IMG/VR virus record: IMGVR_UViG_3300031760_000005
Location: 93,696-157,695 of that record
Direction: 5' to 3' (one strand)
Length of the DNA: 64,000 nt
DNA from: a virus
Taxonomy: Duplodnaviria; Caudoviricetes
The position numbers were made by a program, and so were the translations under genes. Below the pieces are notes generated by a model. It worked only from the letters and a program-made list of their open reading frames with translations, did not search any database and was not told where the DNA came from. This document shows, piece after piece, positions 1 to 64,000 of this stretch (positions are counted from its first letter, which is position 1; each line of letters begins with the position of its first letter).

Positions 1-418
1 CCGTAGAAACTGATACTGCATTAGGTTCTTGTTGTACTGGAGCTATAGCAGTTTTAATATCTTCAGGAGAGAAATAAACAACATAATACATACCAAGATT
101 AATCTTAGTAATTTTTGTTAATCCTTGTTCAATTATATATGAAGCTAAAGTTTTTCCATCATTAAACAAAGGTTCATTTAATACATTATTTATTGATTCT
201 TCATTTACAAATTTTGAACTATGAAGTTTAATTGATACACCATCTTCACCTAATCCAACAACTACGCCAAGATGTACAGCAAATAAGTTTTTAACATTTG
301 TAATTATATTTTGAATAGGTGTATAATGATTAGTTACGCCTGTTCCAATAACACCATTACCTGGATTAGTATCTGATGTTTTACAATGTTCAACCAATAA
401 TTGAGTTAGTTTTTTCAT
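1..418 (-). CDS. hypothetical protein with N-terminal CTS-like tag; runs off the left window edge
   Basis: Translated by hand: MKKLTQLLVEHCKTSDTNPGNG..., open to position 1; TTATTTTTAAT motif at 452-462 upstream. Confidence 0.8.
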   Translation of the reverse strand, partial: MKKLTQLLVEHCKTSDTNPGNGVIGTGVTNHYTPIQNIITNVKNLFAVHLGVVVGLGEDGVSIKLHSSKFVNEESINNVLNEPLFNDGKTLASYIIEQGLTKITKINLGMYYVVYFSPEDIKTAIAPVQQEPNAVSVST

Positions 419-470
419 ATTTTATACTATTATATAATTTATGTTTATGTAATTAAAAATAACTATAAAT

Positions 471-1136
471 TTAAAATTGTCTCCAAAAATGAAATATTTG
501 TTGGAGTGTAGCTTTTGAAAAGTGCCCTTCAGTAAAACACGCTGTTGGAATTAAACGTGTTGGTAATACATATGAAGCGCCTCTTAAAACTGGAATATAC
601 ATTTTAACGCCAAATCCAATTTTTGCATTTGTTTTTGCTAAATGTTTTACTGCTTGATAAGATATCCATGTATTTGGTTTACCAGTAACTTCATTGAAAT
701 TTTTATCAAAAAATGGTTTAAAATGCTGATAAACTGCTTCAATAATTCTTGTTCTGGTAAATGGTGGATAATAATGTAAATTAATACCAACTTCGCGAAT
801 ATTACCGTCATCCGTTCTTGTTATTCCACAAAATAATGTTAAAGGAGTAGCGTCATAATATTCAAGTTCTTCTTTAAATTTTGGTTGAGAATAATGAAAT
901 AATACAATTTGACCAGGAAGAAGATATCTTTTTGTTGGTTTATTCAATTTTAATAATTCTTGATATGCTAATTTAGAACGAATAACAGTTGGACGTTTAG
1001 CTAATGGATGATTATCAATAGCTTCATTAATGTGAAAATCTTTAATCTCATCTTCACTATATATTTTTCTATCTAAATCTTTTAGATTAAATACATGTCC
1101 TAATGTTGTTTGTTCTGGTTTATAAATTATTGGCAT
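471..1136 (-). CDS. T4 gp2-like DNA end protector protein
   Basis: PGQIVLFHY..PK.KEELEYYD..PL and GINLHYYPP..R motifs typical of gp2. Confidence 0.8.
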   Translation of the reverse strand: MPIIYKPEQTTLGHVFNLKDLDRKIYSEDEIKDFHINEAIDNHPLAKRPTVIRSKLAYQELLKLNKPTKRYLLPGQIVLFHYSQPKFKEELEYYDATPLTLFCGITRTDDGNIREVGINLHYYPPFTRTRIIEAVYQHFKPFFDKNFNEVTGKPNTWISYQAVKHLAKTNAKIGFGVKMYIPVLRGASYVLPTRLIPTACFTEGHFSKATLQQIFHFWRQF

Positions 1137-1447
1137 ACTAAAATCATTAAAATATTTATAAATGTACCTATAACTGAACCAATTATATCAGCTACAATAT
1201 CTTTAAATTCAACTTTAGTTTTACGTAATTTTAAATCAATAATATATTCTTTAAATATTCCTATTAAAACTGTTATAACAAATGATATGCCTAAACTTAT
1301 ATAAGGATTTAATTTAAAACTTAAAAAAATTATAAATAATATATTAGTAATTAATGTTGAACAATATGAATGTAAAAATACATCTTTAGTAGTTGAATCT
1401 ACAAAATTATATATTTTATCAATAATTTTTAATAAAAATTCTTTCAT
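1127..1447 (-). CDS. small membrane protein (VanZ/YfiM-like)
   Basis: Hydrophobic helices with D..LH, KEYIID and DIVADIIG motifs. Confidence 0.55.
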   Translation of the reverse strand: MKEFLLKIIDKIYNFVDSTTKDVFLHSYCSTLITNILFIIFLSFKLNPYISLGISFVITVLIGIFKEYIIDLKLRKTKVEFKDIVADIIGSVIGTFINILMILVCQ

Positions 1448-1921
1448 TTATTTATCATAATATTTTTGAATATAATGAAATACATCTGATATATATTTCC
1501 CTTGATTTTCTTTTATTGATTCTTTGCCAAACCATTTATATTCAGTATGTTCTTTCGACAATTTTATTTCTGGTTTAGATTCCATTTCTATAATAAAATA
1601 TTCAGTATAAGAAACTACTTTATCATCATTACCAGGTCCTAAATGTTCCTGTTTTCCAAAATATTTCATTGAATATTCTTCATTAAATGATAATGTTATT
1701 CCAGTTTCTTCTTTTATTTCTCTAATTAGTGCATCTTTAGTTGTTTTATCTGATTCATTTACTGAACCTCCAACAAACCCCCATTTACCTTTAAATAAAT
1801 CTACATAATTAGATCTTTTAAGTAAAAGAATTTCGTCAGTATCTTTATTGACTAATATTCCATCTACATAATGTTTTATTTCATCTTTACTTTCTTTTAT
1901 ATAGTCAATTAATTGTTTCAT
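1448..1921 (-). CDS. Nudix hydrolase with CTS-like N-terminus
   Basis: Nudix box GGSVNESDKTTKDALIREIKEETGI; LSKEHTEYKW; N-term MKQLIDYIKES. Confidence 0.9.
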   Translation of the reverse strand: MKQLIDYIKESKDEIKHYVDGILVNKDTDEILLLKRSNYVDLFKGKWGFVGGSVNESDKTTKDALIREIKEETGITLSFNEEYSMKYFGKQEHLGPGNDDKVVSYTEYFIIEMESKPEIKLSKEHTEYKWFGKESIKENQGKYISDVFHYIQKYYDK

Positions 1922-1937
1922 TATCTATTATATTTAT

Positions 1938-2363
1938 TTAATATCCAATACATAAACTCATGTCATATGTATTAAATGGATCTTCAACTGTACCAGCAGC
2001 ATGACAATTAAGTGTTCCTACCATAAATGGATTTTCAGAACCTTTAACAAATATTTCTACTTTATATTGTTTCCATTGAGACATTCCATCCTTTGATTTA
2101 CGATATCCGCCATCATCTGGAGCTACCGAAACATCATATTCATGCTCAGGATTTTTTATAGTTTTTAAAGCGTCATCAATATCTTGTCTAACTAATTTAA
2201 CACCAGCCCAATTATCATCGTGATAATAATGACCTGTGGTTTTAGTTTTATCTAATTGTTTATAGATGGCATTTTGAATTTTTTTCTTTTCTGGAGCTTT
2301 AATAGATTTATCCAATTCTCCATTAGAATATGATTCAAAAATTTTATCTTTTAATGTTTTCAT
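1938..2363 (-). CDS. hypothetical protein, CTS-like N-terminus
   Basis: 141 aa ORF in tight operon; MKTLKDKIFES. Confidence 0.75.
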   Translation of the reverse strand: MKTLKDKIFESYSNGELDKSIKAPEKKKIQNAIYKQLDKTKTTGHYYHDDNWAGVKLVRQDIDDALKTIKNPEHEYDVSVAPDDGGYRKSKDGMSQWKQYKVEIFVKGSENPFMVGTLNCHAAGTVEDPFNTYDMSLCIGY

Positions 2364-2394
2364 TGACGTTATTCAATATTTTTTTATAAATCTT

Positions 2395-3564
2395 TTAATC
2401 CATTGCACCAAATCCATCTACAGGTTTGCCATCATCACCATCTAATCCTTTATCTTGTAATTTGACTTTACCATAAGATGTTCCATTAGCGCCAATAACT
2501 TCAAATTCACATGTTGTATGCATTCCTGAAAGCCAACTACCGGTATTACGTGATAATTCTTTAATTTCAGGCATTTTATTGTCAGATTCTAAATAAGCTT
2601 TTGCAGCTAATTTATAAAGATTATCAACACCCCAAGATATACTAGAATAACTACCGAATGATTTTTCCAAAACCTTTTGAACATCATCTTTAACTTTTTC
2701 AATAGCTTCTGCTAATTTTTTAGCTTCTTCATCTTTCTTTATTTTTTCTGCAAATATCTTTTCCCATTTCTTATAGTTTTGTTCTGTTGCTTCTAAGTCA
2801 TCTTCAACTGTATCTAATATAGAAATAATATCTTTATATAAATCTGATTTTTTAAACGCTTCACGTAATTTCTTTATTTTCTTAGAATCTTTTTCATATT
2901 CAGCTTCAGCCTTTTGCCATACTTTATTAGATTTTTTACGCATGGCTTCTTCATTTCTTGAATGAGATGTTTGATCCCACATTTCTTGATATTTACTATT
3001 TACCGAATCAGTTTTTAAAATGTTAAATCTATCATTAAATTCTGGAATATTAACATTATAAGCTTGGGCAATAACACTTAATGCAAGATAAATAGAAAAA
3101 GTAAATCCTGTTGATTCATACCAGAATAATGTAACATCTTTATCCCATGAATTTCTTTTTTCTGGTTGACGTGCTTTTGTAAAACTTGCAGCTTGAATAT
3201 CATCTGTTTCTAATGCAATTCTTGCTTCTTTTGTTGCCTTTTCTACAAAATCAAAGAAATCTTTATTGCCATTTTCATCTTTTCCATAGAAATTATCAAA
3301 TGTACAATTTTGGGCATTAAGAATAAAATTATTATGACCTTGTTTAGAATTCATTGCTGTTTTAAGTTTATCTACAAGAATTTCAAAATTCTCGGTATTT
3401 ATTTTAATTACAGATTCTTCATATTCTTTATATTTATTCTTCATTTCTTCCTTTGTATTTTTAGGCATGCCCGGATAGAAAAATGGTTTACTCATTGATT
3501 GTGGTAAATCTAAATATTTACCATCTTCTTTTGATTCAAATAAAAAATCAATTAAATGTTTCAT
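2395..3564 (-). CDS. hypothetical helical protein, CTS-like N-terminus
   Basis: 389 aa ORF; MKHLIDFLFES. Confidence 0.8.
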   Translation of the reverse strand: MKHLIDFLFESKEDGKYLDLPQSMSKPFFYPGMPKNTKEEMKNKYKEYEESVIKINTENFEILVDKLKTAMNSKQGHNNFILNAQNCTFDNFYGKDENGNKDFFDFVEKATKEARIALETDDIQAASFTKARQPEKRNSWDKDVTLFWYESTGFTFSIYLALSVIAQAYNVNIPEFNDRFNILKTDSVNSKYQEMWDQTSHSRNEEAMRKKSNKVWQKAEAEYEKDSKKIKKLREAFKKSDLYKDIISILDTVEDDLEATEQNYKKWEKIFAEKIKKDEEAKKLAEAIEKVKDDVQKVLEKSFGSYSSISWGVDNLYKLAAKAYLESDNKMPEIKELSRNTGSWLSGMHTTCEFEVIGANGTSYGKVKLQDKGLDGDDGKPVDGFGAMD

Positions 3565-3570
3565 TATTTA

Positions 3571-4197
3571 TTATTCAATATTTTTATATCTTTGTTCGAC
3601 ATCACCATTTGCTCTAATACGAATACGTTCCTGAACGGATGTATGATTCATTCTTTCTCCTCTAAAAATTGTTTTAATTATTATATCAACCTTTGTACCA
3701 TTTTCTTTTATCATCCAAACTGCCCATAAATTCATGGTTCTTGGTCTAGCGCCGCAATATTCAACTTCGCCATTTTTATCTTTGTTATTATTTAACCAGC
3801 ATTGACATTCTATTGTCCATGCATCTACTTTACGTTGTTTATATTCAAATGGCTTAAACTTGCCATCATAGTTCATTTCCATTATGTCATCCCAAGACCA
3901 TCGGAACATATTAACAATTTCGTATTGACCAATTCGCTTACCACCATCACCACCTTTTTCTACTGGTCGATCTTGACGTTGCGTAGCATGATCTCCCATT
4001 CTTAATTCATCACCATCATTAGATGTCCAAACGACGCGATTTCCACTTTTAGTATGATGCCAATCATTACCTTCTAATATAAATTGTTGGAATTCATCAT
4101 CAAGTAATTCTAAAGATGATTCATCCAATTGAAAAATAATTCGACCAAGTTTATTCTCGAAATTATTTCTATTTAAAAATTCGGTAATGTTTTTCAT
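3571..4197 (-). CDS. hypothetical protein (possible RNase-fold, HA..R..R motif), variant CTS-like N-terminus
   Basis: 208 aa; MKNITEFLN...LDES; HATQRQDR and C-terminal IIIKTIFR strand. Confidence 0.7.
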   Translation of the reverse strand: MKNITEFLNRNNFENKLGRIIFQLDESSLELLDDEFQQFILEGNDWHHTKSGNRVVWTSNDGDELRMGDHATQRQDRPVEKGGDGGKRIGQYEIVNMFRWSWDDIMEMNYDGKFKPFEYKQRKVDAWTIECQCWLNNNKDKNGEVEYCGARPRTMNLWAVWMIKENGTKVDIIIKTIFRGERMNHTSVQERIRIRANGDVEQRYKNIE

Positions 4198-4200
4198 TGT

Positions 4201-4590
4201 TTACCAACCACATTTTTCGGAATTAGCATAATCCCACTCAATCATGTAATCTTCCTCTTCTTTAGTTAATGTTTCTTGATCACTAACACGGGCTATTAAA
4301 CTACCAGTAACAAATTTAGCTAAACGTTTTCTTCCTTCTTTTGATAATTTATTTGTTGCTTTAGTTACTTTAAGAATAGCTTGGCATAATTTAGCTACAA
4401 CTGAAGATGATTCAAGTTTTGCAATGTCAAATATACCCTTTTGGTGTTTCTTTATTAAATTTTGAACTAATGGCCAATATTGTTGTTTATATATTGTCTC
4501 ATTATTATCCATCTCCATACATGCATCAAAAATTATCTTATTATCAGCATCTTGAGATGATTCTGTTAAATATGTTTTTATATCTTTCAT
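4201..4590 (-). CDS. hypothetical protein, CTS-like N-terminus
   Basis: MKDIKTYLTES. Confidence 0.75.
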   Translation of the reverse strand: MKDIKTYLTESSQDADNKIIFDACMEMDNNETIYKQQYWPLVQNLIKKHQKGIFDIAKLESSSVVAKLCQAILKVTKATNKLSKEGRKRLAKFVTGSLIARVSDQETLTKEEEDYMIEWDYANSEKCGW

Positions 4591-4595
4591 AATAA

Positions 4596-4874
4596 TTAAA
4601 ATATACTTGGTATTTTTGATAAAATAGAATTTGAAAAATCAAGATGCCATTTATCGATTTTATCTTTCTTATGAGCTTCACAGTATTTTGATATTTCATC
4701 AAATTCAACATTCATTATTTCAACGCCATCTTTATCGATTTCAGTTACATCTGATTGATCTTTGCCATTACCTTTCCAAATTAGAATTTCACGAACTCTA
4801 TTTTCGGTATAATCCCAAAGACACCATTTACCTTTTGGAGTTGATTCATTTATAATATTAGTTAATGTTTTCAT
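4596..4874 (-). CDS. hypothetical protein, CTS-like N-terminus
   Basis: MKTLTNIINES. Confidence 0.7.
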   Translation of the reverse strand: MKTLTNIINESTPKGKWCLWDYTENRVREILIWKGNGKDQSDVTEIDKDGVEIMNVEFDEISKYCEAHKKDKIDKWHLDFSNSILSKIPSIF

Positions 4875-4891
4875 ATTTAATTTAGATATTT

Positions 4892-5395
4892 TTAATCTTC
4901 TAACTCAACAACTAATTTCTTTGTTAGATTTTCTTTTTGTTTATTTAATTCATTTATATTTTCCATTAATTTAGATATTTCATCATCAATTTCACGAATT
5001 TGATCAGCATATTTTGATTTAATAGCACCAATTACAGCATTTTTTGAAATACCGGCAAAATACCATGTACCATCTCCATGAATTCGTTTAATAGAAAATT
5101 CTTTATTTTTTTCATTCGGTTGATCAAATATCAAAAAATGGCTAATTTTATATGGATTTGATTCTAAATCAACACATGTTGTATTAATTTTTCCTTTGGC
5201 AAATGAATCTTCTATACCTCTATTTTCAACAGATTTAATTTTTATTTGTGAACATTTATGTTTAGAATTTTCTTTACTAATTCTATCCATAACTTTATCT
5301 GTATCATGTACAACATATAATATCGTACCTTTATCGATATTTGTATATATGTTTGGCAAATTTCCTTCTTTAATTAAATGACTTAAATTTTTCAT
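4892..5395 (-). CDS. hypothetical protein, CTS-like N-terminus, C-terminal coiled coil
   Basis: MKNLSHLIKEG. Confidence 0.75.
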   Translation of the reverse strand: MKNLSHLIKEGNLPNIYTNIDKGTILYVVHDTDKVMDRISKENSKHKCSQIKIKSVENRGIEDSFAKGKINTTCVDLESNPYKISHFLIFDQPNEKNKEFSIKRIHGDGTWYFAGISKNAVIGAIKSKYADQIREIDDEISKLMENINELNKQKENLTKKLVVELED

Positions 5396-5404
5396 AAATA
5401 ATAT

Positions 5405-5704
5405 TTATACTTGTATTTCATTGAAATTTTTAATTTTAAATTTTCCAGATACAGTATCTTCAGCATATAAAGTTACTTCATATTTTGTATCTATATAGTC
5501 TCCAACAAATACTAATTTATCATCAGATGATTCTTCTTCATCAAAATCAAAACCTAATTTGTACATTACATCTTTAATATCGTCAATTTTGGTCATTTTA
5601 AATCCATGTTTAATGCTACCAAACTCTCTAAGTGCAAGTCCAATTTCTTCATGAAGATCTTCATCTTGAGTTGATTCTAATATAAATTGTTTAATGTCTT
5701 TCAT
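5405..5704 (-). CDS. acidic hypothetical protein, CTS-like N-terminus
   Basis: MKDIKQFILES. Confidence 0.75.
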   Translation of the reverse strand: MKDIKQFILESTQDEDLHEEIGLALREFGSIKHGFKMTKIDDIKDVMYKLGFDFDEEESSDDKLVFVGDYIDTKYEVTLYAEDTVSGKFKIKNFNEIQV

Positions 5705-5733
5705 AATCTTTATTTATATAATTATTTATTGTT

Positions 5734-6162
5734 TTATCTTTTACAATCAAAGAAATAATGAGTATCTGTTTCTGATAAATAAATAAACATTATTTTTTGA
5801 TAATCATCCAATGCACAAACTATTTCAGAAGTATCATCTAATTTATTTTCGGATTTAAGTTTATCAATTATCTTTAAAGCTTTTTTAGGAATTTTTCTAT
5901 CACCATCTTGTATTTTATCTAAAATATTTGTTACTTCGATTACTTTACAATTGTTATTTATCCAGTTTGCCATTTGCGTTGCATCCCACATATGATCTTT
6001 ATCCACTGTGTTTTTGCAATCTCCAAAGTATTTATAATTTCTATAAGATGGTACTCCATCATACATTTCTGGGTTTTCTAATGATGAATCTATAGGAATA
6101 TTATTTAAATCAAGTTTTTCAATTAAAAATGATTCAAACATATAATCAATTAAATTTTTCAT
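5734..6162 (-). CDS. hypothetical protein, CTS-like N-terminus
   Basis: MKNLIDYMFESFLIEKL. Confidence 0.75.
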   Translation of the reverse strand: MKNLIDYMFESFLIEKLDLNNIPIDSSLENPEMYDGVPSYRNYKYFGDCKNTVDKDHMWDATQMANWINNNCKVIEVTNILDKIQDGDRKIPKKALKIIDKLKSENKLDDTSEIVCALDDYQKIMFIYLSETDTHYFFDCKR

Positions 6163-6200
6163 ATTTAATCTTCATATTTTTCCATTTTTTCTAAAGAAGA

Positions 6201-7010
6201 TTATCTTTTAACAACTAATTTTTCTGCTTGCATTATTTCACGTACTTTTTCTGCGTTAAATACAAATGTTACTAAGAATGTATATAAATCATCAATATTA
6301 TCAATAGAAACATCTAATACTTGTGACCATTTTATATCTGATCTTGACTCAAGTTTACCAAGTAATTTAGCAATTTCTTCTAATGAAGATTTTATTGAAT
6401 TTTCTTTACCATTAGTTCCAGTATGTTTAACTGTATAAACTTGTACTTCACCATTAAGTTTTGTTTGGATAGTTGGACAATATAAATCAAATTCAGAAAC
6501 AATTTCAGTTACTGCTTTATAAATTTTTTTATTTTGACAAGTTGCTACATCATAAAGTGATTTAACACTTTCTGAATTAGCTTCACTATTTGGCATATCT
6601 CCATTTTCACGATGAATTACTTCACCACACAAATCATAATTTTTATAACCAAAATAAAGTGGAGTAGTATGTGTTTTTTTAACATCTGGTACAAAATTAA
6701 ATCTATCAAATTGATTATGAATATCATAAAGAGTCATTACTTTTGGTGTGGTATCTAATTCACGAGTAACTTCTTCTTCTGAATTAAATCTACCAAATGA
6801 ATTACATTGTATTTTTACAGGTTCCTCACAAGTAGGACAATCACAACAAGAATTACCACAATCTGGATCTGGAAGGCAATTACAACAACATTCGTTAATT
6901 ACTTGTCCTTCTAAATTAGCAATTTTTTCTTTAAGTTCTTCAGAAATTCCATTTAATGAAACTTTTTTAACACTTAAGTTATCTATATATTTAGATAATA
7001 ATTTTATCAT
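6201..7010 (-). CDS. hypothetical protein with Cys cluster
   Basis: 269 aa; ECCCNCLPDPDCGNSCCDCPTC. Confidence 0.75.
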   Translation of the reverse strand: MIKLLSKYIDNLSVKKVSLNGISEELKEKIANLEGQVINECCCNCLPDPDCGNSCCDCPTCEEPVKIQCNSFGRFNSEEEVTRELDTTPKVMTLYDIHNQFDRFNFVPDVKKTHTTPLYFGYKNYDLCGEVIHRENGDMPNSEANSESVKSLYDVATCQNKKIYKAVTEIVSEFDLYCPTIQTKLNGEVQVYTVKHTGTNGKENSIKSSLEEIAKLLGKLESRSDIKWSQVLDVSIDNIDDLYTFLVTFVFNAEKVREIMQAEKLVVKR

Positions 7011-7052
7011 AACTTTATATATATTTTTTTAATAATAATTTAATATAGATAA

Positions 7053-7517
7053 TTATTGGAAAAACTTTTCAGTAACGATAATAAATTTAGCATTATGTTT
7101 ATGTGCAAATTCATTTGCTGCTTTCCATTTATCTGTATTAACTATCCATGCTTCTTTTAACCATCTAGAATCTTGCTCTACAGGTTTTATTGTTTGATTA
7201 TATGGTTTTATTTCTACTATAATTTTAGTTCCATCATAAGTTTCAATAACATAATCTGGATAATAATTTTGCTCCGATTGAGTTAATCTATTATAATATT
7301 TAATAGATATTGGTTCGCTTGCCCAACGTTTAATTTTTGGATTATTTTCACAAAACATAATAAATTGATATTCTAAACCTGAACGATAAATAATGGGTTC
7401 ATTTTTACATGATCTAAATATTTTTTTACACATTGATTCATTTATATAACCCTGATGATATTTACTATTTTTTTGTGGTTTTAGATTTTTTATATTGTTA
7501 TTAAATTTCTTAGGCAT
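7053..7517 (-). CDS. T4 gp4-like head completion nuclease (TnsA-like PD-(D/E)XK)
   Basis: IYRSGLE..F...C, WASEPISIKY, YYPDY, IVEIKP..QT, N..KWKAA..FA, F.IVTE. Confidence 0.9.
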   Translation of the reverse strand: MPKKFNNNIKNLKPQKNSKYHQGYINESMCKKIFRSCKNEPIIYRSGLEYQFIMFCENNPKIKRWASEPISIKYYNRLTQSEQNYYPDYVIETYDGTKIIVEIKPYNQTIKPVEQDSRWLKEAWIVNTDKWKAANEFAHKHNAKFIIVTEKFFQ

Positions 7518-7546
7518 TTGAATATTATTAATTATTTATCTATATA
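7518..7546 (+). promoter_or_regulatory. putative sigma70-like promoter TTGAAT-N17-TATATA
   Basis: Same TTGAA(T/A)-N16-18-(C)TATWWW pattern recurs at 16730-16759, 51088-51116, 52712-52741, 53259-53286 (all minus). Confidence 0.45.
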
Positions 7547-7574
7547 TTAAAATAATTATTTATTTTTAAATAAA

Positions 7575-7706
7575 TGGTATAGTGATACCAAAATTAGCAA
7601 CTAGATTTTCAAGAGTCAAATAAGTGACCTTTGCTAACAGAATGTTATGTGAAGTTTTGGCTAAGTCGAGTTTATTATATGTGACAGATATAATAAATAA
7701 GGCGAC
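7575..7706 (+). ncRNA. candidate structured RNA leader
   Basis: Complementary segments 7594-7600/7631-7637, 7615-7618/7625-7628, 7588-7595/7653-7660, 7665-7668/7703-7706, 7671-7680/7688-7697. Confidence 0.4.
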
Positions 7707-7732
7707 AAACTAAAAACATAAACTTAATAAAT

Positions 7733-8356
7733 ATGGAACAAACTAAACTTAAGAGATTTACGAGAATCTTATTTATAATCCTATTATCAATATGTACATT
7801 GGGTGGATTGTGTTATGCATATAATTATGATGCGGAAGAAACTCCTACCACACCTATTATTAAAGTAACTGAACCAGCAGTTATCGATACAATTTCTACT
7901 CAAGATAGTATTAGAGATGCTTTAATTTGCGAAGTACGAGATTATCTTAAAAAACAGTCGCCAAATTCGCATAAATTCATTCCAAAGTACATTGTATATG
8001 CAGGATTAACACATGATATTGATATATGCTTTATGATGGCGCAAACACAAATTGAAACAAATTATGGAACAATGGGCGCCGGAAGAGAATGTAGTAGACG
8101 TTCATTATTTGGAGTAGCAATACGCCGATATGGAGATTATGAAACAGCTATTAATGATTATTGTATACTGTTAAAAAAATCATATATTGGTAAAGGTCGT
8201 ACAGAGAAACATTTAATGACAAAATATGTAACTCATGGTGGTGCACGATATGCAAGCAATCCAAATTATGAAAAAGATTTACAAATAGCGTATAATAATA
8301 TCAAGAAAGAAACTAACATTTATAATTTACAAAATGAATGGCGAGAATCTTTCTAA
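7733..8356 (+). CDS. GH73-like (glucosaminidase/muramidase) peptidoglycan hydrolase with N-terminal TM
   Basis: MAQTQIETNYG (catalytic Glu), SLFGV, RYASNPNY motif; hydrophobic N-terminus. Confidence 0.7.
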   Translation: MEQTKLKRFTRILFIILLSICTLGGLCYAYNYDAEETPTTPIIKVTEPAVIDTISTQDSIRDALICEVRDYLKKQSPNSHKFIPKYIVYAGLTHDIDICFMMAQTQIETNYGTMGAGRECSRRSLFGVAIRRYGDYETAINDYCILLKKSYIGKGRTEKHLMTKYVTHGGARYASNPNYEKDLQIAYNNIKKETNIYNLQNEWRESF

Positions 8357-8380
8357 AAAATATATGTTTAACTATTAAAA

Positions 8381-9094
8381 ATGAATCTATGGAGTAAAAT
8401 CATTAATTATATTTCATCTATCACAAAAAGAGATGTTATATATACTTTAATCATAATTATATTAATTGGATTATTGAGTTTTTCTGTAAATAAATGTTCA
8501 AACGTACAATCTGAATATAAAAATAACATAGAAGCCTTGAATGATACAATACGTTATTATCAAGACAAAAATGGAAATTTAGTTGCTACAAAACTTGCGT
8601 TTGAATCAGATATTAAAACATTAAAATTACTTAATGAAGATTTATATAATAAAATTAAAGATTTAAAAGCCAAAGGTAATGTAACGCATACAACATATTT
8701 TGAAGGTATAATTGAAAATCCTGAACAAGATACTGCGTATGTTGTTATGCATGATACAATAAATAAAGGTTTTAGAAAAGATTTTGCTTTTAATAATGAA
8801 TATAGAAGATTAGAAGGAAATGTATCTTATCAAAATGATACTGTTGGAGTACATATTGATAAAGATGAAGTTGAATTTGATTATACTGTAGCAATGGATG
8901 AAAAGAACAATATTTATATTACATCTACTAATCCATATGTTAAGTATAATCAAATAACTGGATTTCAAATTCCTAAACCTAAAAAGAAACATTGGTTTGC
9001 TGGTCCTTCTATAAGTGGTGGATATGATCCAATAAATAATAGAGGAACATTTAACATTGGTGTATCTGTTGGTTATGGATTATTTCAATGGTAA
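8381..9094 (+). CDS. spanin-like lysis protein
   Basis: N-terminal TM, coiled coil, C-terminal KKKHWFAGPSISGGYD..IGVSVGYGLFQW; lies between two PG hydrolases. Confidence 0.5.
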   Translation: MNLWSKIINYISSITKRDVIYTLIIIILIGLLSFSVNKCSNVQSEYKNNIEALNDTIRYYQDKNGNLVATKLAFESDIKTLKLLNEDLYNKIKDLKAKGNVTHTTYFEGIIENPEQDTAYVVMHDTINKGFRKDFAFNNEYRRLEGNVSYQNDTVGVHIDKDEVEFDYTVAMDEKNNIYITSTNPYVKYNQITGFQIPKPKKKHWFAGPSISGGYDPINNRGTFNIGVSVGYGLFQW

Positions 9095-9149
9095 TTTAAT
9101 TAAAAAATTAAATATATTGAATGTAATGATTATAATATCCTTACATTTT

Positions 9150-9160
9150 TTATTTTTAAT
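9150..9160 (+). promoter_or_regulatory. putative late promoter motif TTATTTTTAAT
   Basis: Exact copies at 452(-), 9150, 13052, 17119(-), 22168, 28781, 35984, 49871(-), 53325, 59350, each 18-50 nt before a co-oriented late-type gene. Confidence 0.6.
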
Positions 9161-9184
9161 TAAATTATTTGTGTAAATATATAT

Positions 9185-9628
9185 ATGGCAACAAAAATAA
9201 CTCAAAATTTTTCATTAGAAGAATTATATGCTAGTTCAACTGCTAAAGCAAAAAAAATCGATAATACTCCTACTCCAGAAGTAAAAGCTAATTTAATTAA
9301 ACTTTGTAAGGAAGTGTTACAACCAATACGTAATAAATATGGTAGAGCTATTACTATAACATCAGGTTATCGTTCACCAAAATTAAATGCTGCTGTTGGT
9401 GGTGTAAAAAATTCTCAACACGTACTTGGACAAGCAGCAGATATTAAATGTACATCTACATCAAAAGCTGTATTATTTAATGTTATTAAATCTATGATAG
9501 AAAAAGGAGAATTAAAAGTTGGACAACTTATATGGGAATATGGAACAAAACAAGAACCTAATTGGATCCATGTTTCTTTACCATATAGTAAAACTAATCA
9601 AATATTATATCTATATTCAAAAAAATAA
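9185..9628 (+). CDS. peptidase M15A endolysin
   Basis: NFSLEEL..S, ITSGYRSPKLNAAVGGVKNSQHVLGQAADI, WIHVS zinc-ligand motifs. Confidence 0.9.
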   Translation: MATKITQNFSLEELYASSTAKAKKIDNTPTPEVKANLIKLCKEVLQPIRNKYGRAITITSGYRSPKLNAAVGGVKNSQHVLGQAADIKCTSTSKAVLFNVIKSMIEKGELKVGQLIWEYGTKQEPNWIHVSLPYSKTNQILYLYSKK

Positions 9629-9637
9629 TACAATTAT

Positions 9638-11035
9638 ATGAAAAACTTAGGTCAATTTATTAATGAAAATGATTTAAAAAAAGTTGAAGGTAATGCACCT
9701 AAACCAGATCCAAAGAGTAAAAATAGAATTAAATGGGCACTTGATGAACCAACTAATGATGACGCATCAGATGATATTGATATCCATTCTAAAGAAAATA
9801 CAAAATCTGTAAAACAATTAATTGATAAATTTAGAACAGAAGAACCTTTCTTTATACAAGGTGAAGCTGGTTGGGGTAAAACATCTATCGTAAAAAAACT
9901 TGCTAAAAAATTTGGTAAAAAAGTTATTACAGTATATCTTGATAAAGCTGAGGCAACAGACCTTGGTGGTATACCTGTTCCTGTTGAAGGTAATAAATCA
10001 AAAGCTAAAGTAAAAAATGCTGTAGGTGAATTAGAAGAAAGAGAATTTGCTGCCCAAATTAAGGCTATGCCATCTTGGGCAAAAATAATGTATGATAATC
10101 CAGATACAGACTTCTTATTATTCTTTGATGAAATGAACCAAGCTATGCCTGATGTAATGAATGCTCTTATGCCTATTGTTTTGGAAAACGAAATTTGTGA
10201 AATTAAGTTCGACAACTTTTTTGTTGGTGCAGCAGGTAACTATGAACATGAAAACAGAGGAGCTATTTCTGAATTATCTGGACCACTTAAATCTCGTTTC
10301 AAACCAATCATTGAATGGACATCAGGTGAAGAAGCTTGGCCACAAGCATTTAAACATTTACACGCAAAATGGGATAAATATTTGTCAAAAGAATTTATTA
10401 ACTTATTTGAAAAAAATGGCGCTGAAATATTTGAAAACCCACGTGAACTTGAGCATAAAGTATTTCAATATATTTATCGTATAAAAATGACTAATGATGA
10501 TGGATATGAAGACGATAATGATGCAGAAAAATATTTATGGCGTCTTGAAGATTTAGCTAAAGAAAATTTATCAAGAACAGCAAAAGCTAAATTAAGCGAA
10601 TTAGCTGATGCTATGTTTGCATTTGTTGCTGGTACAGATTATAATGGAAAAACATCTAAACCAAAACGTGAATCAAATAAAGATATTAATATGATTCCTG
10701 AACAAGTAAGAGTTACTGTAGAACAAGCAATGAAAACTGGTTATCAAAGTATAAAAGTTGGTGATAAAGAATATAAATTTGGTATTTCTAAAGAAAATAT
10801 TGGAGAAATAGTTAATGAGAAAGAGTGTAATGCAGAAATGTTACAAAAACTTATTAAGAATTTAGAATTAGGAGGTAAGAAATTTAAATATGAAAAATCT
10901 CCTGATTGGAAAAAACTTGGTTTAGAAGATCCATTAGATGATAAATGGAATTTTAAAATTGGCTCAGATACAAAATTAGGTAATAATTCAGAACCTAAAA
11001 AGAAAAAAACTATGAAAGATTACGCAAATTCATAA
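9638..11035 (+). CDS. MoxR/dynein-related AAA+ ATPase with CTS-like N-terminus
   Basis: Walker A GEAGWGKT, DLGGIP, Walker B LLFFDEMN, AAGN, PLKSRF. Confidence 0.85.
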   Translation: MKNLGQFINENDLKKVEGNAPKPDPKSKNRIKWALDEPTNDDASDDIDIHSKENTKSVKQLIDKFRTEEPFFIQGEAGWGKTSIVKKLAKKFGKKVITVYLDKAEATDLGGIPVPVEGNKSKAKVKNAVGELEEREFAAQIKAMPSWAKIMYDNPDTDFLLFFDEMNQAMPDVMNALMPIVLENEICEIKFDNFFVGAAGNYEHENRGAISELSGPLKSRFKPIIEWTSGEEAWPQAFKHLHAKWDKYLSKEFINLFEKNGAEIFENPRELEHKVFQYIYRIKMTNDDGYEDDNDAEKYLWRLEDLAKENLSRTAKAKLSELADAMFAFVAGTDYNGKTSKPKRESNKDINMIPEQVRVTVEQAMKTGYQSIKVGDKEYKFGISKENIGEIVNEKECNAEMLQKLIKNLELGGKKFKYEKSPDWKKLGLEDPLDDKWNFKIGSDTKLGNNSEPKKKKTMKDYANS

Positions 11036-11056
11036 AAAATATTTAAGGATTAATAT

Positions 11057-11335
11057 ATGGAAGTTTTAGATAATGTTATCTATTTTGATAACGATGATGA
11101 ATTTTACGATTATTGCGTAGAACCTAAATTAATAACGATTCCATTTGTTGATAAAAATGGTGATACTAGATATTATACAGATTTTAATTTTACTAATGTA
11201 TATAATAATGATGTTAAAGATGGAAAAATTTTTATTATAAAAGATGAAAATTCGCAAATTTATAAACATAAAGCAGTATCATATCGTACTATAACAAAAG
11301 AAATTTCTAATTTAGAACCTTGGTATAAAAATTAA
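11057..11335 (+). CDS. hypothetical protein
   Basis: 92 aa ORF between AAA and VWA genes. Confidence 0.65.
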   Translation: MEVLDNVIYFDNDDEFYDYCVEPKLITIPFVDKNGDTRYYTDFNFTNVYNNDVKDGKIFIIKDENSQIYKHKAVSYRTITKEISNLEPWYKN

Positions 11336-11346
11336 TAAGTAAATTT

Positions 11347-12999
11347 ATGGAAATTAAAAGTTCATTACTAAATTCAGATACATTTTCAGAAGTTAAAAAA
11401 AGTTTAATAGAAGTTTCAGAAATTGATAATAGACAGGATTTTAGAGTTGACGTAATAGAATTTATTGACTTCAATTCAGATAATAATGATGACCAATTCT
11501 TCTGGGACATGCTAGAATTTGTAAGATTTCTTAATCCTGCTGATAATAGTGTTGCATACACTACTCCAAATCATTTAATTTATTTAAATGCACCAAGTCA
11601 TAATTATGATACAGAAAACGATTGGGAATTTATATATGATCATGAATGTTTACATCAATTATGGGACACATTTGCTGTAGGTGAGGAAATAAAAACAAAT
11701 GGAATTAAATATGACCATCAAGTATTAAATATCGCATCTGACTGTGTTATTAATGATTATCTCTCATATATTCGTAAAAAGAAAGAACCAGAAGGATTAA
11801 TAAATAGAGAATATTTACAAAATGAATATGGAGTTACATATGATCGTAAAGTAGATACTCAATATAGCTTATATCTTAAATTACTGGAACATGCTGAAGA
11901 ACTAAAAAAAGATAAACGTTGTCAAAATGATATTGATCAAAATAATAAAAAGAATGATCAACAAGAAAAAAATAACGGAAATAGTAATAGTAATAATTCA
12001 AAAAACTCAAATTCAAAAAATAGTAATTCAGATAAAGAAAATAACGGAGGGAAAGAATCAGAAGATAAAAATAATGAAAAAGGTGGTAAAAATACCGATA
12101 GTAAGACAAATGATAAAGCTGATAAAGAAAAAATAGACAATAATGATAAAGAAAAGGGAGGTAAAGGTAAACAAGCAGGCGAAGGGGCATCTAGTGATAC
12201 ATCTCAAACATCTTTAGACTTAGATGAAATTCGTAAAAATGCTGAAGCTATTATTAAGAAATATCAAAATAAAATTGGTGGTGATTTTGGTAAGTTTATT
12301 GAAAAATGTAAATCAGCAAAAACACTTAGAGAATCAGGATTAGTAGTAAAAGTTAATAAAGCTACATCTGCATGGAATAGTTCTCTTCAATCTTATTGTA
12401 GTGCATTTATAAAAAGTAAAGTATTTGCGTTACATCGTCAATATAAACGTACATATACTCGTGTAAAACGTGGTCATGGTATTGTTAAATTTGGAGAACC
12501 TATTATTCCAGGCAAGAAGATTTTAGATAATAAATTGTTAATCAAAACTGCATTTTATGTTGATAGATCTGCAAGTATGTCAGGTGTAATTGATGAAGTA
12601 TTTGAAGCGGCGTATATTATTGCAGAAGGATTGAAAAAACAATTTAGTAAAGATAAAGTTGTAGAAGATCTTGTATTTAAAATGCTTGCATTTGATGATG
12701 ATATTCGTGAAGTTAAATGGGGAAATAAAATGAATGTAGGAGGCGGTACATGTCCATTTGACGCAATTTTGAATTACATTAGAAAGAATACAAATGAATA
12801 TATGATTAATATTATTATTACCGACGCAGAATTTGACATAAACGAAAATAAAATTACTAAATTCTTGCAAGATATTGATGGTTGTGTAATATTCGTTACA
12901 AATAGTACTTCTTCAGATGTTAAAGAAATTGCTCAAAAGAAAGAAAATAAACTTAAATTATTTTATATACAAGCAGATAATAATTTTACAACGGATTAA
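11347..12999 (+). CDS. putative metallopeptidase-VWA protein (DUF2201-like)
   Basis: HECLH zincin, NIASDCVIN, Asn/Lys/Ser linker, VWA MIDAS VDRSASM, GGGT, IIITD. Confidence 0.85.
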   Translation: MEIKSSLLNSDTFSEVKKSLIEVSEIDNRQDFRVDVIEFIDFNSDNNDDQFFWDMLEFVRFLNPADNSVAYTTPNHLIYLNAPSHNYDTENDWEFIYDHECLHQLWDTFAVGEEIKTNGIKYDHQVLNIASDCVINDYLSYIRKKKEPEGLINREYLQNEYGVTYDRKVDTQYSLYLKLLEHAEELKKDKRCQNDIDQNNKKNDQQEKNNGNSNSNNSKNSNSKNSNSDKENNGGKESEDKNNEKGGKNTDSKTNDKADKEKIDNNDKEKGGKGKQAGEGASSDTSQTSLDLDEIRKNAEAIIKKYQNKIGGDFGKFIEKCKSAKTLRESGLVVKVNKATSAWNSSLQSYCSAFIKSKVFALHRQYKRTYTRVKRGHGIVKFGEPIIPGKKILDNKLLIKTAFYVDRSASMSGVIDEVFEAAYIIAEGLKKQFSKDKVVEDLVFKMLAFDDDIREVKWGNKMNVGGGTCPFDAILNYIRKNTNEYMINIIITDAEFDINENKITKFLQDIDGCVIFVTNSTSSDVKEIAQKKENKLKLFYIQADNNFTTD

Positions 13000-13022
13000 T
13001 ATTTAGTATTATAATATATATG

Positions 13023-13053
13023 AAACTGGTACATTTTTATGTACCAGTTTTTT
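13023..13053 (+). terminator. intrinsic terminator
   Basis: AAACTGGTACAT-TTTT-ATGTACCAGTTT followed by T tract. Confidence 0.75.
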
Positions 13054-13079
13054 ATTTTTAATTAAAAAATAATTTATTT

Positions 13080-13691
13080 ATGAAACAATTAAATAATTAT
13101 ATAATAGAAAAATTACAAATTGGTTCTAATACTAAGCTGGGCGATAATTATTATCATCCTAAAACCACAGATGAATTAAAAGAGTTAATTAAAAAACTTA
13201 TAAAAGAACGTGGTAATAATGCTGATTTGAATGATATAGATACTTCAAAAATAACTAATATGTCTTATTTATTTTATAAGTCAGATTTTAATGGGAATAT
13301 ATCTCGATGGGATGTTAGTAATGTTACTACTATGAATGAAATGTTTTATAATTCTAAATTTAATGGAAATATATCAGATTGGGATGTTAGTAAAGTTACT
13401 GATATGGAATCTATGTTTTATAATTCAGAATTTAATCAAGATATATCAAATTGGGATGTTAGTAATGTTCAATATATGCATGCTATGTTTCAATCTTCTA
13501 AATTTAATGGTGATATATCTAAATGGGATGTAAGTAATGTTAAAGATATGACTTCTATGTTTAATGATTCAAAATTTAATCAAGATATATCAAACTGGAA
13601 TGTTAATAATGTTAAATATATGATTAACATATTTAAAAATTCTCCATTAGAAAAAAATACACCTAAATGGTATAATGAAAAGAATAAATAA
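13080..13691 (+). CDS. BspA/DUF285-type repeat protein (5 repeats)
   Basis: 24-aa repeat FNGDISxWDVSxVTxMxxMFxxS. Confidence 0.9.
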   Translation: MKQLNNYIIEKLQIGSNTKLGDNYYHPKTTDELKELIKKLIKERGNNADLNDIDTSKITNMSYLFYKSDFNGNISRWDVSNVTTMNEMFYNSKFNGNISDWDVSKVTDMESMFYNSEFNQDISNWDVSNVQYMHAMFQSSKFNGDISKWDVSNVKDMTSMFNDSKFNQDISNWNVNNVKYMINIFKNSPLEKNTPKWYNEKNK

Positions 13692-14505
13692 TTATATAAT
13701 AGAAAAATTACAAATTGGTTCTAATACTAAGCTGGGCAATAACTATAATTATTGCCCTAAAACTAAAGATGAACTAAAAGAGTTAGTGCAAAAATTAATT
13801 AAAGAACGTGGTAATGAAGCTGATTTAAATGATATTGACACATCAGAAATAACTGATATGTGTGGAATATTTATAAATTCTCAATTTAATGGTGACATAT
13901 CAAAATGGGATGTTAGTAATGTTACTACTATGAATGAAATGTTTTATAAGTCTGAATTTAACAGTGACATATCAAAGTGGGATGTCAGCAATGTTAAAAA
14001 TATGAGTTGGATGTTTAAAAACTCTCAATTTAATGGCGATATAAAAAATTGGGATGTTAGTAATGTTACTACTATGAATGAAATGTTTTATAATTCTAAA
14101 TTTAATGGAAATATATCAGATTGGGATGTTAGTAATGTTATTGATATGTGTGGTATGTTTGCAAAATCTAATTTTAATGGTAATATTTCTAGTTGGGATG
14201 TTAGTAAAGTTACTGATATGCGTGGTATGTTTCATAAATCAAAATTTAATGGAAATATATCTAAATGGGATGTTAGTAAAGTTACTCATATGAAAACTAT
14301 GTTTTGTGACTCTGAATTTAACGGCGATATATCAAAGTGGGACGTTAGTAATGTTACTGATATGTGGTTTATGTTTACGGGTTCTAAATTTAATAAAGAT
14401 ATATCAAACTGGGATGTAAGTAAAGTTACTGATATGGAGGGGATGTTTAATGTTTCTCCATTAGAAAAAAATCCGCCTAAATGGTATAATGAAAAGAATA
14501 AATAA
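13675..14505 (+). CDS. BspA/DUF285-type repeat protein (8 repeats)
   Basis: Same repeat; overlaps previous gene by 17 nt. Confidence 0.9.
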
Positions 14506-15031
14506 TTATATAATAGAAAAATTACAAATTGGTTCTAATACTAAATTTGGTGATAATTATAATTATCACCCTAAAACTAGAGATGAATTATATGATTTAA
14601 TTGAAAAACTCATAGAAGAACGTGGTAATGAAGCTGATTTGAATGATATAGATGTTAGTAAAATAACGGATATGAATGAATTATTTTATGATTCGGATTT
14701 TAATGGCGATATATCAAACTGGGATGTTAGTAATGTTACTGATATGGGTTGGATGTTCGCATATTCAAAATTTAATAGCGATATATCCCAATGGGATGTA
14801 AGTAAAGTTACTGATATGAGAGGTATGTTTTGTGATAGCAAATTTAATGGTGATATATTTAAATGGGATGTTAGTAATGTAACTAATATGGAGGATATGT
14901 TTTATAATTCAGATTTTAATGGTGATATAAAAGATTGGGATGTTAATAATGTAAAAAATATGGAAGATATATTTTTAAATTCTCCTTTAGAAAAAAATCC
15001 ACCTAAATGGTATAATGAAAAGAATAACTAA
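14489..15031 (+). CDS. BspA/DUF285-type repeat protein (4 repeats)
   Basis: Same repeat and caps. Confidence 0.9.
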
Positions 15032-15545
15032 TTATATAACGGAGAAATTACAAATCGGTTCTAATACTAAGCTGGGCAATAACTATAATTATTGCCCTAA
15101 AACACGAGATGAATTAAAAGAATTACTTAAACAACTTATAAAAAAACGTGGTAATGAAGCTGATTTGAATGATATAGATACATCTAAAATAACTGATATG
15201 TCAAGTTTGTTTCAACTTAGCGTATTTAATGGTGATATATCAGAATGGAATGTTAGTAATGTAACTAATATGAAATATATGTTTGCATATGCAAGATTTA
15301 ACGGAGATATATCTAAATGGAATGTTTCTAAATTAAATAATATGTTTGAAATTTTTTATAATTCGGAATTTAATGGAGATATATCACAATGGGATGTTAG
15401 CAATGTTACTAATATGACTTACGCATTTTATGGGTCTAAATTTGATGGCGATATATCAGAATGGAATGTTAAAAATGTTAAAAATATGGAAGATATATTT
15501 TTAAATTCTCCATTAGAAAAAAATCCACCTAAATGGTATAAATAA
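15015..15545 (+). CDS. BspA/DUF285-type repeat protein (4 repeats)
   Basis: Same repeat and caps. Confidence 0.9.
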
Positions 15546-15571
15546 AAAAGAGGAACAAAAGTTCCTCTTTT
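15546..15571. terminator. bidirectional intrinsic terminator
   Basis: AAAAGAGGAAC-AAAA-GTTCCTCTTTT between convergent genes. Confidence 0.8.
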
Positions 15572-15572
15572 C

Positions 15573-16688
15573 TTATGCTAATTCAAATACTGGGCGAGTA
15601 TTACATTTAATAATGTTACCTTTCTTATTATATATGAATGCATCTTTTCCTTCTTGAATTTCAAATTCAGAAATTTTTACTTTAACCTTATCTCCTGGTT
15701 TATAATCAAGTAAATCAATTGCATCCACAGGCATAAGACCAGTAATATAAATATTATCTAATTCAATAAAAATACCTGTCTTCTTAGCGGAATTAATAAT
15801 ACCTGTAACTGTACCATTCATAGGTTCTGGATTATATGTTACATTATCATTCTTTGAAAGCATAAATTTAGCATATAAATCAGCCAAATTTTTAATACCT
15901 AAAATTTGTAATACTCTCTTTCTTGAACCAACTAATGAATTTTCAACTTCACCAGTCTTATAATTTTTACGGAATTCTACAAACTTTTGTGGAATAATTG
16001 TAACATCTTTTCCAATCCATTTTTCAAAATCATGTTCAATATTGAGAACAATATGTGAACCAGGAATGAATACTGAATGTGTATAATTTCTTCCAGTCAA
16101 TTCATTAAGAGGTTTAATGTCTGTATGACAAATATAACCACCTTGTACCAAATCATCAATATGAACGTCTATTCCATTTTCATGTTGAATATTACGATTC
16201 ATTTGGTTAACCCAATTATTGTAATACGCAGTAATTATAGAAACAATATATTTATTATCTTTCTTCTCACGTACTTCAAAAAGTAATTTATTATTATGTG
16301 TTAAAAGATATTGTTGAATATTGTCAATACATGATGTTAAATTCTCTTTAGAAATTATTTCTTCCTTTACACCAGGTAAACTAAATGAAATATAAGTTTT
16401 TGTTATTTCTTTTACTGTACCTGTATAGGTCGAACCAACATTAATGATATTAACTTGATTTATAGTCTTATCAGATTTAATCTCTGGTGAAAGTTCAAGA
16501 CCATAATAAATTCCAAATGATTTTGCTAAAGACATATTACCATATGCTTTTGTCATATAAGCAATACGCTCTCTATCATTTTTAAAATAAGGAAAATCGT
16601 TATCTTTGGTTACGTCTGCAAATGTTAGCAAACGTTGCTTTGTAATATTTTTATTGTTTTGCATTTGTATATTTGTTTTGTGTACCAT
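15573..16688 (-). CDS. ribosomal protein bS1-like multi-S1-domain protein (start may be MQNNK at 16664)
   Basis: Three S1-like OB units: VGSTYTGTVKEI, VHIDDLVQGGYI..VFIPGSHI, GTVTGII..TGIFIEL..TGLM...YKPGDKVKVKI. Confidence 0.7.
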   Translation of the reverse strand: MVHKTNIQMQNNKNITKQRLLTFADVTKDNDFPYFKNDRERIAYMTKAYGNMSLAKSFGIYYGLELSPEIKSDKTINQVNIINVGSTYTGTVKEITKTYISFSLPGVKEEIISKENLTSCIDNIQQYLLTHNNKLLFEVREKKDNKYIVSIITAYYNNWVNQMNRNIQHENGIDVHIDDLVQGGYICHTDIKPLNELTGRNYTHSVFIPGSHIVLNIEHDFEKWIGKDVTIIPQKFVEFRKNYKTGEVENSLVGSRKRVLQILGIKNLADLYAKFMLSKNDNVTYNPEPMNGTVTGIINSAKKTGIFIELDNIYITGLMPVDAIDLLDYKPGDKVKVKISEFEIQEGKDAFIYNKKGNIIKCNTRPVFELA

Positions 16689-16782
16689 GCAAACGGTACT
16701 GGTTAATAAAAAAGTTAATTATATAATTTAATATAGATCAAATCTATAGAAATATTCAATATATTTTTCGAATTTAATATTT

Positions 16783-17100
16783 TTAATCAGCTTTAACAAG
16801 CATATCTGATTGATCTGGTTTTTTAGGATTACCAAATTTATCAAGTGCTTTAATACACATTCCTGAATCATCCCAGTCATACTCAAATAGTTTAGTGTCC
16901 ATTTTAACTTGACCATGAATAATATTGGGAACTTCTTTATAATCCACACTTGTAATAATTGCTTGACGACCATCTTTTGTCATTACTGGTTTTTCATCTT
17001 GAATCCATTGGTCATCAATAGGTTCGCCTTTTTGTTCGAAAACTTTATTAGATCTAACTCTAAATAATTCTTCTTTAAGTATATCTTCAATATTTCTCAT
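16783..17100 (-). CDS. hypothetical protein, CTS-like N-terminus
   Basis: MRNIEDILKEE; KPVMTKDGRQA; late motif at 17119-17129. Confidence 0.7.
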   Translation of the reverse strand: MRNIEDILKEELFRVRSNKVFEQKGEPIDDQWIQDEKPVMTKDGRQAIITSVDYKEVPNIIHGQVKMDTKLFEYDWDDSGMCIKALDKFGNPKKPDQSDMLVKAD

Positions 17101-17136
17101 AATACTAAATAAATATTTATTAAAAATAATTCAATA

Positions 17137-17775
17137 TTATTTTGTCATATTATTTATTTCTTTTAAATAGTCGTGATATCCATATTTAAATGCGCTATCT
17201 TTATATAAACCTTCATTCATACACCATCTATCTAATTCAAACCAGTCAATAATTTGACATTTTTCTCCAAATTTATTAACTATTGGAAGTTTTTTAATTC
17301 CAATAGCATGATCATCAATAATATAATCAGCATATATTTTGCGAGAATGATCATCTATAATTTTATCCCATAAAGGATTTTCATTTACTGAATAAAATTT
17401 AATACCATTATCTTCACATAATTTTATTACAGGATCTATTAAATCTATTTCTGAATAATCTAATGTATGAAAATTAATTTTTTTAAGATAATTTATAGAA
17501 ATAGGATTACCATTTAAATATCTTGTACCATTATATGTTGGATCAGTATAAATATCAAATAAGCTTTTACAACATACTGGATATTTATAATTACGTTGTG
17601 TAAATAAAATAAGTTTATGTCCAGCATTTTGTAAAGCATTTAATACTTCAAATGCTCCAGGAATAATTGGACCAATATAAGGCCATTCATCTAAACATAT
17701 TGTATTATCAAAATCAATACAAATTACTTTAGAATCTCCTATTTTATCATAATATTCATCTGCTCTATATTTCAT
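17137..17775 (-). CDS. HAD-superfamily hydrolase
   Basis: ICIDFDNTI motif I, GHKLILFTQR, KIYADYIIDD. Confidence 0.8.
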   Translation of the reverse strand: MKYRADEYYDKIGDSKVICIDFDNTICLDEWPYIGPIIPGAFEVLNALQNAGHKLILFTQRNYKYPVCCKSLFDIYTDPTYNGTRYLNGNPISINYLKKINFHTLDYSEIDLIDPVIKLCEDNGIKFYSVNENPLWDKIIDDHSRKIYADYIIDDHAIGIKKLPIVNKFGEKCQIIDWFELDRWCMNEGLYKDSAFKYGYHDYLKEINNMTK

Positions 17776-17793
17776 AATTATTATAAATAAAAT

Positions 17794-18120
17794 TTAACAT
17801 TTAATTATTTTATCTTTTATATCTTCATACATTACATAGTTTACTTGTGCAGCAGAAATCGGTACTGATATCCACCAATTTTTTCCATATAACTCTTTAT
17901 GTATTTTATCAATTAAATCATTTTCTTCTTTTGTATAATCTTTTATCCATGGGCCACAAAGATCATTACCTTGTGTTTTTTCGAACCATTCATTATATCC
18001 GGCTTTAGCCTTTTCTTCAATCCTCTTCCATAACTCTATTTCATTTCCTTTAAGAGTATATGTTACATTAAAAAGATCTATTCCAAAAAATTTAGCTATC
18101 TTTTTTAAAAATTTTATCAT
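17794..18120 (-). CDS. hypothetical protein
   Basis: 108 aa, ATGA-coupled operon. Confidence 0.65.
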   Translation of the reverse strand: MIKFLKKIAKFFGIDLFNVTYTLKGNEIELWKRIEEKAKAGYNEWFEKTQGNDLCGPWIKDYTKEENDLIDKIHKELYGKNWWISVPISAAQVNYVMYEDIKDKIIKC

Positions 18121-18311
18121 ATTTCTTTATTTAACCAATTATTAAATTTTTTATTGCAAATTTTAAATAATGTTAAAATACCAAACAACGATATCATAAC
18201 AATATTAAATATGAAAATACTAATATCGGTAAAAAATGAAACGATTATACCTAAATATAACCAAATAGTTACAATTATTATAAATATTACATCTTTATTT
18301 GTTTTAATCAT
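18117..18311 (-). CDS. small two-TM membrane protein
   Basis: Two hydrophobic stretches. Confidence 0.6.
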   Translation of the reverse strand: MIKTNKDVIFIIIVTIWLYLGIIVSFFTDISIFIFNIVMISLFGILTLFKICNKKFNNWLNKEI

Positions 18312-18513
18312 TTTTCTCTAATATAAATGTCCAATCACTACCATTTTTTGATTTAGCCATTTTCCAATCTTTAATAGTCCATCCTTCATTTAAGAATTTT
18401 TCTAATATTGGGCTTTCATAATAAGCATAATCTGACCATCTATTTGTTTTTTTGGGATCTAAATAATGTGTTTCCCAACCTAAATTACCATCAATATCTA
18501 TTACTTTTATCAT
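18304..18513 (-). CDS. hypothetical protein
   Basis: 69 aa, overlapping start/stop coupling. Confidence 0.6.
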   Translation of the reverse strand: MIKVIDIDGNLGWETHYLDPKKTNRWSDYAYYESPILEKFLNEGWTIKDWKMAKSKNGSDWTFILEKND

Positions 18514-19193
18514 AATCTAAATTTACTTCCAAAAACTTGCATTAATGTATTAAATTCCCATACACTATCAATATCCGCAGTACCTATCGTATCACAATCA
18601 CAATTATCAATATGTACATGCCATTCAGTACCACGATTATTCTCTTTATTATCAATCTCGATTTTTATTGGTGAATAATCGTTTGTTGTCCATTTACGAA
18701 ATGCATTATAATTATCAAATGTTTGGTCAATTATATCCGAAAATCCGGCTTCATATAACATTTCTTTAGTTATTTGTGTTTCTTTATCTTCTTGAGCCTT
18801 TTCTGAAGTTATATACTCAATAAACTTTAATTGATTATCATATTCCTCATTATATTGTCTATATTCATATGATGTCATTAATCTAACTTCAACATCATCT
18901 TTTTCTAATGTTCCTTTATCTAAAATGCAAGCTAACTTCAAAGCTATATCAGGAAATTCAGTAACCAATATTGATTTGATGTTTTCACCATAAATTAAAT
19001 TAATTGCATCTTTCATTGTTGTAACATCTGTATAATCTTTTATAACATCATACAATAATGCATATGCAAGTAATTTTACTTCAAAATCTTTATTAAGTAA
19101 TAAATTAATTGATCCTAAATATTTATCTTGATATTTTGAACCAACTTGAAATATACCGAAGAAATAATTATGCTGTTTTATTTCCATTCTCAT
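18510..19193 (-). CDS. hypothetical protein
   Basis: 227 aa in operon. Confidence 0.7.
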   Translation of the reverse strand: MRMEIKQHNYFFGIFQVGSKYQDKYLGSINLLLNKDFEVKLLAYALLYDVIKDYTDVTTMKDAINLIYGENIKSILVTEFPDIALKLACILDKGTLEKDDVEVRLMTSYEYRQYNEEYDNQLKFIEYITSEKAQEDKETQITKEMLYEAGFSDIIDQTFDNYNAFRKWTTNDYSPIKIEIDNKENNRGTEWHVHIDNCDCDTIGTADIDSVWEFNTLMQVFGSKFRL

Positions 19194-19977
19194 ATTCCTT
19201 TTTAATTTTTGCTAATTTTTCTTCTTGTTCACGTTTCTTGGCATCAATTTCATCTTTCCATTCTTTATCTAGAGCTTCTTTCCAATTTGGACCAAGATCT
19301 TCAAATTCATATGCTAAATCTTCATCAGTATATCCCTCATCTCTATACCAAAATAATTTAGGATTACGTTCTTCTATTTCTATATCTTTGCCTGTCTTTT
19401 CTTTCCAGTATTTTTTTACTGTTTCAGGATTGGATGTTGGCGAAGCTCCTAAAGCACATGTAATTCTAAATGATGAATCTTCATTGTCAAATCTATAAAA
19501 ATCTTTACATTCGCCAATAAGTTCCATTACTTTATTAGTAACATCTTTAGCTACACGTTCTGCAATTTCACCATTACCATCATATTCATCATAAATTATA
19601 TCAAACACGTGTTCTTTCAATGGTGCAACCTTTTCATATCCTCTATGACCACATTCAATTAAATTACCTTCTTCATCAAATTGATCAGGAATATATTTAT
19701 CCTTTGTACCACCTTTAGTCAAATATTCTTCAACAACACTAACATCATCTCTCCAATGAGGAGTAATATTATATGCTTCGAGATATTTATTTACAATATA
19801 TGTATATTCTTCTTGTGACAAATAATGTTGTTCATATACACGTTCATCTTTGTCACGTATACCATCTTTAAATTCTTGAACTATTTGATCCCAATCCGCA
19901 GATGGTTGAGCTTTAGCATACATTTCTTTATAACAATCATGTATGGCTTTATTTAATACTTCTTTTCTTGTTAACAT
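19168..19977 (-). CDS. hypothetical protein
   Basis: 269 aa acidic ORF. Confidence 0.75.
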   Translation of the reverse strand: MLTRKEVLNKAIHDCYKEMYAKAQPSADWDQIVQEFKDGIRDKDERVYEQHYLSQEEYTYIVNKYLEAYNITPHWRDDVSVVEEYLTKGGTKDKYIPDQFDEEGNLIECGHRGYEKVAPLKEHVFDIIYDEYDGNGEIAERVAKDVTNKVMELIGECKDFYRFDNEDSSFRITCALGASPTSNPETVKKYWKEKTGKDIEIEERNPKLFWYRDEGYTDEDLAYEFEDLGPNWKEALDKEWKDEIDAKKREQEEKLAKIKKEYENGNKTA

Positions 19978-19989
19978 AACTTTAATATT

Positions 19990-20349
19990 TTAAATTATAT
20001 CTTCTTCATGTATATTATCTTTGTCGTTAATATATCGAATATTAATTGACTTACATGCTTCTTCAGCAGTATTGAATAAAATATCCGAAGTAAACCAAAC
20101 AGGCATATCAAATTCCCCTTTATAATCAGGTGTATATTTGTCGTTATTGTTTATAAAGCCAGATTTATCAGTCTTATATTCACCTAATCTATATAACTCC
20201 AAAGATTCTTTTACAAATGGATTAATATGAGAAATTCCATTAGTATAACGTTCTATACATCTTACTTCAATAATTATAGCCTGATATATCTCGTATTCTC
20301 CAACAAAATATACCACATCTCCTAAATTAAATTTAGTATTTTTATCCAT
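19990..20349 (-). CDS. hypothetical protein (SH3/KOW-like N-terminus)
   Basis: TKFNLGDVVYFV pattern. Confidence 0.65.
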   Translation of the reverse strand: MDKNTKFNLGDVVYFVGEYEIYQAIIIEVRCIERYTNGISHINPFVKESLELYRLGEYKTDKSGFINNNDKYTPDYKGEFDMPVWFTSDILFNTAEEACKSINIRYINDKDNIHEEDII

Positions 20350-20460
20350 TTAATTCCAAATAAAAGTTGTTAATATGAAATATATTAATGTAAGTACAGC
20401 CCAAATACAAAGTACTTGAGCTATAGCTTTTATATATATGTTATCAAACCATTTAATCAT
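20350..20460 (-). CDS. 36-aa single-TM protein (not in ORF track)
   Basis: MIKWFDNIYIKAIAQVLCIWAVLTLIYFILTTFIWN; ATGA overlap with YqeY gene, abuts next ATG. Confidence 0.6.
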   Translation of the reverse strand: MIKWFDNIYIKAIAQVLCIWAVLTLIYFILTTFIWN

Positions 20461-20885
20461 ACCAATTTTGCTCTAACGCATTCAGATACTAATTTTCCAT
20501 CAGCGCCAAGTAATGCATCTTTAACTTCTTTAATTACTAATCCCATTGATTTCTTTTCAATACCACTTGGATAATATTGTTGAAGATATTCAATAATATC
20601 TTCCTTAGTAGGTAATGATGGCATCAATGTTTCAAGAACTGCTGATTGAGCCAATTCTACTTCAGCTAATTCAGGACGATTATTATCCATATAAATTTGA
20701 GCAGTATTCTTACGCTCTTCAATCATCTTTTTAATAAGATTTATTTCCTCAGCATCGTTATATGGCTTTGCATTCTTTGCTGTATTAAATTCAAGAATCT
20801 TAGCTTTTAAAAGCTTATATGTTTCAGAAGCAACCTTATCTTTTGATTTCATTGCTTCCATAATTTTTGCATTAATATCTATCAT
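20457..20885 (-). CDS. yqeY: GatB/YqeY domain protein
   Basis: I..AMKSKDK...KLLKA, RK.TAQIY...RPELAE.E, KKSMGLVIK...ADGKLVS. Confidence 0.85.
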   Translation of the reverse strand: MIDINAKIMEAMKSKDKVASETYKLLKAKILEFNTAKNAKPYNDAEEINLIKKMIEERKNTAQIYMDNNRPELAEVELAQSAVLETLMPSLPTKEDIIEYLQQYYPSGIEKKSMGLVIKEVKDALLGADGKLVSECVRAKLV

Positions 20886-20887
20886 AA

Positions 20888-21301
20888 TTATTGTATTCTT
20901 CTAACATTATATACCCACATTACATCGGCAAAATCTATATAAACTTGCGAATTACCATTTGATTCAATTCTAAGTCTCATTGTACCTCTATCAAAATCCT
21001 GGTCAACGAAATTTAATTCAACCTGATTACCTCCAGAATTATCTCTATAATTTCTTACATATTTAGTAATTTTATAAATCTGGGTTTTAGGTGAATAAAT
21101 TTTGACAATATCATTACTAAAATCAATTGTCATAAGCATATCAGAACTTTGCCAATCTGTCCAATCTGTCCATCTACCATTACTAACATACTTTTGCGCA
21201 TATGCAGTTGTCCGATATTTATAAGTTTGTGCATCAACTAATTGAGGTAATGCAAAACTCATCGCAAAAAATAAAATAAAAATTAAAAAATACTTTTTCA
21301 T
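20888..21301 (-). CDS. secreted hypothetical protein
   Basis: Sec signal MKKYFLIFILFFAMSFA...DA|QTY; WTDWTDW. Confidence 0.7.
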   Translation of the reverse strand: MKKYFLIFILFFAMSFALPQLVDAQTYKYRTTAYAQKYVSNGRWTDWTDWQSSDMLMTIDFSNDIVKIYSPKTQIYKITKYVRNYRDNSGGNQVELNFVDQDFDRGTMRLRIESNGNSQVYIDFADVMWVYNVRRIQ

Positions 21302-21305
21302 AGGT

Positions 21306-22049
21306 TTAATTGTTAATAAATTGTTTAATATATTCTTTTGTTGATTTTAAAAAATTAGATTTATCAGAAACACACCATTGTAAATAATTTTGATCAATAT
21401 TTGAAATATATTCTATTGATATACCTTTATATTTTCCAATACTAAAACATGGTTTAATTTCTCCACAAAATTCCATATCCATTATCACATTATCTTCACC
21501 ATACATACGTTGAGGTTTATACGGCTCATTTTTTTGTTGAGCTACAAAAATAGAATATGTACCTTTAATGTCTGAAAATGCATTATGCGCTGTAAGCCCA
21601 CTTTCTTCCATAGTTTTACCTTTATAACGTAAATATGTATTATCTAATGAAATACCATTACGACGTTTTTCTTCTAAAAATGCATCATAACAATTCTTTT
21701 TAGTAAAATCAATATCATACCCATATTTGTTTAATTCAACTTTCAAAAATGGAATGTCAAATGAATTACCATTATATGTAAGAATATTATCAGATTTATT
21801 CATAAAATCTATAATATTTGGAGCAACATCTTTAAAAAAAGGTTTATCCTTTAATAGTTCTGGTGTAATTTTATGTTTGAAATATGCACCTAATGAAATA
21901 TTATAATCCCCAATTGGTTGTATATATTGATCCATACTATCAATAATTTTATGATTATCTGAATCAATTAACAATCCAGCAAATTGTATAATCTGGTCTT
22001 TTTCTTTAACTAAACCAGTTGTTTCTAAATCGAATACTATAAATTGCAT
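21306..22049 (-). CDS. DEDDh 3'-5' exonuclease (DNA pol III epsilon-like)
   Basis: FDLETTG, YNGNSFDIPFL, AHNAFSD; C-terminal FSIGKYKG. Confidence 0.9.
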   Translation of the reverse strand: MQFIVFDLETTGLVKEKDQIIQFAGLLIDSDNHKIIDSMDQYIQPIGDYNISLGAYFKHKITPELLKDKPFFKDVAPNIIDFMNKSDNILTYNGNSFDIPFLKVELNKYGYDIDFTKKNCYDAFLEEKRRNGISLDNTYLRYKGKTMEESGLTAHNAFSDIKGTYSIFVAQQKNEPYKPQRMYGEDNVIMDMEFCGEIKPCFSIGKYKGISIEYISNIDQNYLQWCVSDKSNFLKSTKEYIKQFINN

Positions 22050-22211
22050 AATTTAAATTAATTAAAATTCTTATATTTAAATAGACAAATATTTTTGATA
22101 ATTCATTAATATAAAAGATTTTTTTCATTTTTTAATGAAATAATAATGGTAAAAAAATCATGAAAAATTATTTTTAATAAAATAGAAAGATTTTAGAAAT
22201 AAATCATACAT

Positions 22212-23459
22212 ATGAAAAGAAAAACTAATTTATTTTATACAACTGGTCCAGATAGTAAATTTTTAACTTTTAGCAACTATACTGAATCATTAACTGGTAA
22301 TTTTGTTAGTACAGATCATAAATTATTTCCATCAAAATTTATTTGTTTAAATATACCTGAACTTTGTCCAGATGGAAAACATTTAGATGATGATAAAAAA
22401 GCAAATTTAATTAAAATGCTTGCTGCATATTATGAAAATAAAATGGCGGTATTACGTGATGATAGTATAGAAAAAAACAAAAATATTGAAGAGCACTGTC
22501 ATCCATTAGCATATTTATTAGAATGTTTATTAAATTATTATTCTAATGATGGTGTAAATATTCCTTATGTTGGAGATATAACTGAAGAAGATTATGACGG
22601 TACATATACAGATATGATTTGTTTTATTAATCTTGAAAATGTGGATTTTAATAAATCTTGGAAAATAATTTCAAAAGATACTGATAATATTATTGATGTT
22701 GATAAAACTGAAATTGAATTAGGAGACAAATTATATGGGTGGGATGATAATATATTAGATATTTATGAAGGTGTAAACGCTATTTATGATTCTCCTTCAA
22801 CGGTTGAAAACTATTATAATTATACAACTACATTAGAAAAATTATCTAAAATTAATTCAAAACGCAATCCAATTACAGTTAATAATCAAAATTTTATAGA
22901 GTTTAATATTATTATTCCTTTATATGATTTAGTAAATATTAATTATAAAAGTAATTCATCTTCACTTGTTGAAAGTGATGACATAAACTTATCTGAAAAT
23001 GATGTTGATTATATATCTAATGTACCTTTAGGAATGTGGATTTCAGATACAGTAAAATTAGAAGTAGATAATGATACTAAAATGAGTCCAACATGGTCGC
23101 TTTTAATATCTTCTCAATTTAAAGCTTTACCGTATTATAGTAAAAATGTAATTAATGAAAATAATGATAAAATATTAGAGACATCTGCTCCTAAACAATA
23201 TAATACATTTGCATCTATTATTACAAGACAAAATCAATTAATTAATAAATTTCTTGAGATACAAAATCAAATTTATGATATGAATGAACGTCTTACTAAA
23301 TTAACTACAACAGTTAATAATATAAATACTACAGAAAATATAGATTCATTACATATTGAACAAACTAATTTTGAAATCGATATGAAAAAAACTATGGAAG
23401 AATTTAAAACTGAAGTAAAAGATTTATTCCAAAACTTAGCTTGGAAGGCAACAATATAA
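22212..23459 (+). CDS. putative virion structural protein
   Basis: 415 aa, late motif upstream, first gene of structural operon. Confidence 0.6.
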   Translation: MKRKTNLFYTTGPDSKFLTFSNYTESLTGNFVSTDHKLFPSKFICLNIPELCPDGKHLDDDKKANLIKMLAAYYENKMAVLRDDSIEKNKNIEEHCHPLAYLLECLLNYYSNDGVNIPYVGDITEEDYDGTYTDMICFINLENVDFNKSWKIISKDTDNIIDVDKTEIELGDKLYGWDDNILDIYEGVNAIYDSPSTVENYYNYTTTLEKLSKINSKRNPITVNNQNFIEFNIIIPLYDLVNINYKSNSSSLVESDDINLSENDVDYISNVPLGMWISDTVKLEVDNDTKMSPTWSLLISSQFKALPYYSKNVINENNDKILETSAPKQYNTFASIITRQNQLINKFLEIQNQIYDMNERLTKLTTTVNNINTTENIDSLHIEQTNFEIDMKKTMEEFKTEVKDLFQNLAWKATI

Positions 23460-23471
23460 TTATAATGCGAT

Positions 23472-26400
23472 ATGAATAATAGTAAAGATTCATTAAAAGA
23501 ATATTATGTAAATCTACAATCATTATATAATAATGCAGTAAATATGCTTACTGCTATAAATCAAAGTTTAGCATCTACATCATCAGAAATTACTGTTAGT
23601 GTAGCAGATACTGATGATGCTATTACAAAAATTAGAATTCCATCATTTTTATATTTAGAAAATAAAATTGAACAGTTAAGTAATAATTTTAATCATTTAT
23701 TTGAAATGCCTTCTTCTGGTCAAGCATGGTTTTCTAATGAAAATAATATGTTTAAACTTAAAATGGTGCAAAGTAATATTGCACCAATTACACCGTCAAT
23801 AGATTCAACAAATGTTGTTGCATCAATTAAAGATAATAATTTTTTAAAAGATTTAGTTAATCCTAAAACATATCTTAAACTTAATGTCAATAATATTCCT
23901 AATAATATTGAAAAGGTTTATATGAAAAAAATCGTCATTTTAGACGATAATGTATATAATGAATTAGAATCAATAAAAGATACTCTTACTTCATATCAAG
24001 ATTATGTAGCTGCTTTATCAAATCTTACTAAGGGCGTACAATATGAAGAATATGAAAATACTCTTAATATGCCTATTCGTCGCGATAAATTTGATTCTGA
24101 ATTTAAAATTATAGAAATTCCTACATTAGATGGTGGAAATCCATATGTAAATACAAATAGTGATGAATATTATAATCATGCTGAAACGCATTTAATATAC
24201 GAAGTTAGATTAGATACATTAATTTATCATGATCATGAAGATCCATCAATAGAATATCAATTAAAAGTTGGAGATTATTTGACATTAATTGATAATTTTA
24301 CTGTTTTTAAAATAAAAAATATTTCTAAATACAAAGATTCAATTACAAATTCTATTGTTACTTTAGAAGAAATTAGTGGACATACAGCATTACAAGATGT
24401 TACAGCCAATAATAATATGGTGTTAAAATTATATCAACATAATTATTCTGATTATAATTATGTAGAAGTACCATTAGAAGAAAATCCTTATATTATAATA
24501 TTTTTATGTTTTATAGATTCTAATATTCGCAGTACATTTTCTAATCCAATCTTTTTGAATTTAAATGATATTTACATGTACAATTCAGATGGTACATTAA
24601 TGAAAAATCCAAAAGATGGAACTAATATAACTTATATGTCATATTACAATCAATATTGTACTAATATTGGTGATATAATTCAAGGCATTTCTAATGTAAT
24701 ATATCCACAATTTACTAATATAAATAATGATGCATTAAATATTTTAGAAAATAGTGAAAGTCTTAAACAACTTGTAACAAATTCTATAAATAAAGAAAAT
24801 ATTGAAGTTTCTTGTATAAATAATCATATATTTGACGATGAAGCTTCAGAAAAAATAAATACACTTAATGCAGAAAAGAACAAGTATAAAGTTAGCATAA
24901 CAGATATGCAAGCTAATATTGATAACATATATAATCAATTAACAAATACAGATTTTAATAATGATTTAAGTATAACACAAGAATCACTTAAAACAAAACT
25001 TGATCAATATTATACAGAAAGAACTCATTTAAACAAAGAATATATTAATTGTGTAAATCTTATTGCTGCGGCTAAAGCAGAAAATAATATTACTAATACA
25101 TCTAAATATAGAATAAGAGGTTTATTTGATGATAGTATTGTAAGTGATTACATTAAAGCAAATGTTTCTTCAAAATGTGAATTAATTGGAATAGATGTTG
25201 AATATAAATATATTACAGTATCATCTAATCAATCTAATGTTACGCAAATAAACAATAGCATATTTACTAATTGGAATAAATATAAATCAATAGACAAAGA
25301 ACGTATATTAAAATTTGATGAAAATAATTTATATACTATTGAATATGATGAACGTCCATTTTCAGATAATTCCGTAAAATGGAATCAAATAGATATTCCT
25401 ATTAATCAAGGTGAAGATGTTGTAATAAGAATACGTTATAAATATAACATTGGTCAACCATTTATGAATTTATATTCTCCATGGTCAGATAATGTTACAT
25501 TTAGTTTTCCTGAAAAATTCACTTCAAAAAATGAAATAATAGATATTATTGCCGAAAATGACAATGATGTAATTAATGCTAAGTTCTTAGGAACTCTTAT
25601 TAATGATGGTTATCAAGAACACGTAAACAATAAGATTATTGATAATTCCCAAGTATATTATCATATGCCTGAAAATATATATTCTGGTTTTAATACACCA
25701 GAAAATAAATTAATATCATTAAAAGATAAACTTATTAGTATGTCTAATGATATTGACAAATATAAAAATACATTAAATAGTTCAACAAATAATAATTATA
25801 AAGTTTATTTAGAGTATGATAATAACTTAATAGAATTACATAATTCTAAAGAAAACATTATTAACTTTAATAATTCTGATGTTACATTATCTGAATTGTT
25901 TACAAAGAAAACTATGAATATTATCATTAAAAATATTGGAGAAACTTCTCTTAATTTATATAGTATATTTAGTGGTAATATGTCAGTTCCTCTTTTAAAT
26001 ACTAATGTGACATATATAAATAATACAGTTGAACATTATCAAAGAGTACCAATACTTATTAATGGTGATAATGATATTAATACATCAGTATATGCGCAAA
26101 CACTTGGTCAATGGATATATTTTAGAGAAAATAATCCATATACATTAAAAGATGTATATTATAATAGTAATTCACAATTATATAGTGATACAAATATATT
26201 CTTAGCGAATATAAGTAATACAGAAAATCAAACTAATTATCAATTTAAATCATCGCTTAAAGATTATTTAAAAACTGCATATCAAGTACTTTTACCTTAC
26301 AAACCTAAAACTACAAATTATCAAAGTGTTGATATATTATTTAATGCAGTTAGAAATAAAATAATGAGTGGAAATTATTCAACATCTGGTTCAATTGATA

Positions 26401-26981
26401 TTAGTGAAAATGGTACATATAATATAATATTAGATACAACAGAAATTAATTCTAATATTTTACAAAGTATCAATATATTAAATAGTGATTCATTTACTAA
26501 ATATGATATTAATCAATTAGATAATAAGTATGTATTAAAATATGAACATATTATGACATTAGATGGCAAATATTTAACAAGCTCTACAGATATTGATGAA
26601 TTTATTACTAATAATGAAATATCTAATATTACTAGTAGTACTGAATTAGAAGGTATGTTCTTATATCCAGAAATACCATTAAATACATATTTGCAATGTA
26701 ATACTAATGAATTAAATTGCCAATATTATACTGTAGCTGTTGGTAATACAATATCTGTTCCAGTAATATGTGAATATTATTTATCAAATAAAATAACTAA
26801 AAACAGAACATTATCAAAAACAATATGTTTTGATTTAAAACCATCAATTGATAAAGATTTAGATCACTACATTATTACAATAAATGTTAACCAAGCTGCT
26901 TCTGATGAAATAATTAATGAAGCAATAAGTGAAACAGTAAATACTGACTATAATACTGATTCAATTACTGATACTGAATAA
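23472..26981 (+). CDS. large putative virion structural protein
   Basis: 1169 aa, central coiled coil, structural context. Confidence 0.65.
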   Translation: MNNSKDSLKEYYVNLQSLYNNAVNMLTAINQSLASTSSEITVSVADTDDAITKIRIPSFLYLENKIEQLSNNFNHLFEMPSSGQAWFSNENNMFKLKMVQSNIAPITPSIDSTNVVASIKDNNFLKDLVNPKTYLKLNVNNIPNNIEKVYMKKIVILDDNVYNELESIKDTLTSYQDYVAALSNLTKGVQYEEYENTLNMPIRRDKFDSEFKIIEIPTLDGGNPYVNTNSDEYYNHAETHLIYEVRLDTLIYHDHEDPSIEYQLKVGDYLTLIDNFTVFKIKNISKYKDSITNSIVTLEEISGHTALQDVTANNNMVLKLYQHNYSDYNYVEVPLEENPYIIIFLCFIDSNIRSTFSNPIFLNLNDIYMYNSDGTLMKNPKDGTNITYMSYYNQYCTNIGDIIQGISNVIYPQFTNINNDALNILENSESLKQLVTNSINKENIEVSCINNHIFDDEASEKINTLNAEKNKYKVSITDMQANIDNIYNQLTNTDFNNDLSITQESLKTKLDQYYTERTHLNKEYINCVNLIAAAKAENNITNTSKYRIRGLFDDSIVSDYIKANVSSKCELIGIDVEYKYITVSSNQSNVTQINNSIFTNWNKYKSIDKERILKFDENNLYTIEYDERPFSDNSVKWNQIDIPINQGEDVVIRIRYKYNIGQPFMNLYSPWSDNVTFSFPEKFTSKNEIIDIIAENDNDVINAKFLGTLINDGYQEHVNNKIIDNSQVYYHMPENIYSGFNTPENKLISLKDKLISMSNDIDKYKNTLNSSTNNNYKVYLEYDNNLIELHNSKENIINFNNSDVTLSELFTKKTMNIIIKNIGETSLNLYSIFSGNMSVPLLNTNVTYINNTVEHYQRVPILINGDNDINTSVYAQTLGQWIYFRENNPYTLKDVYYNSNSQLYSDTNIFLANISNTENQTNYQFKSSLKDYLKTAYQVLLPYKPKTTNYQSVDILFNAVRNKIMSGNYSTSGSIDISENGTYNIILDTTEINSNILQSINILNSDSFTKYDINQLDNKYVLKYEHIMTLDGKYLTSSTDIDEFITNNEISNITSSTELEGMFLYPEIPLNTYLQCNTNELNCQYYTVAVGNTISVPVICEYYLSNKITKNRTLSKTICFDLKPSIDKDLDHYIITINVNQAASDEIINEAISETVNTDYNTDSITDTE

Positions 26982-26998
26982 TATTAAATAATTTAACA

Positions 26999-28777
26999 AT
27001 GGAAAATACTACTGAAAAACTTTTAAACATAAATGGTGAATATATAAAATTTTATGTAACAACTAATGATAAACTTTCAAAGTTGTTAGCTAATAGTGGT
27101 GCAGCAATTATATATCATAACACCAAAAATAAATTAAATTATATTTATGTTGGTGGCCAACTTATTGCTTCTGGTTACGGATTTGATATTAATGATCACG
27201 ATAAATTAAAAGAATTATTAGAGAAATATTATTTGGAAATAAAAGACATAATAGATAATAAAAAAATACAAACATCGTATAATAATTTATCTAATTATGT
27301 AAATGATACGTTTGTTAAAAAATCTGAAGGAGATATTTCTTATACATATATTCATAATGATTTTAAAAAATTATTTTATAATCCAACATCATATAGTAAT
27401 GAATTAAATATAACTTCTAAAGATATATATAATTATATTGAAGATATAAAATATAAACGTTTTGAAATTACTGATTTATGTTATATTATTGAATATAAAT
27501 TAGATAGTGATAGTAGTTCTCCTAAAATAATGAAAATATGTTTTAGACAAAACGATAAAATTGCATTACCTGTAAATAGTTTAATTACTTCATTAACTGT
27601 TAATGCGTTAATTACATTAAATGATAATGGAGGAAGTAATAACATTAAAATGACATATTTAAAATCTAATAAAAATCCTGAGCAACTTAAATATGGAATA
27701 GTCAATGTTAATAAAAATAATCCAATAAATGATAATGTAATAAATAATATTAATATAATAAAAAATAAAGATGGTAATATCAATGATTTAGAAATATTAA
27801 ATGAATCAATTTATAATATATATAATGATTTTGGTGTAATTACTGATGAATATTATGTATTTAAAATTGTTTATAATGGAAATGCTGATAATTTAATAAA
27901 AATTAATGAAGGTAATAATAAAATTATAAAAGATATTAATTTATCTATAACAGGTACTCCAAAAGAAAAATATAAGAGTTTTACTTTCAATCAAGATATA
28001 AAATCTATAAAAAATATTTTAAATAATGAAGAAGTAAGTATAAAAAATGAAATGCAAATACAAGATTCTGAACCATTATTAAATATTGTAGGTGCTCATG
28101 AAATTTTTGTAATAAATTCTAATAATCAATTATTTGATGAAAAAAATAAATTTAAATATGATATTACTTCTGTAATTAATCCTAATAGTTTAAACAGTAA
28201 TAATTATCCGCAAGGATGTTTATTATCAACAATATTTAAAACATTAAAAAACGAATCATTTAGAATTGTACCATCAAATTATGTATTTAATAACAAATTT
28301 TCATTTACTATTAATGAAAAAAATTATGCAATATTTTTTACAATTCCATCTATATATGAAATAAAACGTATTTATTATATAAATCAAGATGGTACTGAAA
28401 GTGATATAATTGGTTATTTTATATATTGTGGTAATCAAAAATATGAAGATGATACAAATGTACTATTTAATAAAGATGGACATGATTATAAATTAACTAA
28501 TAATACTAAATTATTTTATATGTATTCTGTTTCTCGATTTAATAATGCATATACTGTATATGTAGAATTAATTAGACTTAAAAATGAAGATTTACCTGAT
28601 CCAGATACACGAGTTAATATTATTCCAGTAGATGGCCATCAAATTTTACATCAATATAATTTTGATATAAATCATTGGTATAATTATCCAGCAATCATAA
28701 ATATGGCTGGTAATTCATTTAATAATTCTTATACATTGTTAGAAAATTATATTAAGATGACTGCTCAATATTTATAA
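26999..28777 (+). CDS. Asn/Ile-rich hypothetical (likely virion) protein
   Basis: 592 aa ORF. Confidence 0.65.
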   Translation: MENTTEKLLNINGEYIKFYVTTNDKLSKLLANSGAAIIYHNTKNKLNYIYVGGQLIASGYGFDINDHDKLKELLEKYYLEIKDIIDNKKIQTSYNNLSNYVNDTFVKKSEGDISYTYIHNDFKKLFYNPTSYSNELNITSKDIYNYIEDIKYKRFEITDLCYIIEYKLDSDSSSPKIMKICFRQNDKIALPVNSLITSLTVNALITLNDNGGSNNIKMTYLKSNKNPEQLKYGIVNVNKNNPINDNVINNINIIKNKDGNINDLEILNESIYNIYNDFGVITDEYYVFKIVYNGNADNLIKINEGNNKIIKDINLSITGTPKEKYKSFTFNQDIKSIKNILNNEEVSIKNEMQIQDSEPLLNIVGAHEIFVINSNNQLFDEKNKFKYDITSVINPNSLNSNNYPQGCLLSTIFKTLKNESFRIVPSNYVFNNKFSFTINEKNYAIFFTIPSIYEIKRIYYINQDGTESDIIGYFIYCGNQKYEDDTNVLFNKDGHDYKLTNNTKLFYMYSVSRFNNAYTVYVELIRLKNEDLPDPDTRVNIIPVDGHQILHQYNFDINHWYNYPAIINMAGNSFNNSYTLLENYIKMTAQYL

Positions 28778-28825
28778 GAATTATTTTTAATAAAGAATTA
28801 AACAAATTTAATATATAAAATACTT

Positions 28826-30841
28826 ATGGCATTTAATGTAGAAAATAGACAAAGAATAATATTTATATCTGACGCTGTAGAAAGCGAAAATTTAAAGACA
28901 TTATCTAAACAATATCCAAACGTTGTATTTTTTACTAATACTCCAGATACAAAACAACAATTTGTTATAGGTCAATATAATGAACGTTTTAATATAATAA
29001 AAGGAGGTAAAAAATATATTAACGTACAAGGTATAAATCCTGAACGTCAATCAGTATTAGTAGGCGATAAATTACTTATGTTAACCTATGATTCAGAAAC
29101 AGGTTTAATAGGTTTGTCAATCGGTACTAATATTAATACAGTTAGAATATTGGGTATAGTTCCAATTAATAAAGATGACATTGCTGATAAAAGCAATTAT
29201 GCTAGAGGTGGTTATTATGATAATAATACATATAAACAATTTTCATTACATAATTTTGATGGCGTATATAAATATTTAGTAAGTTCTAATGTAAATAAAT
29301 TTGCTTTATATTTAGCTATACAACCAAATAGTGAAGGCGATTATAATAATAGTTTTGAATTTAATAATTATGAAGATATTTGTATTGGATCATCAAATAA
29401 AACATTAAGTGCCAAAAAAATTGACAGTGTAAGTGATCTCGCTATTGATTTAGGACTTAATAATATTGATCATATTAATTCAGTATTGTTATATAATAGT
29501 ACAACTATACAAGATTTATTAGATGGAAAAACTGAAAATGATAATGAATTAAAAGTAAAATATCAAATATGTCGTTATGATATAGATTTTAATAAACAAT
29601 TTGGTGGAATAGATGATGAAAGTTCTGATGATGAAAGTTCTTCTTTAACAATTTATCCAAGTTCTATAACTAATACAGCAAGTACATATAGATTATTTAT
29701 TACTCCAGATGATGAAAATCCAATAATTGCAAATGCAGATAATTCAAATATTCCTAATATTATTATTGAACCATTTGTTAATAAATTTATAACAAAACAA
29801 TATGAAGAAGTTGCTATACAAAATAATGCAGAATTAACTGCATTTAATCTTAAATTAATATTTGATAATGATAATGCTGACCTTAATGAGTTATATACTA
29901 ATATAATTAAAAAATATTTAAGTGACAAGGATAGTAATGGTAATAGTAATAGTAATTTTGGTTTAAATTTATATGTAGCAGGAAGAGATATTAATGATGG
30001 TATAACAAGGTTTGTATCTATTGATGAAGTAAACATAAAATATAAAGAATTATATGGAGAAAATAATATTGGTATAGAATTTTCAATATTAGATCGTGAT
30101 AATGTTGATTCTATTATTACAGAGGTTAAATTATATAGAGGTGTTACATCAGCATTATTGAATGTATTACATATAGAAAATGTTAAAAACTTATCATCTT
30201 TGGTATTTGAAATTAAACCTATTATATTAAATGATGGAGATTCATGGAATTTTAAAATTTCAGAAAATTATGCGATAAATAATAAATATGCGTCTAATGA
30301 ATTTATAACTTATGTAGATGATAATAGAATATTTATTAATGATCCAATTTATAAATTTGGTTTATTTATTGGTGATAATAATGAAAATACTTATTCTACT
30401 ATTAAAAACTTATTAACAAAAACAGGTTCATCAGATATAGAAATAAATACTAATCAAGTAAAACATATAAATTCTATAAATGATATAACAAATGGTATTG
30501 AATCTGAATATGTATTATCTGATAATTATAGATTACCTGATAATACTGGTGATTATGTATATATAACATTACCTAAAGAATTGTATTATAAAGACATAAC
30601 TGAAGGACATGTACTTGAAAATATATGTTTATACATATCAAACTTTATATCATATGATTATGATGATTTTGGTAATACAAGTACTGCTTATTTTGTAACA
30701 TTACCACAAGTTATTGAAGAGTTTGAAGACGTAAATGATGGAATAGAATATGTATTATTAATGATAGATTCTCCTGTAACTAATAAGATTTTATTATTAA
30801 ATAATAAAGATAATAAAATTTACAATAAAATTACTTTTTAA
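28826..30841 (+). CDS. hypothetical (likely tail-associated) protein
   Basis: 671 aa; late motif at 28781. Confidence 0.65.
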   Translation: MAFNVENRQRIIFISDAVESENLKTLSKQYPNVVFFTNTPDTKQQFVIGQYNERFNIIKGGKKYINVQGINPERQSVLVGDKLLMLTYDSETGLIGLSIGTNINTVRILGIVPINKDDIADKSNYARGGYYDNNTYKQFSLHNFDGVYKYLVSSNVNKFALYLAIQPNSEGDYNNSFEFNNYEDICIGSSNKTLSAKKIDSVSDLAIDLGLNNIDHINSVLLYNSTTIQDLLDGKTENDNELKVKYQICRYDIDFNKQFGGIDDESSDDESSSLTIYPSSITNTASTYRLFITPDDENPIIANADNSNIPNIIIEPFVNKFITKQYEEVAIQNNAELTAFNLKLIFDNDNADLNELYTNIIKKYLSDKDSNGNSNSNFGLNLYVAGRDINDGITRFVSIDEVNIKYKELYGENNIGIEFSILDRDNVDSIITEVKLYRGVTSALLNVLHIENVKNLSSLVFEIKPIILNDGDSWNFKISENYAINNKYASNEFITYVDDNRIFINDPIYKFGLFIGDNNENTYSTIKNLLTKTGSSDIEINTNQVKHINSINDITNGIESEYVLSDNYRLPDNTGDYVYITLPKELYYKDITEGHVLENICLYISNFISYDYDDFGNTSTAYFVTLPQVIEEFEDVNDGIEYVLLMIDSPVTNKILLLNNKDNKIYNKITF

Positions 30842-30850
30842 AAATTAGAT

Positions 30851-32545
30851 ATGGCAAATACAGATAATATTACTTTAACTGGTCGTTTTAATGTTAAACC
30901 ACGTCCAAATGGTATGTCAACAGCTGAAATTCATAATATTTATGGATTAAGATCAGAAGATTTAGCAGAATATAACACAGTTATTGGTTCAACAAGTTAT
31001 GATAAATATGATGAATATGATTCTGGAAATGATGCACCAGCATTATTAATACATGCTGCTGATATATTCTGGGGAGACGCTAAGTTAAGTTATTTGGCTA
31101 GTGATAATTTAGATTTTGATGGATCATTTGGAAATAAATTATTCTTTCCTAATAAAACTGGTGATAGAGAAGGTGAAAAATCTTATCATATTAGAACATC
31201 TCAAGATATTATTGCAGTTCTTGAATATCTTTTAGAACATATATCAGCTCCAGAGTTAACGATTACTCCATCACCTGAAAAACGTATAACTGCTTCTGAA
31301 GTAGTAACTGCAACTATTGCAAATTCTTCTGGAGTAGTTGAATGGATTCTTACTGAAAATGAAGGTACTAGTGGTCAAACATTTAGAAAGGACGTTGATG
31401 TTAATAATGGCAATCGTGTAACAATAACACCTAATGATGATAGTCAGCCTGCCTCTAATAATGGTACAATATCAGTTAATATTGATAATTCAAGTTCTGG
31501 TAAAGCTATTATTACAGGAGAATTTAATAGAGGTGAAACATCATATAATGAATATGCAACCACAGTAACAGCTAAGTATAATGGTATTAATAAATCAGTT
31601 AGATTAATATTTAGTAAATCAACTCCATCCAAAACTGAAGGTACATGGACAATTTCATATAATGATGGTAGTACTTTACCACGCAATCTTGAAATAAATC
31701 AGGATTTACCATTTAGTTTTACTGGTAATTTTGATAATACAAGATTTAAAGTTACAAATACTAGTTATGATTCAAATATTACATTACCAGCCAATACATT
31801 TAAATTTACAAATAGTAGTGCAGAAAATAATATATATAATGCATCAATTAGTATTAAACATAAAGCTAAAAGTAATCCTACACTTACAATAAATGATCAT
31901 GCTAATAAAATAGCAGATGGTGAATCTATAGAAATTATTATTACTTCTAATACTACAGGTAACCTATCATTAGATACTTATAATGTTAATGGATGGGAAG
32001 CAGAGTGTACTAGCACTGGTGAAAAAACTCATAAAATTAGAATTACCAATTTGAGCACTGTTTCATCTGCTGGTTCTATTCCAACAAATGATATAAAAGC
32101 AACATTTACACCAAATGGTACTAATGCTAAAGCATATAATACATTAACTAATCAAAATGTATTAAAGCAAGCAATTACTTTAAGTGCAGTAGTAATAAAT
32201 TATTATTGGTATGTTGGTTATAATCAAGATGCTTTTGTTAATCCTGAATCATTTAAAGCAAATATGTATACAACAAATACTAATGCTATTCCAACACAAT
32301 ATAGTAAATCTGGTGATAATGGATTAGATGTTTCAGTAACTGGTACTAGACCAAACTATCTTATTATGATTATACCATCAACATGGAGTACACCTAAAAT
32401 ATATGGTCAACTAAAAGATGCAGAAATTACGATGACATTAGAAAAACAAAATGTTACAATAACAGGTATATCTAATGAAACATTTAATGTATATAGTGGT
32501 ACTGGTGAAATTTCAGATAGTAAAGTATTTATAAATTTAAATTAA
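30851..32545 (+). CDS. tail/fibre-associated protein with Ig-like beta domains
   Basis: Thr/Ser/Asn-rich beta pattern (PELTITP, PTLTIND); IHAADIFWGDA resembles NAIDIDWNGA of next gene. Confidence 0.6.
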   Translation: MANTDNITLTGRFNVKPRPNGMSTAEIHNIYGLRSEDLAEYNTVIGSTSYDKYDEYDSGNDAPALLIHAADIFWGDAKLSYLASDNLDFDGSFGNKLFFPNKTGDREGEKSYHIRTSQDIIAVLEYLLEHISAPELTITPSPEKRITASEVVTATIANSSGVVEWILTENEGTSGQTFRKDVDVNNGNRVTITPNDDSQPASNNGTISVNIDNSSSGKAIITGEFNRGETSYNEYATTVTAKYNGINKSVRLIFSKSTPSKTEGTWTISYNDGSTLPRNLEINQDLPFSFTGNFDNTRFKVTNTSYDSNITLPANTFKFTNSSAENNIYNASISIKHKAKSNPTLTINDHANKIADGESIEIIITSNTTGNLSLDTYNVNGWEAECTSTGEKTHKIRITNLSTVSSAGSIPTNDIKATFTPNGTNAKAYNTLTNQNVLKQAITLSAVVINYYWYVGYNQDAFVNPESFKANMYTTNTNAIPTQYSKSGDNGLDVSVTGTRPNYLIMIIPSTWSTPKIYGQLKDAEITMTLEKQNVTITGISNETFNVYSGTGEISDSKVFINLN

Positions 32546-32568
32546 AAATATTTAAGTAAAATACAAAT

Positions 32569-35500
32569 ATGGCAATTTTATTAAATTCAGAAAGTGGAAT
32601 TCAATTTTCTAATGTAACATTACCTGGAGCAACAACAGGTAATAAACGTACTAATTCTACATATAAAGATAAATCAACTGGTAATAATGCATCTGCGCGT
32701 TCAACAACAGAAATTAGTGAACCAACAGCAAGATTTGTCAATGCAATAGATATTGATTGGAATGGAGCAGAATGGCCAAGTTCTATACCATCTGCGCCAA
32801 CAATAATTAATACAACTGGTGATTTAATTAATGCAATTAAATATTCTGCAAACGCGCCCCACTCGCACGGCAATTATTTGACTGCTCATCAAAGTTTAGC
32901 TCACTCTCACACAGATTATATAACAACTGCAAGTACTGGTTTAACTAAAAGTGGTCAAACAATTAGTTTAAATAAAGCAGCTATTGATTCTGATTCATCA
33001 TCTCCTCGTTTATTAGGTGGTATTTTACCATATAATGCATATAATTATGATATGTTAAATTATATTCAAAATATTACACCTAATAGTGGTAATCATAATT
33101 ATGGTATAACAGTAGATGAAAATGGTCTTGCATTTGTAGGATTACCTGAGTTTTCGTTAACAAGTCACTCTCACAGTCAATATTTGACAAGTTTAGCACA
33201 CTCACATAGTCAATATGCAACAACTAGTCATGCGCACACTCAATATATAACAACAGCAGGTACTGGTTTAACTAAAAGTGGTCAAACACTTGGTTTAAAC
33301 CAAGCAACAGAAGCACTATTAGGTGGTGTAATGGTTTCTTATCATTATACTTCAGTATTAAATAATATACAGGATGTTCATGCGGAGGGTGAAAGCTCTG
33401 AGATGCTTGACTCTCATTATCAATATCATTTTGGTTTACAATCAGATAGTACAGGTAAAGCATTTGTAAATATACCTCAGTTAGCATATTTAGGTACAAA
33501 ATTATATTCTGTAAATTATAGTAATGGTAAACTTACAACAAATATAGATGAAAATTCAGGTTCTACAGAAGTAGTATCAGCATCTCAAATTGTTACTGAT
33601 GGCGGTGGTATAAAATCATTAGCACACTCACATAGTCAGTATGCAACAACTAGTCATTCGCATTCCGATTATATAACAACTAATGGTACTGGCTTAAGTA
33701 AAAATGGTCAAACACTTAGTTTAAAAACTGCATCAACTACTGAAATTGGTGGTATTAAAGCATCAATAGATAATGAAGAAATTGCAAGAATTTATCCAAC
33801 TATAGCTGTTTCAAATGGTTTTGCATATGTAACTGGTGCAGCAAAAGACGATCATAATCACGATGATATATATTATACAGAAACAGAAGTTGATACTAAA
33901 CTTACCACAAAAGCAGATACAACTACTGTGCCTACTGATTTACAATTAGTTGGTAGCAACATAAAATTAAAAATTAATGGTTCTAGTTCTGGCACTGGTG
34001 TTAATGCATCTACTATTGTAACAAGCGGTATTAATTCAAATGGAGCTAAACCAAAAGTTACAGATACTGGTCATGGTATTGAACGTACATTAGGTGCCAT
34101 TAAAGTTAATGCTGTAAATGAAGGTAATGTTGATTTAACAACAGCATCATATGTTAGTGGTGATACTGTACAAAATTATGGAGTGGAAATCGATAGTACT
34201 GGTTTAGCATATGTACCATTAGCTGCAAATAAAATAGCAGAAGCTGGTGGAGGTTTGTTACATATAAAAGATGAAGTTTATGCAGATAACATAATGAATG
34301 GTGCATATTCATGTGTTACTTCTGGTAGAACTAATTGGATAACTACAAAGGATGAACAAGGTAATACTTTACCTGGTGTTGTATTTGGATTAGGAGATTT
34401 ACAAATAGCAGTAGATGCTAAAGGTAGATTATATAGTAGAAAAAATACTGATAGACGAATTTGGCAATTAGTTAATCAATTAGAAACTATAGATACTAGT
34501 GGTGTTGTTGATTGTAATACTTTAATTTATCCAGCTGTTTTAGGTTATGCTAAAATATCTAATGGTCCAAGTGACGCCGCAGCTGATGATCGTTTCACAG
34601 TATTTGTATTTACAAGTTCTGATTTTGATGTTAATGGTTATCGTTCAATAATACAAATAGCTATTAATAGATCTAGTGGAGCTCAATATTTACGTTTCTA
34701 TTTTAAAATAGTTGATGGAAGTAATGGTAAACCTATTGACTATGGTTGGTCTAGAATCAATTCCGGTAATACAGGTGTTACTCAATTATCAGGTTTATAT
34801 AAAATAGCTATTAATAATGGTGATATAACAGCTGCTAATAATGTAACTTGGTCAGATATTAATGGAATATCCGGTAGTACAGCAACATCATCATCTAAAG
34901 GTTTAGTACGTGGTGCAACTGATGCTGAAGTAACTCAATATGCAAACCAACAGTATTATGCATTACGTGTTAATAGTAATGGTTTAGCATATGTAACGGG
35001 TGTCGCAAAAGATGATCATAATCATGATGATAGATATTACACAGAAACAGAAATTGATACTAAACTTGGTGCGAAAGCAGATAAATCATCAGCTGTAACA
35101 AATGTTAGTTGGAATGGTGGTAGTATACAAAAAACAATTAATGGTACAACATCAAATGTTATCACTGCTTCTTCTATAGTTGCTTCTGGTATTAATACAG
35201 ATTCAGCTAAACCAACTGTTACAGATGACGGTCACAGTGAAATTCAACGTACATTTGGTGCTATTAAAGTTGCTATAGTAAAATCTGAAACACCAACATT
35301 ACAAAGTTATGCATATGTAGATAGCGGTGATCCAAGCGTTAAATATTATGGAGTACAAACAGATCAAAATGGTTTAGCATTTGTACAAATACCAGTATCA
35401 TCAGAAGGTATTAGTGAAGTAACAGCAGAAAATCACTATACTAGTCCTGCAGGAGCAAAATCATCTGGTTTATATAAAATTACAACTGATGCTGCTGGTC

Positions 35501-35931
35501 ATATTACAGCTGCTACCGCAGTAACAAGAGATGATATTGTATCATTACTTGGTAATTATTATAGCTTGAATAGTATTGCACCATTATTTGAAAATGGACA
35601 AAATGCATATATTTTTGCCGGATTTAATTCTGATGGTACACTTAATAATCAAACATTAAGCAGTTTAACTGAATATAGTGTTACACAAGCGCCACTTACA
35701 ATTAATGCAGCTGAATATATAGAAGAACGTTTACCTGGTACTAATATAGAAGTTCATGCATCTGACAATGATCAGTATGCTATTATTGCATGGCCTCAAA
35801 AATTTGGTTATTTAGAATTTGATGATAATTGGAATAAAGCTATTGGAACTGTAAGTACAACTTATGGCGATTATTATTGGAAATCAACAAAAGCACAGAA
35901 TAGAATTTATCCAACAGTAATAATTAGATAA
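32569..35931 (+). CDS. long tail fibre protein A
   Basis: Repeated HSH/HNH motifs, KDDHNHDD.YYTETE.D twice, repeated GL..D..G.AFV modules. Confidence 0.8.
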   Translation: MAILLNSESGIQFSNVTLPGATTGNKRTNSTYKDKSTGNNASARSTTEISEPTARFVNAIDIDWNGAEWPSSIPSAPTIINTTGDLINAIKYSANAPHSHGNYLTAHQSLAHSHTDYITTASTGLTKSGQTISLNKAAIDSDSSSPRLLGGILPYNAYNYDMLNYIQNITPNSGNHNYGITVDENGLAFVGLPEFSLTSHSHSQYLTSLAHSHSQYATTSHAHTQYITTAGTGLTKSGQTLGLNQATEALLGGVMVSYHYTSVLNNIQDVHAEGESSEMLDSHYQYHFGLQSDSTGKAFVNIPQLAYLGTKLYSVNYSNGKLTTNIDENSGSTEVVSASQIVTDGGGIKSLAHSHSQYATTSHSHSDYITTNGTGLSKNGQTLSLKTASTTEIGGIKASIDNEEIARIYPTIAVSNGFAYVTGAAKDDHNHDDIYYTETEVDTKLTTKADTTTVPTDLQLVGSNIKLKINGSSSGTGVNASTIVTSGINSNGAKPKVTDTGHGIERTLGAIKVNAVNEGNVDLTTASYVSGDTVQNYGVEIDSTGLAYVPLAANKIAEAGGGLLHIKDEVYADNIMNGAYSCVTSGRTNWITTKDEQGNTLPGVVFGLGDLQIAVDAKGRLYSRKNTDRRIWQLVNQLETIDTSGVVDCNTLIYPAVLGYAKISNGPSDAAADDRFTVFVFTSSDFDVNGYRSIIQIAINRSSGAQYLRFYFKIVDGSNGKPIDYGWSRINSGNTGVTQLSGLYKIAINNGDITAANNVTWSDINGISGSTATSSSKGLVRGATDAEVTQYANQQYYALRVNSNGLAYVTGVAKDDHNHDDRYYTETEIDTKLGAKADKSSAVTNVSWNGGSIQKTINGTTSNVITASSIVASGINTDSAKPTVTDDGHSEIQRTFGAIKVAIVKSETPTLQSYAYVDSGDPSVKYYGVQTDQNGLAFVQIPVSSEGISEVTAENHYTSPAGAKSSGLYKITTDAAGHITAATAVTRDDIVSLLGNYYSLNSIAPLFENGQNAYIFAGFNSDGTLNNQTLSSLTEYSVTQAPLTINAAEYIEERLPGTNIEVHASDNDQYAIIAWPQKFGYLEFDDNWNKAIGTVSTTYGDYYWKSTKAQNRIYPTVIIR
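33424..33569 (+). repeat. inverted repeat partner of 41682-41827
   Basis: 146 bp with 4 mismatches (first 86 bp identical) to reverse complement of 41682-41827. Confidence 0.9.
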
Positions 35932-35955
35932 CAATTTATCATAAAATATATTTAG

Positions 35956-35985
35956 AAATGGGGTAGTTAAAACTACTCCATTTTT
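35956..35985 (+). terminator. intrinsic terminator fused to late motif
   Basis: AAATGGGGTAGTT-AA-AACTACTCCATTTTT. Confidence 0.7.
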
Positions 35986-36025
35986 ATTTTTAATTAAATA
36001 AATGTTTATTTATATATAATATTTT

Positions 36026-36490
36026 ATGTTAGATTACAAAATTATAGAATATAAACAAAAAATAACAAAAGATGATGTAACATATATTGATTTATTATCT
36101 AAAACTTTTAATAAAGATTTAGAACCAAATGGTCATTTATTAATAGTAAATAAATATTATGTGGCTCGTCCAGATTTAATTTCATTAGCTTTATATGGAA
36201 CGGATAAATATGCAGATGCCATATGTAAAATTAATGGGATATCTAATCCATTTGAATTAAATGAAGATAATATTATAATTGTCCCATCAGCTGAATATAT
36301 TGAAGGATATGCAAAAAGTTTTGATTCATCAGGTTCAGAATTAATAACTAATGATGATGACGATGATGAGATTATGAAAATAAAAAATACTATGCAAAAA
36401 CGCCCTAATGAAAGACGTAGTTCTAATGAGCAATTAGTTGGTGAATCTAATTATATCATCGATAAGTCATTAGGTATAATTTTATATTAA
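36026..36490 (+). CDS. gp53-like baseplate wedge protein (LysM-like)
   Basis: RPDLISLALYG...DAICKINGISNPFEL. Confidence 0.75.
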   Translation: MLDYKIIEYKQKITKDDVTYIDLLSKTFNKDLEPNGHLLIVNKYYVARPDLISLALYGTDKYADAICKINGISNPFELNEDNIIIVPSAEYIEGYAKSFDSSGSELITNDDDDDEIMKIKNTMQKRPNERRSSNEQLVGESNYIIDKSLGIILY

Positions 36491-36498
36491 ATTTATAT

Positions 36499-38250
36499 AT
36501 GCCAAATTTTGATAGTTTAATAAATTTAGCGTTGTCTAATACTAATCGTGGTACTAGCTCTAATGTCGAAAAAGATGTTAGTAAACCCGTTAGTACTGAA
36601 TTTAATCTTGTTGAATCTTCTAAATTAAATTATACAGATCCTATTGTTAGACACGATGGAGGTAATCATTCTAATGTTGCAGTTTTTAAAGATGATTTGA
36701 CTGCAAATACTCCAGCAGGTTTTAATCATGAAGGAGATACAGAACCAGAAAAAATACATGGTATAAAAATACCTGTTGTTAAAGTAAATAATTTAGTTGT
36801 TTCATACGATAAAATTCTTCATCTTAAACTAGATTATACTGATTTTAGACCTAAATTAGAATTATGGATAAAAGATACGGATGATGAAATTAAAACTCAA
36901 GATATGCCAACTCGCAATAATATAATTACTATCGTTATTGTACCACAAGTAGATGGTGCGTATAAAAAAATATCAATAGATTTTTATACTAATACAATTC
37001 CACAAAAAGAGGGTGATATAATAAAATATATTGACTGCGAATATAAATTAAACGGATTATATGAAGGCACACCAACTTGTTGGAAGCATTCTGGATGTTC
37101 ATCAGATAAATGTTCTACATCACAAGATAATAAACCAACAACATTTGAGTTATTTCATGATATAGCCGCTAGTTTAGGATTAGGTTATCAAACAACTGAA
37201 CAAGTAAAGGAGATACAAGATCACTTACCAAGAAACACCCAAAATTTAAAACTTTGGGAATTTATGAAAAAACAAATTTCTTTTGGTGGGTTAGATGAAA
37301 ATTCTTTATTTGATATGTGGATTGATTTATATGGGTATTTAACTATCGTTAATGTTCCATGGGTATTATCACAAGATATTGATGGAGGATATTTAGGTAT
37401 AATGGCATTAAGTGGAATTCCAAATACTTCAGAAAATTTGCCTGATCCAGTTTATAAATTAGTACATAGAACAATTCATAATTTTGATAATCAAACGATG
37501 AACACTAATTTAACTTTTAAAAACTATGAACACGTATTAGACTTTTGGAAGTTAAATAAAACAGGTGAAATACGTAATTATTATATATTTAATCGTGCTG
37601 GTGATCCAACTGCTAATTCTGAAGTTGGAGGAAATAATATTGAACAAATAAATGTACAAGCTTCTGCTGCGACAGTTGATGAAAGTGATTATGGGCAATG
37701 GCAACATGGAGCACAAACTATTGTATTAACTGAACAAAATGAATATCCAACTGCTACGCAAGCAGTAATTAGAGATATGTATTTTACTAATTTACGTACT
37801 AATATGTTAAAGGTAGAATTATTTGAATATAATCTTGGATTACAACGAGGTACATTAATTAATCTTGTAGTATATAATTATGATTTACATTCAAAATTAA
37901 AAATTGCTACTAGTGCCCAATCAATAAATGGTAATAATGTTAATACAAAAATGGAAGATAATTTTTCAACAGATGAAATGAATCAAAAAGATATGATAAT
38001 GAACTCAGCTGTTCCTTTACGAGATCCTTCTATATCGGGTATTTATTATATTGATGGTATGGAATTTTTGTATAATAAAGAAGAACAAGAAATTCAACAA
38101 TTTTTATATTTAATACCAAAATATAGAGTATCTCATTTAACCAATGCTCAATCTACTCCAAAGATTGATCCTACAATATTTGAACAAAATGAAGAAACAA
38201 GAACTTCTGAGTTACCTGATATACCTGCGTCAAGCATTGTACATTTTTAA
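36499..38250 (+). CDS. putative baseplate hub protein
   Basis: C-terminal NLGLQRG..I, SGIYYI.G..F.Y pattern; follows gp53-like gene. Confidence 0.5.
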   Translation: MPNFDSLINLALSNTNRGTSSNVEKDVSKPVSTEFNLVESSKLNYTDPIVRHDGGNHSNVAVFKDDLTANTPAGFNHEGDTEPEKIHGIKIPVVKVNNLVVSYDKILHLKLDYTDFRPKLELWIKDTDDEIKTQDMPTRNNIITIVIVPQVDGAYKKISIDFYTNTIPQKEGDIIKYIDCEYKLNGLYEGTPTCWKHSGCSSDKCSTSQDNKPTTFELFHDIAASLGLGYQTTEQVKEIQDHLPRNTQNLKLWEFMKKQISFGGLDENSLFDMWIDLYGYLTIVNVPWVLSQDIDGGYLGIMALSGIPNTSENLPDPVYKLVHRTIHNFDNQTMNTNLTFKNYEHVLDFWKLNKTGEIRNYYIFNRAGDPTANSEVGGNNIEQINVQASAATVDESDYGQWQHGAQTIVLTEQNEYPTATQAVIRDMYFTNLRTNMLKVELFEYNLGLQRGTLINLVVYNYDLHSKLKIATSAQSINGNNVNTKMEDNFSTDEMNQKDMIMNSAVPLRDPSISGIYYIDGMEFLYNKEEQEIQQFLYLIPKYRVSHLTNAQSTPKIDPTIFEQNEETRTSELPDIPASSIVHF

Positions 38251-38266
38251 ATATATAAATAATTAA

Positions 38267-38878
38267 ATGAATAAAATACAATCATATAACGAAATAATAT
38301 ATGACTCTAGACCAGTAAAATATACTGAGTTTATATCTGATAAATATAATTTAATTCATCAAGAATTATATTTAGATGCATTAAATAAAGCAATATCTGA
38401 TTATATAAAATTTAATAATCAATATGAAAATATTAATGAGTTTAAACAAAATGTAAATATTGTAGAAGTTAAAAATAATGAATATTGGCAGCCATCTTAT
38501 ACAATTTGGCGTACTAAAATATATCCTTATAAAATATTAACTAAAGGACAATTCGCAGATGAACATAAAATCCCTAATTCTAAATACATTGAATCAGATA
38601 ATCCTGGAGCTATGTCATTAGAATATTGGTGGAATATGTATCAGAAATTTGAAGATAAAAATATAAATAATATTAAAATTTCTAACGATAACTTAAATGA
38701 TTATGTTTTAATTAATTTAAATTATGTAACTGGTATAGCAACATTACGTTCAAAATTAACTTATAAAGAAATAGAGGTACCATTTGAATATTTAGATGAA
38801 AATATTGATATTGATGATTCTATGTTATTGGATCATACATTTGGTGCACTTTGGAAAAATAAATACGGAAATGAATAA
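38267..38878 (+). CDS. hypothetical protein
   Basis: 203 aa ORF. Confidence 0.65.
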   Translation: MNKIQSYNEIIYDSRPVKYTEFISDKYNLIHQELYLDALNKAISDYIKFNNQYENINEFKQNVNIVEVKNNEYWQPSYTIWRTKIYPYKILTKGQFADEHKIPNSKYIESDNPGAMSLEYWWNMYQKFEDKNINNIKISNDNLNDYVLINLNYVTGIATLRSKLTYKEIEVPFEYLDENIDIDDSMLLDHTFGALWKNKYGNE

Positions 38879-40578
38879 TGGGATTCTTTTCAAAACTTGG
38901 TTCATCATTAGCTAATACGGCTGTACAAGGAACAAAACAAGGATTAGTTAGTGGTATATTATCTGCTTCAAGAGGATCGTATAATAACGTTCTTGGAGGT
39001 AATTCACTTCTCCAAATACAAGAACATATTCCATATTATGTAGATAGTATTGATATGTCTAATGCAGATTATATTTATAAAGGGAAGGAATTATATTCAA
39101 CAACATATAAAGATCTAGATAACGCAGATAATTTAACAAAAACGATAAGCAAAAAAGCAAAAATATATGATGAATCTTATAATAGTCAAAAAATTAGTTT
39201 TACACAAAACAATAATTTAGAAAACAATTTTAAATTACCTCAATGGGGTTATGATGTATTTATAAATGAACGTTCAAGTTTTCAAAAAGGATTAGGCGGT
39301 CCTACGAATGATCCTGGTTATTTTTATTTTAAAATATTTTTTAATTTTGATACAAATTATGGATTATTTGGTGGAATATTAAATAGTAATTCAACAGTAT
39401 ATGAATCATCTATTAATACAGCTATTAAATATTTAAGTATATGTCAAAATAATTATAAAATTGAAAAATTATTAGATAGATCTATAGCATTACAAAAATT
39501 TACTCGTATATTAAGTTTTATTAATTCACAAGCTCCATGGTTTTTTACTGGAGTAAGTGGATTAGATAAAGCTGGAGCACCAATAACAAATGAATTTAGC
39601 AAAGAAAAAAGTATTGAAATAGAAGTTTCTGAAGATGCAATAGATATGCGTTTAGCAACATTAATGGATTTATATAAATATGCATGTTATGATGAATATA
39701 ATTCAAAAGAAATTATTCCTGAAAATTTACGCAAATTTGATATGTCTATTATGTTGTTTGCATCTCCTTTAAAATATTTTCATACTGCTATAAAAGATGG
39801 TAGTAAAAAACTTTCTTATAAAGGATTTAATCTTGGAAAAGGATATAAAGATTTTCCTTCATTTAAGTTATATACTTTTACAAATTGTGAAATAAGTCCT
39901 GAAGTATTAGGTAATATGGTACCTAATTCCATAACAAACGATAAACCATTTCAATTAGGTAAAACTAAAATAAAAATTACATATGATAGAGTATATACAC
40001 ATACATGTAATGAATTTAATCAAATATTATTTGGTACTACAGGAATATATTTTAATGAATATGGAGATTTTCAAAATGATCGTTATTCAATAATTCAAAA
40101 AATTGTTGACTATGGAAATAAAGATGAAAAGAATAAAAAAACTTTAACTGATATCGCTGAATCTATTGTTCATACTAATTTAATGGATTTGACTGGTTAT
40201 AGTTTAGGAAATATTTATGGACAAGATTCTAAAATAGGAAGTGATTATTGGAAAACAAAAATTAATTGGCAATTTAATAAAAATATATCTGTAGTACAAG
40301 ATATAGGTACTAATGTATTATTAAAATTGTTAAATTCTCATTATAACGCTTCGGCTAGATTACATACAGCTGGAAATGGTACTAAAATAAGTGATACTGG
40401 ATGGTTACCAGGATATGGAGAAATGGCAGTTGGTTCTGAATATTGGAAAGATAAAATTAAATCATTAAAAACTGGTAAAAAGATTAGTTCAGGTTATAGT
40501 GATTATGTTACAATGAAACAACGAGCAAGTAACTTTAGTTTTAAACAAACATTATATGATATGTTTAGAAATCCATAA
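38878..40578 (+). CDS. putative tail-tube/baseplate junction protein
   Basis: WFFTGVSGLD, IDMRLATLMDLYK, IPENLRKFDM tube-like pattern; context. Confidence 0.5.
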   Translation: MGFFSKLGSSLANTAVQGTKQGLVSGILSASRGSYNNVLGGNSLLQIQEHIPYYVDSIDMSNADYIYKGKELYSTTYKDLDNADNLTKTISKKAKIYDESYNSQKISFTQNNNLENNFKLPQWGYDVFINERSSFQKGLGGPTNDPGYFYFKIFFNFDTNYGLFGGILNSNSTVYESSINTAIKYLSICQNNYKIEKLLDRSIALQKFTRILSFINSQAPWFFTGVSGLDKAGAPITNEFSKEKSIEIEVSEDAIDMRLATLMDLYKYACYDEYNSKEIIPENLRKFDMSIMLFASPLKYFHTAIKDGSKKLSYKGFNLGKGYKDFPSFKLYTFTNCEISPEVLGNMVPNSITNDKPFQLGKTKIKITYDRVYTHTCNEFNQILFGTTGIYFNEYGDFQNDRYSIIQKIVDYGNKDEKNKKTLTDIAESIVHTNLMDLTGYSLGNIYGQDSKIGSDYWKTKINWQFNKNISVVQDIGTNVLLKLLNSHYNASARLHTAGNGTKISDTGWLPGYGEMAVGSEYWKDKIKSLKTGKKISSGYSDYVTMKQRASNFSFKQTLYDMFRNP

Positions 40579-40579
40579 A

Positions 40580-40607
40580 AAAGGAGCTTCATTAATGAAG
40601 CTCCTTT
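40580..40607. terminator. bidirectional terminator (perfect palindrome)
   Basis: AAAGGAGCTTCATTAATGAAGCTCCTTT between convergent genes. Confidence 0.75.
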
Positions 40608-40627
40608 CATTTATAAATATCAATTAT

Positions 40628-43237
40628 TTAATTATTATTTAATCTTGCCTCTAATTCAGCTATTTTATTTTCTAGTGCAGCTATTCTTGATTCTAATCCA
40701 CCAATCTGTCTCCAATTTGTTATAATAATATTATTTCCATTTTTAAATTGTTTATATACTGTACGCATATATATATCTCCAAATTCTTCTGATGTTTCTG
40801 GACGAACACGATTTATAACTATTTGAATTACTGAACGATAACCATTAAAATCTAAATCTGCACTAGATATACAAAATAATGAGCATAATACATTATCTGA
40901 TAATGGACCATTGTTTAATCTACCATATCCTATAACTGCTGGATATAAAATTTCATCACAATTATACACCGTTACAGTATCATCAGTATCATCAATAGTT
41001 TTAAGTTGATTTGTTAAATACCATGTATCATTATTTTTATTTCTACTATATAAACATCCATTTGCGTCTATACCAATTTGTAAATTTCCTAATCCAAATA
41101 CAATACCAGGTAAACTATTGCCTTGTTCATCATATGTAGTTATCCAATTAGTTCTACCGGAAGAAACATATGAATATGCGCCATTTGTTATGTTATTTGC
41201 ATTAACTTCATCTTTTATATGTAACAAACCTCCACCATCTTCAACAATTTGAGATGATGATACAACTGTTGTAAAAGGTCCATTTTCATCCTGTCTTGTA
41301 ACAATTTCTTTATTTTTATATTGCACTGATTCTAGTTTAGATTCTATATATGCTAATTGAGGTATATTTACAAATGCACTACCTGTAATATCTGTCATTA
41401 AACCAAAATTATAAGGATAATTAGGTTCTAATGTTTTTGGATCATGTATAGCATCTATATATAACTCATTATTATAATTATAAGAAATTTTCACACCACC
41501 TATTTGATTAACATTTGCTTGATTTAAACTAATTATTTGATTGTCTTTAGTTAAACCAGTACTTGCAGTTGTTATATAATCTGTGTGAGAGTGAGCTAAA
41601 CTTGTTATATAATTACTGTGTGAGTGTTCTAATGATTTTATACCACCACCATCTTCAACAATTTTAGCAGCAGTTACAATATCTGTAGAACCTGAATTTT
41701 GATCTATACTTGTGGTAAGTTTACCATTACTATAATTTACTGAATATAATTTTGTACCTAAATATGCTAACTGAGGTATATTTACAAATGCTTTACCTGT
41801 ACTATCTGATTGTAAACCAAAATGATAAGGATAATCACTTTTAAATTCATCAGCATCATCTGTTGATCCATAATAAGCATGTATATTATCTAATGTTGAA
41901 GAATATCTATAAGAAACTTTCACGCCACCTATTTGATCAACATTTGCATTTGGTATATTTTTTAAACCACCACCATCTGTAACAATTTTAGATGCCGATA
42001 CTATAGATACAGTTGTTTTATCTACAGTTTTTGTTAATTCTTTAGAACTATCATCATAATTAACAAATTCTGGTATTATCCAAGGTACATAAGTAAATGC
42101 TTGTCCTAACGTATTTAATCGTAATGGATAAACTCTATCAGATGGAAAATCTTCACCCATTAAATTAATTCTTTCAGGTGTTTCTTCTTCATTAACAGGT
42201 TGTTCAATTATTTGGCCGTTAGGATCAAATCCTAATTTAACAGTACCGAATTTTTCATCAGATGCTTTAGAAATATTAACAAACGCTTGACCTTTTTTAT
42301 TGAGTTGTACACTAAAGTTTCTATCTAAAGGATTTACTTCAGGATCTACTAAATAATAATATTCATATGAGTATGCATATGGTTCATCTTTTATGAATAT
42401 CTGTTTATCTGGATTAAAACCAACTTTAATTAAACCATAAGATGATTCTAAACCTAATTCAGTGTTTGTATCTCTTGCACTAGCAGTTGGAATATTTATA
42501 TACGCTTTTTGATAGTTTTTATTTTTTTCATTGAGTCCAGATGCATCCTTTTTATAGTTTCCAGATTCATCCTTTTCATATTCATCATTATCTATTAATA
42601 CACCAAATAAATGATGAGAGTCATTTTGAGGATTAATATTGTTATTAAATCCTGTTTTTATTCCCCCTAATGTTTCATCAGTTGTCGGTAATAAACTAAT
42701 TATATTATTTATATTATTACGATATTTAATATTTATACCTTCACCTGCTGTTAATACTGAAATAGCTTTAATCCATCCATCATTATAACACAATAAAGAA
42801 TTATCAAATAAAACAAAATAAATATTATTTTCTTTAGCTTTAACATAAGATGACAATAATTTTTTATTTTCAATATCATTTTCTGTTAATGTATATATTC
42901 TTACATTATTTCTTGAATGAGTAAATAATACTTTTTCGCCAACTTTATAATTAACTGTTTCATCATTAATTTTATCAGGTAAATTAAGAGTACTAATTCT
43001 ATAATTTATTTTACATATATTATTACCTACCTCAATAATATTTTCTAAATTTTCATCAGCAATATATAATTCAGCTTTATCCGTATTTGACTCTTTATTA
43101 AATATTAATAGCGTTTGATTAGATACACTATCTAAGCCAGTGGTATTATCACTTTTTAATGTATCTTGTAAATTATTAATTTGTGAAAATAATGTTGTAA
43201 TTTTTTTATTACCAAATTTATTTAAATCTTTAGCCAT
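40628..43237 (-). CDS. tail fibre protein B (shares modules with fibre A)
   Basis: G.(I/V)K.G...G.AFVN modules, HSHS..HSHT, C-terminal coiled coil LESRIAALENKIAELEARL. Confidence 0.8.
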   Translation of the reverse strand: MAKDLNKFGNKKITTLFSQINNLQDTLKSDNTTGLDSVSNQTLLIFNKESNTDKAELYIADENLENIIEVGNNICKINYRISTLNLPDKINDETVNYKVGEKVLFTHSRNNVRIYTLTENDIENKKLLSSYVKAKENNIYFVLFDNSLLCYNDGWIKAISVLTAGEGINIKYRNNINNIISLLPTTDETLGGIKTGFNNNINPQNDSHHLFGVLIDNDEYEKDESGNYKKDASGLNEKNKNYQKAYINIPTASARDTNTELGLESSYGLIKVGFNPDKQIFIKDEPYAYSYEYYYLVDPEVNPLDRNFSVQLNKKGQAFVNISKASDEKFGTVKLGFDPNGQIIEQPVNEEETPERINLMGEDFPSDRVYPLRLNTLGQAFTYVPWIIPEFVNYDDSSKELTKTVDKTTVSIVSASKIVTDGGGLKNIPNANVDQIGGVKVSYRYSSTLDNIHAYYGSTDDADEFKSDYPYHFGLQSDSTGKAFVNIPQLAYLGTKLYSVNYSNGKLTTSIDQNSGSTDIVTAAKIVEDGGGIKSLEHSHSNYITSLAHSHTDYITTASTGLTKDNQIISLNQANVNQIGGVKISYNYNNELYIDAIHDPKTLEPNYPYNFGLMTDITGSAFVNIPQLAYIESKLESVQYKNKEIVTRQDENGPFTTVVSSSQIVEDGGGLLHIKDEVNANNITNGAYSYVSSGRTNWITTYDEQGNSLPGIVFGLGNLQIGIDANGCLYSRNKNNDTWYLTNQLKTIDDTDDTVTVYNCDEILYPAVIGYGRLNNGPLSDNVLCSLFCISSADLDFNGYRSVIQIVINRVRPETSEEFGDIYMRTVYKQFKNGNNIIITNWRQIGGLESRIAALENKIAELEARLNNN
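41682..41827 (-). repeat. inverted repeat partner of 33424-33569
   Basis: See partner; a further 58-bp identity 41546-41603 vs 32892-32949. Confidence 0.9.
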
Positions 43238-44027
43238 TATCTTGATTAATATTATATTTTTGAGTATCAGTTATTACTTGTTCATTATCATTATCTTTAA
43301 CAACGTTAAAATTACCTGAAAATTCAGCAATGATTTTATCTGTACTTATTTCAGAACGTGTATTAATTATTGGATAATTTGAACATACAGTAACACTTAA
43401 ATTTATACGTCTATTTTTATCTTCAGGAGAACTCATATCAATTTTATTATATTCAATTTTAGTACTATCTGGAGAAAATTCTATTGAACAACGTATAATT
43501 TGTCCTAAATAAGTTATATTAAAATATTTTTGAAATATGATTTTATCTAATATCTCTTGTAGTAATACAATTGATTCATTATAATTAGATAAAACATATT
43601 CTAATGATAATGACATTTCTATTGGGAGACGTCTAATTTCTGCATTATAACCTCTTATAAAATTTCCATCTCTTCTCTCATATGAACCTCTTGCAAAAGG
43701 ATTAGTTAATTCTTCTTTAGGTATAGAAATACCTTCAATATTTATTACACATCTTGGTAAATGCATATACATTTGATCTTCTCCTGTTGTTTCATTCCAA
43801 GAAAATTCATATCCATTAGATTCTACAAACATAATAGATGAACCAGTATTAAATATAAAATGATTAATTGGTTTTCCATACATAATAATATTTCTGTTTA
43901 ACCAATTTATGACACCTTTCATAAGAACACTGAAAAATCGTTCATCCCTATTATATAGATCATCAAATTTTTCCATATCCCATGGACGAATCCATGGATT
44001 TACTTCTTTATTAACAATATTATTCAT
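43230..44027 (-). CDS. gp15-like tail terminator/sheath stabiliser
   Basis: DERFFS....V, LPRCVI....I, RRLPI.M...L, E.L pattern; structural context. Confidence 0.55.
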   Translation of the reverse strand: MNNIVNKEVNPWIRPWDMEKFDDLYNRDERFFSVLMKGVINWLNRNIIMYGKPINHFIFNTGSSIMFVESNGYEFSWNETTGEDQMYMHLPRCVINIEGISIPKEELTNPFARGSYERRDGNFIRGYNAEIRRLPIEMSLSLEYVLSNYNESIVLLQEILDKIIFQKYFNITYLGQIIRCSIEFSPDSTKIEYNKIDMSSPEDKNRRINLSVTVCSNYPIINTRSEISTDKIIAEFSGNFNVVKDNDNEQVITDTQKYNINQDNG

Positions 44028-44114
44028 ATATTGTGCATAAATTTATTCTTTAATAAAAATAAGCTAAAAAATTGTTTTATTTATTTCTATTTTAAAAAAA
44101 AATACGTATTTATT

Positions 44115-44492
44115 ATGAAAGTTGTTAATATAACTGATATTGAAGATCTTATTTTATGTAAACATGATATAGATTTAACTTTAATTGAACATGGTGATAT
44201 TGAAGAAAAAATGACTATACCAGAATTTATGAATAAATATGTTAATTTAAATAATATAACATATATTGAAAATAATAATTTATTTTCTTTTTCTATAATT
44301 AATGTTTATGATAAAGAATATTTATTAGTAACAGAAGTTAATAATGAATATATAAATAAAATAAAAAAAATTATTGCTTCTATTGATGGTGATTTTTCTA
44401 AACTTAAACAATTAAAAAATATTGAAATAACAGAAGATAATTGGCAAAGTATGTTATTGTATAATGGAAAATATTATCAAGTTAAAGTGTAA
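44115..44492 (+). CDS. hypothetical protein (start reassigned to MKVVN)
   Basis: ATG at 44115 with AT-rich leader; the upstream extension in the ORF track overlaps promoter-like DNA. Confidence 0.6.
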   Translation: MKVVNITDIEDLILCKHDIDLTLIEHGDIEEKMTIPEFMNKYVNLNNITYIENNNLFSFSIINVYDKEYLLVTEVNNEYINKIKKIIASIDGDFSKLKQLKNIEITEDNWQSMLLYNGKYYQVKV

Positions 44493-44573
44493 GATTTAGC
44501 CCGAGATGCCCTCTTTTTCATTATATAATGAGATATATTAAAAATGATTTTCGAGGCATCTCGGGCTAAATCT
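44492..44573. repeat. GC-rich perfect 19-bp inverted repeat with 44-nt spacer
   Basis: AGATTTAGCCCGAGATGCC (44492-44510) / GGCATCTCGGGCTAAATCT (44555-44573). Confidence 0.9.
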
Positions 44574-44604
44574 GGCGGTATTCTATATATATTCTAGAAT
44601 TTAA

Positions 44605-44997
44605 TTACTCTTCTTCTTTTTTCTCTTTATTTTTTTCATCATCATTTTGCTCTTCTGGTTCACTAAATTCATCAATAGTATTATTAAATTTAGCTACTGT
44701 TTCTGCAAATTTCTTTGTCTTTTGAGCATATTGTTCATCAGATGAATTTTTAGTAGATTTTCTTAAAGTATATGCATATTGTTGAAGAATATCTTGTACA
44801 GAAGAAAGTTTATCAAAATTATCTGATGTTACATTTACTGTAAGTTTATTATCATCAACAGTGCAATATTCCATTTCTTCGAAAGATTTTAAAGTATCTT
44901 CTGCATTTTCTAAATCAGTAAAATTAAATGTTATTGATTTAAAATCTTCAGATTCATTAATAATTGATTCATTTATAAAATCTTGTAATCTTTTCAT
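44605..44997 (-). CDS. acidic hypothetical protein, doubled CTS-like site
   Basis: MKRLQDFINESIINES. Confidence 0.75.
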   Translation of the reverse strand: MKRLQDFINESIINESEDFKSITFNFTDLENAEDTLKSFEEMEYCTVDDNKLTVNVTSDNFDKLSSVQDILQQYAYTLRKSTKNSSDEQYAQKTKKFAETVAKFNNTIDEFSEPEEQNDDEKNKEKKEEE

Positions 44998-45020
44998 AGT
45001 TATTATATAATTATTTTATT

Positions 45021-45269
45021 TTACCACATGGCTTTATCATATAATCTCATAAATGCATCTTCGGTAAATTCTTTAGAATCCCAGTTATCTTGTAAATCGA
45101 TAAATGCTTTGAGACGTTCCCAATCTTTCTTTTTACCTTTTGTTATGTCATTATGCATAAATTTAAGCCAACCAACTAATATTGTCATTTCATCTTCTTT
45201 AAGATTTTCAATATTATATTTATTACCTACTTGAGTTGACTCATTTAATATTTCATTTAATGTTTTCAT
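45021..45269 (-). CDS. hypothetical protein, CTS-like N-terminus
   Basis: MKTLNEILNES. Confidence 0.7.
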   Translation of the reverse strand: MKTLNEILNESTQVGNKYNIENLKEDEMTILVGWLKFMHNDITKGKKKDWERLKAFIDLQDNWDSKEFTEDAFMRLYDKAMW

Positions 45270-45285
45270 TATAATTATTTTATTT

Positions 45286-45729
45286 TTATTTTAAATCCTC
45301 TAAATCCCAATCTGAATAGTATTTAAGTACACCATCTTGTATTTCTTGTACTTGACTAAATAATTCTTTAAATCTTTTTTTATCAGTTTCTTCAAAATCT
45401 TTAATATCTTTTTCTAAAAATGCTCCACTTTCAGCAAGACAAATACTATTTCTTTTTCCTCCTTTACCACGCAATATATGATCATATGTATATTTCATGT
45501 TTTCATATGCTTCAGGATATTTTTTGAGAATTTCTGTCATTTCACTTTGTATTGCATCAAGTTTTTTAGAATCCTTTTTAGCAACACCATTTAATATTTT
45601 AACACTTAATCCATTTAATAATGCTTTTAACATTTTATACCCAATAATTCCTGCAATAACTGCTGCGGCACCACCAAGAACGGATTCATTAATTGTTGAT
45701 TCATCAATTTTTTGTTGTAAACTTTTCAT
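45286..45729 (-). CDS. hypothetical protein, doubled CTS-like site followed by hydrophobic helix
   Basis: MKSLQQKIDESTINES|VLGGAAAVIAGIIGY. Confidence 0.75.
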   Translation of the reverse strand: MKSLQQKIDESTINESVLGGAAAVIAGIIGYKMLKALLNGLSVKILNGVAKKDSKKLDAIQSEMTEILKKYPEAYENMKYTYDHILRGKGGKRNSICLAESGAFLEKDIKDFEETDKKRFKELFSQVQEIQDGVLKYYSDWDLEDLK

Positions 45730-45757
45730 ATCTTTATATAATTATTTTATTTTTATT

Positions 45758-46324
45758 TTATTTACTTCCTTTAATATAATTTCCAGATACTTTTAAATTT
45801 TTAAATTGTCTTACAACTATATCTTTAATTATTATATTATTTTTTCCAATACCTGTCTGAACAAGTATTAAACAAGCATCTGGGCCAATTTGTTTTTGTT
45901 TATTAGTTAAATATATACCTTCATTATTTAATTTATGATAACATTTAATTTCAAAACATAAATCACCTAAATCTAAATCATATGATTTATATGATCCATT
46001 ATCTATATCATCATGGGTTATCATTTTTTCAAATTCACTACCAAAATAATCTTCAGAATTTACTTCTTTATTTAACAAATAAATTAAATATTTTTCAATT
46101 AATATTCCTGCAGCAGAATATAACTCATATATTTCATTATTATCTTCTTCAGAATTTGTTAAAAAATTAATATCTGTTCCATCAACATTAACTGTTAAAG
46201 TATTATTTGAAGATATAAGTTCTGCTAATTTATTTGTTAATTGCATTTCTATTTCATTTAGATTATCATGAAAATTATTTTGAAATTTTGATTCAATCAA
46301 TAAACTGTCTTTTAATGTTTTCAT
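45758..46324 (-). CDS. PD-(D/E)XK nuclease-like (DUF3883/NOV-C-like) protein, CTS-like N-terminus
   Basis: G...E...YL, SYDL.....FEIK, IYLTNKQ; MKTLKDSLLIES. Confidence 0.55.
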   Translation of the reverse strand: MKTLKDSLLIESKFQNNFHDNLNEIEMQLTNKLAELISSNNTLTVNVDGTDINFLTNSEEDNNEIYELYSAAGILIEKYLIYLLNKEVNSEDYFGSEFEKMITHDDIDNGSYKSYDLDLGDLCFEIKCYHKLNNEGIYLTNKQKQIGPDACLILVQTGIGKNNIIIKDIVVRQFKNLKVSGNYIKGSK

Positions 46325-46343
46325 ATCTTATTTATAATTTTAT

Positions 46344-46778
46344 TTATGATAATGCCATATAGAATGTATTTTTACGAACTTCACCACCAATTATATAATA
46401 TCTATCAATTGGGTATTTATTTTGTAATTTTTCATAAGCTTCATAACTCATATCGTCATCCACAAATACTATAGAAGCTAATGTACTACCCCATTTTGCT
46501 GATTCATGTTCTTTATCAAATACAACTATAATATTATGTGCATTTTTACTTTCTCCGGATATATCAGTTACTCCTTTTAACAAACCTTTTGGATCAGATT
46601 TATCTGGACAAGTACCCATATTTTTCTTTATTTGTTGTTCTTCATATTTACGATATTCAGCAGCAGTTTTAGAATCAGTTGTTATAAAACCTCCATCCCA
46701 TTTCTTTTCAGGCCAAGGTCCCATATACATTCTAACTATATTTGAACTTTCATTTAAAACTTCACTTAAAGTTTTCAT
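46344..46778 (-). CDS. hypothetical protein, CTS-like N-terminus (start reassigned)
   Basis: MKTLSEVLNES at 46778, immediately after stop of upstream gene. Confidence 0.7.
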   Translation of the reverse strand: MKTLSEVLNESSNIVRMYMGPWPEKKWDGGFITTDSKTAAEYRKYEEQQIKKNMGTCPDKSDPKGLLKGVTDISGESKNAHNIIVVFDKEHESAKWGSTLASIVFVDDDMSYEAYEKLQNKYPIDRYYIIGGEVRKNTFYMALS

Positions 46779-46779
46779 A

Positions 46780-47031
46780 TTAATATTTATTATTTTTATG
46801 TTTATCTTTTCTATTATATTTTGTTTTATCACGGAATGTATGATTATGATTTATTGGTTTTCCGTGAGCTTCTATTTCTTCTTCTCTTGATGCTTTACGA
46901 TTAGCTTTACGTTGCCATTCTGAAGCTTGATCTTTAGATACAGTTATTTTTCCTTTAAACTTTCTTTGACATAATGTTTCTTCAATGTTTTCGTCAAAAT
47001 AATCATCTAAATAATTCAAAAGGTTTTTCAT
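46780..47031 (-). CDS. basic protein, ArfA-like alternative ribosome-rescue factor candidate
   Basis: RKANRKASREEEI..HGK and C-terminal FRDKTKYNRKDKHK resembling ArfA K.SY.RK.KH. Confidence 0.45.
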   Translation of the reverse strand: MKNLLNYLDDYFDENIEETLCQRKFKGKITVSKDQASEWQRKANRKASREEEIEAHGKPINHNHTFRDKTKYNRKDKHKNNKY

Positions 47032-47150
47032 AAAGAGTTATTTAATAATTTTATTAATTTAATAATAATATTTAATCAACTGTCAATATTCTAGAATCAT
47101 AATAAACATCTATATCACAGTCGTAATATCGCATTAGAATTAAAATTATT

Positions 47151-48125
47151 TTAATTAAGTATAATAAATAAATTAGGAAATATTTCTCCAAAATCTTTAC
47201 CGTATACTTTTATTTTATTTGTATTTTCTTCTATTTGGCAATTTTTAATCCAATTAAGTACTTTAATATAATTTTCTACGATTTTTTTATATTGATCATT
47301 TTTATCTATATCTGGACATTTGCAATGCGATGTTGCAGAAATATTTTTTCCAAATGCATCTAACTTTAAAAATGCTTCTAGTAAATCAATAAGATAATCT
47401 ATCATATCACTATTTGGTTCACCATCTTCTATAAAAAAGAAATTATTATAAAAATCAATATCACCAAACATTTGTATCAAATACAAATTTAAAGCATTTT
47501 TATATGAATCTGTACATGATAATACTTTTGTAGTATTATCTCCTGATAATGAATTTTGCGGACAACCACATGTTTTATAATTTGCTGTATTATTATAATT
47601 ATATGTTGAAGTATTTAAAATTAAATTAAGATTATTTAATGTTTCATCATATTGACCATTAGCATAAAACTTTAATACATTTTTATAAATTTGTGTAGAT
47701 AATGATATATCTGTTACAAATGAATAATAATTAATTATTTTAGCAAATGTTTGATATAAATTATTTATATCATCTTCATTTATTTCAGAAGAATTTAAAA
47801 TTTCATTTAATTTACTATAATATGAATAATCAATACTTGCAAGTACATTATAAAATGATATATCTTTAACATCACTTTCTGGATTTATTTTTGGAGACAC
47901 TATTATTCCTTCAATAATTTCACTATTGATTGTGAAATTTTTTACATAATCTTCTAAATTTGTATTATTCAAAAATTCATCAGTTAAATTAACATATATT
48001 CCTTTAAGATAACCGTCATCAGCATATCCACCCAAAATATTAGATATATATGCATAATATAAATTATGTTCAGTTATCTTAACTATTGGTGCCTTAATAT
48101 TTTGAAGAAAATTAAGATTAGTCAT
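47151..48125 (-). CDS. hypothetical protein (likely structural)
   Basis: 324 aa; CGC and HCKC motifs. Confidence 0.7.
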   Translation of the reverse strand: MTNLNFLQNIKAPIVKITEHNLYYAYISNILGGYADDGYLKGIYVNLTDEFLNNTNLEDYVKNFTINSEIIEGIIVSPKINPESDVKDISFYNVLASIDYSYYSKLNEILNSSEINEDDINNLYQTFAKIINYYSFVTDISLSTQIYKNVLKFYANGQYDETLNNLNLILNTSTYNYNNTANYKTCGCPQNSLSGDNTTKVLSCTDSYKNALNLYLIQMFGDIDFYNNFFFIEDGEPNSDMIDYLIDLLEAFLKLDAFGKNISATSHCKCPDIDKNDQYKKIVENYIKVLNWIKNCQIEENTNKIKVYGKDFGEIFPNLFIILN

Positions 48126-48127
48126 TT

Positions 48128-49849
48128 TTATATTTTAATATTTTTTATTGTTAGCGTATTTAAATTTATAAATTTATCTTTTGGAATATAATAATCATAT
48201 GAATAAATATAACCATTATAACTATAACTATATGTATAACTATCTAAATCAACATATTTTTCATTTACAGATATTTTAAAATCTATAAATTTACCTGGTT
48301 CCAATCCATCAATTTTTGACAATTCAATTTTATCATTATTTAACGGTAAATTATAACTTATTAATTTACTAGATATAGTATTTTCATCTTCTTTATCTTT
48401 AAGTTCTAATAATACATTCACATTTTTATTTTTTACAAAATCAGATAAATTAAAATCTATATTCTTATAATATATTATAATATCATCATAATAAATAAAT
48501 TTATATTGTTTATTTGAATATAATAATGATGCCAAATCATATTTAATTTTAGTATTTTTTGTAATAGAAGGTGATTCAACTATACTAAAAACATAAGAAT
48601 ATTTAGGTAATTCATTTTCAAATTTTTTACGTAATCGTAAATCTATTTGTTTATTAGTATTTATTAAATATTGAATTAATTCAGATGAACTATTATAATT
48701 TTGATTACGTTTTATTTTATATAAATTAATATCAAATTTACTCTTATTTAACATTAAATTTTTAGTTAAATATGCTGTTAAATCATTAATATCATTTTTT
48801 GATATTTTATCATAATGTTTTACAATTACGTCAAGAAGATCATTTATATCTTCATCATTAAATTCATGTCTAAAACCATTATCATTACGTATTTTTGTCA
48901 TATTTAAATTTAATTTTGATGCAACAAAATCTACATAATCTCCATTAAATACTTGAGAATATTCATAACTATATGCATATGTATAACTATTATAATTATA
49001 TATTTCATGTTGTTTAATAGCATAATCATATGCGGCTTTTAAATCTTCATCATATTCATATTTTTCATTAATATAACAACGTTTAAAAAAATCATCACTA
49101 CTATTAGAAGAAACACATAAAATTTTAGTTCTAAAATTATCACCAATTTTTTGACGTTTATTTTTAATAGTAAATGATCCAATATATTCAACTTCAAATA
49201 TTTTAGAATAAAATTTATCTAATAATTCTCTAATATTAAGATTAGTTTTAAGTAATTTTGAATATGTTAATATATTTATATTAGCTTCAAAAGGTTCGCT
49301 GAATAATTGATAAGAAGTATTATTAATAACGGTATTTTCTACTGAATTATTTATTAATGATGACTCATAATTATAAATTTCATTATTTAAATTTGTATAA
49401 TAATCATTAAAATTAATAATACTTGGATCCAATTTATAATGACCATCTACAATATATGATAAATTTTGAAATTCATAACTATAAGCATTATATCTAATTA
49501 ATAAATTTGGATCGTACTCTAAATTAACATCTAAATATGCATAAGTATATGAATATGCATATGCATAAGTGTTATCATAACGATTTTTATAATCATCTAA
49601 TATATTTATAATTTCGTTATTGGTTTTTATACAATTATTAATATTTTGTTTTAAGTTTCTATCAATTATGTTATTAATTGTATTGCTAGTTAAACGATTA
49701 TTAGTTATAGTTTTAGGAATAATACTATTTATTGCACCGTCATAATCGGTTACATTAAATGTTAAACCATTTAATGGTTGTTCTATATTATTTTTCTTAT
49801 ATTTAATAACTTGTGATAAAACTTTAACTTTCTTTTCAGATGTTTCCAC
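48128..49849 (-). CDS. Tyr/Asn-rich hypothetical protein
   Basis: 573 aa, GTG start, late motif at 49871; YxYxY tracts. Confidence 0.65.
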   Translation of the reverse strand: METSEKKVKVLSQVIKYKKNNIEQPLNGLTFNVTDYDGAINSIIPKTITNNRLTSNTINNIIDRNLKQNINNCIKTNNEIINILDDYKNRYDNTYAYAYSYTYAYLDVNLEYDPNLLIRYNAYSYEFQNLSYIVDGHYKLDPSIINFNDYYTNLNNEIYNYESSLINNSVENTVINNTSYQLFSEPFEANINILTYSKLLKTNLNIRELLDKFYSKIFEVEYIGSFTIKNKRQKIGDNFRTKILCVSSNSSDDFFKRCYINEKYEYDEDLKAAYDYAIKQHEIYNYNSYTYAYSYEYSQVFNGDYVDFVASKLNLNMTKIRNDNGFRHEFNDEDINDLLDVIVKHYDKISKNDINDLTAYLTKNLMLNKSKFDINLYKIKRNQNYNSSSELIQYLINTNKQIDLRLRKKFENELPKYSYVFSIVESPSITKNTKIKYDLASLLYSNKQYKFIYYDDIIIYYKNIDFNLSDFVKNKNVNVLLELKDKEDENTISSKLISYNLPLNNDKIELSKIDGLEPGKFIDFKISVNEKYVDLDSYTYSYSYNGYIYSYDYYIPKDKFINLNTLTIKNIKI

Positions 49850-49895
49850 TCCAAATAATTATATGTCTTTATTAAAAATAATATTTTGTTTTAAA

Positions 49896-49925
49896 TAAAA
49901 AATGGAGAAGTAAATTACTTCTCCA
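49896..49925 (-). terminator. intrinsic terminator
   Basis: TGGAGAAGTAA/TTACTTCTCCA stem with T tract on minus strand. Confidence 0.7.
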
Positions 49926-49931
49926 ATATGT

Positions 49932-50501
49932 TTAATTCATTTGTATTTTTGTTACTGTAATTCCATTTTTTTGTAAGAAATCTATACCTGTAGTATCTCT
50001 ATATTCTTCTGTATAACATACTCGTTTAATTCCAGATTGAATAATTGTTTTAGAACATTCAAAACATGGACTCAAAGTGACATATAATGTGGCATCATCA
50101 GTAGAACTAATCCATTTTGCGCATTTAGCAATTGCATTTGATTCTGCATGAAGAACCTCTCTTTTTGTGGTTAATTTAAGATAATGACAAGGTAATCCCT
50201 TTTCATCATCAGCATGACCAAGAGGCTTCAAAACATTTGAACAAAATTTAGGATTTAATTGTTCTTTAATAGGTTTTTCTGTAACAGCGCATCCTCTTGA
50301 ATATTTACATGAACAACTAGCATCTTCACAACAGTTATCATATCCTGATGGAGTACCATTAAATCCTTGCGAAATTACTTGCCCATTTTTAGAAACAATA
50401 ATACAACCTACTTTATTTCGAATTGCATAACTCAATTTTGAAATAGCATATGCCATTTCCATATATGCTTTATCATATTGTAATTGACGTTCAGAATTCA
50501 T
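49932..50501 (-). CDS. dCMP deaminase
   Basis: KVGCII, GFNGTPSG, LHAESNAI, LYVTLSPCFECSK; Cys-rich insert. Confidence 0.92.
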   Translation of the reverse strand: MNSERQLQYDKAYMEMAYAISKLSYAIRNKVGCIIVSKNGQVISQGFNGTPSGYDNCCEDASCSCKYSRGCAVTEKPIKEQLNPKFCSNVLKPLGHADDEKGLPCHYLKLTTKREVLHAESNAIAKCAKWISSTDDATLYVTLSPCFECSKTIIQSGIKRVCYTEEYRDTTGIDFLQKNGITVTKIQMN

Positions 50502-50516
50502 ATTTATATTTTTAAT

Positions 50517-51062
50517 TTATCTATATAATCTATTTGGATGAATTGCATTGTTTGCACTAACTGAATTAATTTCTCCTTTTAAATATTTCCAACAATACCA
50601 ATATTTCTTAAGTCTTTGTTGATCTGTTTCGCCAAATGTTTTAAGACGTCTTATATCCATGTTGTCTTCTAGATCATATATTTTAACTAATTTAGCAATA
50701 TCATTTTTTTCTACTCGTTCAATAAAATCAAAATAAAATTTCTCATCATCTCTTCTAGAAATTGCATCTACAGCATTAACAATTTCTTCATCAAAATTAT
50801 ATTTATTACGAAGATCTTCTAAAGTAATATCAGTATCTTCTACAACATCATGAAGTAACGCAACAATATATGCTTTATCATAAAATAATGATAATGTTGA
50901 AGCATTATCATTGCATTTCTCTTCTTTTTCAGCAAATATATTTTCCGCTACTCGTATAGGATGATTAACATACGCGTTACCACCTTTATCAATTTTATCT
51001 TTAAAAACATCATGAATAAGGTCAAACGCTACACGTGTTTGGGTTTTAATATGTACACTCAT
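50517..51062 (-). CDS. HD-domain phosphohydrolase (RelA/SpoT hydrolase-like)
   Basis: DKGG..Y..HP.RVA, ALLHDVVED, VK..DL.DN. Confidence 0.85.
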   Translation of the reverse strand: MSVHIKTQTRVAFDLIHDVFKDKIDKGGNAYVNHPIRVAENIFAEKEEKCNDNASTLSLFYDKAYIVALLHDVVEDTDITLEDLRNKYNFDEEIVNAVDAISRRDDEKFYFDFIERVEKNDIAKLVKIYDLEDNMDIRRLKTFGETDQQRLKKYWYCWKYLKGEINSVSANNAIHPNRLYR

Positions 51063-51126
51063 ATATATAATTTTAAAATTATAATAATATATAGAAAATT
51101 ATTATTATAAATTCAAATGGAGAAAT

Positions 51127-51525
51127 TTATTTTTCTCCATTTGAATTCTTTTTATATATTAATTGTATAATTCCATTATATTTATCTTCTGCTAATTGAA
51201 CTTTAACACCAGTACTTAATATAGCATAATATTCATATAAATATAATGGGGGTTGTTCTCCAACTTGTTCGTATAAATAATCTTTTAATTTTTCACTGTA
51301 TATTGCATATAATGGATTTTCTTTAGCATTATCATCATTTGCCGGATTATACATTACTCCATTACATTCAATAGTTGGAGGATTTTTTATAATTTCATTA
51401 GATATAGATTCTAATCTGGCATTATAATTATCACATCCATTTTTATTTGGAATTATTCTTCGTTCCAAAGAAAATATTGAATCAATATTTACATGATAAT
51501 TTTCATTAATATCAATAAATTTCAT
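51127..51525 (-). CDS. hypothetical protein
   Basis: 132 aa. Confidence 0.7.
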   Translation of the reverse strand: MKFIDINENYHVNIDSIFSLERRIIPNKNGCDNYNARLESISNEIIKNPPTIECNGVMYNPANDDNAKENPLYAIYSEKLKDYLYEQVGEQPPLYLYEYYAILSTGVKVQLAEDKYNGIIQLIYKKNSNGEK

Positions 51526-52688
51526 TACATTATACGTTGAAATTCTTCATTTTGTTTTTTTATTTCAGTTTTTGATTCTGTTTTTGATTCAACTTTTATT
51601 TTATCATTTTCTATTTTTTCAGGATAATTCCAAGTTATATTAATTTCTTTAGCTTTAGTAAATAGTGCATTTATGAAATTTTTATACTTTTCATAATCTT
51701 CACAGATTTCTTCATATTTAGTTGCGCATTCTTTATTAGCTTCTGCTTGTATTTTTAAATCTTCATATGTTTCTTTTAATGTATTATTATCTTCTTTTAA
51801 TGATTTATATTGTGTTTCTAATACATCATATTGTTTACTTACACCAGATAATTTTTCTTTAGCTTCATTTAAATCTTTTTCATATGAAGATAAAACTTTA
51901 TTATATTGTTCTTCTGTTTCTTTGTTTTCTTTCTTTTGCTGGGCATAAGCTTCTCTATATTCTTTATCTGATTTTCTTAATATATCATTATCCGAATTGA
52001 GTTTAGCTTCGGTCATTAATGATTTTTCTAATTCGATTTTTGCGTTGTTATATTTGTTATCAAGTTTTGCAAATTCATCTTGAAGTTCTTTATATTTATT
52101 TTGAAGATTTTCGTAATGATCTTCTAATACATTATAATTTTTTAAATCTTCATCATGTAATTTTTTTAATTCATTATATTCATTATTTTTTGTTTCGATA
52201 TTGCCTAATAATTCACCAATTTGATTTTTTCTTTCCTCATATTTTTTACGAAGCATTTCATAGGCCTGTTCGCTATTTGACAATTTCTTTGAGCACTCAT
52301 CTAATAAACGTTGTGATTCTGACAATTTAATATTTTCTTCTTCAAGTAAAGTTATCTTATTTTCGTATTCAGATATTTGTTTTTGTAAATCTTCTAAATT
52401 ATTTGCGTCATTTTCACTTGAATTTATTTGATCTTTTAATTGTTTATTTTCTGCAAAAACTTCATTATAAGTATCTTGAAGTATTTTGAAAGCTTGATCT
52501 TTTGATTTAATAGTATTTTCATAACTTTCTTGTAATGAATTAAAAGAATCAGCATCATGTTTTAATTCATCATTTTCTTTAGTTAAAGCTTCAATTTGAG
52601 CTTTTTGCTCTCTAAAAAATTTAGCTGCATTATTTAGACGTTCCTGCAACTTAGCATTATCTTGTTGTAATTGTTCAATATTATCCAT
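51525..52688 (-). CDS. long coiled-coil protein
   Basis: Heptad-rich E/K/Q/L composition over ~330 aa. Confidence 0.75.
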   Translation of the reverse strand: MDNIEQLQQDNAKLQERLNNAAKFFREQKAQIEALTKENDELKHDADSFNSLQESYENTIKSKDQAFKILQDTYNEVFAENKQLKDQINSSENDANNLEDLQKQISEYENKITLLEEENIKLSESQRLLDECSKKLSNSEQAYEMLRKKYEERKNQIGELLGNIETKNNEYNELKKLHDEDLKNYNVLEDHYENLQNKYKELQDEFAKLDNKYNNAKIELEKSLMTEAKLNSDNDILRKSDKEYREAYAQQKKENKETEEQYNKVLSSYEKDLNEAKEKLSGVSKQYDVLETQYKSLKEDNNTLKETYEDLKIQAEANKECATKYEEICEDYEKYKNFINALFTKAKEINITWNYPEKIENDKIKVESKTESKTEIKKQNEEFQRIM

Positions 52689-52811
52689 AACAAATAAAAT
52701 GTTTTGTATATAAAATAGAAAAGAGTTGAATAATAATTCAACCCTTAAACATTTTAGTCATATATCTATTTGCTATTTGTGATAATGCTATCAGTATCAA
52801 TTTTAATAATT

Positions 52812-53252
52812 TTAATACAATTTCATTATTCTATCTAATTCACGTTTGTTATCTTTATCTTTTATATCATTACGTTTATCATAATTGTGTTTACCTTTAC
52901 AAACCCCAATAAGAACTTTAATTAATCCTTTATTATTTATGAACATTTTTAATGGGATTAATGTTATTCCTTGAATTTGTAATTTTTCATTAATTTTTCG
53001 TATTTCTTTTTTATTAAGAAGAAGTTTACGAATTCTTAATGGATCATGATTAGTAAACTTATCTGAATCATATGTTGATATATGTGAATTAATCATCCAT
53101 ACCTCACCATCTTTTACATAACAATAAGCTTCACCAAGATTTACATTTCCTGATCTTATTGATTTTACTTCAGAACCTTGAAGAACTATACCAGCAACAT
53201 AATCCTCCAAAATTTCATATTCATATTTTGCTTTTCTATTTAATATTTCCAT
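52812..53252 (-). CDS. smpB: SsrA-binding protein SmpB
   Basis: NRKA..EY.I....AGIVL.GSEVKSIR.G, NHDPLR.RKLLL.K.EI, G.TLIPLK, KGK..YDKR. Confidence 0.95.
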   Translation of the reverse strand: MEILNRKAKYEYEILEDYVAGIVLQGSEVKSIRSGNVNLGEAYCYVKDGEVWMINSHISTYDSDKFTNHDPLRIRKLLLNKKEIRKINEKLQIQGITLIPLKMFINNKGLIKVLIGVCKGKHNYDKRNDIKDKDNKRELDRIMKLY

Positions 53253-53368
53253 GAATATAATATAGAATATAATATTAAAATTTCAATTTTTTATTAGTTT
53301 TTATAAAGAATATAATAAAAAAACTTATTTTTAATAAAATTATACATAAATATAAGTAACTAAACCAA

Positions 53369-55150
53369 ATGATTTTAGGAGATTTAACAAGTGTATTTGA
53401 GCAAGATATGACTATAATGGAAGCTGTACAGAGAAATTTCAATCAATCATATACAAATACACAAAAGAAACCATCAAAGTGGTCTAAAATATTGACTTCG
53501 CTTTCTCATTATGGAATGAATTATGATGATAAGGTGTTTCAAAATATGGTTGCAATTCCAGCGAATAAAGAATTTCAGCCAAAAGATGATGCTTTACTCC
53601 AACAAACATTATATGGAGCTGCATTAAATAACTGGAAAATTAAAGGTGAAGAGGAAAAGTCATTTGCAGAAAAAACGCTTGAACAAAAACGTCAAGTTCT
53701 TCGTCAAATGGCTATGCAACCAGAACTAGAAGATATTCTTGATATAATGTCCAATGAAGCTATTGTATATGATGATAACGAATCATATATTTGTCAACCT
53801 TATTTAGATACTGGGCTTATTCAGGATTTAAATGAACAATCAGCAGAAGAAATTCGTAATGCTATCGATACAATCTTTTATAAGATGTATATGTTATTAG
53901 ATTGGAAAATTAATGCATGGGATGATTTTAAACGTTTTCTTATTGAAGGTGTATTAGCTTATGAAATTGTTTATGATGATTTATCTCACCCAAAATCAAT
54001 TATAGGTATTATTGACTTAGATCCAGCAACACTCACTAGAAATGTTGAAGATGGAACAACTTATTGGATTCAATATAAAGGCGTATTAGGTAAAGAAAGA
54101 AAATTACTTGATTCACAGGTAATATATATTAAATATGAAGATACTGGAGTATCAACACGTCAATCATATCTTGAACGTCTTATTCGTCCTTTCAATCTTT
54201 ATCGTATTGTTGAACAAGCTCAAGTCATTTGGACAGTTACTCAATCTTCATTTAAAACTTTATTTACTATACCTGTTGGTGGTATGAATAAAGCAAAAGG
54301 TATGCAAACATTATCACAAGCAATGAACAGATATAAAGAAGATATATCATTCAATGTAGAAACTGGTGAATTACAAGTAAATGGTAAAGTTAATATGCCA
54401 TTCACTAAAGAATATTGGTTACCTGAAAATGAACAAGGTACTCCACAAATTGAAACTCTTGTTGATAATGGTCCACAGTTAAATGACTCAGATCAAATTA
54501 AATACTTTGAGTCTAAACTATATAAAATGTCAAAAATTCCACAATCACGTTTTGACAAAGAAGCTCAAGCAACTTGGTTTGGCAGTGATCCAACACAAGC
54601 ATTACGTGAAGAAATTGATTTTTCTCGTTATGTTACTCGTCTTCGCAATACATTTCAATTTATAATACTTAAACCTATACGTATTCAATTAGCTCTTCAA
54701 ATTCCTGATATTAAGAATGATAAACGTATATTAGATTCTATTTCTCTTCGTTGGAATTCGTATAATTTATTTGAAGAACAAATGAATATAGAAATAACTA
54801 CACGTAGAGTTGAATTTATTGGTACTATGAAAGATAGTATTACTGTTGTTAATGATGAAGGTGAAGAAGAGCCATATTTTTCTCCAAAATTCCTTGTAGT
54901 TAAATATCTTAAGATGTCTGAAGCAGATCTTGAACTTAATGAAAAATATAAATTAGAAGAAAAGTTAGCAAAACAGAATAAAGGTGGAGGTGAAGAAGAA
55001 GGTGGTGATGAAGATACTGAACTTGGAGGAGAAGATGAATCAACAGAAAATAATGAAGAAGGAGGATCTGAATCTGAAGGTGGAAATGATATAGATGCAG
55101 AAATGCTTGGAGATGTACAACCAGAATCACCAGAAACAACACAAGCATAA
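53369..55150 (+). CDS. T4 gp20-like portal protein
   Basis: R.MA..PE....D...NEA, SYLERLIRPFN..R..E.A.V, EYWLP...G..IETL, YF..KLYK...IP.SR, REEI.F...V.RLR..F. Confidence 0.92.
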   Translation: MILGDLTSVFEQDMTIMEAVQRNFNQSYTNTQKKPSKWSKILTSLSHYGMNYDDKVFQNMVAIPANKEFQPKDDALLQQTLYGAALNNWKIKGEEEKSFAEKTLEQKRQVLRQMAMQPELEDILDIMSNEAIVYDDNESYICQPYLDTGLIQDLNEQSAEEIRNAIDTIFYKMYMLLDWKINAWDDFKRFLIEGVLAYEIVYDDLSHPKSIIGIIDLDPATLTRNVEDGTTYWIQYKGVLGKERKLLDSQVIYIKYEDTGVSTRQSYLERLIRPFNLYRIVEQAQVIWTVTQSSFKTLFTIPVGGMNKAKGMQTLSQAMNRYKEDISFNVETGELQVNGKVNMPFTKEYWLPENEQGTPQIETLVDNGPQLNDSDQIKYFESKLYKMSKIPQSRFDKEAQATWFGSDPTQALREEIDFSRYVTRLRNTFQFIILKPIRIQLALQIPDIKNDKRILDSISLRWNSYNLFEEQMNIEITTRRVEFIGTMKDSITVVNDEGEEEPYFSPKFLVVKYLKMSEADLELNEKYKLEEKLAKQNKGGGEEEGGDEDTELGGEDESTENNEEGGSESEGGNDIDAEMLGDVQPESPETTQA

Positions 55151-55170
55151 ATATATAGAGTAATAATTAA

Positions 55171-55857
55171 ATGAGATTATCAAATGTTGAATTAATACAA
55201 TCAACTGTAATAGATGTAGATGACCCTGCTAAACAAGGTAGAATAAAATGTGTTATACCTGGAGTATTTGAAAATTCTAAAGACAAAGAATTATATCCAT
55301 GGATTCCTCCTTTTGGTATGACTCGTTATCAATCATTTTCTAAAGAATTATGTGGAGCAAAAGTTTGGGTTATTCAAAATAAAGATAATTATAATGAATT
55401 TTATTTTTTTCCACTATTTGATAAAATAACTAAAACAAAAGAATTTTTAGATGCTAAATATGATAGTAATCCAGAAATTGTATATATGCGAGATAATTGT
55501 GGATTAGTTTCTAGTTTGACATATGATGAGGATGACGGTTCAATGAATACTGTTAATGACTCATTTATAAATATTAGACCAGATGGTGAAATACATATTC
55601 ATACAAAAAACGCTGATGTACATTTAAAAAATGGTAATGTATTTATTGGTAGTGATGAAAATTCTAAGCATGAACCTGCTGTATTAGGAGATAAATTATG
55701 TAATATATTGGGGGATTTATGTTCAGCTATGACTTCATTACAAAGTAAGGCATCTCCAAATCCATTTACTTCACATTTATCTGATGGTTTTCAGCAGGCT
55801 GTAACTGCATTACAACCTTATAGTGAAATTAAATGTGAAAAAACAAAAGTAAATTAA
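55171..55857 (+). CDS. gp5/VgrG-like baseplate hub-spike protein (OB-fold)
   Basis: VIDVDDP...GRIKC.IPG...PWI; EPAVLGDKL. Confidence 0.75.
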   Translation: MRLSNVELIQSTVIDVDDPAKQGRIKCVIPGVFENSKDKELYPWIPPFGMTRYQSFSKELCGAKVWVIQNKDNYNEFYFFPLFDKITKTKEFLDAKYDSNPEIVYMRDNCGLVSSLTYDEDDGSMNTVNDSFINIRPDGEIHIHTKNADVHLKNGNVFIGSDENSKHEPAVLGDKLCNILGDLCSAMTSLQSKASPNPFTSHLSDGFQQAVTALQPYSEIKCEKTKVN

Positions 55858-56760
55858 ATGGGAAATTTCGTATCAACAGAAAAACTTCGTGGAATGTTGG
55901 GTCCAGAAAAGTTTGAGCAATTAGAAAATGGTGCTATTGATAAAGGTAGTGCATTTCTAAATGGTAAGATAACTTCTACAATGAATAAAGTTATGTCAGA
56001 TAAAACTGTAGTTGGTCTCACTCAAACAGCAACTTCAGGACTTGGATTATATTCAACAGCAAGTGCATTAGTTACAAATCCTGCTATATTATCAGGATTA
56101 GCAGATCAAATAGTAAGTAGTTCTATGGATATTGTTGCCACAGAATTAGGTAAATTAGGTGGAAAAATTGCAGGAAAATCAACTCAAATATTATCATCAA
56201 TACCATCTAAAATACAATCATATTCTATGAGTTATTTTAATGCTTATAAGAAATCATTTGGAGAAATGCTTAGTGAAGTTATGAATGACTCTGAGTCAAA
56301 TGATAAAAAAAGACAAGAAGATAGTGAAAAAAAATCAAAAAATAAAACATTAGAAAAGACTAAAAAGGCATTAGGTGACGCAAAAGCTTTTATTGATAAA
56401 AATACAAAGTTAATAAATTCTTATTTAGGAACAATTACTAAATATGTAGAAGAAGGTCCTGATATGTTAGCTAAGGAAATTGATAAACAAATTGATAAAG
56501 GTGTTAAATATGCTAATAAGCAAGTTGATCAAAAAATTGAAGATGTTGAAAAATATGTGAACACTGAATGTAAAAAACAAGGAGAAAAAATAGGAAAAAA
56601 AATGGTTGAAGCATATAACGATAAATTATTAAAACAAGCGCAAAAACAATTAGCTAAACAAAAAACTACAATATCAAAAGCTAAAGCATTAGCATTTAAA
56701 GCAAAACAAGCTGGAATTCTTCAAATAATGGGTATGACCGGTATAGGTATGCCTATTTAA
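55858..56760 (+). CDS. helical hypothetical protein (likely virion)
   Basis: 300 aa between gp5-like gene and terminase. Confidence 0.7.
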   Translation: MGNFVSTEKLRGMLGPEKFEQLENGAIDKGSAFLNGKITSTMNKVMSDKTVVGLTQTATSGLGLYSTASALVTNPAILSGLADQIVSSSMDIVATELGKLGGKIAGKSTQILSSIPSKIQSYSMSYFNAYKKSFGEMLSEVMNDSESNDKKRQEDSEKKSKNKTLEKTKKALGDAKAFIDKNTKLINSYLGTITKYVEEGPDMLAKEIDKQIDKGVKYANKQVDQKIEDVEKYVNTECKKQGEKIGKKMVEAYNDKLLKQAQKQLAKQKTTISKAKALAFKAKQAGILQIMGMTGIGMPI

Positions 56761-56780
56761 AATTATGTGGAAAATATATA

Positions 56781-58709
56781 ATGGCACAAAGTAAAGAAGT
56801 AGATTTTAATCCTATAAAAGAAACAGTAGGTGGAAAACAGGCAGAGCGCGTTATTTGGTCAACTAATATAATTAATGTTGCTTTAGAGGCCATTGAACAA
56901 GGTAAGCCTCTTAAAGCATCACCATTCTATATGAAGAATACAAAGCTCTTAAAACCAGAGCTTGTATATAAAAGAACTAAAGAAGAAATTGAAGACTATA
57001 TAAGATGTAAAACCGATCCAGTATATTTTGCATCTAAATGTTATTTAATGACACCTGAAGGTTTGAAACCTTGTGTATTAAGAGATTATCAAATTGATTA
57101 TTTACATCATTTACAAAATAACAGATTTAGTATATTTTTAAGTTGTCGTCAATCAGGTAAGTCAACTACAACAGCTATATATTGTCTTTGGGTTATATTA
57201 TTCAATACTGATAAAACTGGACTTATTCTTTCTAAATCAGGTCCTGCTGGTGTTGATTTAATAAAGAAGATTAAAGACATGTATTTGTATCTTCCTTATC
57301 ATTTAAAGATAGGTACAATGAAATGGAATCAAGGTGAAATTTCATTTGACAATAACTCTTCTATTTCTACAGAAGCTTTCTCACCAACAGCAGGTCTTGG
57401 TAAAACAATTAACTTCCTTATTCTTGACGAGTTTGCTTGGTGTCCACCTAACGATGTAGAATTATTCTATAATAACATTATTCCTACAGTAACAACAATT
57501 TCAGACTCAAATGTTTGTATAATGTCTACACAAAATGGATTTAATTTATTCTATAAACTTTGGAAAGCAGCTATTGAAAAGAAAAACATATATGCTCCAT
57601 TTAAAGTAGATTGGAATCAAGTACCACAATTCAATGCTAAAACAAAACAATGGGAAAAACGTACTCAAAAATGGAAAGAAGAAATGGTCGGTATTCTTGG
57701 TTCAGAAGAAGCTTTCCAATATCAATATGGTACAATGTTCTCTGCTTCAGATCATTGTCTTGTGTCTCGAGAATGTTTATCGAAAATAAGAGATAAAGCT
57801 GTTTTATGGGAAAATAGAATTGAAGATATGCATAATGCGGGAATTAATTTATTTTTACCACACCCAGATATGTTATTCTGGAGACCTGATTTTGACCTTA
57901 ATGAATTACGAACAGGATATTTTGTATTATGCGATGACTTAGCTGAAGGTGCAGGTCAAGACTTTACACCATTTAACATTTTCCAACTTGTTGAAAAAGA
58001 TTGTTATAAACATGTTGGTAGATGGTATTCAAATACTGTTGATTTAGAATCTGCCGCTTTAGAGTTTTGGTTATTAGTTGGTCAATTATTTAATGACGAA
58101 AGATGTATTTGGTCATTAGAATGGAATACTTATGGCGCATTATTTTACAATATTTTAATGAATTTAAATGAACCAGATTATGACGAAAAATCATCTTATA
58201 GATATAATTTAGTATTTGATGGTATTGAACTTAGTAACTTTGTGATGTATAAGAAAACATCAATTGATGAACCAGTAATTGGTAAAAAACCAAAACATAC
58301 ATCAAAATTTATGCCAGGTATTAAGTTCACATCAGGTAACAAAGGAACATATTGTACATTGCTTAAAATGAAGTTCGAAAAAGGTCAAATTGATACAAAT
58401 GACTTAATAACAATTGGAGAATTAGAAAACTTTGAAGATAAAAATGGAAATGGAAGTTATAAAGCTTCATATGGTCATGATGATTCAATTATGACATTTG
58501 TACAATTACCGGCTCTTGAACAAACCGCGAAATATAAAGATTGGTTAGAAAACTTTGAAGCAAATAATATTACTATTAATATGAATAATAAATGGTCTAA
58601 TAATTCTAATAATTGGATGCAACTTCAAAGTACGGATATATTTAATAATATGCCAGGATTACAACCTGTAGGAATATTTGATATATTTAGTTCTCAAAAT
58701 AATTTATAA
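56781..58709 (+). CDS. terL: terminase large subunit (T4 gp17-like)
   Basis: C..DP.YFA, LRDYQ, RQSGKS Walker A, LILDEFA Walker B, STQNG.N.FY, D.AEG.GQD nuclease, GHDD. Confidence 0.95.
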   Translation: MAQSKEVDFNPIKETVGGKQAERVIWSTNIINVALEAIEQGKPLKASPFYMKNTKLLKPELVYKRTKEEIEDYIRCKTDPVYFASKCYLMTPEGLKPCVLRDYQIDYLHHLQNNRFSIFLSCRQSGKSTTTAIYCLWVILFNTDKTGLILSKSGPAGVDLIKKIKDMYLYLPYHLKIGTMKWNQGEISFDNNSSISTEAFSPTAGLGKTINFLILDEFAWCPPNDVELFYNNIIPTVTTISDSNVCIMSTQNGFNLFYKLWKAAIEKKNIYAPFKVDWNQVPQFNAKTKQWEKRTQKWKEEMVGILGSEEAFQYQYGTMFSASDHCLVSRECLSKIRDKAVLWENRIEDMHNAGINLFLPHPDMLFWRPDFDLNELRTGYFVLCDDLAEGAGQDFTPFNIFQLVEKDCYKHVGRWYSNTVDLESAALEFWLLVGQLFNDERCIWSLEWNTYGALFYNILMNLNEPDYDEKSSYRYNLVFDGIELSNFVMYKKTSIDEPVIGKKPKHTSKFMPGIKFTSGNKGTYCTLLKMKFEKGQIDTNDLITIGELENFEDKNGNGSYKASYGHDDSIMTFVQLPALEQTAKYKDWLENFEANNITINMNNKWSNNSNNWMQLQSTDIFNNMPGLQPVGIFDIFSSQNNL

Positions 58710-58763
58710 ATAAAAAAAAGGAATTTAACGAATATTCAGTAAAATATTTTGTTAATTCCTTTA

Positions 58764-59162
58764 TTAATCTTTTTCATAATTTGCTAGTTCCTTCTTTTTA
58801 TTTTCTTTAGAAGTAATTAACAAATTACTTGTTGCTTTAACCTCAGTATTTTTATTTGGAATTACAAGATAAATACGAATATCTTTTGAATTTATATTTT
58901 CTATATTAGGAAAAATATCATCGAACCATATATTTAATATTGAATCACTAATATTATATCTAATACGCTCCTCTATTTCAGGATATAAAGCTCGTATTGA
59001 AATTTTAAAAGTATCTCCTTCATGCATTTTTATTGTTGAAGGCATACCAACACATACAGTGTTAACTCTATTTAAACTATCTACATTATCAACATGATTA
59101 TCTGCTGATGTATATATTATTGATGTAAATACAATAAGCATTATTAAAAATATCTTTTTCAT
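58764..59162 (-). CDS. secreted protein (GIN/DUF2807-like)
   Basis: Signal peptide MKKIFLIMLIVFTS; beta-rich V.V..P..I....GD.F.I...I.Y.I.D.IL.I. Confidence 0.55.
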   Translation of the reverse strand: MKKIFLIMLIVFTSIIYTSADNHVDNVDSLNRVNTVCVGMPSTIKMHEGDTFKISIRALYPEIEERIRYNISDSILNIWFDDIFPNIENINSKDIRIYLVIPNKNTEVKATSNLLITSKENKKKELANYEKD

Positions 59163-59409
59163 AATTATTATACTTTTTATTTATATATATTTGTCATTAA
59201 ATGCCAAATATTCGTTAAACTCCCCAAGAAATATAATTTATATATACTCCTTCTAATTAAAAATAGTTTACAGAAACTAAAAAGATTAAATTTTATGCTT
59301 TATAACATATTTTAGGGTGAATTTATTGACATAGATCAATATAATGAAATTATTTTTAATTGGATAATGTACAAATATAGAGGTATCATAAAAATATTTG
59401 TACAATTAA

Positions 59410-59829
59410 ATGTTTAAAAAACTATTTGGAATAATACCTAACGTTATGAAAAATAAAGGAATTAAAAATAAAGATTCATTTTTTAATAAATTGGTAAAAG
59501 AAGATACTAATGTATCAATGATGAATTTTTTCTTAATGGCAACTTTATTTGTTGGTGTTATATTATTATTTGTACCAGTTATTGGCATGTTAACTGATAT
59601 ATGGTTTAATCATACAATGACAATTAATATGTCTGATATGGCATTATATGTTGGAGCTGTTGCAGGTATATTTACAGCTGGTGGATTAAGCTCTGCATGG
59701 ACAGAATTTGCTTATTCTAAATATAATGTAAAACCAATTACTGAAGAAGATATGGCTCGTGCAGAAGAAGCCAAAGATGCTATAGAATCTGCTGGTGAAG
59801 ATGATGCAGAAGATTTTACACGTGAATAA
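59410..59829 (+). CDS. two-TM membrane protein, holin candidate
   Basis: Two TM helices, basic N-terminus, acidic C-terminus; late motif at 59350. Confidence 0.5.
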   Translation: MFKKLFGIIPNVMKNKGIKNKDSFFNKLVKEDTNVSMMNFFLMATLFVGVILLFVPVIGMLTDIWFNHTMTINMSDMALYVGAVAGIFTAGGLSSAWTEFAYSKYNVKPITEEDMARAEEAKDAIESAGEDDAEDFTRE

Positions 59830-59848
59830 ATAAATAATTATAAATAAT

Positions 59849-60469
59849 ATGATTGGAACGCATGATTCTTATACTTATCAAAAATCAAAAAATTTCTTTG
59901 CTAAATTTATAAGTATATTTTGGAGAACACAAAAATTAACAATACAAGAACAATATAATATTGGAGTTCGTGTATTTGATGTAAGAGTATATAGAAATAA
60001 AGATAATAAATGGGGAACAGCTCATGGATTTGTTCATTTTGACGAATCATTTGAATCACTTTCTAAAATATGCGAATATTTTGGACATAATTTTCCAGGT
60101 GCATATATAAGAATATATTTAGAAGATAAAGTAAAAAATAACGAAGAAATTAAAACATTATTCTTAAAAGAAGCCGAATTAGCTTTTAAATCTTATGAAT
60201 TTATGTTGTGGGAAATTGGTACACATTTTCCATGGATAACTTATTATCGTAATACAAATTTTAAATTTAAACTTGTTGAATATTGCTGTCATTTATTTGG
60301 TTGGAATACAGATAAAGGATTTTGGTATAATATAAAAAATATTGATTGGAGTTCTTTTTCAATACCATCATATGCTAAAAAACATAATCAAAAAATTACA
60401 CAAGAAATGATTGATGATAAATCTACTTTATATTTTTATGATTATGCAGGAATATATCCAAAAAATTAA
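59849..60469 (+). CDS. PI-PLC X-domain-like phosphodiesterase
   Basis: IGTHDSYTY, RTQ..TI.EQY..GVR.FD.RV, AHG. Confidence 0.8.
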   Translation: MIGTHDSYTYQKSKNFFAKFISIFWRTQKLTIQEQYNIGVRVFDVRVYRNKDNKWGTAHGFVHFDESFESLSKICEYFGHNFPGAYIRIYLEDKVKNNEEIKTLFLKEAELAFKSYEFMLWEIGTHFPWITYYRNTNFKFKLVEYCCHLFGWNTDKGFWYNIKNIDWSSFSIPSYAKKHNQKITQEMIDDKSTLYFYDYAGIYPKN

Positions 60470-60558
60470 ACCTCATGCATTAAATATTATATCTTAATGA
60501 AATATATATCTTTAATATTTTGATGAACGAGAGTGAAGCAGAATAATGTAAAATAAAG

Positions 60559-60588
60559 AAAGAGAGTGTTACTAGTAACACTCTCTTT
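60559..60588. terminator. bidirectional terminator (perfect 30-bp palindrome)
   Basis: AAAGAGAGTGTTACTAGTAACACTCTCTTT. Confidence 0.8.
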
Positions 60589-60595
60589 TTATTAT

Positions 60596-61483
60596 TTATT
60601 GTTTTGCTCCACAGAATGGACAAAATTTATATTTTTGATTAAGTTTTCTTCCACATTGATGACAATATCTCTTTACTAAATCATTACTATTAATTTGTTT
60701 TTGCGAAGATGGAATAATTTTGATATACTCTGTCTTAAATGGCCAATATTCAAAATCTTTGTAAATATTTTGAAATTTTTGATTGGAATGACTTCCTTCT
60801 TCAATTCGACCAGTTTCAATAGATTTTTGACGTGGTGTTGAAATACTTTTAGAAATAGTATTTGCTGATGCATAATTATAAGTAGATTGTCCTGTAATTG
60901 CACCTGAAATAGTATCTGCACAATTATTTAACGCAAGAGTTGTATCTTCCAAACCACGAGAATCAATTGTAGAAGCAGAAGCAGAATATTCAATTGAGGC
61001 ATTAGTATTATTATATAACTTTGTTTGCGCTAAGTTTTTAATATTATAATTGTAATTACTATAATTATTGTTATAATTATTGTACCAAGTTATATTTGAA
61101 TCAACTGTAAGACAAGGATTTTGTATTTTTTCTCTTTCTTTATAAAATTCGATTTTAAGATTACCATTGTCTTTAATAGCTTTCTTTACTTCTTCAGATG
61201 CTCCAACAGTATAAGTAGAAAATAAAAGATGTGATTCATTATCAAGATATCTGTCAAGCCAAACCCTTTCACCTGGACGTAACACAAGCATTTTAGAGCT
61301 ATAACTATTACCTCCATTAAAGTTAAATGTTACACCAATAGTATAATTATAAGGATTAAAAATTTGGATTTGAAATTCTGTACCATCATTCATATAGACG
61401 ATACGTTCATTAGAAGAATTTGAATACTCTTTTAATAAAGATTTGTTTACGGCAATTTTAGCCAATTTTTCAATGTTGTTCAT
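60596..61483 (-). CDS. zinc-ribbon domain protein
   Basis: C-terminal CHQCG......KFCPFCG; IETGRIEEGS.SNQ. Confidence 0.8.
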   Translation of the reverse strand: MNNIEKLAKIAVNKSLLKEYSNSSNERIVYMNDGTEFQIQIFNPYNYTIGVTFNFNGGNSYSSKMLVLRPGERVWLDRYLDNESHLLFSTYTVGASEEVKKAIKDNGNLKIEFYKEREKIQNPCLTVDSNITWYNNYNNNYSNYNYNIKNLAQTKLYNNTNASIEYSASASTIDSRGLEDTTLALNNCADTISGAITGQSTYNYASANTISKSISTPRQKSIETGRIEEGSHSNQKFQNIYKDFEYWPFKTEYIKIIPSSQKQINSNDLVKRYCHQCGRKLNQKYKFCPFCGAKQ

Positions 61484-61513
61484 AATTAATCATATAGATA
61501 TATTTTTTATATC

Positions 61514-61582
61514 TTGTTCCTAAACTTTTAAGTCTTTAAATTAACTTTCAAAAGGAGAACGTCTCCTCAGTCATAGAAACAA
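61514..61582 (-). ncRNA. candidate three-way-junction leader RNA
   Basis: P1 TTGTTTCTA(T)GACT/AGTTTAGGAACAA; P2 GAGGAGA-CGT-TCTCCTT; P3 AAGTT/GACTT. Confidence 0.45.
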
Positions 61583-61645
61583 ATGATTTATATATAAAAA
61601 TATAGTTTTTTTCTAAAATATGTTAAAAAATAAACAAAATAATAT

Positions 61646-61673
61646 AAAAATGGGGAACATTAAGTTCCCCATA
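61646..61673 (-). terminator. intrinsic terminator overlapping Pth2-like stop codon
   Basis: ATGGGGAAC-TTAAT-GTTCCCCAT followed by T tract (minus). Confidence 0.7.
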
Positions 61674-62013
61674 ATTTTAATTTCTTAATTTTTCTTTTTA
61701 ATGTATCATCATAAATATCTTTTTCATGAATTGCAATAGCTGTTAATTTATTATTCAAATCTGGTTCATAAAAATAAGTTTCTTTATCATGAGCTTCATA
61801 ATATTCAAGATAATTATTTTTAATATCTTCTAAATCAGCTTGTAAATAAATTAAATATTCATTATTCCAAATATCATGATATCGTTTGCCACTTGATAAT
61901 GACTCAACCTATCCATGCTCTATGATCCATTCGGCTATAGCATGTCCACCTTGAACTGCCCCATAAATAGGATCTAAATTTTTATCAATTAATATATATA
62001 ATTTATTTTTCAT
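61660..62013 (-). CDS. Pth2-like peptidyl-tRNA hydrolase with in-frame TAG at codon 35 (61909-61911); not in ORF track
   Basis: Hand translation MKNKLYILIDKNLDPIYGAVQGGHAIAEWIIEHG*VESLSSGKRYHDIWNNEYLIYLQ...FYEPDLNNKLTAIAI...KLWGT; family motifs on both sides of the TAG in one frame. Confidence 0.8.
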
Positions 62014-62054
62014 ATTATTCTTCATTAAAATCATCTAAATATGTATTTTCAATT

Positions 62055-62273
62055 TTAGATTTCAAAATCATCTAAATATGTAATTGACCAATAACCATGA
62101 GAAGCATAACTCATTGAATAATCATTATCATCTTCTTCATAACAAAGTAATGCTGGATATTTTTCAAAATCTTTTACTTCAAGATAATGACTTACTTTAT
62201 ATCTATTCCAACTATCAATAAAGCTTTGAGCTTCCTTTTCATTTCTAATTAATGTTTTGTTACAAAGTTCCAT
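62055..62273 (-). CDS. hypothetical protein
   Basis: 72 aa in operon. Confidence 0.6.
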   Translation of the reverse strand: MELCNKTLIRNEKEAQSFIDSWNRYKVSHYLEVKDFEKYPALLCYEEDDNDYSMSYASHGYWSITYLDDFEI

Positions 62274-62275
62274 AA

Positions 62276-63097
62276 TTATTTATTATATAATTTTGTTAAT
62301 ACTCCTTTTATTAATCCCCATACTGTAGTTTTATTTTGTGGTTTTGCAAATCCTTTAGTATGTTTTACTTGCGATTTAATTTGAGTTCTATCATACAAAT
62401 AATCAACTGTTGTTTTCCTTGCATATAATTCATTAATATCAATATCATTTTTATCTTCTTCTGAAATATAATCAAGAAGTTTAATGAAATGCCAATAACT
62501 TAAACAAGTTCTTTTAAAATCATTTTCATTACCACATTGACAATCTTTATTAAATTCTACAAAAACTTTATCAAGGCTTTCATCTTTATAATATTTTCTA
62601 AGATTTATTTCACAATTACAATATCCTTTACTACTAAATAAATCATTTAAAGCTTTTGAATGTTCTGAACATTGTCTAAAGAATGTTTTATATCTATTAT
62701 CTTCCGAATCATATCTTATAGACTTATTTATCCATTCATACCAGTAATAATCGTCAGGTTCATTAGTATATTTATTATTTTCCCAATCATATTTATAATT
62801 ATGACTTAAATACAATTTAAAATCATCTTTTGAAGTATTAATAATGTCTTTATAAATATCATAAGGTATAGAATGATATATACAAGGGCAATTACTATTT
62901 AAATATTTTTTGCATTTTTGAATTTCTTTATCAAGATATTCATTAACTTCCTGTTCATTAAAATCATGTTTAATACAATAATATACTAAATTCATACCAT
63001 GATAATAAAAACTTGTATTATCATTATTTGTACCTTTAATTGCTTTCTTCAAAAATATATATGAAGGTTTAGCTGTTTTATAATTCAATTTTTCCAT
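62276..63097 (-). CDS. hypothetical protein
   Basis: 273 aa. Confidence 0.7.
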   Translation of the reverse strand: MEKLNYKTAKPSYIFLKKAIKGTNNDNTSFYYHGMNLVYYCIKHDFNEQEVNEYLDKEIQKCKKYLNSNCPCIYHSIPYDIYKDIINTSKDDFKLYLSHNYKYDWENNKYTNEPDDYYWYEWINKSIRYDSEDNRYKTFFRQCSEHSKALNDLFSSKGYCNCEINLRKYYKDESLDKVFVEFNKDCQCGNENDFKRTCLSYWHFIKLLDYISEEDKNDIDINELYARKTTVDYLYDRTQIKSQVKHTKGFAKPQNKTTVWGLIKGVLTKLYNK

Positions 63098-63115
63098 AAT
63101 TTATTACTTATATAT

Positions 63116-63568
63116 TTATTCCCAAAAAATAATTTTATCAATATATTCACAATAATCTCCATTATCAGAAAGTTCATTTAAAATTTCGTCATCAATATAA
63201 TCTTCATATCCGGCGGCAAATAAATGTTCTTTTACTCTATTAATAAACAACACATCATCTTTTTGTTCATCAAATCGTGAATTACGATATGGGTAAAATG
63301 GAGATCCGTGAAAGTAATATTTCCATGATAAAATACCGCGATTAATCCAATATTTCTTACCATGAAGAATCCATCTATAATAAGTAATAAGATTGTGGAT
63401 TTTGACCTTTCTTTCATTAATTTCATCTACAATACTTTGTAAACTTTTGCCTTCAGGTCTATTTGCAAGTTTACGAGTTTTCTTTTGCTCTCTTTGTTCA
63501 TTTGCGAGTCGAGCGATCTCTACTTTCATTGCACTAAGTAATGCATTTCTTAATTCATTGTTTTCCAT
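63116..63568 (-). CDS. hypothetical protein (basic N-terminal helix)
   Basis: K.EI..LA.EQ...K..RK; first gene after leader. Confidence 0.7.
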   Translation of the reverse strand: MENNELRNALLSAMKVEIARLANEQREQKKTRKLANRPEGKSLQSIVDEINERKVKIHNLITYYRWILHGKKYWINRGILSWKYYFHGSPFYPYRNSRFDEQKDDVLFINRVKEHLFAAGYEDYIDDEILNELSDNGDYCEYIDKIIFWE

Positions 63569-63681
63569 ATTTGTAAATATTAATAATTTTATTTATAATG
63601 ATCTGGTGCTCTATAAATCCAATTCTATTCAACAAAATGAACACCATAAACAGTTGAACAGATTTAATAAATAAAATCTAT

Positions 63682-63723
63682 TTACGGAAAACCTCTAACA
63701 GCAATCTACCAATGTTGTCTCAT
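63682..63723 (-). promoter_or_regulatory. leader peptide uORF MRQHW*IAVRGFP with internal TAG
   Basis: ATG AGA CAA CAT TGG TAG ATT GCT GTT AGA GGT TTT CCG TAA after AT-rich aaattATG context like real genes here. Confidence 0.5.
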
Positions 63724-63741
63724 AATTTTACTTAATTTAAT

Positions 63742-63870
63742 TTATTTAACTTTATGTGATTCTCTAAATTCTTTCCATTCACTTTCAGAAAGCTCTGGTT
63801 GATTTTCTATAGCTTTTCGCTCTTCTTCAAAAATAGATAACCACAATTCTCTTGTTTTATTAATATCCAT
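63742..63870 (-). CDS. 42-aa hypothetical protein (start reassigned, downstream of tRNA)
   Basis: MDINKTRELWLSIFEEERKAIENQPELSESEWKEFRESHKVK. Confidence 0.5.
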   Translation of the reverse strand: MDINKTRELWLSIFEEERKAIENQPELSESEWKEFRESHKVK

Positions 63871-63872
63871 TG

Positions 63873-63943
63873 TGATCCCAGTAGGACTCGAACCCACCTC
63901 TGTTGTTTTAGAAGCAACGGCACAACCTCTGTACCATGGGACC
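63873..63943 (-). tRNA. amber suppressor tRNA, anticodon CTA
   Basis: GGTCCCA/TGGGATC acceptor, GTAC-AGAGGTT-GTGC D arm, GTTGC-TTCTAAA-ACAAC anticodon arm (one C:A mismatch), GTGGG-TTCGAGT-CCTAC T arm; CCA not encoded. Confidence 0.8.
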
Positions 63944-63950
63944 AAATTTG

Positions 63951-64000
63951 ATGACGAGGAGGGAATTGAACCCACAGCTGGACTAATCCGGTAGTCATCC
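63951..64000 (-). tRNA. 3' part of a long-variable-arm tRNA (class II), truncated by window edge
   Basis: GGA-TTAG-TCC variable hairpin then GTGGG-TTCAATT-CCCTC T arm; anticodon not fully in window. Confidence 0.55.

Follow-up and report, generated by a model that had tools for sequence, protein, structure and literature searches.

The window analysed here is a stretch of 64,000 bp, positions 93,696 to 157,695 of a 157.7-kb IMG/VR contig (about 55% complete, 26% G+C) from an uncultured rumen jumbo phage, and all positions refer to it unless the contig is named. It opens with genes of the minus strand whose products begin with variations of one short peptide, which we call the tag: an ORF at 2..418 (MKKLTQLLVEH; 139 N-terminal aa in the window, the full length of 358 aa extending past it, at contig 93037-94113), a Nudix hydrolase at 1448..1921 (MKQLIDYIKES; 157 aa) and ORFs of no known family at 1938..2363 (MKTLKDKIFES; 141 aa), 2395..3564 (MKHLIDFLFES; 389 aa), 4201..4590 (MKDIKTYLTES; 129 aa), 4596..4874 (MKTLTNIINES; 92 aa), 4892..5395 (MKNLSHLIKEG; 167 aa), 5405..5704 (MKDIKQFILES; 99 aa) and 5734..6162 (MKNLIDYMFES; 142 aa). 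Among them lies an ORF with a variant tag, 3571..4197 (MKNITEFLNRNN; 208 aa). On the plus strand one finds a tagged MoxR-like ATPase (AAA_5) at 9638..11035 (MKNLGQFINEN; 465 aa) and four overlapping tagged DUF285 paralogues at 13080-13691, 13675-14505, 14489-15031 and 15015-15545, which begin MK[QR][LI][NT]NYI[IT]EKLQIGS. The other tagged ORFs are again on the minus strand: 16783..17100 (MRNIEDILKEE; 105 aa), 44605..44997 (MKRLQDFINESIINES; 130 aa), in which I-N-E-S sites occur twice in tandem, 45021..45269 (MKTLNEILNES; 82 aa), 45286..45729 (MKSLQQKIDESTINES; 147 aa), where a hydrophobic, membrane-like segment comes after the tag, and 46344..46778 (MKTLSEVLNES; 144 aa), whose start is an internal ATG, the listed ORF opening at GTG 46832. 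Two more variants stand beside the last of these, at 45758..46324 (MKTLKDSLLIES; 188 aa) and at 46780..47031 (MKNLLNYLDDYF, MKNLLNYLDD, with Asp for Glu; 83 aa). In G003, a relative described below, the orthologues of 16783..17100 and of 44605..44997 are tagged too (the second one MKSLVETLNES) and that of the ORF starting at 418 is tag-like. The genes of the T4-type portal protein (phrog_213; 53369..55150) and of the large terminase, which has a T4-type N-terminal domain (56781..58709), are both on the plus strand and both untagged.

We scanned the N-termini of the 206 ORFs of the contig for the pattern M-[KR]-x-[LI]-x-x-x-[ILM]-x-E. It is matched by 33 of them, about one gene in six, and five more ORFs carry near-variants, which gives 33-38 for the whole contig; inside the proteins, it is matched at 27 of 49,018 positions. 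The shared tag occurs far beyond chance: shuffling residues 2-31 of each protein yielded 0.12 matches on average (3 at most), and permuting the N-terminal columns among proteins yielded 3.5 (9 at most). Leu or Ile at residue 4 in all 33 tags is fixed by the pattern, as are Ile, Leu or Met at position 8 and Glu10, which together make a putative cleavage motif of the (Leu/Ile)-x-Glu type. Outside the pattern, residue 7 is Tyr or Phe in 22 of the 33 tags and mostly aliphatic in the rest, and 15 tags have Ser at residue 11. The tagged proteins have a median pI of 5.3 and only 6% of them are basic.

A first-pass annotation of this DNA, which had proposed the scan against shuffled controls, listed 19 tagged starts. 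All 19 open real ORFs matching the pattern, with Ser directly after Glu10 in 11 of them, and the two variants which it described are as it gave them (MKNITEFLNR at 4197, without Glu10, and MKTLKDSLLIE at 46324, with Glu at residue 11); the variant at 46780..47031 was absent from its list. The three metabolic or other operons that it had set apart (17137-22049, 49932-53252 and 60596-63568) indeed bear no tag. The tag system is larger than first claimed.

Eight of the 33 tagged proteins of the contig are DUF285 paralogues, and the remaining 25 have no BLASTP match to one another at E 1e-3. The description of the tagged bodies as unrelated therefore holds outside DUF285 but not for the four paralogues at 13080-15545, which had been counted among some 20 unrelated proteins. 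The only Pfam families recognisable among the tagged proteins are Nudix, AAA_5 and DUF285; no tagged body corresponds to the earlier label "nuclease-like". The tag is kept by 101 of 120 Nudix homologues, its variable positions drifting, and the pattern persists in orthologues at 53-76% identity, while the untagged homologues begin at the first strand of the fold. The AF2 model of the Nudix protein has a pLDDT of 48 at residues 1-10 and of 78-96 in the fold: one sees a low-confidence helix at residues 4-10, then coil, and the fold from residue 16. Nearly all of the 120 AAA_5 homologues listed open with M-x-x-L-x-x-F-[VI], or with a form one residue shorter; among these 120, L4 and F7 are kept and Glu is at residue 10, 13 or 14. 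Homologues of the AAA+ body which have no tag start directly at the fold, as the untagged Nudix homologues do, and hence the tag is an add-on, a portable one carried by a Nudix protein, a MoxR-like AAA+ protein, diversified DUF285 repeats and about 25 proteins without family.

The capsid targeting sequence (CTS) of T4, found on IPII and IPIII as well as on IPI and Alt, and to be compared with the gp24 propeptide, resembles the tag in its length of 10 residues, its place at the extreme N-terminus and its portability onto unrelated bodies. Both have Lys2, a hydrophobic residue 4, an aromatic residue 7, Ile or Leu at 8 and Glu10, followed by a small residue, with the difference that residue 4 is Leu or Ile here and Tyr in T4. 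With a slash for the cut by the prohead protease gp21, the T4 propeptides read MKTYQEFIAE/A for IPII and IPIII and MAKINELLRE/S for gp24, and the T4 cleavage sites are IAE/A, LRE/S and LTE/A (NC_000866). Mutagenesis of the IPIII CTS has assigned targeting to residues 4 and 7 and processing to residues 8 and 10 (PMC9026906, section 2.6), which are the conserved positions of the tag. A PSSM made from the tags of this contig alone was scored against 264 N-termini of T4: gp61.1 came first, IPII and IPIII second and third, and gp24 fourth. We know of no head role for gp61.1, so that a CTS-like N-terminus is not in itself a proof of packaging.

By its portal gene the phage is a member of the T4 superfamily, its neighbours being PAU, PTm1 and huge gut phages, and the terminase agrees with this. 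Unlike T4, the contig, being about 55% complete, has no gene for a gp21-type protease (PF03420), nor one for the capsid protein (PF07068). Because it is such a fragment, the link between tag and protease rests on relatives, at only 25-59% identity to the contig: the three near-complete tag-bearing genomes G001-G003 all encode the S77 protease (PF03420) and a gp23-type capsid protein (PF07068). A protease is also annotated in PAU and PTm1. The protease of G001-G003 is fused to the scaffold; where the two domains meet, F-E-S-L-N-E-S is invariant and resembles the I/L-N-E-S of many tags, and the capsid proteins of the relatives have N-termini in ..KLNES or ..QITES (..GAKLNES in PAU). The tag is absent from PTm1 and from the Lak phages, whose portals are related.

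Sphingomonas (Sphingobacterium) phage PAU has, among the cultured relatives, the most similar portal (35% identity) and, like the contig, puts a near-identical tag on unrelated small proteins, many of them in its head module (gp142-gp146, gp149, gp150, gp152-gp154). The PAU tag, MK[TS][LI]xx[LI][YF]E, has 9 residues instead of 10, the last being Glu, and is carried by 20 genes against 0 in the control. Of these 20, fifteen are grouped around the genes for portal, protease and capsid, at 100-121 kb; among the fifteen are the gene of the scaffold, gp152, and two others, gp142 and gp154, to which the depositor gave the annotation "internal capsid protein". Unlike the tags of the contig, many of those of PAU run on into a second site, K-L-N-E-[SA], a motif also present in the N-terminus of its capsid protein. 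The tags of PAU are concentrated in the head module and on the scaffold, whereas the tagged genes of the contig are scattered in several clusters. The 410-kb genome G001 has 80 strict DNA matches to the tag, and the 27 co-oriented genes directly upstream of its protease-scaffold and capsid genes comprise 16 matches to the pattern and 6 variants.

In our opinion the shared M-K-x-[L/I]-x-x-[Y/F]-[I/L]-x-E-(S) is most likely a T4-type CTS, with a probability of roughly 60% as judged from sequence comparison. The first-pass annotation had proposed a T4-like portable tag, and the match to the T4 CTS, the PSSM ranks, the head genes of the relatives, the location of the tagged genes in PAU and G001 and the Nudix add-on all argue for it; against it, most tagged genes on the contig are not adjacent to head genes, some stand in operons of the early type, their products are acidic and more numerous than any known head load, the contig itself has neither protease nor capsid gene, and PTm1 and the Lak phages have no such tag. 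The tag would form a short amphipathic helix which, through residues 4 and 7, would attach the protein to the scaffolding core while the prohead assembles, and the shell would then close around the core-bound protein. A prohead protease of the T4 gp21 type (Peptidase S77) would then recognise [I/L]-x-E at residues 8-10 and cut behind Glu10, leaving the mature protein free within the head until infection, when it may exit with the DNA. That the tagged proteins bind the core, are cut behind Glu10, end up in the virion and enter the host is what we infer. The first-strike or anti-defence arsenal which the first-pass annotation saw in them is conjectural; nearly all of the bodies belong to no recognisable family.

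The tag could also be a signal for core binding and cleavage whose bearers are for the most part scaffold or core fillers, digested and expelled rather than delivered, the model being the T4 core proteins gp22, gp67 and gp68. The scaffold of PAU is itself tagged, and the tagged proteins are acidic, as are gp67 and gp68. Moreover, gp22 and gp67 open with similar helices and get degraded (PMC5694885). We nevertheless find this improbable, as folded enzymes (Nudix, AAA+) and a diversified repeat family are kept across hundreds of metagenomic contigs, which is hard to explain for a disposable filler, and as T4 puts the same tag on the delivered proteins IPI-III and Alt.

Marginally less probable still is a tag unrelated to the capsid, which would direct its bearers to a different shared partner: a chaperone or unfoldase of phage or host, a system for degradation or timing, a site on the membrane, or an enzyme that reads a shared leader and modifies the protein. 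The case of gp61.1 and the many tagged genes lying far from structural genes here are in its favour. It gives no account, however, of why the tag agrees with the T4 CTS at one position after another, why tagged genes cluster in the head modules of PAU and G001 and why the same motif turns up at capsid and protease-scaffold sites; nor is there a radical-SAM gene on the contig, PF04055 having no match above the cut-off and a sole match of 13.4 bits, inside a 3727-aa ORF.

Selection on the tag acts on amino acids, not on DNA. Ser11 is encoded by TCA (12) or AGT (3); residue 4 is either Ile or Leu, the latter written TTA, CTT or CTA, and residue 8, again Ile or Leu, uses several different codons; positions 3, 5, 6 and 9 vary freely, and the DNA upstream of the tagged starts differs from gene to gene. 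A functionless peptide over a nucleotide feature (one that enhances initiation at genes lacking a Shine-Dalgarno sequence, or a patch of homology at which cassettes recombine) might be suggested by the 26% G+C, by the lack of an evident Shine-Dalgarno sequence upstream of the starts shown, by AAA as codon 2, a common expression feature, and by the cassette shuffling known in T4-type phages, but it is very improbable, since codon changes, synonymous or conservative, keep the residue class at Ser11 and at positions 4 and 8, conservation does not extend to the flanking DNA, structural genes with high expression have no tag and the pattern withstands the divergence of the Nudix orthologues.

The putative CTS system here is a greatly expanded variant of the known one. 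T4 tags a handful of proteins, whereas 33-38 of the 206 ORFs carry the tag on our contig, half a genome, and up to about 80 do so in the 410-kb relative; to our knowledge, one gene in six, or the 80 matches of G001, is far above the known load of any head. The candidate cargo includes enzymes and a large repeat-protein family, unlike that of T4, and is acidic where the internal proteins of T4 are basic. The phiKZ-like giant phages phiKZ, 201phi2-1 and SPN3US, of a lineage which differs from that of our phage, also have many head-internal proteins, with propeptides on inner-head and ejection proteins, with around 50 head proteins, a prohead protease that cuts after x-x-Glu (motif A/S/G-x-E) and propeptides thought to target the prohead; unlike the tag of the contig, these propeptides are mostly at least 100 residues long and share no single short tag (PMC5694885).

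As about one gene in six carries a T4-like loading signal, dozens of proteins are probably packed with the DNA of our phage. That a whole clade of rumen and gut jumbo phages uses a T4-type CTS as a general label, loading dozens of proteins for delivery with the DNA, is a tentative extension to which we give somewhat less than even odds. If true, the half genome analysed here would contribute about 35 proteins to the load and the 410-kb relative would carry about 80, with enzymes, a MoxR-like ATPase, proteins with membrane segments and a diversified repertoire of DUF285 binders, and the virion would be a programmable multi-protein injection device. We know of no phage for which multi-protein injection on such a scale has been described.

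Finally we consider the promoters, whose distribution speaks for the CTS reading except where early-type ones head operons with tagged genes. The motif TTATTTTTAAT, a candidate late promoter, is found at 452..462 on the minus strand, 44 nt upstream of the tagged ORF starting at 418, at 13052-13062, where it heads the DUF285 quartet, at 17119-17129, 29 nt upstream of the tagged ORF 16783..17100, and at 53325-53335 before the portal gene. A sigma-70-like early motif directly before a tagged gene was found in 0 of 12 cases here and in 0 of 36 in G003, and some tagged genes belong to operons with an early-type promoter at their head (contig 11421, 35501 and 35889). In G003 the motif TTATTTTTA(AT) lies before the genes of the sheath, the capsid and the protease; on this contig it precedes the portal and tail operons and stands at the head of transcription units to which 18 of the 33 tagged genes belong.

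The 19 ORFs whose starts the first-pass annotation had singled out as sharing a ten-residue N-terminal tag are all open and begin with M-[KR]-x-[LI]-x-x-x-[ILM]-x-E, and the sequences of the two variant starts agree with its description. On the whole contig (the complete record IMGVR_UViG_3300031760_000005) this pattern is matched by 33 of the 206 ORFs, which we call tagged, while five more start with near-variants; at internal protein positions of the contig, the same regular expression gives 27 matches in 49,018. When residues 2-31 of each protein were shuffled, a mean of 0.12 matches was left against the 33 observed, and when the N-terminal columns were permuted among the proteins the mean was 3.5 and the maximum 9. 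A bias is seen as well at two positions which the expression does not fix: of the 33 tagged ORFs, 22 have Tyr or Phe at residue 7 and 15 have Ser at residue 11, the consensus being M-K-x-[L/I]-x-x-[Y/F]-[I/L]-x-E-S.

We compared the bodies behind the tag after removing the first 14 residues (threshold E 1e-3). Eight tagged proteins form a single family of DUF285 paralogues, which includes four tandem genes (window 13080-15545); the other tagged proteins had no match to any other tagged protein at this threshold. The earlier statement that the bodies are unrelated holds for about 25 contig proteins (16 groups in the window) but not for the eight DUF285 paralogues, four of which lie in the window. 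The only Pfam families among tagged proteins are Nudix hydrolase, AAA_5 (MoxR-like) ATPase and DUF285; once the Nudix protein, the AAA_5 protein and one DUF285 paralogue are set aside, 27 of the 29 proteins scanned, tagged or variant-tagged, had no Pfam match. As the Nudix, AAA+ and DUF285 folds are of separate origin, the tag must have become attached on several occasions. In two tagged proteins (window 45286-45729 (-) and contig 21226-22041 (+)) a hydrophobic, membrane-like segment follows soon after the tag, reading ..VLGGAAAVIAGIIGY.. and ..TAGIAFIAVLCGAC.. respectively, which recalls SPN3US gp47, a membrane-segment ejection protein.

The tag is an add-on to these bodies. Its pattern is retained in 101 of the 120 closest homologues of the Nudix protein (from public metagenomes, 53-99% identical), while its free positions drift (MKSLKELILEN, MKDITSFINEN, MKKLTDWINEN), and the few homologues without it start right at the first strand of the fold. 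In the AlphaFold2 model of the tagged Nudix protein, residues 1-10 have a pLDDT of 48, with a short helix at 4-10, and are followed by a coil (11-15) and by a confident Nudix fold from residue 16 onwards. Nearly all of the 120 AAA_5 homologues listed start with M-x-x-L-x-x-F-[VI], or with a version one residue shorter, and their Glu stands at residue 10, 13 or 14. This suggests a signal in two parts, the front one fixed and the cut site more or less far behind it, much as in T4 the signals of IPII and IPIII have 10 residues and that of IPI has 19.

We read the N-termini of T4 proteins from NC_000866 (a slash marks the cut): IPII and IPIII, internal proteins whose capsid targeting sequence (CTS) is removed by the prohead protease gp21, both have MKTYQEFIAE/A, gp24 has MAKINELLRE/S, Alt has MELITELFDE/D, gp22 has MLKEQLIAE/A, and gp23 is cut at ..FLTE/AEIGG. 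Amber-suppressor mutagenesis of the IPIII tag found residues 4 and 7 to be the main determinants of targeting, while processing hangs on residues 8 and 10 (review, PMC9026906, section 2.6). These four positions are exactly those conserved in the contig tags. A scoring matrix built from the contig tags alone and applied to the N-termini of all 264 T4 ORFs ranked gp61.1, IPII, IPIII and gp24 as the best four, which means that three of the four known 10-residue propeptides of T4 are among them. We consider that the tag is probably a capsid targeting and cleavage signal of the T4 type, used on a much larger scale, and we put the probability of this reading at about 0.6; we are less confident that the tagged proteins are delivered as an arsenal. 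The principle is already known from T4 and only the expanded scale would be new; a literature search, with a coverage which is incomplete and does not prove absence, turned up no account of a comparable CTS expansion in jumbo phages of Bacteroidota. The top match, gene 61.1 (NC_000866 18966-19130 (-)), codes for a 54-aa hypothetical protein whose start, MKTFKEFIKE, is nearly that of IPII and IPIII. It may be an unrecognised head protein or else a warning that the motif lacks specificity, and because it ranks first, a CTS-like start alone is no proof of packaging.

The contig is linear, 157,695 bp long, with 26% G+C, the window forming its final 64 kb. CheckV gives a completeness of 55%, which probably puts the whole genome at close to 290 kb. 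Gut metagenomes of cattle and sheep, produced by several studies, contain near-identical DNA. The contig codes for a T4-type portal (phrog_213) and a T4-type large terminase; by portal similarity within a phage collection, the nearest phages are huge uncultured ones, Sphingomonas phage PAU, Tenacibaculum phage PTm1 and the Lak megaphages. The host of PAU has since been moved to Sphingobacterium (White and Suttle 2013, cited in PMC10537231). Searches of this 55%-complete contig with PF03420 (prohead protease) and PF07068 (gp23-type capsid protein) gave no match and, the contig being a fragment, we take both genes to sit on the missing part. PHROGs gave no function for most of the large structural ORFs in the window.

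In PAU, the closest cultured relative, the tag has one residue fewer than in the contig: 20 genes start with MK[TS][LI]xx[LI][YF]E, the control having 0. At 100-121 kb, 15 of these genes are grouped around those for the portal, the protease, the scaffold and the capsid protein; among the 15 are the scaffold gp152 itself and also gp142 and gp154, to which the depositor gave the annotation 'internal capsid protein' on a basis that we were unable to trace. Many PAU tags run on into K-L-N-E-[SA], and the PAU capsid protein has the same motif close to its N-terminus (..GAKLNES), where PTm1 has ..GAQITES. The tag pattern was absent from PTm1, Lak-B4 and LR756500 when these were searched, and the tag is therefore not general to all portal relatives.

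Searching IMG/VR with a strict DNA version of the tag pattern gave 47 loci, many of them in low-G+C contigs of 130-435 kb. Of the 580 ORFs in these loci 111 are tagged, with up to 12 of 19 in a single locus. Three near-complete genomes are among them: G001 (410 kb), G002 (376 kb) and G003 (294 kb, with terminal repeats). All three code for a gp23-type capsid protein, starting ..W-x-K-[LM]-L-[TK]-E, and for a prohead protease (Peptidase S77) fused to a scaffold-like C-terminal part (G001 82910-84607; G002 about 212552-214165; G003 206474-208051 (-)); in all three the junction is F-E-S-L-N-E-S, which resembles the [I/L]-N-E-S of many tags. The scaffold-like part has within it 8-10 tandem Trp-rich repeats (EEFAPEVQNWV), and the annotation of PTm1 has a similar 564-aa 'scaffolding protein and protease'. 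A G001 ORF starting at 81728, taken for the protease-scaffold, was rejected: it is a separate 115-aa tagged ORF, and the protease starts MANKKCMVFET. The strict pattern is found 80 times in G001, 30 times in G002 and 8 times in G003, the controls giving 0 or 1. At 68.0-82.1 kb of G001, in the stretch just upstream of the genes for the protease-scaffold and the capsid protein, 27 co-oriented genes include 16 matches to the regular expression and 6 near-variants. About 45 G001 genes start with MKKLNQFI[TI]E, in long tandem arrays with a spacing of 450-800 bp (for instance 232428-257188 (-) and 266330-271676 (+)); like the DUF285 genes in the window, these may form a family of paralogues that has expanded. 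G003 has counterparts of 52 of the 206 contig proteins (25-59% identity), and in several orthologue pairs, at about 28-37% identity, both members are tagged. A predicted complex between a tagged protein of G003 and the protease domain from the same genome scored 0.01, a value that counts neither for nor against recognition of the tag.

Some tagged proteins could possibly be disposable filler of the core, a role which is unlikely for conserved enzymes. The tag could also address some other common partner, which is possible but would leave both the location in the head module and the match with T4 unexplained. The idea of a leader modification is unsupported, a radical-SAM enzyme not having been found on the contig. 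The codons used contradict a signal that acts purely at the nucleotide level: Ser11 is written both TCA and AGT, Leu4 has three codons (TTA, CTT, CTA) and gives way to Ile in other tags, variation is free at positions 3, 5, 6 and 9, and the DNA upstream differs from one tagged gene to the next, showing that selection acts on the tag peptide and not on the DNA.

The following points weigh against capsid targeting and cleavage. The link with the protease is made through homology to relatives, the contig itself having no protease gene. With a median pI of 5.3, the tagged proteins are acidic (6% are basic, against 23% of untagged ORFs), whereas the internal proteins of T4 are basic. The number of tagged genes is, to our knowledge, greater than anything known for a phage head. 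Should the tag work as it does in T4, the virions of a widespread group of gut and rumen jumbo phages would hold a protein payload much larger and more varied than that of any phage studied, and a ten-residue motif would make it readable from the genome. This would explain part of the jumbo phage 'dark matter', provide at once a set of candidate proteins for host takeover and counter-defence, almost all belonging to no known family, and offer a second natural address tag for loading foreign proteins into phage heads; a cultured relative, PAU, bears the same kind of tag.

Two motifs were found upstream of genes. TTTGAA-N16-20-YTATAWT resembles an early promoter of the sigma-70 type; it lies ahead of small genes without known function and stands directly before a tagged gene in 0 of 12 cases on the contig and 0 of 36 in G003. 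The form TTTGAA(T)TTT-N-TTCTATATT occurs on the contig outside the window, with 43 occurrences in G003; the contig positions of the sigma-70-like motif are 13398, 34024, 34850, 37448, 54256, 54587, 61944, 67061, 68542 and 85819 (all -). This candidate early promoter hints at a host with standard -35/-10 recognition. The second motif, TTATTTTTA(AT), lies 28-60 nt ahead of gene starts: those of the sheath, capsid and protease in G003, and those of the portal, three tail-region operons, a 3727-aa ORF and six tagged genes on the contig. Its longer form TTATTTTTAAT occurs 20 times on the contig, often just past a terminator hairpin; 16 occurrences are rightly oriented 28-134 nt before a gene start, 14 of them within 28-60 nt. 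Those in the window are at 9150-9160, 13052-13062, 17119-17129 (-), 22168-22178, 28781-28791, 35984-35994, 53325-53335 and 59350-59360. We regard TTATTTTTAAT as a candidate for the late promoter in this clade of phages. According to our reading of the gene map, units headed by TTATTTTTA(AT) hold 18 of the 33 tagged genes; early-type promoters are ahead of three tagged genes, and neither motif lies directly upstream of the two dense groups of tagged genes in the window, 1448-6162 and 44605-47031. This pattern fits, though not uniformly, a synthesis of the tagged proteins during prohead assembly, and supports it in part.

The late-type motif is also found just upstream (contig 143576) of a 573-aa ORF (window 48128-49849 (-)), which has no ATG near its 5' end and is called from a GTG, its true start codon being uncertain. 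The 3727-aa ORF, which likewise has a late-type motif upstream, is a single frame outside the window (contig 69534-80717 (-)), and its G003 homologue has 2279 aa (28% identity). Lastly, at window 63872-63943 (-) ARAGORN reports an amber-suppressor tRNA, with the anticodon CTA and the label tRNA-Pyl; as the long structural genes stay open in the standard code, recoding of TAG is at most partial.

What the first reader, a model, noticed from the sequence alone, without database searches (positions are those of the whole stretch)
61660..62013. Hidden peptidyl-tRNA hydrolase gene interrupted by a single in-frame TAG
Seen: a 118-codon frame with Pth2-like motifs on both sides (AVQGGHA before; WNNEYLIYL and FYEPDLNNKLTAIA after) of TAG at 61909-61911, with no other lesions, ~1.9 kb downstream of a CTA tRNA on the same strand. 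Inference: full-length enzyme is made only when amber is read through, so a translation-quality enzyme is gated by the recoding state itself.
Basis: partly seen in the sequence, partly recalled or inferred. Interest (0 to 1): 0.8.

Follow-up and report, generated by a model that had tools for sequence, protein, structure and literature searches.

The report
Amber-gated hydrolase beside phage suppressor tRNA
A large gut or rumen phage that otherwise uses the normal genetic code keeps one UAG stop codon inside a small peptidyl-tRNA-hydrolase-like gene that lies in the same gene cluster as the phage's own UAG-reading tRNA, so the enzyme is probably made only when that tRNA is working; this looks like a natural genetic switch, not a broken gene.

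Summary
A 117-codon gene on the minus strand (62013..61660) has one in-frame TAG (codon 35, 61909-61911). It lies 1.86 kb downstream of a tRNA(CUA) on the same strand.

It is not an error or a private allele. The same codon is TAG in every relative of its clade that keeps this loop, both IMG/VR contigs and independent metagenome assemblies, down to about 50% protein identity. It is never CAA or CAG, and it is TAA once.

The protein has the PTH2 fold (Z 8.6-9.4 to Bit1 and archaeal Pth2). It joins Pfam PTH2 only through distant relatives, and its own sequence misses the model.

The phage and three relatives (two of them 97-98% complete) use the standard code. TAG ends 2-9% of their genes, and this is the only gene with homology spanning an in-frame TAG.

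New here: across 72 distinct loci of the family, 65 have a suppressor tRNA (60 CUA, 2 UCA, 3 UUA) on the same strand within 3 kb. It is the nearest tRNA in 62.

Best reading: a suppressor-tRNA partner enzyme whose synthesis is gated by suppression. Readthrough, enzyme activity and the inserted amino acid are all untested. Earlier notes of this scan, on this same window, had already flagged the tRNA and a UAG-containing leader upstream.

The parts
61660..62013 (-). PTH2-like gene: 117 codons plus TAA, single copy in the contig
   Evidence: Translation. AF2 model with pLDDT 90.6. The top seven PDB fold hits are all PTH2 superfamily, Z 8.6-9.4. One match only in the phage's own contig.
61909..61911 (-). 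In-frame TAG, codon 35, in the loop just after helix 1 (context cat gga TAG gtt)
   Evidence: The same codon is TAG in all clade-A orthologues that keep this loop, and TAA in L012.
61650..61672 (-). Terminator-like hairpin plus U-run overlapping the last codons (W-G-T-stop); it ends the gene cluster
   Evidence: It is the only terminator-like site in 61300-64000 (4 overlapping calls against 0.4 expected). Fold energy -16.5 kcal/mol, z -4.1.
63872..63943 (-). tRNA with anticodon CUA (amber suppressor). ARAGORN's 'Pyl' label rests on the anticodon alone.
   Evidence: Rfam RF00005, 45.6 bits. Homologous tRNA(CUA) lies 0.6-2.1 kb upstream of the gene in every clade-A locus with enough flank.
63682..63723 (-). 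13-codon leader ORF M-R-Q-H-W-TAG-I-A-V-R-G-F-P-stop (TAG at 63706-63708), the second conserved amber site
   Evidence: Sequence. The pattern M-[KRT]-Q-[FHK]-W-TAG-I-x-x-x-G-F-P-TAA follows the tRNA in 16 of 16 clade-A loci examined. It was first flagged by scan note e1-5823769.
63116..63568 (-). First gene after the leader (150 aa, helical hairpin, function unknown), conserved in the cluster
   Evidence: tblastn hits in 12 of 16 clade-A loci at the same place. No Pfam or PHROG hit. AF2 pLDDT 71, no fold match.
62055..63097 (-). Two variable genes (273 aa and 72 aa, unknown function) between the conserved first gene and the PTH2-like gene
   Evidence: ORFs. Found in only 3 and 5 of 16 clade-A loci. 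No family hits.

Best explanation
The gene encodes a small PTH2-superfamily ester hydrolase that belongs with the phage's suppressor tRNA. The cluster runs, on one strand, tRNA(CUA), a 13-codon leader with a UAG, a conserved 150-aa gene, variable genes, the PTH2-like gene with a UAG at codon 35, then a terminator. Without suppression, ribosomes stop after 34 residues (strand 1 and helix 1 only). When the phage tRNA(CUA) is charged and beats release factor 1, the full 117-residue enzyme is made. Enzyme output therefore tracks suppressor activity.

The enzyme most likely hydrolyses peptidyl- or N-blocked aminoacyl-tRNA produced as a by-product of readthrough, or acts on the suppressor tRNA itself. 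The sign of the loop is open: supply on demand, or negative feedback on suppression.

Shown: the anatomy, the fold, conservation of the TAG, the standard code of the genomes, and linkage of the family to suppressor tRNAs. Inferred: co-transcription, readthrough, the amino acid inserted, the substrate and the direction of control.
For: 1. TAG is conserved as TAG. Clade A (15 rows in the tree, support 99/97) has it in 11 rows, plus L010, which was left out of the tree. The path from the window's gene to most other members is about 1.5 substitutions per site. The codon is never CAA or CAG. The invariant Gln21 codon switches between CAA and CAG in the same set.
2. The TAG appears at the same codon in independent assemblies from different samples.
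3. The genomes use the standard code. The own contig and G001-G003 have coding density 0.90-0.95 under table 11, and TAG ends 4/199, 30/565, 45/504 and 18/316 genes. Among ORFs not shadowed by a longer gene, this is the only one with cross-genome homology spanning an in-frame TAG.
4. The fold is PTH2: Bit1 Z 9.4, AF2095 9.1, SsPth2 9.0, then a drop to Z 2.3. Of 39 distant family representatives, 19 hit PF01981 (best E 1e-7). The family profile hits PDB Pth2 chains (5e-5 and 1.3e-4), aligning QGGHA with QGGHA and E-P-D...T-A-I-A with D-A-G...T-A-V-A.
5. The family is linked to suppressor tRNAs. Of 72 distinct loci, 65 have one within 3 kb on the same strand, and it is the nearest tRNA in 62, against about 20 expected by chance. 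The arrangement differs between clades: 0.6-2.1 kb upstream in clade A, 6-360 nt downstream in most of clade B. The anticodon also differs: 60 CUA, UCA in L015 and L143, UUA in Lak phages. The UCA tRNAs are homologues of the CUA ones.
6. A terminator-like hairpin directly follows the gene, with none between it and the tRNA.
Against: There is no direct evidence of readthrough: no peptide and no expression data.

Pfam PTH2 does not hit this protein itself. The Lys of the Pth2 G-K motif aligns with a conserved Tyr, so the chemistry or substrate may differ.

TAG-terminated genes show no excess of nearby back-up stops (Mann-Whitney p 0.8), so there is no independent footprint of active suppression.

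In L004 the same gene also ends in TAG, and L012 has TAA at codon 35. The gate is therefore neither absolute nor universal.

L011, L024 and L015 lost the TAG but kept the gene.

The contig is only 55% complete.

Many of the loci are related, so the adjacency counts overstate the number of independent events.
Confidence: 0.68

Rival explanations
1. Ordinary genome-wide TAG-to-Gln recoding (genetic code 15), as in Lak and crAss-like phages. TAG is simply one more Gln codon and has no special role in this gene. Other recoded genes sit in the missing 45% of the genome.
For: A suppressor tRNA(CUA) is present. TAG is a rare stop in this contig, 4 of 199. Gene callers behind the protein database read these genes with TAG=Q. 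Homologues occur in TAG-recoded Lak phages. Real Gln codons occur near this loop in some clade-B members.
Against: Relatives that are 98% and 97% complete gain almost nothing under TAG-sense (0.803 to 0.817). They end 30 and 45 genes in TAG. They have no other homology-supported in-frame TAG. This window holds the large structural genes and the terminase with no TAG at all. A neutral Gln codon would have drifted to CAA or CAG across about 4 substitutions per site of tree length.
Confidence: 0.1
2. The same gate, but with the opposite sign. The PTH2-like enzyme strips the amino acid or peptide from the suppressor tRNA itself. The UAG in its own message then makes a negative-feedback loop that holds suppression at a low, tolerable level in a phage that still uses TAG as a stop.
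For: The family sits next to suppressor tRNAs whatever their anticodon. These phages keep 2-9% TAG stops, which full suppression would damage. L004 uses TAG both inside and at the end of this gene, which fits partial suppression.
Against: Nothing here shows substrate specificity. Known Pth2 enzymes act on peptidyl-tRNA generally (established knowledge of the family). Clade-B genes have no TAG, so any feedback there would have to work another way.
Confidence: 0.25
3. A decaying or split gene. TAG acts as a true stop, only a 34-residue peptide is made, and the downstream part is untranslated or dead.
For: Under table 11 the frame is broken. L012 carries TAA at the same codon. Three relatives rebuilt the loop without a stop.
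Against: The part after the TAG is strongly conserved as protein, with invariant W49, N51, Y53, E83, P84, D85 and T91. This holds in lineages that have kept the TAG over about 1.5 substitutions per site. There are no frameshifts or further stops. No start codon follows the TAG.
Confidence: 0.03
4. The TAG is kept for a reason other than suppression by the phage tRNA. Examples are a nucleic-acid signal overlapping the codon, or readthrough by host near-cognate tRNAs.
For: The local context is conserved: (cat/aat)(tgg/ggN) TAG followed by a purine in 16 of 17 distinct contexts. It resembles the leader's 'cat tgg TAG att'.
Against: The shared context is as easily explained as a good context for suppression. 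A tRNA(CUA) accompanies every TAG-bearing orthologue that has enough upstream flank to check. No RNA family was found there.
Confidence: 0.05

Closest known systems
PTH2 peptidyl-tRNA hydrolases (Pfam PF01981; archaeal Pth2, human PTRH2/Bit1), already noted in jumbo phages by Iyer et al. 2021 (PMC7824862)
   Same: Size of about 115 residues. The same alpha/beta fold (Z 8.6-9.4, 95-101 aligned residues). A Q-G-G-H-A motif on helix 1 and an acidic residue followed by ...T-A-x-A near the C-terminus.
   Different: The Pfam model misses this protein. The Lys of the G-K motif aligns to Tyr17, and Asp of D-A-G aligns to Glu83 of E-P-D. There is an extra hairpin after helix 1, where the TAG sits. The family is fixed next to suppressor tRNA genes, which the held literature does not report. 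That paper proposes ribosome rescue after tRNA cleavage and does not mention suppressors.
Stop-codon recoding in gut phages (code 15: Lak, crAss-like, Garnet and others; Borges et al., bioRxiv 10.1101/2021.08.26.457843; Peters et al., PMC9523058)
   Same: A phage-encoded tRNA(CUA), low G+C, rare TAG stops, and the idea that in-frame stops delay expression until the suppressor is made.
   Different: Here the genome is not recoded. Apart from the 13-codon leader upstream, one gene carries the TAG, and TAG still ends 2-9% of genes. That paper treats standard-code phages with suppressor tRNAs as possible intermediates. It describes no conserved target and no hydrolase: 'peptidyl-tRNA hydrolase' occurs 0 times in its text.
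Autoregulatory recoding of translation factors, such as the in-frame UGA with +1 frameshift in prfB (release factor 2). This comparison comes from established knowledge and was not tested here.
   Same: A conserved in-frame stop inside a translation-related gene, so that the gene's output reports how that stop is being decoded.
   Different: Here the bypass would be by a suppressor tRNA, not a frameshift. The product is a hydrolase, not a release factor. Whether the product feeds back on decoding is unknown.
The Jade-phage 'code change module' (suppressor tRNA, TrpRS and RF1 upstream of the lysis genes; Borges et al.)
   Same: A suppressor tRNA clustered with protein genes that serve the altered decoding.
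   Different: The partner protein differs (PTH2-like, not a synthetase or release factor). The module itself contains the stop codon it reads, and no recoded lysis cassette follows it.

Membership tests
PTH2 (Pfam PF01981) | Sequence match to the family model above its cut-off | tested here: not met
   No Pfam hit at E<=10 for the protein. PF01981 searched against the contig finds nothing. However, 19 of 39 distant relatives found with the family profile do hit PF01981 (best E 9.9e-8).
PTH2 (Pfam PF01981) | PTH2 alpha/beta fold | tested here: met
   AF2 model with pLDDT 90.6. Foldseek and VIA-align place 1q7s, 3erj, 1xty, 1rlk, 1wn2, 2gax and 2zv3 on top, Z 8.6-9.4, and the next hit is Z 2.3.
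PTH2 (Pfam PF01981) | Conserved helix-1 Q-x-x-H-A motif and C-terminal acidic...T-A-x-A motif | tested here: met
   The family profile aligns avQaGHA to MJ0051 vaQGGHA, and EP(D)...elTAiav to DAG...TLTAVAI. Q21, H24, E83 and T91 are invariant over 39 distant members.
PTH2 (Pfam PF01981) | Lys of the G-K motif. I recall it as catalytic in S. solfataricus Pth2 and could not verify this in the held papers. | tested here: inconclusive
   In the alignment to MJ0051 the Lys column holds a conserved Tyr (Y17). The papers I could open did not list Pth2 catalytic residues, and the structural paper was not held.
PTH2 (Pfam PF01981) | Hydrolysis of peptidyl-tRNA | not testable with these tools
   Needs an enzyme assay.
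Stop-codon-recoded phage (genetic code 15) | Many genes with in-frame TAG and a clear gain in coding density when TAG is read as sense | tested here: not met
   Own contig 0.909 against 0.906. G001 0.803 against 0.817. Only one homology-supported in-frame TAG gene in four genomes.
Stop-codon-recoded phage (genetic code 15) | TAG no longer used to end genes | tested here: not met
   TAG ends 4, 30, 45 and 18 genes in G000-G003.
Stop-codon-recoded phage (genetic code 15) | Phage-encoded suppressor tRNA(CUA) | tested here: met
Programmed, conserved stop-codon readthrough gene | The stop is conserved at the same codon in diverged orthologues, with a conserved downstream frame | tested here: met
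Programmed, conserved stop-codon readthrough gene | A readthrough product is observed | not testable with these tools
   Needs proteomics or a reporter assay.
Pyrrolysine system (ARAGORN's label for the tRNA) | The atypical tRNA-Pyl shape and pyl genes | tested here: inconclusive
   The tRNA is an ordinary cloverleaf that scores 45.6 bits over the full general tRNA model. ARAGORN's label follows the anticodon only. pyl genes were not searched for.

The most novel reading that the evidence does not exclude
The PTH2-like protein and the suppressor tRNA form an old two-part 'readthrough module' in large gut and rumen phages. The module has stayed together through rearrangements and through anticodon switches (CUA, UCA, UUA). 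In one clade the module reads itself: a UAG in a leader peptide and a UAG in the hydrolase gene make a natural circuit that measures suppression and sets it, in phages that never changed their genetic code. On this reading, suppressor tRNAs in 'standard-code' phages are working regulatory parts, not leftovers or first steps of recoding.
Probability: 0.45. Interest if true: 0.85.

Novelty: new variant of a known kind. Interest (0 to 1): 0.74.

Why it matters
Suppressor tRNAs in phages are currently read as tools for wholesale code change, or as first steps toward it. Here a suppressor appears to serve a small, conserved set of its own targets, in genomes that keep TAG as a stop. It also travels with a dedicated hydrolase family.

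If this holds, three things follow. It gives a testable natural example of gene control by regulated nonsense suppression. It assigns a concrete role to the PTH2 genes of jumbo phages. And it warns annotators that a single in-frame TAG next to a tRNA(CUA) is not a pseudogene.

The module (tRNA, leader and TAG context) could also serve as a compact part for engineered amber suppression in Bacteroidota.

Tried and rejected
- Sequence-only searches gave nothing: the protein and the close-family profile against PDB, and Pfam on the protein.
- Megablast of the region against GenBank phages found no match.
- I looked for back-up stops after TAG-terminated genes as a footprint of active suppression and found no enrichment.
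- Other apparent in-frame TAG ORFs were rejected. The DUF285 genes have the TAG upstream of the true start. Most other candidates are shadow frames inside longer genes. The conserved 'ORF' at G001 336960-337130 is a tRNA-like remnant inside the tRNA array.
- The amino-acid identity of the tRNA could not be settled. It is no closer to the phage's tRNA-Gln or tRNA-Trp than to others (about 65-69% identity). It has G1-C72 where the Gln tRNAs have U1-A72.
- The 150-aa first gene of the cluster has no family hit, no PDB fold match, and only sub-0.5 TM structural look-alikes in the Atlas.
- The papers I could open did not give Pth2 catalytic residues.
- The +4 purine bias after the internal TAG is only suggestive, because the lineages are related and the next codon is under protein constraint.

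Full report
**1. The observation**

Read on the minus strand, window 62013..61660 gives a 117-residue frame ending in TAA. It has one internal stop, TAG at codon 35 (plus-strand CTA, 61909-61911). The only tRNA in the window, and in the whole 157.7-kb contig, has anticodon CUA. It lies at 63943..63872 on the same strand, 1,858 nt upstream. The window's last 50 bases look like the 3' half of another tRNA cut by the contig end. The contig is an IMG/VR virus record with 26% G+C, judged 55% complete.

**2. The gene is real and the TAG is not an accident**

- PHROG 3668 ('hydrolase') matches residues 1-106 across the TAG.
- tblastn finds homologues in Lak megaphages. Pattern scans of IMG/VR gave 95 related loci in all, 72 with distinct proteins.
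- At the DNA level the aligned codon is TAG in WIN, L004-L010, L013, L014, L016, L017, L018 and L025. It is TAA in L012.
- The database proteins that show 'Q' at this column are TAG read as Q. P0060 (indexed in 76 blocks of the collection; 24 contigs read), P0002, P0005, P0032 and P0053 translate only 'with_TAG=Q', at the same codon, in assemblies from different samples.
- The tree puts these genes in one clade (15 rows, support 99/97). The window's gene and L004 sit about 1.5 substitutions per site from the rest.
- The TAG was kept on almost all of this tree. It disappears only where the whole loop was rebuilt (L011+L024, and L015). It is never replaced by CAA or CAG, although TAG to CAG is a single transition. 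The invariant Gln21 codon toggles between CAA and CAG in the same sequences.
- The stop codon itself is therefore under selection.

**3. These phages are not recoded**

- In the own contig, coding density is 0.909 under the standard code and 0.906 with TAG as sense.
- I fetched three relatives whole: G001 (376 kb, 98% complete), G002 (410 kb, 97%) and G003 (236 kb, 83%).
- TAG ends 4/199, 30/565, 45/504 and 18/316 of the longer ORFs in the four genomes.
- I screened every TAG that has at least 25 open codons on each side and is not inside a longer gene, asking for cross-genome homology spanning it. Apart from a tRNA-like remnant in the tRNA array, rejected in section 9, only this gene passed with TAG aligned to TAG.
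- The window's terminase and its 1,100-1,170-residue structural genes contain no TAG.
- This differs from code-15 phages, where late genes are full of TAG (Borges et al.).

**4. What the protein is**

- An AlphaFold model built from 26 sequences is confident (pLDDT 90.6).
- Its best seven PDB matches are all PTH2-superfamily structures: human Bit1/PTRH2, four archaeal Pth2 or Pth2-like proteins, MJ0051 and Atu0240. They score Z 8.6-9.4 over 95-108 residues. The next hit is Z 2.3.
- Sequence evidence needed a wider profile. A search of 1.84 billion representatives found 1,997 relatives.
- Of 39 distant relatives, 19 hit Pfam PTH2. Their profile hits PDB Pth2 chains at E 5e-5 and 1.3e-4.
- In those alignments QGGHA aligns with QGGHA, and E-P-D...T-A-I-A aligns with D-A-G...T-A-V-A. 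The Lys of the Pth2 G-K motif falls on a conserved Tyr.
- The protein-language-model atlas also places the protein next to viral clusters that carry PTH2.
- The protein is thus a divergent PTH2-superfamily member. Its activity is not shown.
- Residue 35 lies just after helix 1 (which carries Q21 and H24), at the start of a hairpin that shorter relatives lack. A product ending at the TAG would have only strand 1 and helix 1.

**5. Linkage to suppressor tRNAs**

This is the main new result.

- I ran ARAGORN on the 3-kb flanks of all loci, and nhmmer to recover copies it missed. Of 72 distinct loci, 65 have a suppressor tRNA, always on the gene's strand. It is the nearest tRNA in 62, although many flanks hold 5-25 tRNAs. 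About 20 would be expected if its rank were random.
- The layout changes between clades. In clade A the tRNA is 0.6-2.1 kb upstream. In clade B it is mostly 6-360 nt downstream (four loci have it 0.7-1.6 kb away). In Lak phages it is about 600-700 nt upstream.
- The anticodon changes too: 60 CUA, 2 UCA (L015, L143) and 3 UUA (Lak).
- The UCA tRNAs are clear homologues of CUA tRNAs, with 76% identity to L145.
- Of the seven loci without a suppressor, three have truncated or short flanks on the relevant side (L013, L123, L046). Four look like true exceptions (L037, L038, L117, L139).
- Related loci inflate the counts. Even so, persistence through rearrangement and anticodon change argues for a functional tie.
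- In-frame stops recur in this small gene elsewhere: TGA at the invariant Trp49 in L149 and L162, and TAG at other sites in L046, L047 and L156.

**6. The gene cluster**

- In clade A the order is tRNA(CUA), then a 13-codon leader M-[KRT]-Q-[FHK]-W-TAG-I-x-x-x-G-F-P-TAA. The leader is present in 16 of 16 loci, including L011 and L024, whose hydrolase gene has no TAG.
- Next comes a conserved 150-aa helical protein of unknown function (12 of 16 loci), then variable genes, then the PTH2-like gene.
- The only terminator-like hairpin in 61300-64000 overlaps the last codons W-G-T-stop.
I confirmed its conservation but did not test its proposed base-pairing.
- The TAG contexts in the leader and in the gene are alike (cat tgg TAG att). 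The base after the internal TAG is a purine in 16 of 17 distinct contexts, against 57% after terminal TAGs. That comparison is only suggestive.

**7. Mechanism**

The best-supported reading is a gate. The full enzyme is made only when the phage's own suppressor reads UAG, so enzyme level follows suppressor activity.

Two functions are plausible, and the data cannot choose between them:

- **Recycling.** The enzyme clears peptidyl-tRNA generated by readthrough. Several relatives also carry a tmRNA gene in the same array.
- **Action on the suppressor tRNA itself.** This would make a negative-feedback loop that keeps suppression partial. It fits genomes that still end genes in TAG, and L004, where this very gene also ends in TAG.

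The inserted amino acid is unknown. The tRNA does not resemble the phage's tRNA-Gln.

**8. Comparison with what is known**

PTH2 genes in jumbo phages have been reported, with ribosome rescue after tRNA cleavage as the proposed role (PMC7824862). Suppressor tRNAs in standard-code relatives of recoded phages have been reported as possible intermediates. Neither paper, nor the Lak paper, links the two or describes a conserved amber codon in the hydrolase. The held library is incomplete, so prior description elsewhere cannot be excluded.

**9. Weak points**

- There is no expression or peptide evidence.
- This protein misses the Pfam model.
- There is no back-up-stop signature after TAG-terminated genes.
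- Exceptions exist: L012 has TAA at codon 35; L011, L024 and L015 have no TAG; four loci have no suppressor nearby.
- The own genome is incomplete.
- The tree left out L010 (a pattern-matching miss) and used 95 alignment columns for 72 rows, so deep forks are poorly resolved.
- The conserved 'ORF with TAG' in the tRNA array of G001, G002 and G003 is a tRNA-like remnant, not a gene.

**10. Verdict**

The finding extends to a wider pattern, a PTH2-like partner of phage suppressor tRNAs. I rate it a new variant of known kinds (regulated readthrough, phage suppressor tRNAs, phage PTH2).

Noticed in passing
window 63950-64000 (minus strand): The window, and the contig, end inside what looks like the 3' half of another tRNA (T-arm GGTTCAATTCC followed by an acceptor end). 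The tRNA array therefore continues beyond the contig. In relatives a tRNA-Trp(CCA) and a tRNA-Gln(UUG) precede the CUA tRNA.
   Followed up: partly
L004:3319-3321 and L004:3103-3105: In the closest relative the same gene has the internal TAG and also ends in TAG. This terminal TAG sits in the loop of the terminator hairpin and is followed by T. Reading it through would add 26 residues. One codon is thus used both as sense and as stop in a single gene.
   Followed up: partly
L012:3103-3105: One relative has TAA instead of TAG at codon 35, while its tRNA still has anticodon CUA and is identical to that of L014. This may be a dead allele or an assembly variant.
   Followed up: no
L149 and L162 (in-frame TGA at the invariant Trp49); L156, L046, L047 (TAG at other codons): Other branches of this small gene family carry in-frame stop codons at different positions, including TGA exactly at an invariant Trp. 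L149 has both a UCA and a CUA tRNA nearby. Whether those phages are recoded genome-wide was not checked.
   Followed up: no
L004, L018, L019, L021, L048, L113, L120, L149 (flanks); G001:103338-103744: ARAGORN reports phage-encoded tmRNA-like genes in many of these phages, often within 3 kb of the PTH2-like gene and the suppressor tRNA. The calls were not verified, and the odd tag in L004 makes that call doubtful. If real, these phages carry several ribosome-rescue parts.
   Followed up: no
window 60596-61483 (minus strand): The next gene downstream (295 aa, C-terminal zinc ribbon, Asn/Tyr-rich middle) is a conserved neighbour of the cluster in most clade-A loci and in G001-G003.
   Followed up: partly
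window 63742-63870 (minus strand): A 42-codon ORF (starting MDINKTRELW) begins 2 nt after the tRNA's 3' end. It has no family hit, and no homologue was found in the clade-A loci examined.
   Followed up: partly
G001:336960-337130, G003:72513-72734, G002:688-813: A conserved short 'ORF with TAG' in the tRNA arrays is most likely an unrecognised or degenerate tRNA: it has a GGTTCGATTCC T-arm. It is not a coding target of the suppressor.
   Followed up: yes
L001/L002 and L146-L153 (Lak phages): In Lak megaphages the tRNA next to the PTH2-like gene has anticodon UUA (ochre type), not the CUA tRNA usually cited for their TAG recoding.
   Followed up: no

Follow-up and report, generated by a model that had tools for sequence, protein, structure and literature searches.

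A candidate amber-gated leader switch upstream of a small operon in a large rumen phage

Organization of the locus

The region analyzed (the window) is a stretch of 64,000 nucleotides that forms the end of a 157.7-kb linear IMG/VR phage record (IMGVR_UViG_3300031760_000005), which has 25.9% GC and is estimated by CheckV to be 55% complete. The DNA and protein relatives that were found lie on rumen-type viral contigs of 34-435 kb and, more distantly, in the Prevotella Lak phages. On the minus strand, a tRNA with a CUA anticodon, the last of an array that is cut off by the contig end, is followed by a window-specific 42-codon ORF, a 173-nt intergenic leader, three genes of unknown function, a 124-codon gene with an in-frame TAG, and a terminator-like hairpin. 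All features below are on the minus strand.

63872-63943: amber suppressor tRNA, anticodon CUA (ARAGORN; Rfam tRNA model, 45.6 bits)
63682-63723: leader uORF of 13 codons plus stop, M-R-Q-H-W-UAG-I-A-V-R-G-F-P-UAA (ATG 63723-63721, TAA 63684-63682)
63706-63708: in-frame UAG of the uORF, the proposed gate
63694-63705: 12-nt spacer (AUU plus 9 variable nt) between the UAG and the masking helix
63683-63692: 5′ strand of predicted helix P1, GUUUUCCGUA (codons G-F-P-stop), the anti-start sequence
63560-63569: 3′ strand of P1, UAUGGAAAAC, comprising the start codon (63568-63566) and next two codons of the first operon gene
63657-63682: predicted hairpin P0, AAUAGAUUU / AAAUCUGUU
63624-63662: pseudoknot stem S1, UCUGUUCAAC (63662-63653) with GUUGAAUAGA (63633-63624)
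63604-63646: pseudoknot stem S2, UGGUGUUC (63646-63639) with GAGCACCA (63611-63604), crossing S1
63116-63568: first operon gene, gp150 ("geneX" family), function unknown
62055-63097: two further operon genes, gp273 (62276-63097) and gp72 (62055-62273), function unknown, presence variable among relatives
61660-62034: last operon gene, predicted PTH2-like fold, one in-frame TAG at 61909-61911
61650-61672: terminator-like hairpin overlapping the 3′ end and stop codon of the last gene (9-bp stem with 5 GC pairs, followed by a T run)

A first-pass annotation had described this leader as an amber-sensing uORF with a TAG before an arrest-like RGFP motif, followed by a pseudoknot. Base-by-base inspection of the minus strand showed every coordinate that it gave to be exact, including the short hairpin TAGATTT (63680-63674) with AAATCTG (63665-63659), the 10-bp stem with one G-U pair formed by TCTGTTCAAC (63662-63653) and GTTGAATAGA (63633-63624), the 8-bp pairing with one G-U of TGGTGTTC (63646-63639) with GAGCACCA (63611-63604), which ends 35 nt before the ATG at 63568, and a second in-frame TAG (63627-63625) followed by NWIYRAP. 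The observation was confirmed.

Conservation of the uORF and its in-frame UAG

The annotation had specified beforehand that its reading would fail if the uORF and TAG were not conserved upstream of homologs of the first operon gene. Upstream of gp150 homologs the leader was the best-conserved stretch, and two pattern scans were then made, one requiring the TAG and the other, on metagenomes, using TTTTCCGTAAATAGAT-N(4-16)-ATCTGT, which contains neither the ATG nor the TAG of the uORF. Together these gave 26 distinct leaders, and 26 of the loci were retrieved with the pattern lacking the ATG and TAG; two hits of the 18-nt pattern scan (L012 and L013; related loci carry L numbers) were chance matches. 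All 26 leaders kept ATG-x-CAR-x-TGG-TAG-ATT-(9 nt)-GGT-TTT-CCG-TAA, CAR being Gln, and the reading passed this test. The whole leader was far better conserved than its flanks in the 26 sequences.

The spacer was always 12 nt, with 12 sequence variants and no indel. In the uORF frame 0 of 12 variants carried a stop, against 3 of 12 and 12 of 12 in the other two frames. The arginine of RGFP was present in only 5 of the 12 variants of this clade and was replaced by L, D, S or N in the other 7. In contrast, GFP-stop was invariant at the nucleotide level, so base pairing explains it at least as well as an arrest peptide does. The second TAG with NWIYRAP was a window-specific C-to-T change inside the pseudoknot stem, was shared only by L035, and was preceded by no start codon; it was rejected as incidental.

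The possibility that the region is an untranslated structured element, such as a processing or stability signal at the end of the tRNA array or a promoter/operator, with an incidental ATG and TAG, was considered. The leader lies directly after a tRNA array, TGTTCA/TGAACA occurs four times in the manner of operator half-sites, and TAGATTTG resembles the Bacteroidota -7 promoter box in some relatives. However, the promoter-like motifs (Bacteroidota-type -33/-7 boxes, examined by eye) are not conserved in the window, a sigma-70 promoter and terminator scan found nothing specific in the leader, and a search of positions 60000-64000 against all Rfam families (E ≤ 1) matched only the tRNA. The block GGTTTTCCGTAAATAGATTT is unique in the window (0 expected) and occurs once per related contig; being single-copy, the element is not a general promoter or a repeat. 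Covariation followed RNA pairing (segments 1-3 and 2-4) rather than palindromic operator symmetry, and the reading-frame and codon-family evidence is not explained by this view, which was considered very unlikely.

The 3′ end of the uORF is predicted to pair with the downstream start codon

The likely output of the leader was missed in the first-pass annotation. The invariant GUUUUCCGUA is complementary to UAUGGAAAAC over 10 bp with one G-U pair. This helix (P1) was present in the MFE and centroid folds, stacked on hairpin P0, and had a base-pair probability of 0.73-1.00 in 24 of 25 leaders. The duplex energy was -12.3 kcal/mol against -6.9 +/- 2.2 for dinucleotide shuffles (p about 0.02), a modest significance for a single sequence, and 96-98% of alignment cells were paired. 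P1 never varies within this clade and so has no covariation of its own. The first downstream gene belongs to at least 5 unrelated proteins among the loci, yet the start UAUGGAAAA was kept in front of them and the gene nearly always begins ATGGAAAA(C), which fits the start region being part of the leader. Variants of the 3′ strand were a terminal C to U (L026, L043, L044, L049), C to G (L028), and one A fewer in L064. In L042, CCG is changed to CCA, a synonymous change that turns the G-U pair into A-U.

The first paired nucleotide lies about 16 nt after the first base of the UAG, which is about the leading edge of a ribosome with UAG in its A site. The whole 173-nt leader did not fold better than shuffles (z = -0.28), but the 91-nt core did (z = -2.4). 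Hairpin P0 had a probability of 0.79 in the window but was variable among relatives, and its short stem TAGATTT/AAATCTG showed only one-sided changes, so that P0 is consistent with the data but not proven. P0 competes with S1 for AUCUGUU. In several relatives the nested-fold model preferred other interior structures. These predictions place alternative pairings in the leader, one of which, P1, sequesters the start of the regulated gene, as in leader-peptide attenuators of the ermC type.

A conserved pseudoknot within the leader

The two crossing helices named in the first-pass annotation were supported by covariation. In an alignment of 25 sequences, 95.4% of cells were paired, against 32-48% when partners were slid, and the covariation score of 0.090 was reached by 0 of 500 shuffles. 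Stem S2 had three pairs with changes on both sides (UA12/GC7/AU4, GC19/AU6 and UA23/CG1). Stem S1 was 97.3% paired and nearly invariant within the clade, with one compensatory AU to CG change. In divergent leaders S1 was replaced at the same topological place by unrelated sequence, namely CUUAUGUAA/UUACAUAAG, its strand-flipped form, or AGCC/GGCU, always crossing S2, with loop lengths of 6-9, 3-6 and 7-9 nt. An unbiased search for crossing stems recovered the same pseudoknot in six of ten leaders tested, which fall into three unrelated sequence classes of the first helix. Nested alternative pairings (segments 1-4 and 2-3) were limited to the shared 7-nt core with mismatched flanking positions and were rejected in favor of 1-3 and 2-4. 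The features of an H-type pseudoknot, two helices of crossing topology each supported by covariation, are thus present, although sequence comparison did not distinguish whether S1 and S2 coexist or alternate. A scan of viral contigs for the pseudoknot alone found only loci already recovered.

The operon and the use of TAG

The TAG-containing last gene was the one constant gene downstream of the leader, and 15 of 20 distinct homologs kept a TAG at the same site, mostly as TGG-TAG-AT(A/T), the same context as in the uORF. Five homologs have lost the internal TAG while keeping the leader. The gene had no Pfam match at E ≤ 1, no six-frame match to PF01981 (PTH2) at E ≤ 10, and no PDB sequence match with a 12-sequence profile, but matched PHROG 3668 "hydrolase" (E = 6e-9). 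An AlphaFold2 model (pLDDT 80) was searched with Foldseek, and the top 13 rows were all PTH2-family or PTH2-like chains (among them 2zv3, 3erj, 1rlk, 1wn2, 1xty and 1q7s), with probability 0.77-1.0 and TM about 0.5. Because the TM score is moderate, the product is called PTH2-like in predicted fold only; hydrolysis of peptidyl-tRNA was not assayed.

Homologs of gp150 follow the leader in most loci, and it bears a weak family resemblance to the gene that follows the leader in distant loci. Pfam, PHROG and PDB sequence searches with gp150, gp273, gp72 and the 42-codon ORF found nothing, an atlas search with gp150 alone found nothing usable, and the gp150 model was helical with no PDB match by Foldseek. 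No protein-protein contact is claimed, and complexes were not modeled.

TAG is almost unused in the 157.7-kb record, in which 164 TAA and 24 TGA stops, about three apparent TAG stops, and one convincing internal TAG besides the leader were counted. The record therefore does not show the many genes with in-frame TAG, and the absence of TAG as a stop, of a code-15 (TAG=Gln) recoded phage, with the reservation that it is only 55% complete. No match to PF00472 (release factor) was found in the record. ARAGORN called the same tRNA(CUA) just upstream of the leader in the related loci L001, L002, L003, L006, L043-45, L048, L050, L052, L053 and L055, and tRNA(CUA) was adjacent in nearly all loci. The suppressor tRNA resembles neither the neighboring tRNA-Trp nor tRNA-Gln, and the amino acid inserted at UAG was not identified.

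Divergent leaders of the same design

A profile search with the last operon gene gave 44 loci with two layouts. In layout A the order is tRNA(CUA), leader, genes and the Pth2-like gene; in layout B it is leader, geneX, Pth2-like gene, then tRNA(CUA) 30-100 nt behind. Divergent A-type leaders (L043, L044, L049, L050, L064) kept the uORF and P1, while their closing-stem extension and interior were rebuilt from different sequence; the closing-stem extension covaried in L043, L044, L049 and L050. The B-type leaders could not be aligned at the DNA level, but almost every one had a short ORF 55-115 nt upstream of geneX, each with one or two in-frame TAGs and a Pro-rich end. Examples are MTH-TAG-VLNPP-stop, MKH-TAG-VNPVPP-stop, MKHL-TAG-INFGRASP-stop, MKKNYIMQFS-TAG-ICLRGPP-stop, MTPFL-TAG-IDTFT-TAG-VQNRPP-stop and MKSFW-TAG-IINQFW-TAG-LKIRSPGV-stop. 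In the IRSP/IRG(F)P motif Ser is coded by AGC, AGU, UCU and UCC, and Arg by AGA and CGU, which points to selection on the peptide.

Pairing between the post-TAG part of the uORF and the downstream start region was tested against shuffles in 27 leaders and was found in 24, with a median p of 0.017 over all 27; in the three that failed, the assigned uORF boundaries were off. In all 24 leaders of the detailed duplex analysis, some of them unalignable, the downstream AUG lay inside the best duplex, the 5′ strand spanned the last uORF codons and stop, and the median distance from TAG to helix was 15-16 nt. In L078, CCUCCU of the PP codons pairs with an SD-like AAGGAG.

The core R-[AG]-[PG]-P of the RAPP-like arrest peptides is not carried by the window, which has R-G-F-P-stop, and GFP-stop is not a documented arrest motif. 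Distant relatives do carry RGPP (L078), RASP (L069, L074), NRPP (L082) and IRSP/IRGP (L058, L061, L062, L065); RGPP, RASP, IRSP and PP-stop ends appear only in distant relatives. C-terminal RAPP and RGPP motifs are proven arrest sequences (PMC12992588, PMC10951233, PMC7897499), but arrest on these leaders was not measured. The masking structure does overlap the proposed arrest site in 24 of 24 leaders.

An alternative is that the uORF is translated but UAG is simply its stop, giving the 5-residue peptide MRQHW, and that the sequence behind it is conserved only as RNA, as the masking helix plus pseudoknot, responding to something else, such as a protein, a tRNA or temperature. In favor of this, GGT-TTT-CCG-TAA is invariant in the window's clade even at third codon positions, as expected for an RNA constraint, and the conserved pseudoknot suggests a ligand- or protein-binding domain. 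Against it, the post-TAG frame never contains a stop and never shifts, distant leaders keep a TAG followed by a peptide motif coded by different codon families, some have two in-frame TAGs or are fused in frame to the next gene (L057, L084), and a UAG-reading tRNA lies nearby. This alternative was judged unlikely.

A proposed model of amber-gated translation

The favored explanation, held with moderate confidence, is that the leader is a translational switch reporting whether UAG is being read through. In the OFF state, the last codons and stop of the uORF would pair with UAUGGAAAAC, P0 would stack on this helix, and the pseudoknot domain would hold its two strands together, masking the initiation site of gp150. 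A ribosome released at UAG by host RF1 would stop about 16 nt before the helix and leave it closed. In the ON state, when the phage tRNA(CUA) encoded just upstream wins against RF1, the ribosome would continue for 7 more sense codons to the UAA stop 8 codons after the UAG, unwind P1 and P0, and end on Pro-stop (PP-stop, RGPP, RASP or IRSP in relatives), where termination or elongation is slow, so that the helix stays open long enough for initiation at the freed AUG. With the 5′ arm of P0 covered by the ribosome, S1 could form and may delay re-closure. The last gene, carrying its own in-frame UAG, would be gated twice. The switch would read the balance between suppressor tRNA and RF1, two inputs that were not separated here.

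The analysis itself demonstrated the conservation and spacing of the parts, the covariation of the helices and the predicted pairing, whereas translation of the uORF, decoding of its UAG by the tRNA, a pause at its end, and activation rather than repression by read-through are deductions. Conservation of the ATG, frame and codon families argues for translation, but in the absence of direct evidence the question is left undecided; no expression, ribosome-profiling or reporter data were examined, and the promoter and 5′ end of the mRNA were not mapped. The model does not explain the role of the pseudoknot, which is not scored by ViennaRNA.

The first-pass interpretation was that ribosomes reach the stall motif only when UAG is suppressed, refolding the leader and controlling the operon that ends in the TAG-containing Pth2-like gene. 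This interpretation was supported, by comparative and computational evidence only: the uORF and its TAG are conserved, also in distant phages with unalignable leaders, the link to the operon holds, and the pseudoknot covaries. It required correction in that the pairing of the last uORF codons with the next start codon had been missed, R is not conserved in this clade, and the second TAG is incidental.

The same parts could have an opposite or different output, with read-through and stalling lowering expression through stall-induced mRNA cleavage or tmRNA/SmpB action, or with the leader mainly controlling transcription through Rho-type polarity. Pro-stop ends provoke tmRNA tagging in E. coli, an smpB gene was noted in this phage by the first-pass annotation but was not tested here, and in layout B the tRNA(CUA) lies downstream of the operon, so translation-dependent polarity could feed back on the tRNA. 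However, the one feature shared by all 24 leaders is a helix that masks the downstream AUG and must be opened by a ribosome passing the UAG, which predicts activation, and no intrinsic terminator follows the leader. This was also considered unlikely.

A more speculative and improbable reading, not excluded by the data, is that the leader is a monitoring substrate for the state of the genetic code in a closed feedback loop. Ribosomes that read through UAG would stall at the Pro-stop end and switch the operon on, and the PTH2-like product, itself made only by UAG read-through, would then release the stalled peptidyl-tRNA, or trim the suppressor's charge, and reset the switch, with the pseudoknot as docking site for that feedback. 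This would make a self-contained, homeostatic sensor of the suppressor tRNA versus RF1 balance and could be the first step by which phages that still use the standard code acquire a recoded stop codon.

Suppressor tRNAs are common in large phages, including many that otherwise use the standard code, and their purpose is an open question. In this model, the leader gives the tRNA(CUA) a concrete, conserved client, a compact device of about 165 nt that turns UAG read-through into translation of an operon. It makes the proposed use of recoding as an infection timer directly testable, and shows a stage where TAG is nearly vacant and only a regulatory circuit uses it. If confirmed, it would add stop-codon read-through as a new input to the class of arrest or leader-peptide switches and offer a natural, portable part for sensing amber suppression in genetic-code engineering.

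Comparison with known systems

Stop-codon recoding is described in Lak, crAss-like and other gut phages with "code-change modules" (Borges et al., bioRxiv 10.1101/2021.08.26.457843; PMC9523058), which share with this locus a phage-encoded tRNA(CUA), in-frame TAG in phage genes and the proposed use of recoding as a timer. Those papers describe many recoded late genes and not a leader peptide with a masking helix (text search of the recoding survey), and literature searches found no description of a natural amber-gated leader. The PTH2-like gene has a homolog in Lak-A1 and Lak-B1, but true Lak-A1 and Lak-B1 phages have no such leader and no TAG in the homolog. New in this window are the GFP-stop version, in which the masking helix reaches the AUG itself, the conserved pseudoknot, the tRNA placed upstream of the leader, and a genome in which TAG is otherwise nearly vacant.

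The proposed mechanism resembles that of arrest-peptide leaders that unmask a downstream initiation site, SecM-secA (RAGP), MifM-yidC2, VemP-secDF2, and the RAPP/RGPP peptides ApdA, ApdP and ApcA (PMC7897499, PMC10951233, PMC12992588), in which a ribosome held near the Pro-rich C-terminal end of a short upstream ORF opens an mRNA helix that hides the next gene's start. In the present model the input is not secretion force but decoding of an in-frame UAG upstream of the stall site, the peptides are far shorter (8-27 residues), and the operon concerns tRNA and translation rather than protein localization. In drug-inducible translational attenuation (ErmCL-ermC, cat and cmlA leaders), the position of the ribosome on a leader ORF likewise decides between alternative mRNA pairings, one of which masks the initiation site of the regulated gene. 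There the trigger is an antibiotic bound in the exit tunnel; here it would be stop-codon read-through, and the leader's own 3′ end is the masking strand.

In prfB (RF2) autoregulation, an in-frame UGA serves as a sensor of termination efficiency at that codon, but the output is a +1 frameshift within one gene and RF2 is sensed, whereas here read-through of UAG (RF1) by a tRNA would open the start of a separate gene. In the long-range Min Jou interaction of RNA phage MS2/f2, the replicase start is masked by pairing with an upstream coat-gene segment that a ribosome must pass, and early coat amber mutations are polar unless a suppressor tRNA is present. The amber codons of MS2 are laboratory mutations, whereas here the amber codon is a conserved, built-in part and the suppressor is encoded beside it.

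Codon context of the amber codons and TAG usage

The leader uORF and most of the Pth2-like genes in related loci were found to share the context TGG-TAG-AT(T/A), that is Trp-amber-Ile, which in the window lies at 63706-63711 and may be a preferred read-through context. The TAG of the window's own Pth2-like gene (61909-61911), however, sits in GGA-TAG-GTT instead. The first-pass annotation had also listed a second in-frame TAG followed by NWIYRAP. This codon is indeed present in the window (63625-63627), but it arises from a C-to-T change in the 3′ arm of pseudoknot stem S1 that creates a G-U pair, and it was shared only by the related locus L035; it is therefore not a conserved feature.

Across the whole record (157,695 bases, of which the window is 93696-157695), TAG was nearly vacant, with 164 TAA and 24 TGA stops, about three genes that seem to end in TAG, and one convincing internal TAG. 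No release-factor domain (PF00472) was found in the record, which is 55% complete.

Sequences flanking and inserted in the leader

Two further features were noted on the tRNA side of the leader in the window:

63742-63870 (-), a 42-codon ORF that starts 2 nt after the tRNA and is not present in relatives
63944-64000 (-), the last 57 bases of the window, which look like part of another tRNA cut off by the contig end

In two related loci, ARAGORN reported an odd tRNA-like gene (designated 'tRNA-???', with the two-base anticodon 'ag'). In L003 (2473-2542) it lies between tRNA-Trp and tRNA(CUA), and in L008 (1000-1069) it lies where the suppressor is expected.

A hairpin-forming insertion of 27-31 nt (AAATTTTGAAAATTTYATATTTTCAAT) was found at different places inside the leader in two phages and elsewhere in a third (loci L035:10939-10965, L021:365-391 and L024:6653-6679). 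This insertion, which is absent from the window, looks like a tiny mobile element.

Variation in distant leaders and linkage of the Pth2-like gene to tRNA(CUA)

At the uORF ends of the distant loci L068, L071, L072 and L078 (L078:3108-3220), the Pro-Pro codons are nearly always CCU-CCN, giving CCUCCUUAA, a sequence identical to the anti-Shine-Dalgarno tail of 16S rRNA. Only in L078 does it pair with an SD-like AAGGAG before the next gene. In two other distant loci (L057:3044-3514 and L084:3062-3529), the TAG-containing leader, with two W-TAG pairs, is fused in frame to geneX, the gene that otherwise follows the leader. This suggests that the free-standing uORF and an N-terminal 'amber gate' are interconvertible.

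The gene with the predicted PTH2-like fold and a tRNA(CUA) are tightly linked in more than 20 large-phage loci (L056-L084, at about 3500-3940 in each locus), the tRNA starting 30-100 nt after the stop codon of the gene. By comparison, the Lak phages Lak-A1 and Lak-B1 (L040 and L041) have a TAG-free homolog of this gene with a tRNA(UUA) about 700 nt upstream.

What the first reader, a model, noticed from the sequence alone, without database searches (positions are those of the whole stretch)
63873..63943. Amber suppressor tRNA in a genome region where TAG is nearly vacant: intermediate stage of recoding
Seen: cloverleaf with CTA centred in the anticodon loop. All credible gene ends I checked are TAA or occasionally TGA, none TAG. 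Long late genes (portal, terminase, fibres) are intact in the standard code. In-frame TAG appears only in the Pth2-like gene and short leaders. Established: Lak-type and other gut phages recode TAG as Gln, with TAGs common in late genes. Inference: this phage has vacated TAG and uses it sparingly as a regulatory codon, a before-or-after snapshot of code-15 evolution. The C:A mismatch in the anticodon stem may tune efficiency; the amino acid charged is not determinable here.
Basis: partly seen in the sequence, partly recalled or inferred. Interest (0 to 1): 0.8.

Follow-up and report, generated by a model that had tools for sequence, protein, structure and literature searches.

The report
Amber suppressor tRNA with its own targets
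A large gut or rumen phage that uses the normal genetic code keeps a tRNA that reads the UAG stop codon, apparently not to rewrite its code but to operate a small conserved switch: a tiny leader gene and a hydrolase gene just downstream each carry one UAG that must be read through.

Summary
The tRNA(CUA) at 63873-63943 (-) is real. It is kept, with compensatory stem changes, in all 8 related jumbo-phage contigs I compared. It is always the last gene of a long tRNA array, and this contig (about 55% complete) breaks off inside that array.

The clade uses the standard code. TAG is a depleted but genuine stop (2-9% of gene ends), so it is not vacated.

Only two conserved in-frame TAGs exist, both just downstream of the tRNA on the same strand:
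- Codon 6 of a 13-codon leader, M-x-Q-[F/H]-W-TAG-I-x-x-x-G-F-P-stop. Its last codons pair with the start codon of the next gene.
- Codon 35 of a Pth2-fold gene, TAG in 27 of 31 loci.

Lak megaphages carry the same layout in ochre form, a tRNA(UUA) followed by a leader with an internal TAA. The anticodon and the leader's stop codon therefore co-vary.

The tRNA is not the Gln-type suppressor that Lak uses for code 15. The amino acid it carries is unknown.

The "snapshot of recoding" idea is not.

This scan has already noted similar suppressor-gated leader/Pth2 modules in other phage genomes (AI notes). I found no published description.

The parts
63873..63943 (-). tRNA with anticodon CUA (amber-suppressor type). 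G1-C72, G2.U71, discriminator A73, 7-nt D-loop, 4-nt variable loop, position 31:39 unpaired. No encoded CCA.
   Evidence: ARAGORN. Rfam tRNA 45.6 bits. Eight homologues: 95% of cells paired, 6 pairs with compensatory changes, 31:39 never paired.
63950..64000 (-). 3' part of the preceding tRNA of the array, cut by the contig end. Relatives have tRNA-Trp(CCA) at this position.
   Evidence: T-arm-like GTGGGTTCAATTCCCTC plus an acceptor 3' strand are read directly. Relatives carry Trp(CCA) directly before the CUA tRNA. ARAGORN and Rfam do not call it because it is truncated.
63682..63723 (-). 13-codon leader uORF M-R-Q-H-W-TAG-I-A-V-R-G-F-P-TAA. The internal TAG is at 63706-63708.
   Evidence: Sequence. 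The same uORF with TAG at codon 6 occurs in 23 loci and 14 IMG/VR contigs. A tRNA(CUA) lies upstream in 8/8 of the first set and 5/6 of the new contigs.
63560..63692 (-). Leader RNA. A 10-bp helix forms between the uORF 3' end (63683-63692, GGUUUUCCGUA) and the start region of the next gene (63560-63569, UAUGGAAAAC, AUG at 63566-63568). It encloses two crossing helices that form a pseudoknot.
   Evidence: RNAalifold on 17 leaders: the helix is kept in 17/17, and synonymous changes keep pairing. Helix at columns 72-80/106-114 has compensatory changes. Helix at columns 91-98/125-132 is 93.8% paired with 3 covarying pairs. The long-range helix appears in both the MFE and the centroid fold of the window's leader.
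63116..63568 (-). 150-aa helical protein of unknown function. It is the first gene behind the leader, and its AUG is masked by the uORF end.
   Evidence: ORF. 13 orthologues at 39-56% identity. No Pfam or PHROG hit. AF2 model pLDDT 69, no PDB match.
62276..63097 (-). 273-aa protein of unknown function, same strand, between the 150-aa gene and the Pth2-fold gene.
   Evidence: ORF. No family hit.
62055..62273 (-). 72-aa protein of unknown function, same strand.
   Evidence: ORF. No family hit.
61660..62013 (-). Pth2-fold gene (117 codons) with an in-frame TAG at codon 35 (61909-61911).
   Evidence: Translation. PHROG 3668 'hydrolase' E 7e-9 spans the TAG. TAG sits at the same codon in 8/9 viral and 19/22 metagenomic orthologues. 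AF2 pLDDT 84. Pth2 structures give Z 8.6-10.3 over 98-105 residues; the next unrelated entry scores 3.4.

Best explanation
The tRNA(CUA) is a working, phage-encoded amber suppressor. It is the trans-acting part of a small conserved module, not of a genome-wide code change.

Layout. The tRNA is the last gene of the phage's tRNA array. Directly behind it, on the same strand, lie its two cognate targets.

Target 1 is a 13-codon leader whose sixth codon is TAG.
- If TAG is read as stop, the ribosome leaves about 13 nt before a 10-bp helix. In that helix the leader's last codons (GGU UUU CCG UAA) hold the AUG and first codons of the next gene.
- If the suppressor reads TAG, the ribosome runs into the helix and ends on Pro-stop, a context known to terminate slowly (inferred here). 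The start codon is then exposed and the downstream genes are translated.

Target 2, 1.7 kb further on, is a Pth2-fold hydrolase gene with TAG at codon 35. The site is a variable surface position, so full-length protein is made only with read-through.

The module therefore reports and responds to the level of amber read-through, that is, suppressor tRNA against release factor 1. The rest of the genome keeps TAG rare but still uses it as a stop.

Shown: the tRNA, its conservation and covariation; the two conserved TAG sites; the conserved helix; the matching of anticodon and codon across lineages; the standard code.

Inferred: actual suppression, the direction of regulation, stalling at Pro-stop, the enzymatic activity and the amino acid inserted.
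For: tRNA real and constrained.

Standard code: ORFs of at least 100 aa cover 91.4% of the contig in code 11. Reading TAG as sense gives no gain in G0, G1, G5 (376 kb, 98% complete) or G7.

Only two conserved in-frame TAGs: screens of every TAG open on both sides, compared across genomes.

Pth2-fold gene: TAG at codon 35 in 27 of 31 loci while the flanking codons vary. The N-terminal strand and helix are part of the fold, so the two halves cannot function apart.

Leader uORF: found in 23 loci plus 6 further contigs, nearly always with a tRNA(CUA) within about 200 nt upstream.

Helix masking the AUG: kept in 17/17 leaders. The only changes are synonymous ones that preserve pairing, GC to GU four times and GU to AU three times. 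It is present in the MFE and centroid folds.

Anticodon and codon co-vary: Lak-type genomes have tRNA(UUA) followed by M-x-L-Q-H-W-TAA-V-T..., in 2 GenBank Lak genomes and 7 IMG/VR contigs. A homologous helical gene and the Pth2-fold gene follow it in the two GenBank genomes read in full.

Pro-stop arrest peptides that stall with the stop codon in the A site are documented, and specifically in Bacteroidota (PMC10987492).
Against:
- The masking helix shows no true double-sided covariation, because both strands are also coding. Its conservation could partly reflect the peptides.
- The window leader's fold z-score is only -1.6.
- The residue before G-F-P varies (R, L, D, S), so a RAPP/RGPP-type arrest is not supported.
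- The leader is too short to fill the ribosome's exit tunnel.
- G3 and L110 keep the tRNA and the leader TAG but have TAT at codon 35 of the Pth2-fold gene. The second target is therefore dispensable.
- One uORF-bearing contig (L115) showed no CUA tRNA in the 420 nt upstream.
- The function of the 150-aa, 273-aa and 72-aa products is unknown.
- The contig is about 55% complete.
Confidence: 0.68

Rival explanations
1. Evolutionary intermediate on the way to (or back from) code 15. TAG has been emptied by low GC, a suppressor has been acquired, and in-frame TAGs are only beginning to accumulate or are the last ones left.
For: The contig is 25.9% G+C. TAG is 2-9% of stops against a 14-18% share among the three stop trinucleotides. 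A suppressor tRNA is present. This state is what the published model predicts. Distant relatives (Lak) are TAG-recoded.
Against: - The state is stable. The same two TAG positions are fixed in more than 25 loci whose proteins have diverged to about 50% identity. Drift would give scattered, lineage-specific TAGs.
- No TAG-recoded member turned up among the 4 larger related contigs screened genome-wide.
- The tRNA is not the Gln-type suppressor of Lak.
- Lak has the same module in UUA/TAA form beside its separate Gln-type CUA tRNA. The module is therefore independent of recoding.
- TAG still works as a stop.
Confidence: 0.12
2. The main job of the suppressor is in trans on other genomes. It would read through host (or competing phage) TAG stops as a takeover or interference weapon, or let the phage profit from or sense co-infecting code-15 phages. 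The leader and Pth2-fold gene would then be only a feedback or damage-control circuit.
For: The phage's own genes avoid TAG, which would make it relatively immune to its own suppressor. Relatives carry ribosome-rescue functions: a tmRNA in L052, a PrfH-like factor in G5 and a canonical PTH2 gene in G5 and G7. These fit with coping with read-through products.
Against: - No excess of back-up stops after the phage's own TAG-ended genes: median 6 codons to the next stop, as after TAA and TGA ends.
- G1 keeps 8% TAG stops with the same tRNA.
- In Lak the homologous tRNA reads TAA, the phage's own main stop. That would be self-harming if suppression were strong.
- The unpaired 31:39 position may indicate a weak decoder.
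- The host is not identified here.
Confidence: 0.13
3. The genome is TAG-recoded after all, but only in the roughly 45% that is missing from this contig.
For: The contig is 55% complete. In recoded phages in-frame TAGs concentrate in some modules.
Against: The 98%-complete relative G5 (376 kb) gains nothing under code 15, and its only conserved in-frame TAG in a protein-coding gene is the Pth2-fold one.
Confidence: 0.04
4. A decayed or non-functional tRNA next to a pseudogene.
For: The Rfam score (45.6 bits) is lower than for most tRNAs of these phages. There is a mismatch in the anticodon stem. ARAGORN misses several homologues.
Against: Compensatory changes occur in 6 stem pairs. The anticodon loop is almost invariant (one A38C change in G7), and the anticodon is identical in all 8. 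The TAG-interrupted gene keeps an open, conserved frame on both sides in 27 loci.
Confidence: 0.02

Closest known systems
Suppressor tRNAs in standard-code relatives of recoded phages (Borges et al. 2021/2022, bioRxiv 10.1101/2021.08.26.457843)
   Same: A low-GC phage with TAG depleted as a stop, the standard code, and a phage-encoded stop-codon-reading tRNA.
   Different: There the tRNA is read as a step before code change, and no target is named. Here the tRNA has two fixed cognate targets next to it, the state is conserved across a clade, and the tRNA is not of the Gln type.
Lak megaphage code-15 suppressor tRNA(CUA), Gln type
   Same: The anticodon is CUA. The phages are distantly related and share genes (Pth2-fold gene 43-45% identical).
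   Different: The Lak tRNA has U1-A72, G2-C71, G3-C70 like Lak tRNA-Gln. The window's tRNA has G1-C72, G2.U71, U3-A70 and an unpaired 31:39. The positional counterpart of the window's tRNA in Lak is a tRNA(UUA), not the Gln-type CUA tRNA.
Leader-peptide switches that unmask a downstream start site (ErmCL/ermC, SecM/secA; Pro-stop arrest peptides uDF_NAP-stop and uA_NSP-stop of Bacteroidota, PMC10987492)
   Same: A short conserved uORF, a helix that hides the next gene's initiation region, and a C-terminal Pro followed by a stop.
   Different: The input is not a drug or secretion status. It is read-through of an internal stop codon by a dedicated tRNA. The leader is only 13 codons long, and stalling was not tested.
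prfB (RF2) autoregulation through an in-frame UGA
   Same: An early in-frame stop codon is used as a sensor of termination capacity.
   Different: prfB escapes by +1 frameshifting and senses RF2. Here escape would be by a cognate suppressor tRNA encoded beside the sensor.
Peptidyl-tRNA hydrolase 2 (PTH2, PF01981; Bit1/PTRH2, archaeal Pth2)
   Same: The same fold over nearly the whole protein: Z 8.6-10.3, 98-105 of 117 residues.
   Different: There is no sequence-level match to PF01981 or to the phage clade's own canonical PTH2. I did not make a residue-level catalytic comparison.

Membership tests
tRNA (Rfam RF00005) | Cloverleaf scoring above the family's gathering score | tested here: met
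   45.6 bits against 29, full length. The cloverleaf is 95% paired across 8 homologues, with 6 compensatory pairs.
Amber suppressor tRNA | Anticodon CUA at positions 34-36 of a 7-nt loop with U33 and a purine at 37 | tested here: met
   The loop is UUCUAAA, and the anticodon is the same in all 8 homologues; G7 has C at loop position 38.
Amber suppressor tRNA | Is aminoacylated and inserts an amino acid at UAG | not testable with these tools
   The only indirect support is conserved cognate TAG sites next to the gene, and the UUA/TAA counterpart in Lak.
tRNA-Pyl (ARAGORN's label) | Six-bp anticodon stem, 3-nt variable loop, small D-loop without G18G19, atypical T-loop | tested here: not met
   The anticodon stem has 4 paired bp, the variable loop 4 nt, the D-loop is AGAGGUU with GG, and the T-loop is the canonical UUCGAGU. 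The label follows from the anticodon alone.
Gln-type code-15 suppressor (as in Lak) | Acceptor stem and body of tRNA-Gln (U1-A72, G2-C71, G3-C70 in Lak tRNA-Gln and Lak tRNA-CUA) | tested here: not met
   The window's tRNA has G1-C72, G2.U71, U3-A70. No close paralogue was found among 117 tRNAs of G5/G7 or the 60 Lak tRNAs retrieved.
Genetic code 15 genome | Many conserved genes interrupted by TAG; coding density rises when TAG is read as sense | tested here: not met
   Coverage is 0.939 in code 11 and 0.936 in code 15 for G0, and likewise for G1, G5 and G7. One protein gene has a conserved internal TAG.
Pre-recoding intermediate (Borges model) | Low GC, TAG depleted among stops, suppressor tRNA present | tested here: met
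   25.9% G+C. TAG is 2.0% of stops against a 16% trinucleotide share, p 3.5e-11. tRNA(CUA) present.
Pre-recoding intermediate (Borges model) | Close relatives that have gone on to TAG recoding with the same machinery | tested here: not met
   G1, G5 and G7 are standard code, and G3 shows no TAG use. Lak is recoded but uses a different tRNA(CUA).
PTH2 (PF01981) | Match to the family profile | tested here: not met
   No Pfam hit at E up to 1. PF01981 finds a different, canonical gene in G5 and G7 but not this one. hhalign against that gene gives probability 0.5%.
PTH2 (PF01981) | Pth2 fold | tested here: met
   Foldseek probability 1.0 to 2zv3, 3erj, 1q7s and 1xty. VIA-align Z 8.6-10.3, then a drop to 3.4 for the next unrelated entry.
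Leader-peptide translational switch | Conserved uORF plus a conserved structure that occludes the downstream initiation region | tested here: met
   uORF in 23+ loci. A 10-bp helix over the AUG in 17/17 leaders.
Leader-peptide translational switch | Ribosome stalling on the leader and regulated expression of the downstream gene | not testable with these tools
   Needs toeprinting and reporter assays.
RAPP/RGPP-type arrest peptides | R-A/G-P-P motif at the arrest site | tested here: not met
   The C-terminus is [R/L/D/S]-G-F-P-stop. R is not conserved and there is only one Pro.

The most novel reading that the evidence does not exclude
Large phages carry a natural, self-contained sensor of stop-codon read-through. 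It consists of a dedicated suppressor tRNA, a leader peptide with the matching internal stop codon that unmasks the next gene only when read through, and a Pth2-fold hydrolase under the same gate. The stop codon and the anticodon have switched together between lineages, TAG/CUA in this clade and TAA/UUA in Lak megaphages. Such a circuit could hold suppression at a safe low level. It would also be the standing machinery from which genome-wide recoding can start.
Probability: 0.5. Interest if true: 0.85.

Novelty: new variant of a known kind. Interest (0 to 1): 0.75.

Why it matters
Suppressor tRNAs in phages that use the standard code have been treated as orphans or as first steps towards recoding. 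Here the tRNA has named, conserved targets. The anticodon changes together with the target's stop codon between phage lineages, which is genetic evidence for function without an experiment.

If the switch works as proposed, it is a natural example of gene control by regulated stop-codon read-through with a private tRNA. It explains why such tRNAs persist in standard-code genomes, and it offers a compact orthogonal switch for synthetic biology. It also puts a Pth2-fold enzyme, and in relatives a tmRNA and a PrfH-like factor, in the context of managing read-through.

Tried and rejected
- Back-up stops: the three TAG-ended genes of this contig have a second stop 1-3 codons later. Across five contigs, TAG ends are no different from TAA or TGA ends: median 6 codons, Mann-Whitney p 0.95.
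- Other in-frame TAGs: candidates at G0 53700, 62772, 62912, 84008 and 153008 are unconserved and non-coding in appearance. G5 306025 is a TAG in the untranslated leader just before the start codon. Many tblastn hits were antisense or off-frame echoes of conserved genes, or came from the tRNA array.
- Release factors: there is no RF2-type gene. The one RF-1-domain hit, in G5, is a 205-aa PrfH-like protein.
- Origin of the tRNA: no convincing paralogue among the phages' own tRNAs. Lys and Asp tRNAs are weakly closest.
- Amino acid from homologues: codon 35 aligns with Tyr (TAT) in G3, and with Asn or a gap in Lak-like homologues, within a variable loop. This is not informative.
- Hairpin directly after the uORF (alignment columns 48-55/69-76): no covariation support.
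- The 150-aa protein: no Pfam, PHROG, Atlas or PDB fold match.
- Sequence searches of the Pth2-fold profile against PDB sequences found nothing.
No read-level or RNA evidence could be obtained.

Full report
**Observation**

ARAGORN finds a single tRNA in the window, anticodon CUA, at 63872-63943 on the minus strand. Rfam's tRNA model matches 63873-63943 full length at 45.6 bits, against a gathering score of 29.

The window is the last 64 kb of one 157,695-bp virus contig with 25.9% G+C and no terminal repeat. CheckV puts its completeness at 55%. The last 51 bases of the contig are the 3' part of another tRNA.

**Genetic code and TAG usage**

ORFs of at least 100 aa already cover 91.4% of the contig in code 11. 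A simple codon-usage gene call gives 205 genes ending in TAA 176, TGA 25 and TAG 4. One of the TAG ends is the first half of an interrupted gene. Portal, large terminase and ORFs up to 1169 aa in the window are intact.

TAG makes up 2.0% of stops here, while it is 16% of the three stop trinucleotides in the DNA (p 3.5e-11). In related contigs it is 8.1% (G1), 0 of 48 (G3), 4.9% (G5) and 4.3% (G7). TAG is therefore depleted, not vacated. One TAG-ended gene has a G1 orthologue that stops at the same residue. Back-up stops are not enriched after TAG.

**Relatives**

The terminase finds a 163-kb contig (G1, 82% identical) and others. The interrupted gene finds more, including a 376-kb contig rated 98% complete (G5) and a 236-kb one (G7). 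A metagenome scan adds 22 loci, one on a 474-kb contig. These are jumbo phages of about 25-27% G+C carrying 50-65 tRNAs.

Their terminase and portal are only about 30-40% identical to Tenacibaculum phage PTm1, Sphingomonas phage PAU, other huge phages and Lak. Some genes are closer to Lak. Reading TAG as sense gives no gain in coding coverage in G0, G1, G5 or G7.

**The tRNA is conserved and constrained**

Every one of 8 related contigs has a homologue with anticodon CUA. It is always the last gene of the array, after tRNA-Trp(CCA). ARAGORN misses four of them, but Rfam scores them at 33.7-37.4 bits.

On the alignment, 95% of cells pair and six pairs show changes on both sides. Position 31:39 is unpaired in every sequence, as C.A, A.C or C.C.

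The tRNA is not of the Gln type. Lak's tRNA(CUA) and tRNA-Gln share U1-A72, G2-C71 and G3-C70. This one has G1-C72, G2.U71 (U2.G71 in some homologues), U3-A70 and A73. No clear paralogue exists among the phages' other tRNAs. It also lacks the features of tRNA-Pyl. The amino acid it carries cannot be inferred.

**Target 1, the Pth2-fold gene**

The frame 61660-62013 (-) has a TAG at codon 35, at 61909-61911. PHROG 3668 ("hydrolase") aligns across the TAG. The TAG is at the same codon in 8 of 9 viral loci and 19 of 22 metagenomic loci, at 49-73% protein identity, while neighbouring codons vary. The exceptions are G3/L110, which have TAT there, and two Lak-like forms.

The AlphaFold model (pLDDT 84) matches Pth2 structures at Z 8.6-10.3 over 98-105 residues. 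The next unrelated entry scores 3.4. There is no sequence match to PF01981, nor to the canonical PTH2 gene that G5 and G7 carry elsewhere. The TAG lies in a poorly conserved stretch, so whichever residue is inserted should be tolerated.

**Target 2, the leader**

There a 13-codon uORF reads M-R-Q-H-W-TAG-I-A-V-R-G-F-P-TAA. The same uORF, M-[K/R/T]-Q-[F/H]-W-TAG-I-x-x-x-G-F-P-TAA, occurs in 23 loci. It lies 84-144 nt before an ATG GAA AA start. It is also present in 14 IMG/VR contigs, and 5 of the 6 new ones have a CUA tRNA just upstream.

RNAalifold on 17 leaders pairs the uORF's end, GGUUUUCCGUA, with UAUGGAAAAC, the start of the next gene. This helix is kept in 17 of 17. The only substitutions are synonymous ones that preserve pairing. 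It also appears in the MFE and centroid folds of the window's own leader.

Two further helices are supported by compensatory changes and cross each other, forming a pseudoknot. The hairpin right after the uORF is not supported.

The codons G-F-P are fixed at the nucleotide level, which fits an RNA constraint. The N-terminal codons vary synonymously, which fits a peptide or context constraint.

**Co-variation of anticodon and codon**

In Lak-B5 and Lak-A2 a tRNA with anticodon UUA sits upstream of the Pth2-fold homologue. It is followed by M-[E/K]-L-Q-H-W-TAA-V-T... and then by a gene resembling the 150-aa one. Seven IMG/VR Lak-type contigs show the same pairing of tRNA(UUA) with an internal TAA.

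So the internal stop of the leader matches the anticodon of the adjacent tRNA in both lineages. Lak's separate Gln-type tRNA(CUA) lies elsewhere in its genome.

**Mechanism proposed**

With TAG in the A site the ribosome should not reach the helix, which begins 13 nt after the TAG, so termination leaves the next gene's AUG masked. Read-through by the suppressor takes the ribosome through the helix to Pro-stop.

Pro-stop arrest peptides that stall with the stop codon in the A site are documented in Bacteroidota (PMC10987492). Slow termination would keep the AUG open. The Pth2-fold gene is gated a second time by its own TAG.

What the 150-aa, 273-aa and 72-aa products do is unknown.

**Comparison and novelty**

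The path "low GC, TAG depletion, suppressor acquisition, recoding" is published. The present case fits its middle state in composition but not in dynamics, because it is a fixed, clade-wide arrangement with dedicated targets.

I found no paper describing a suppressor-tRNA-gated leader. The scan's own notes report similar modules, often with an R-G-P-P leader, in at least 23 other phage genomes. Those are AI notes, not independent evidence. This instance differs from them in having a G-F-P-stop end, and it adds the Lak ochre counterpart.

**Limits**

All functional steps are inferred. No RNA or read data could be obtained. The contig is incomplete, and my gene calls are home-made.

Noticed in passing
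L001:2401-2473 and L002:2234-2306 (Lak-B5, Lak-A2); L129-L135: Lak megaphages, which read TAG as Gln, carry a tRNA with the ochre anticodon UUA. A leader uORF with an internal TAA (M-x-L-Q-H-W-TAA-V-T...) follows directly. TAA is their main stop codon, so this tRNA must be weak or tightly controlled.
   Followed up: partly
L052:1232-1614: A tmRNA (Rfam RF00023, 74.7 bits, full length) lies inside the tRNA array of a close relative, a few hundred bases before its CUA tRNA.
   Followed up: no
L091:1192-1809 (G5 308600-309217): A 205-aa protein with a GGQ release-factor domain and no codon-recognition domain. It looks like PrfH, a ribosome-rescue factor. No RF2-type gene was found in these phages.
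   Followed up: partly
G5 18181-18582 (L060:18181-18582) and G7 27688-28089: A canonical PTH2 gene (PF01981, 113 bits, no internal stop) exists in addition to the TAG-interrupted Pth2-fold gene. The two show no detectable sequence similarity.
   Followed up: partly
L052:4001-4399 and L092:3001-3360: In these relatives the Pth2-fold gene is also followed or ended by a TAG. L052 ends in TAG with 26 more open codons. L092 has a TAG one codon before its TAA. Read-through would therefore also lengthen the protein.
   Followed up: no
G1 158580-158654 and G5 347200-347275 (between the CUA tRNA and the uORF); window 63742-63870: G1 and G5 share an almost identical ~75-nt non-coding stretch with a long inverted repeat right after the tRNA. 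In the window this place is taken by a 42-codon ORF (M-D-I-N-K-T...) not seen in the relatives.
   Followed up: no
L056:2679-2748; G5 343937-344006; L124 (first 420 nt upstream of its uORF): A tRNA-like gene that ARAGORN reports with a two-base 'anticodon' (ag) and Rfam scores at 38.9 bits recurs in the arrays of several relatives.
   Followed up: no
window 61909-61911 and 63706-63708, and orthologues: Both TAG sites often share the same local context, [H/F/N]-W-TAG-I (for example CAT TGG TAG ATT), and a purine usually follows the TAG. This may be a read-through-favouring context.
   Followed up: partly
L113:2008-2389: A Lak-like, TAG-less homologue of the Pth2-fold gene on a metagenome contig has a tRNA(CUA) directly downstream of it instead of upstream.
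   Followed up: no
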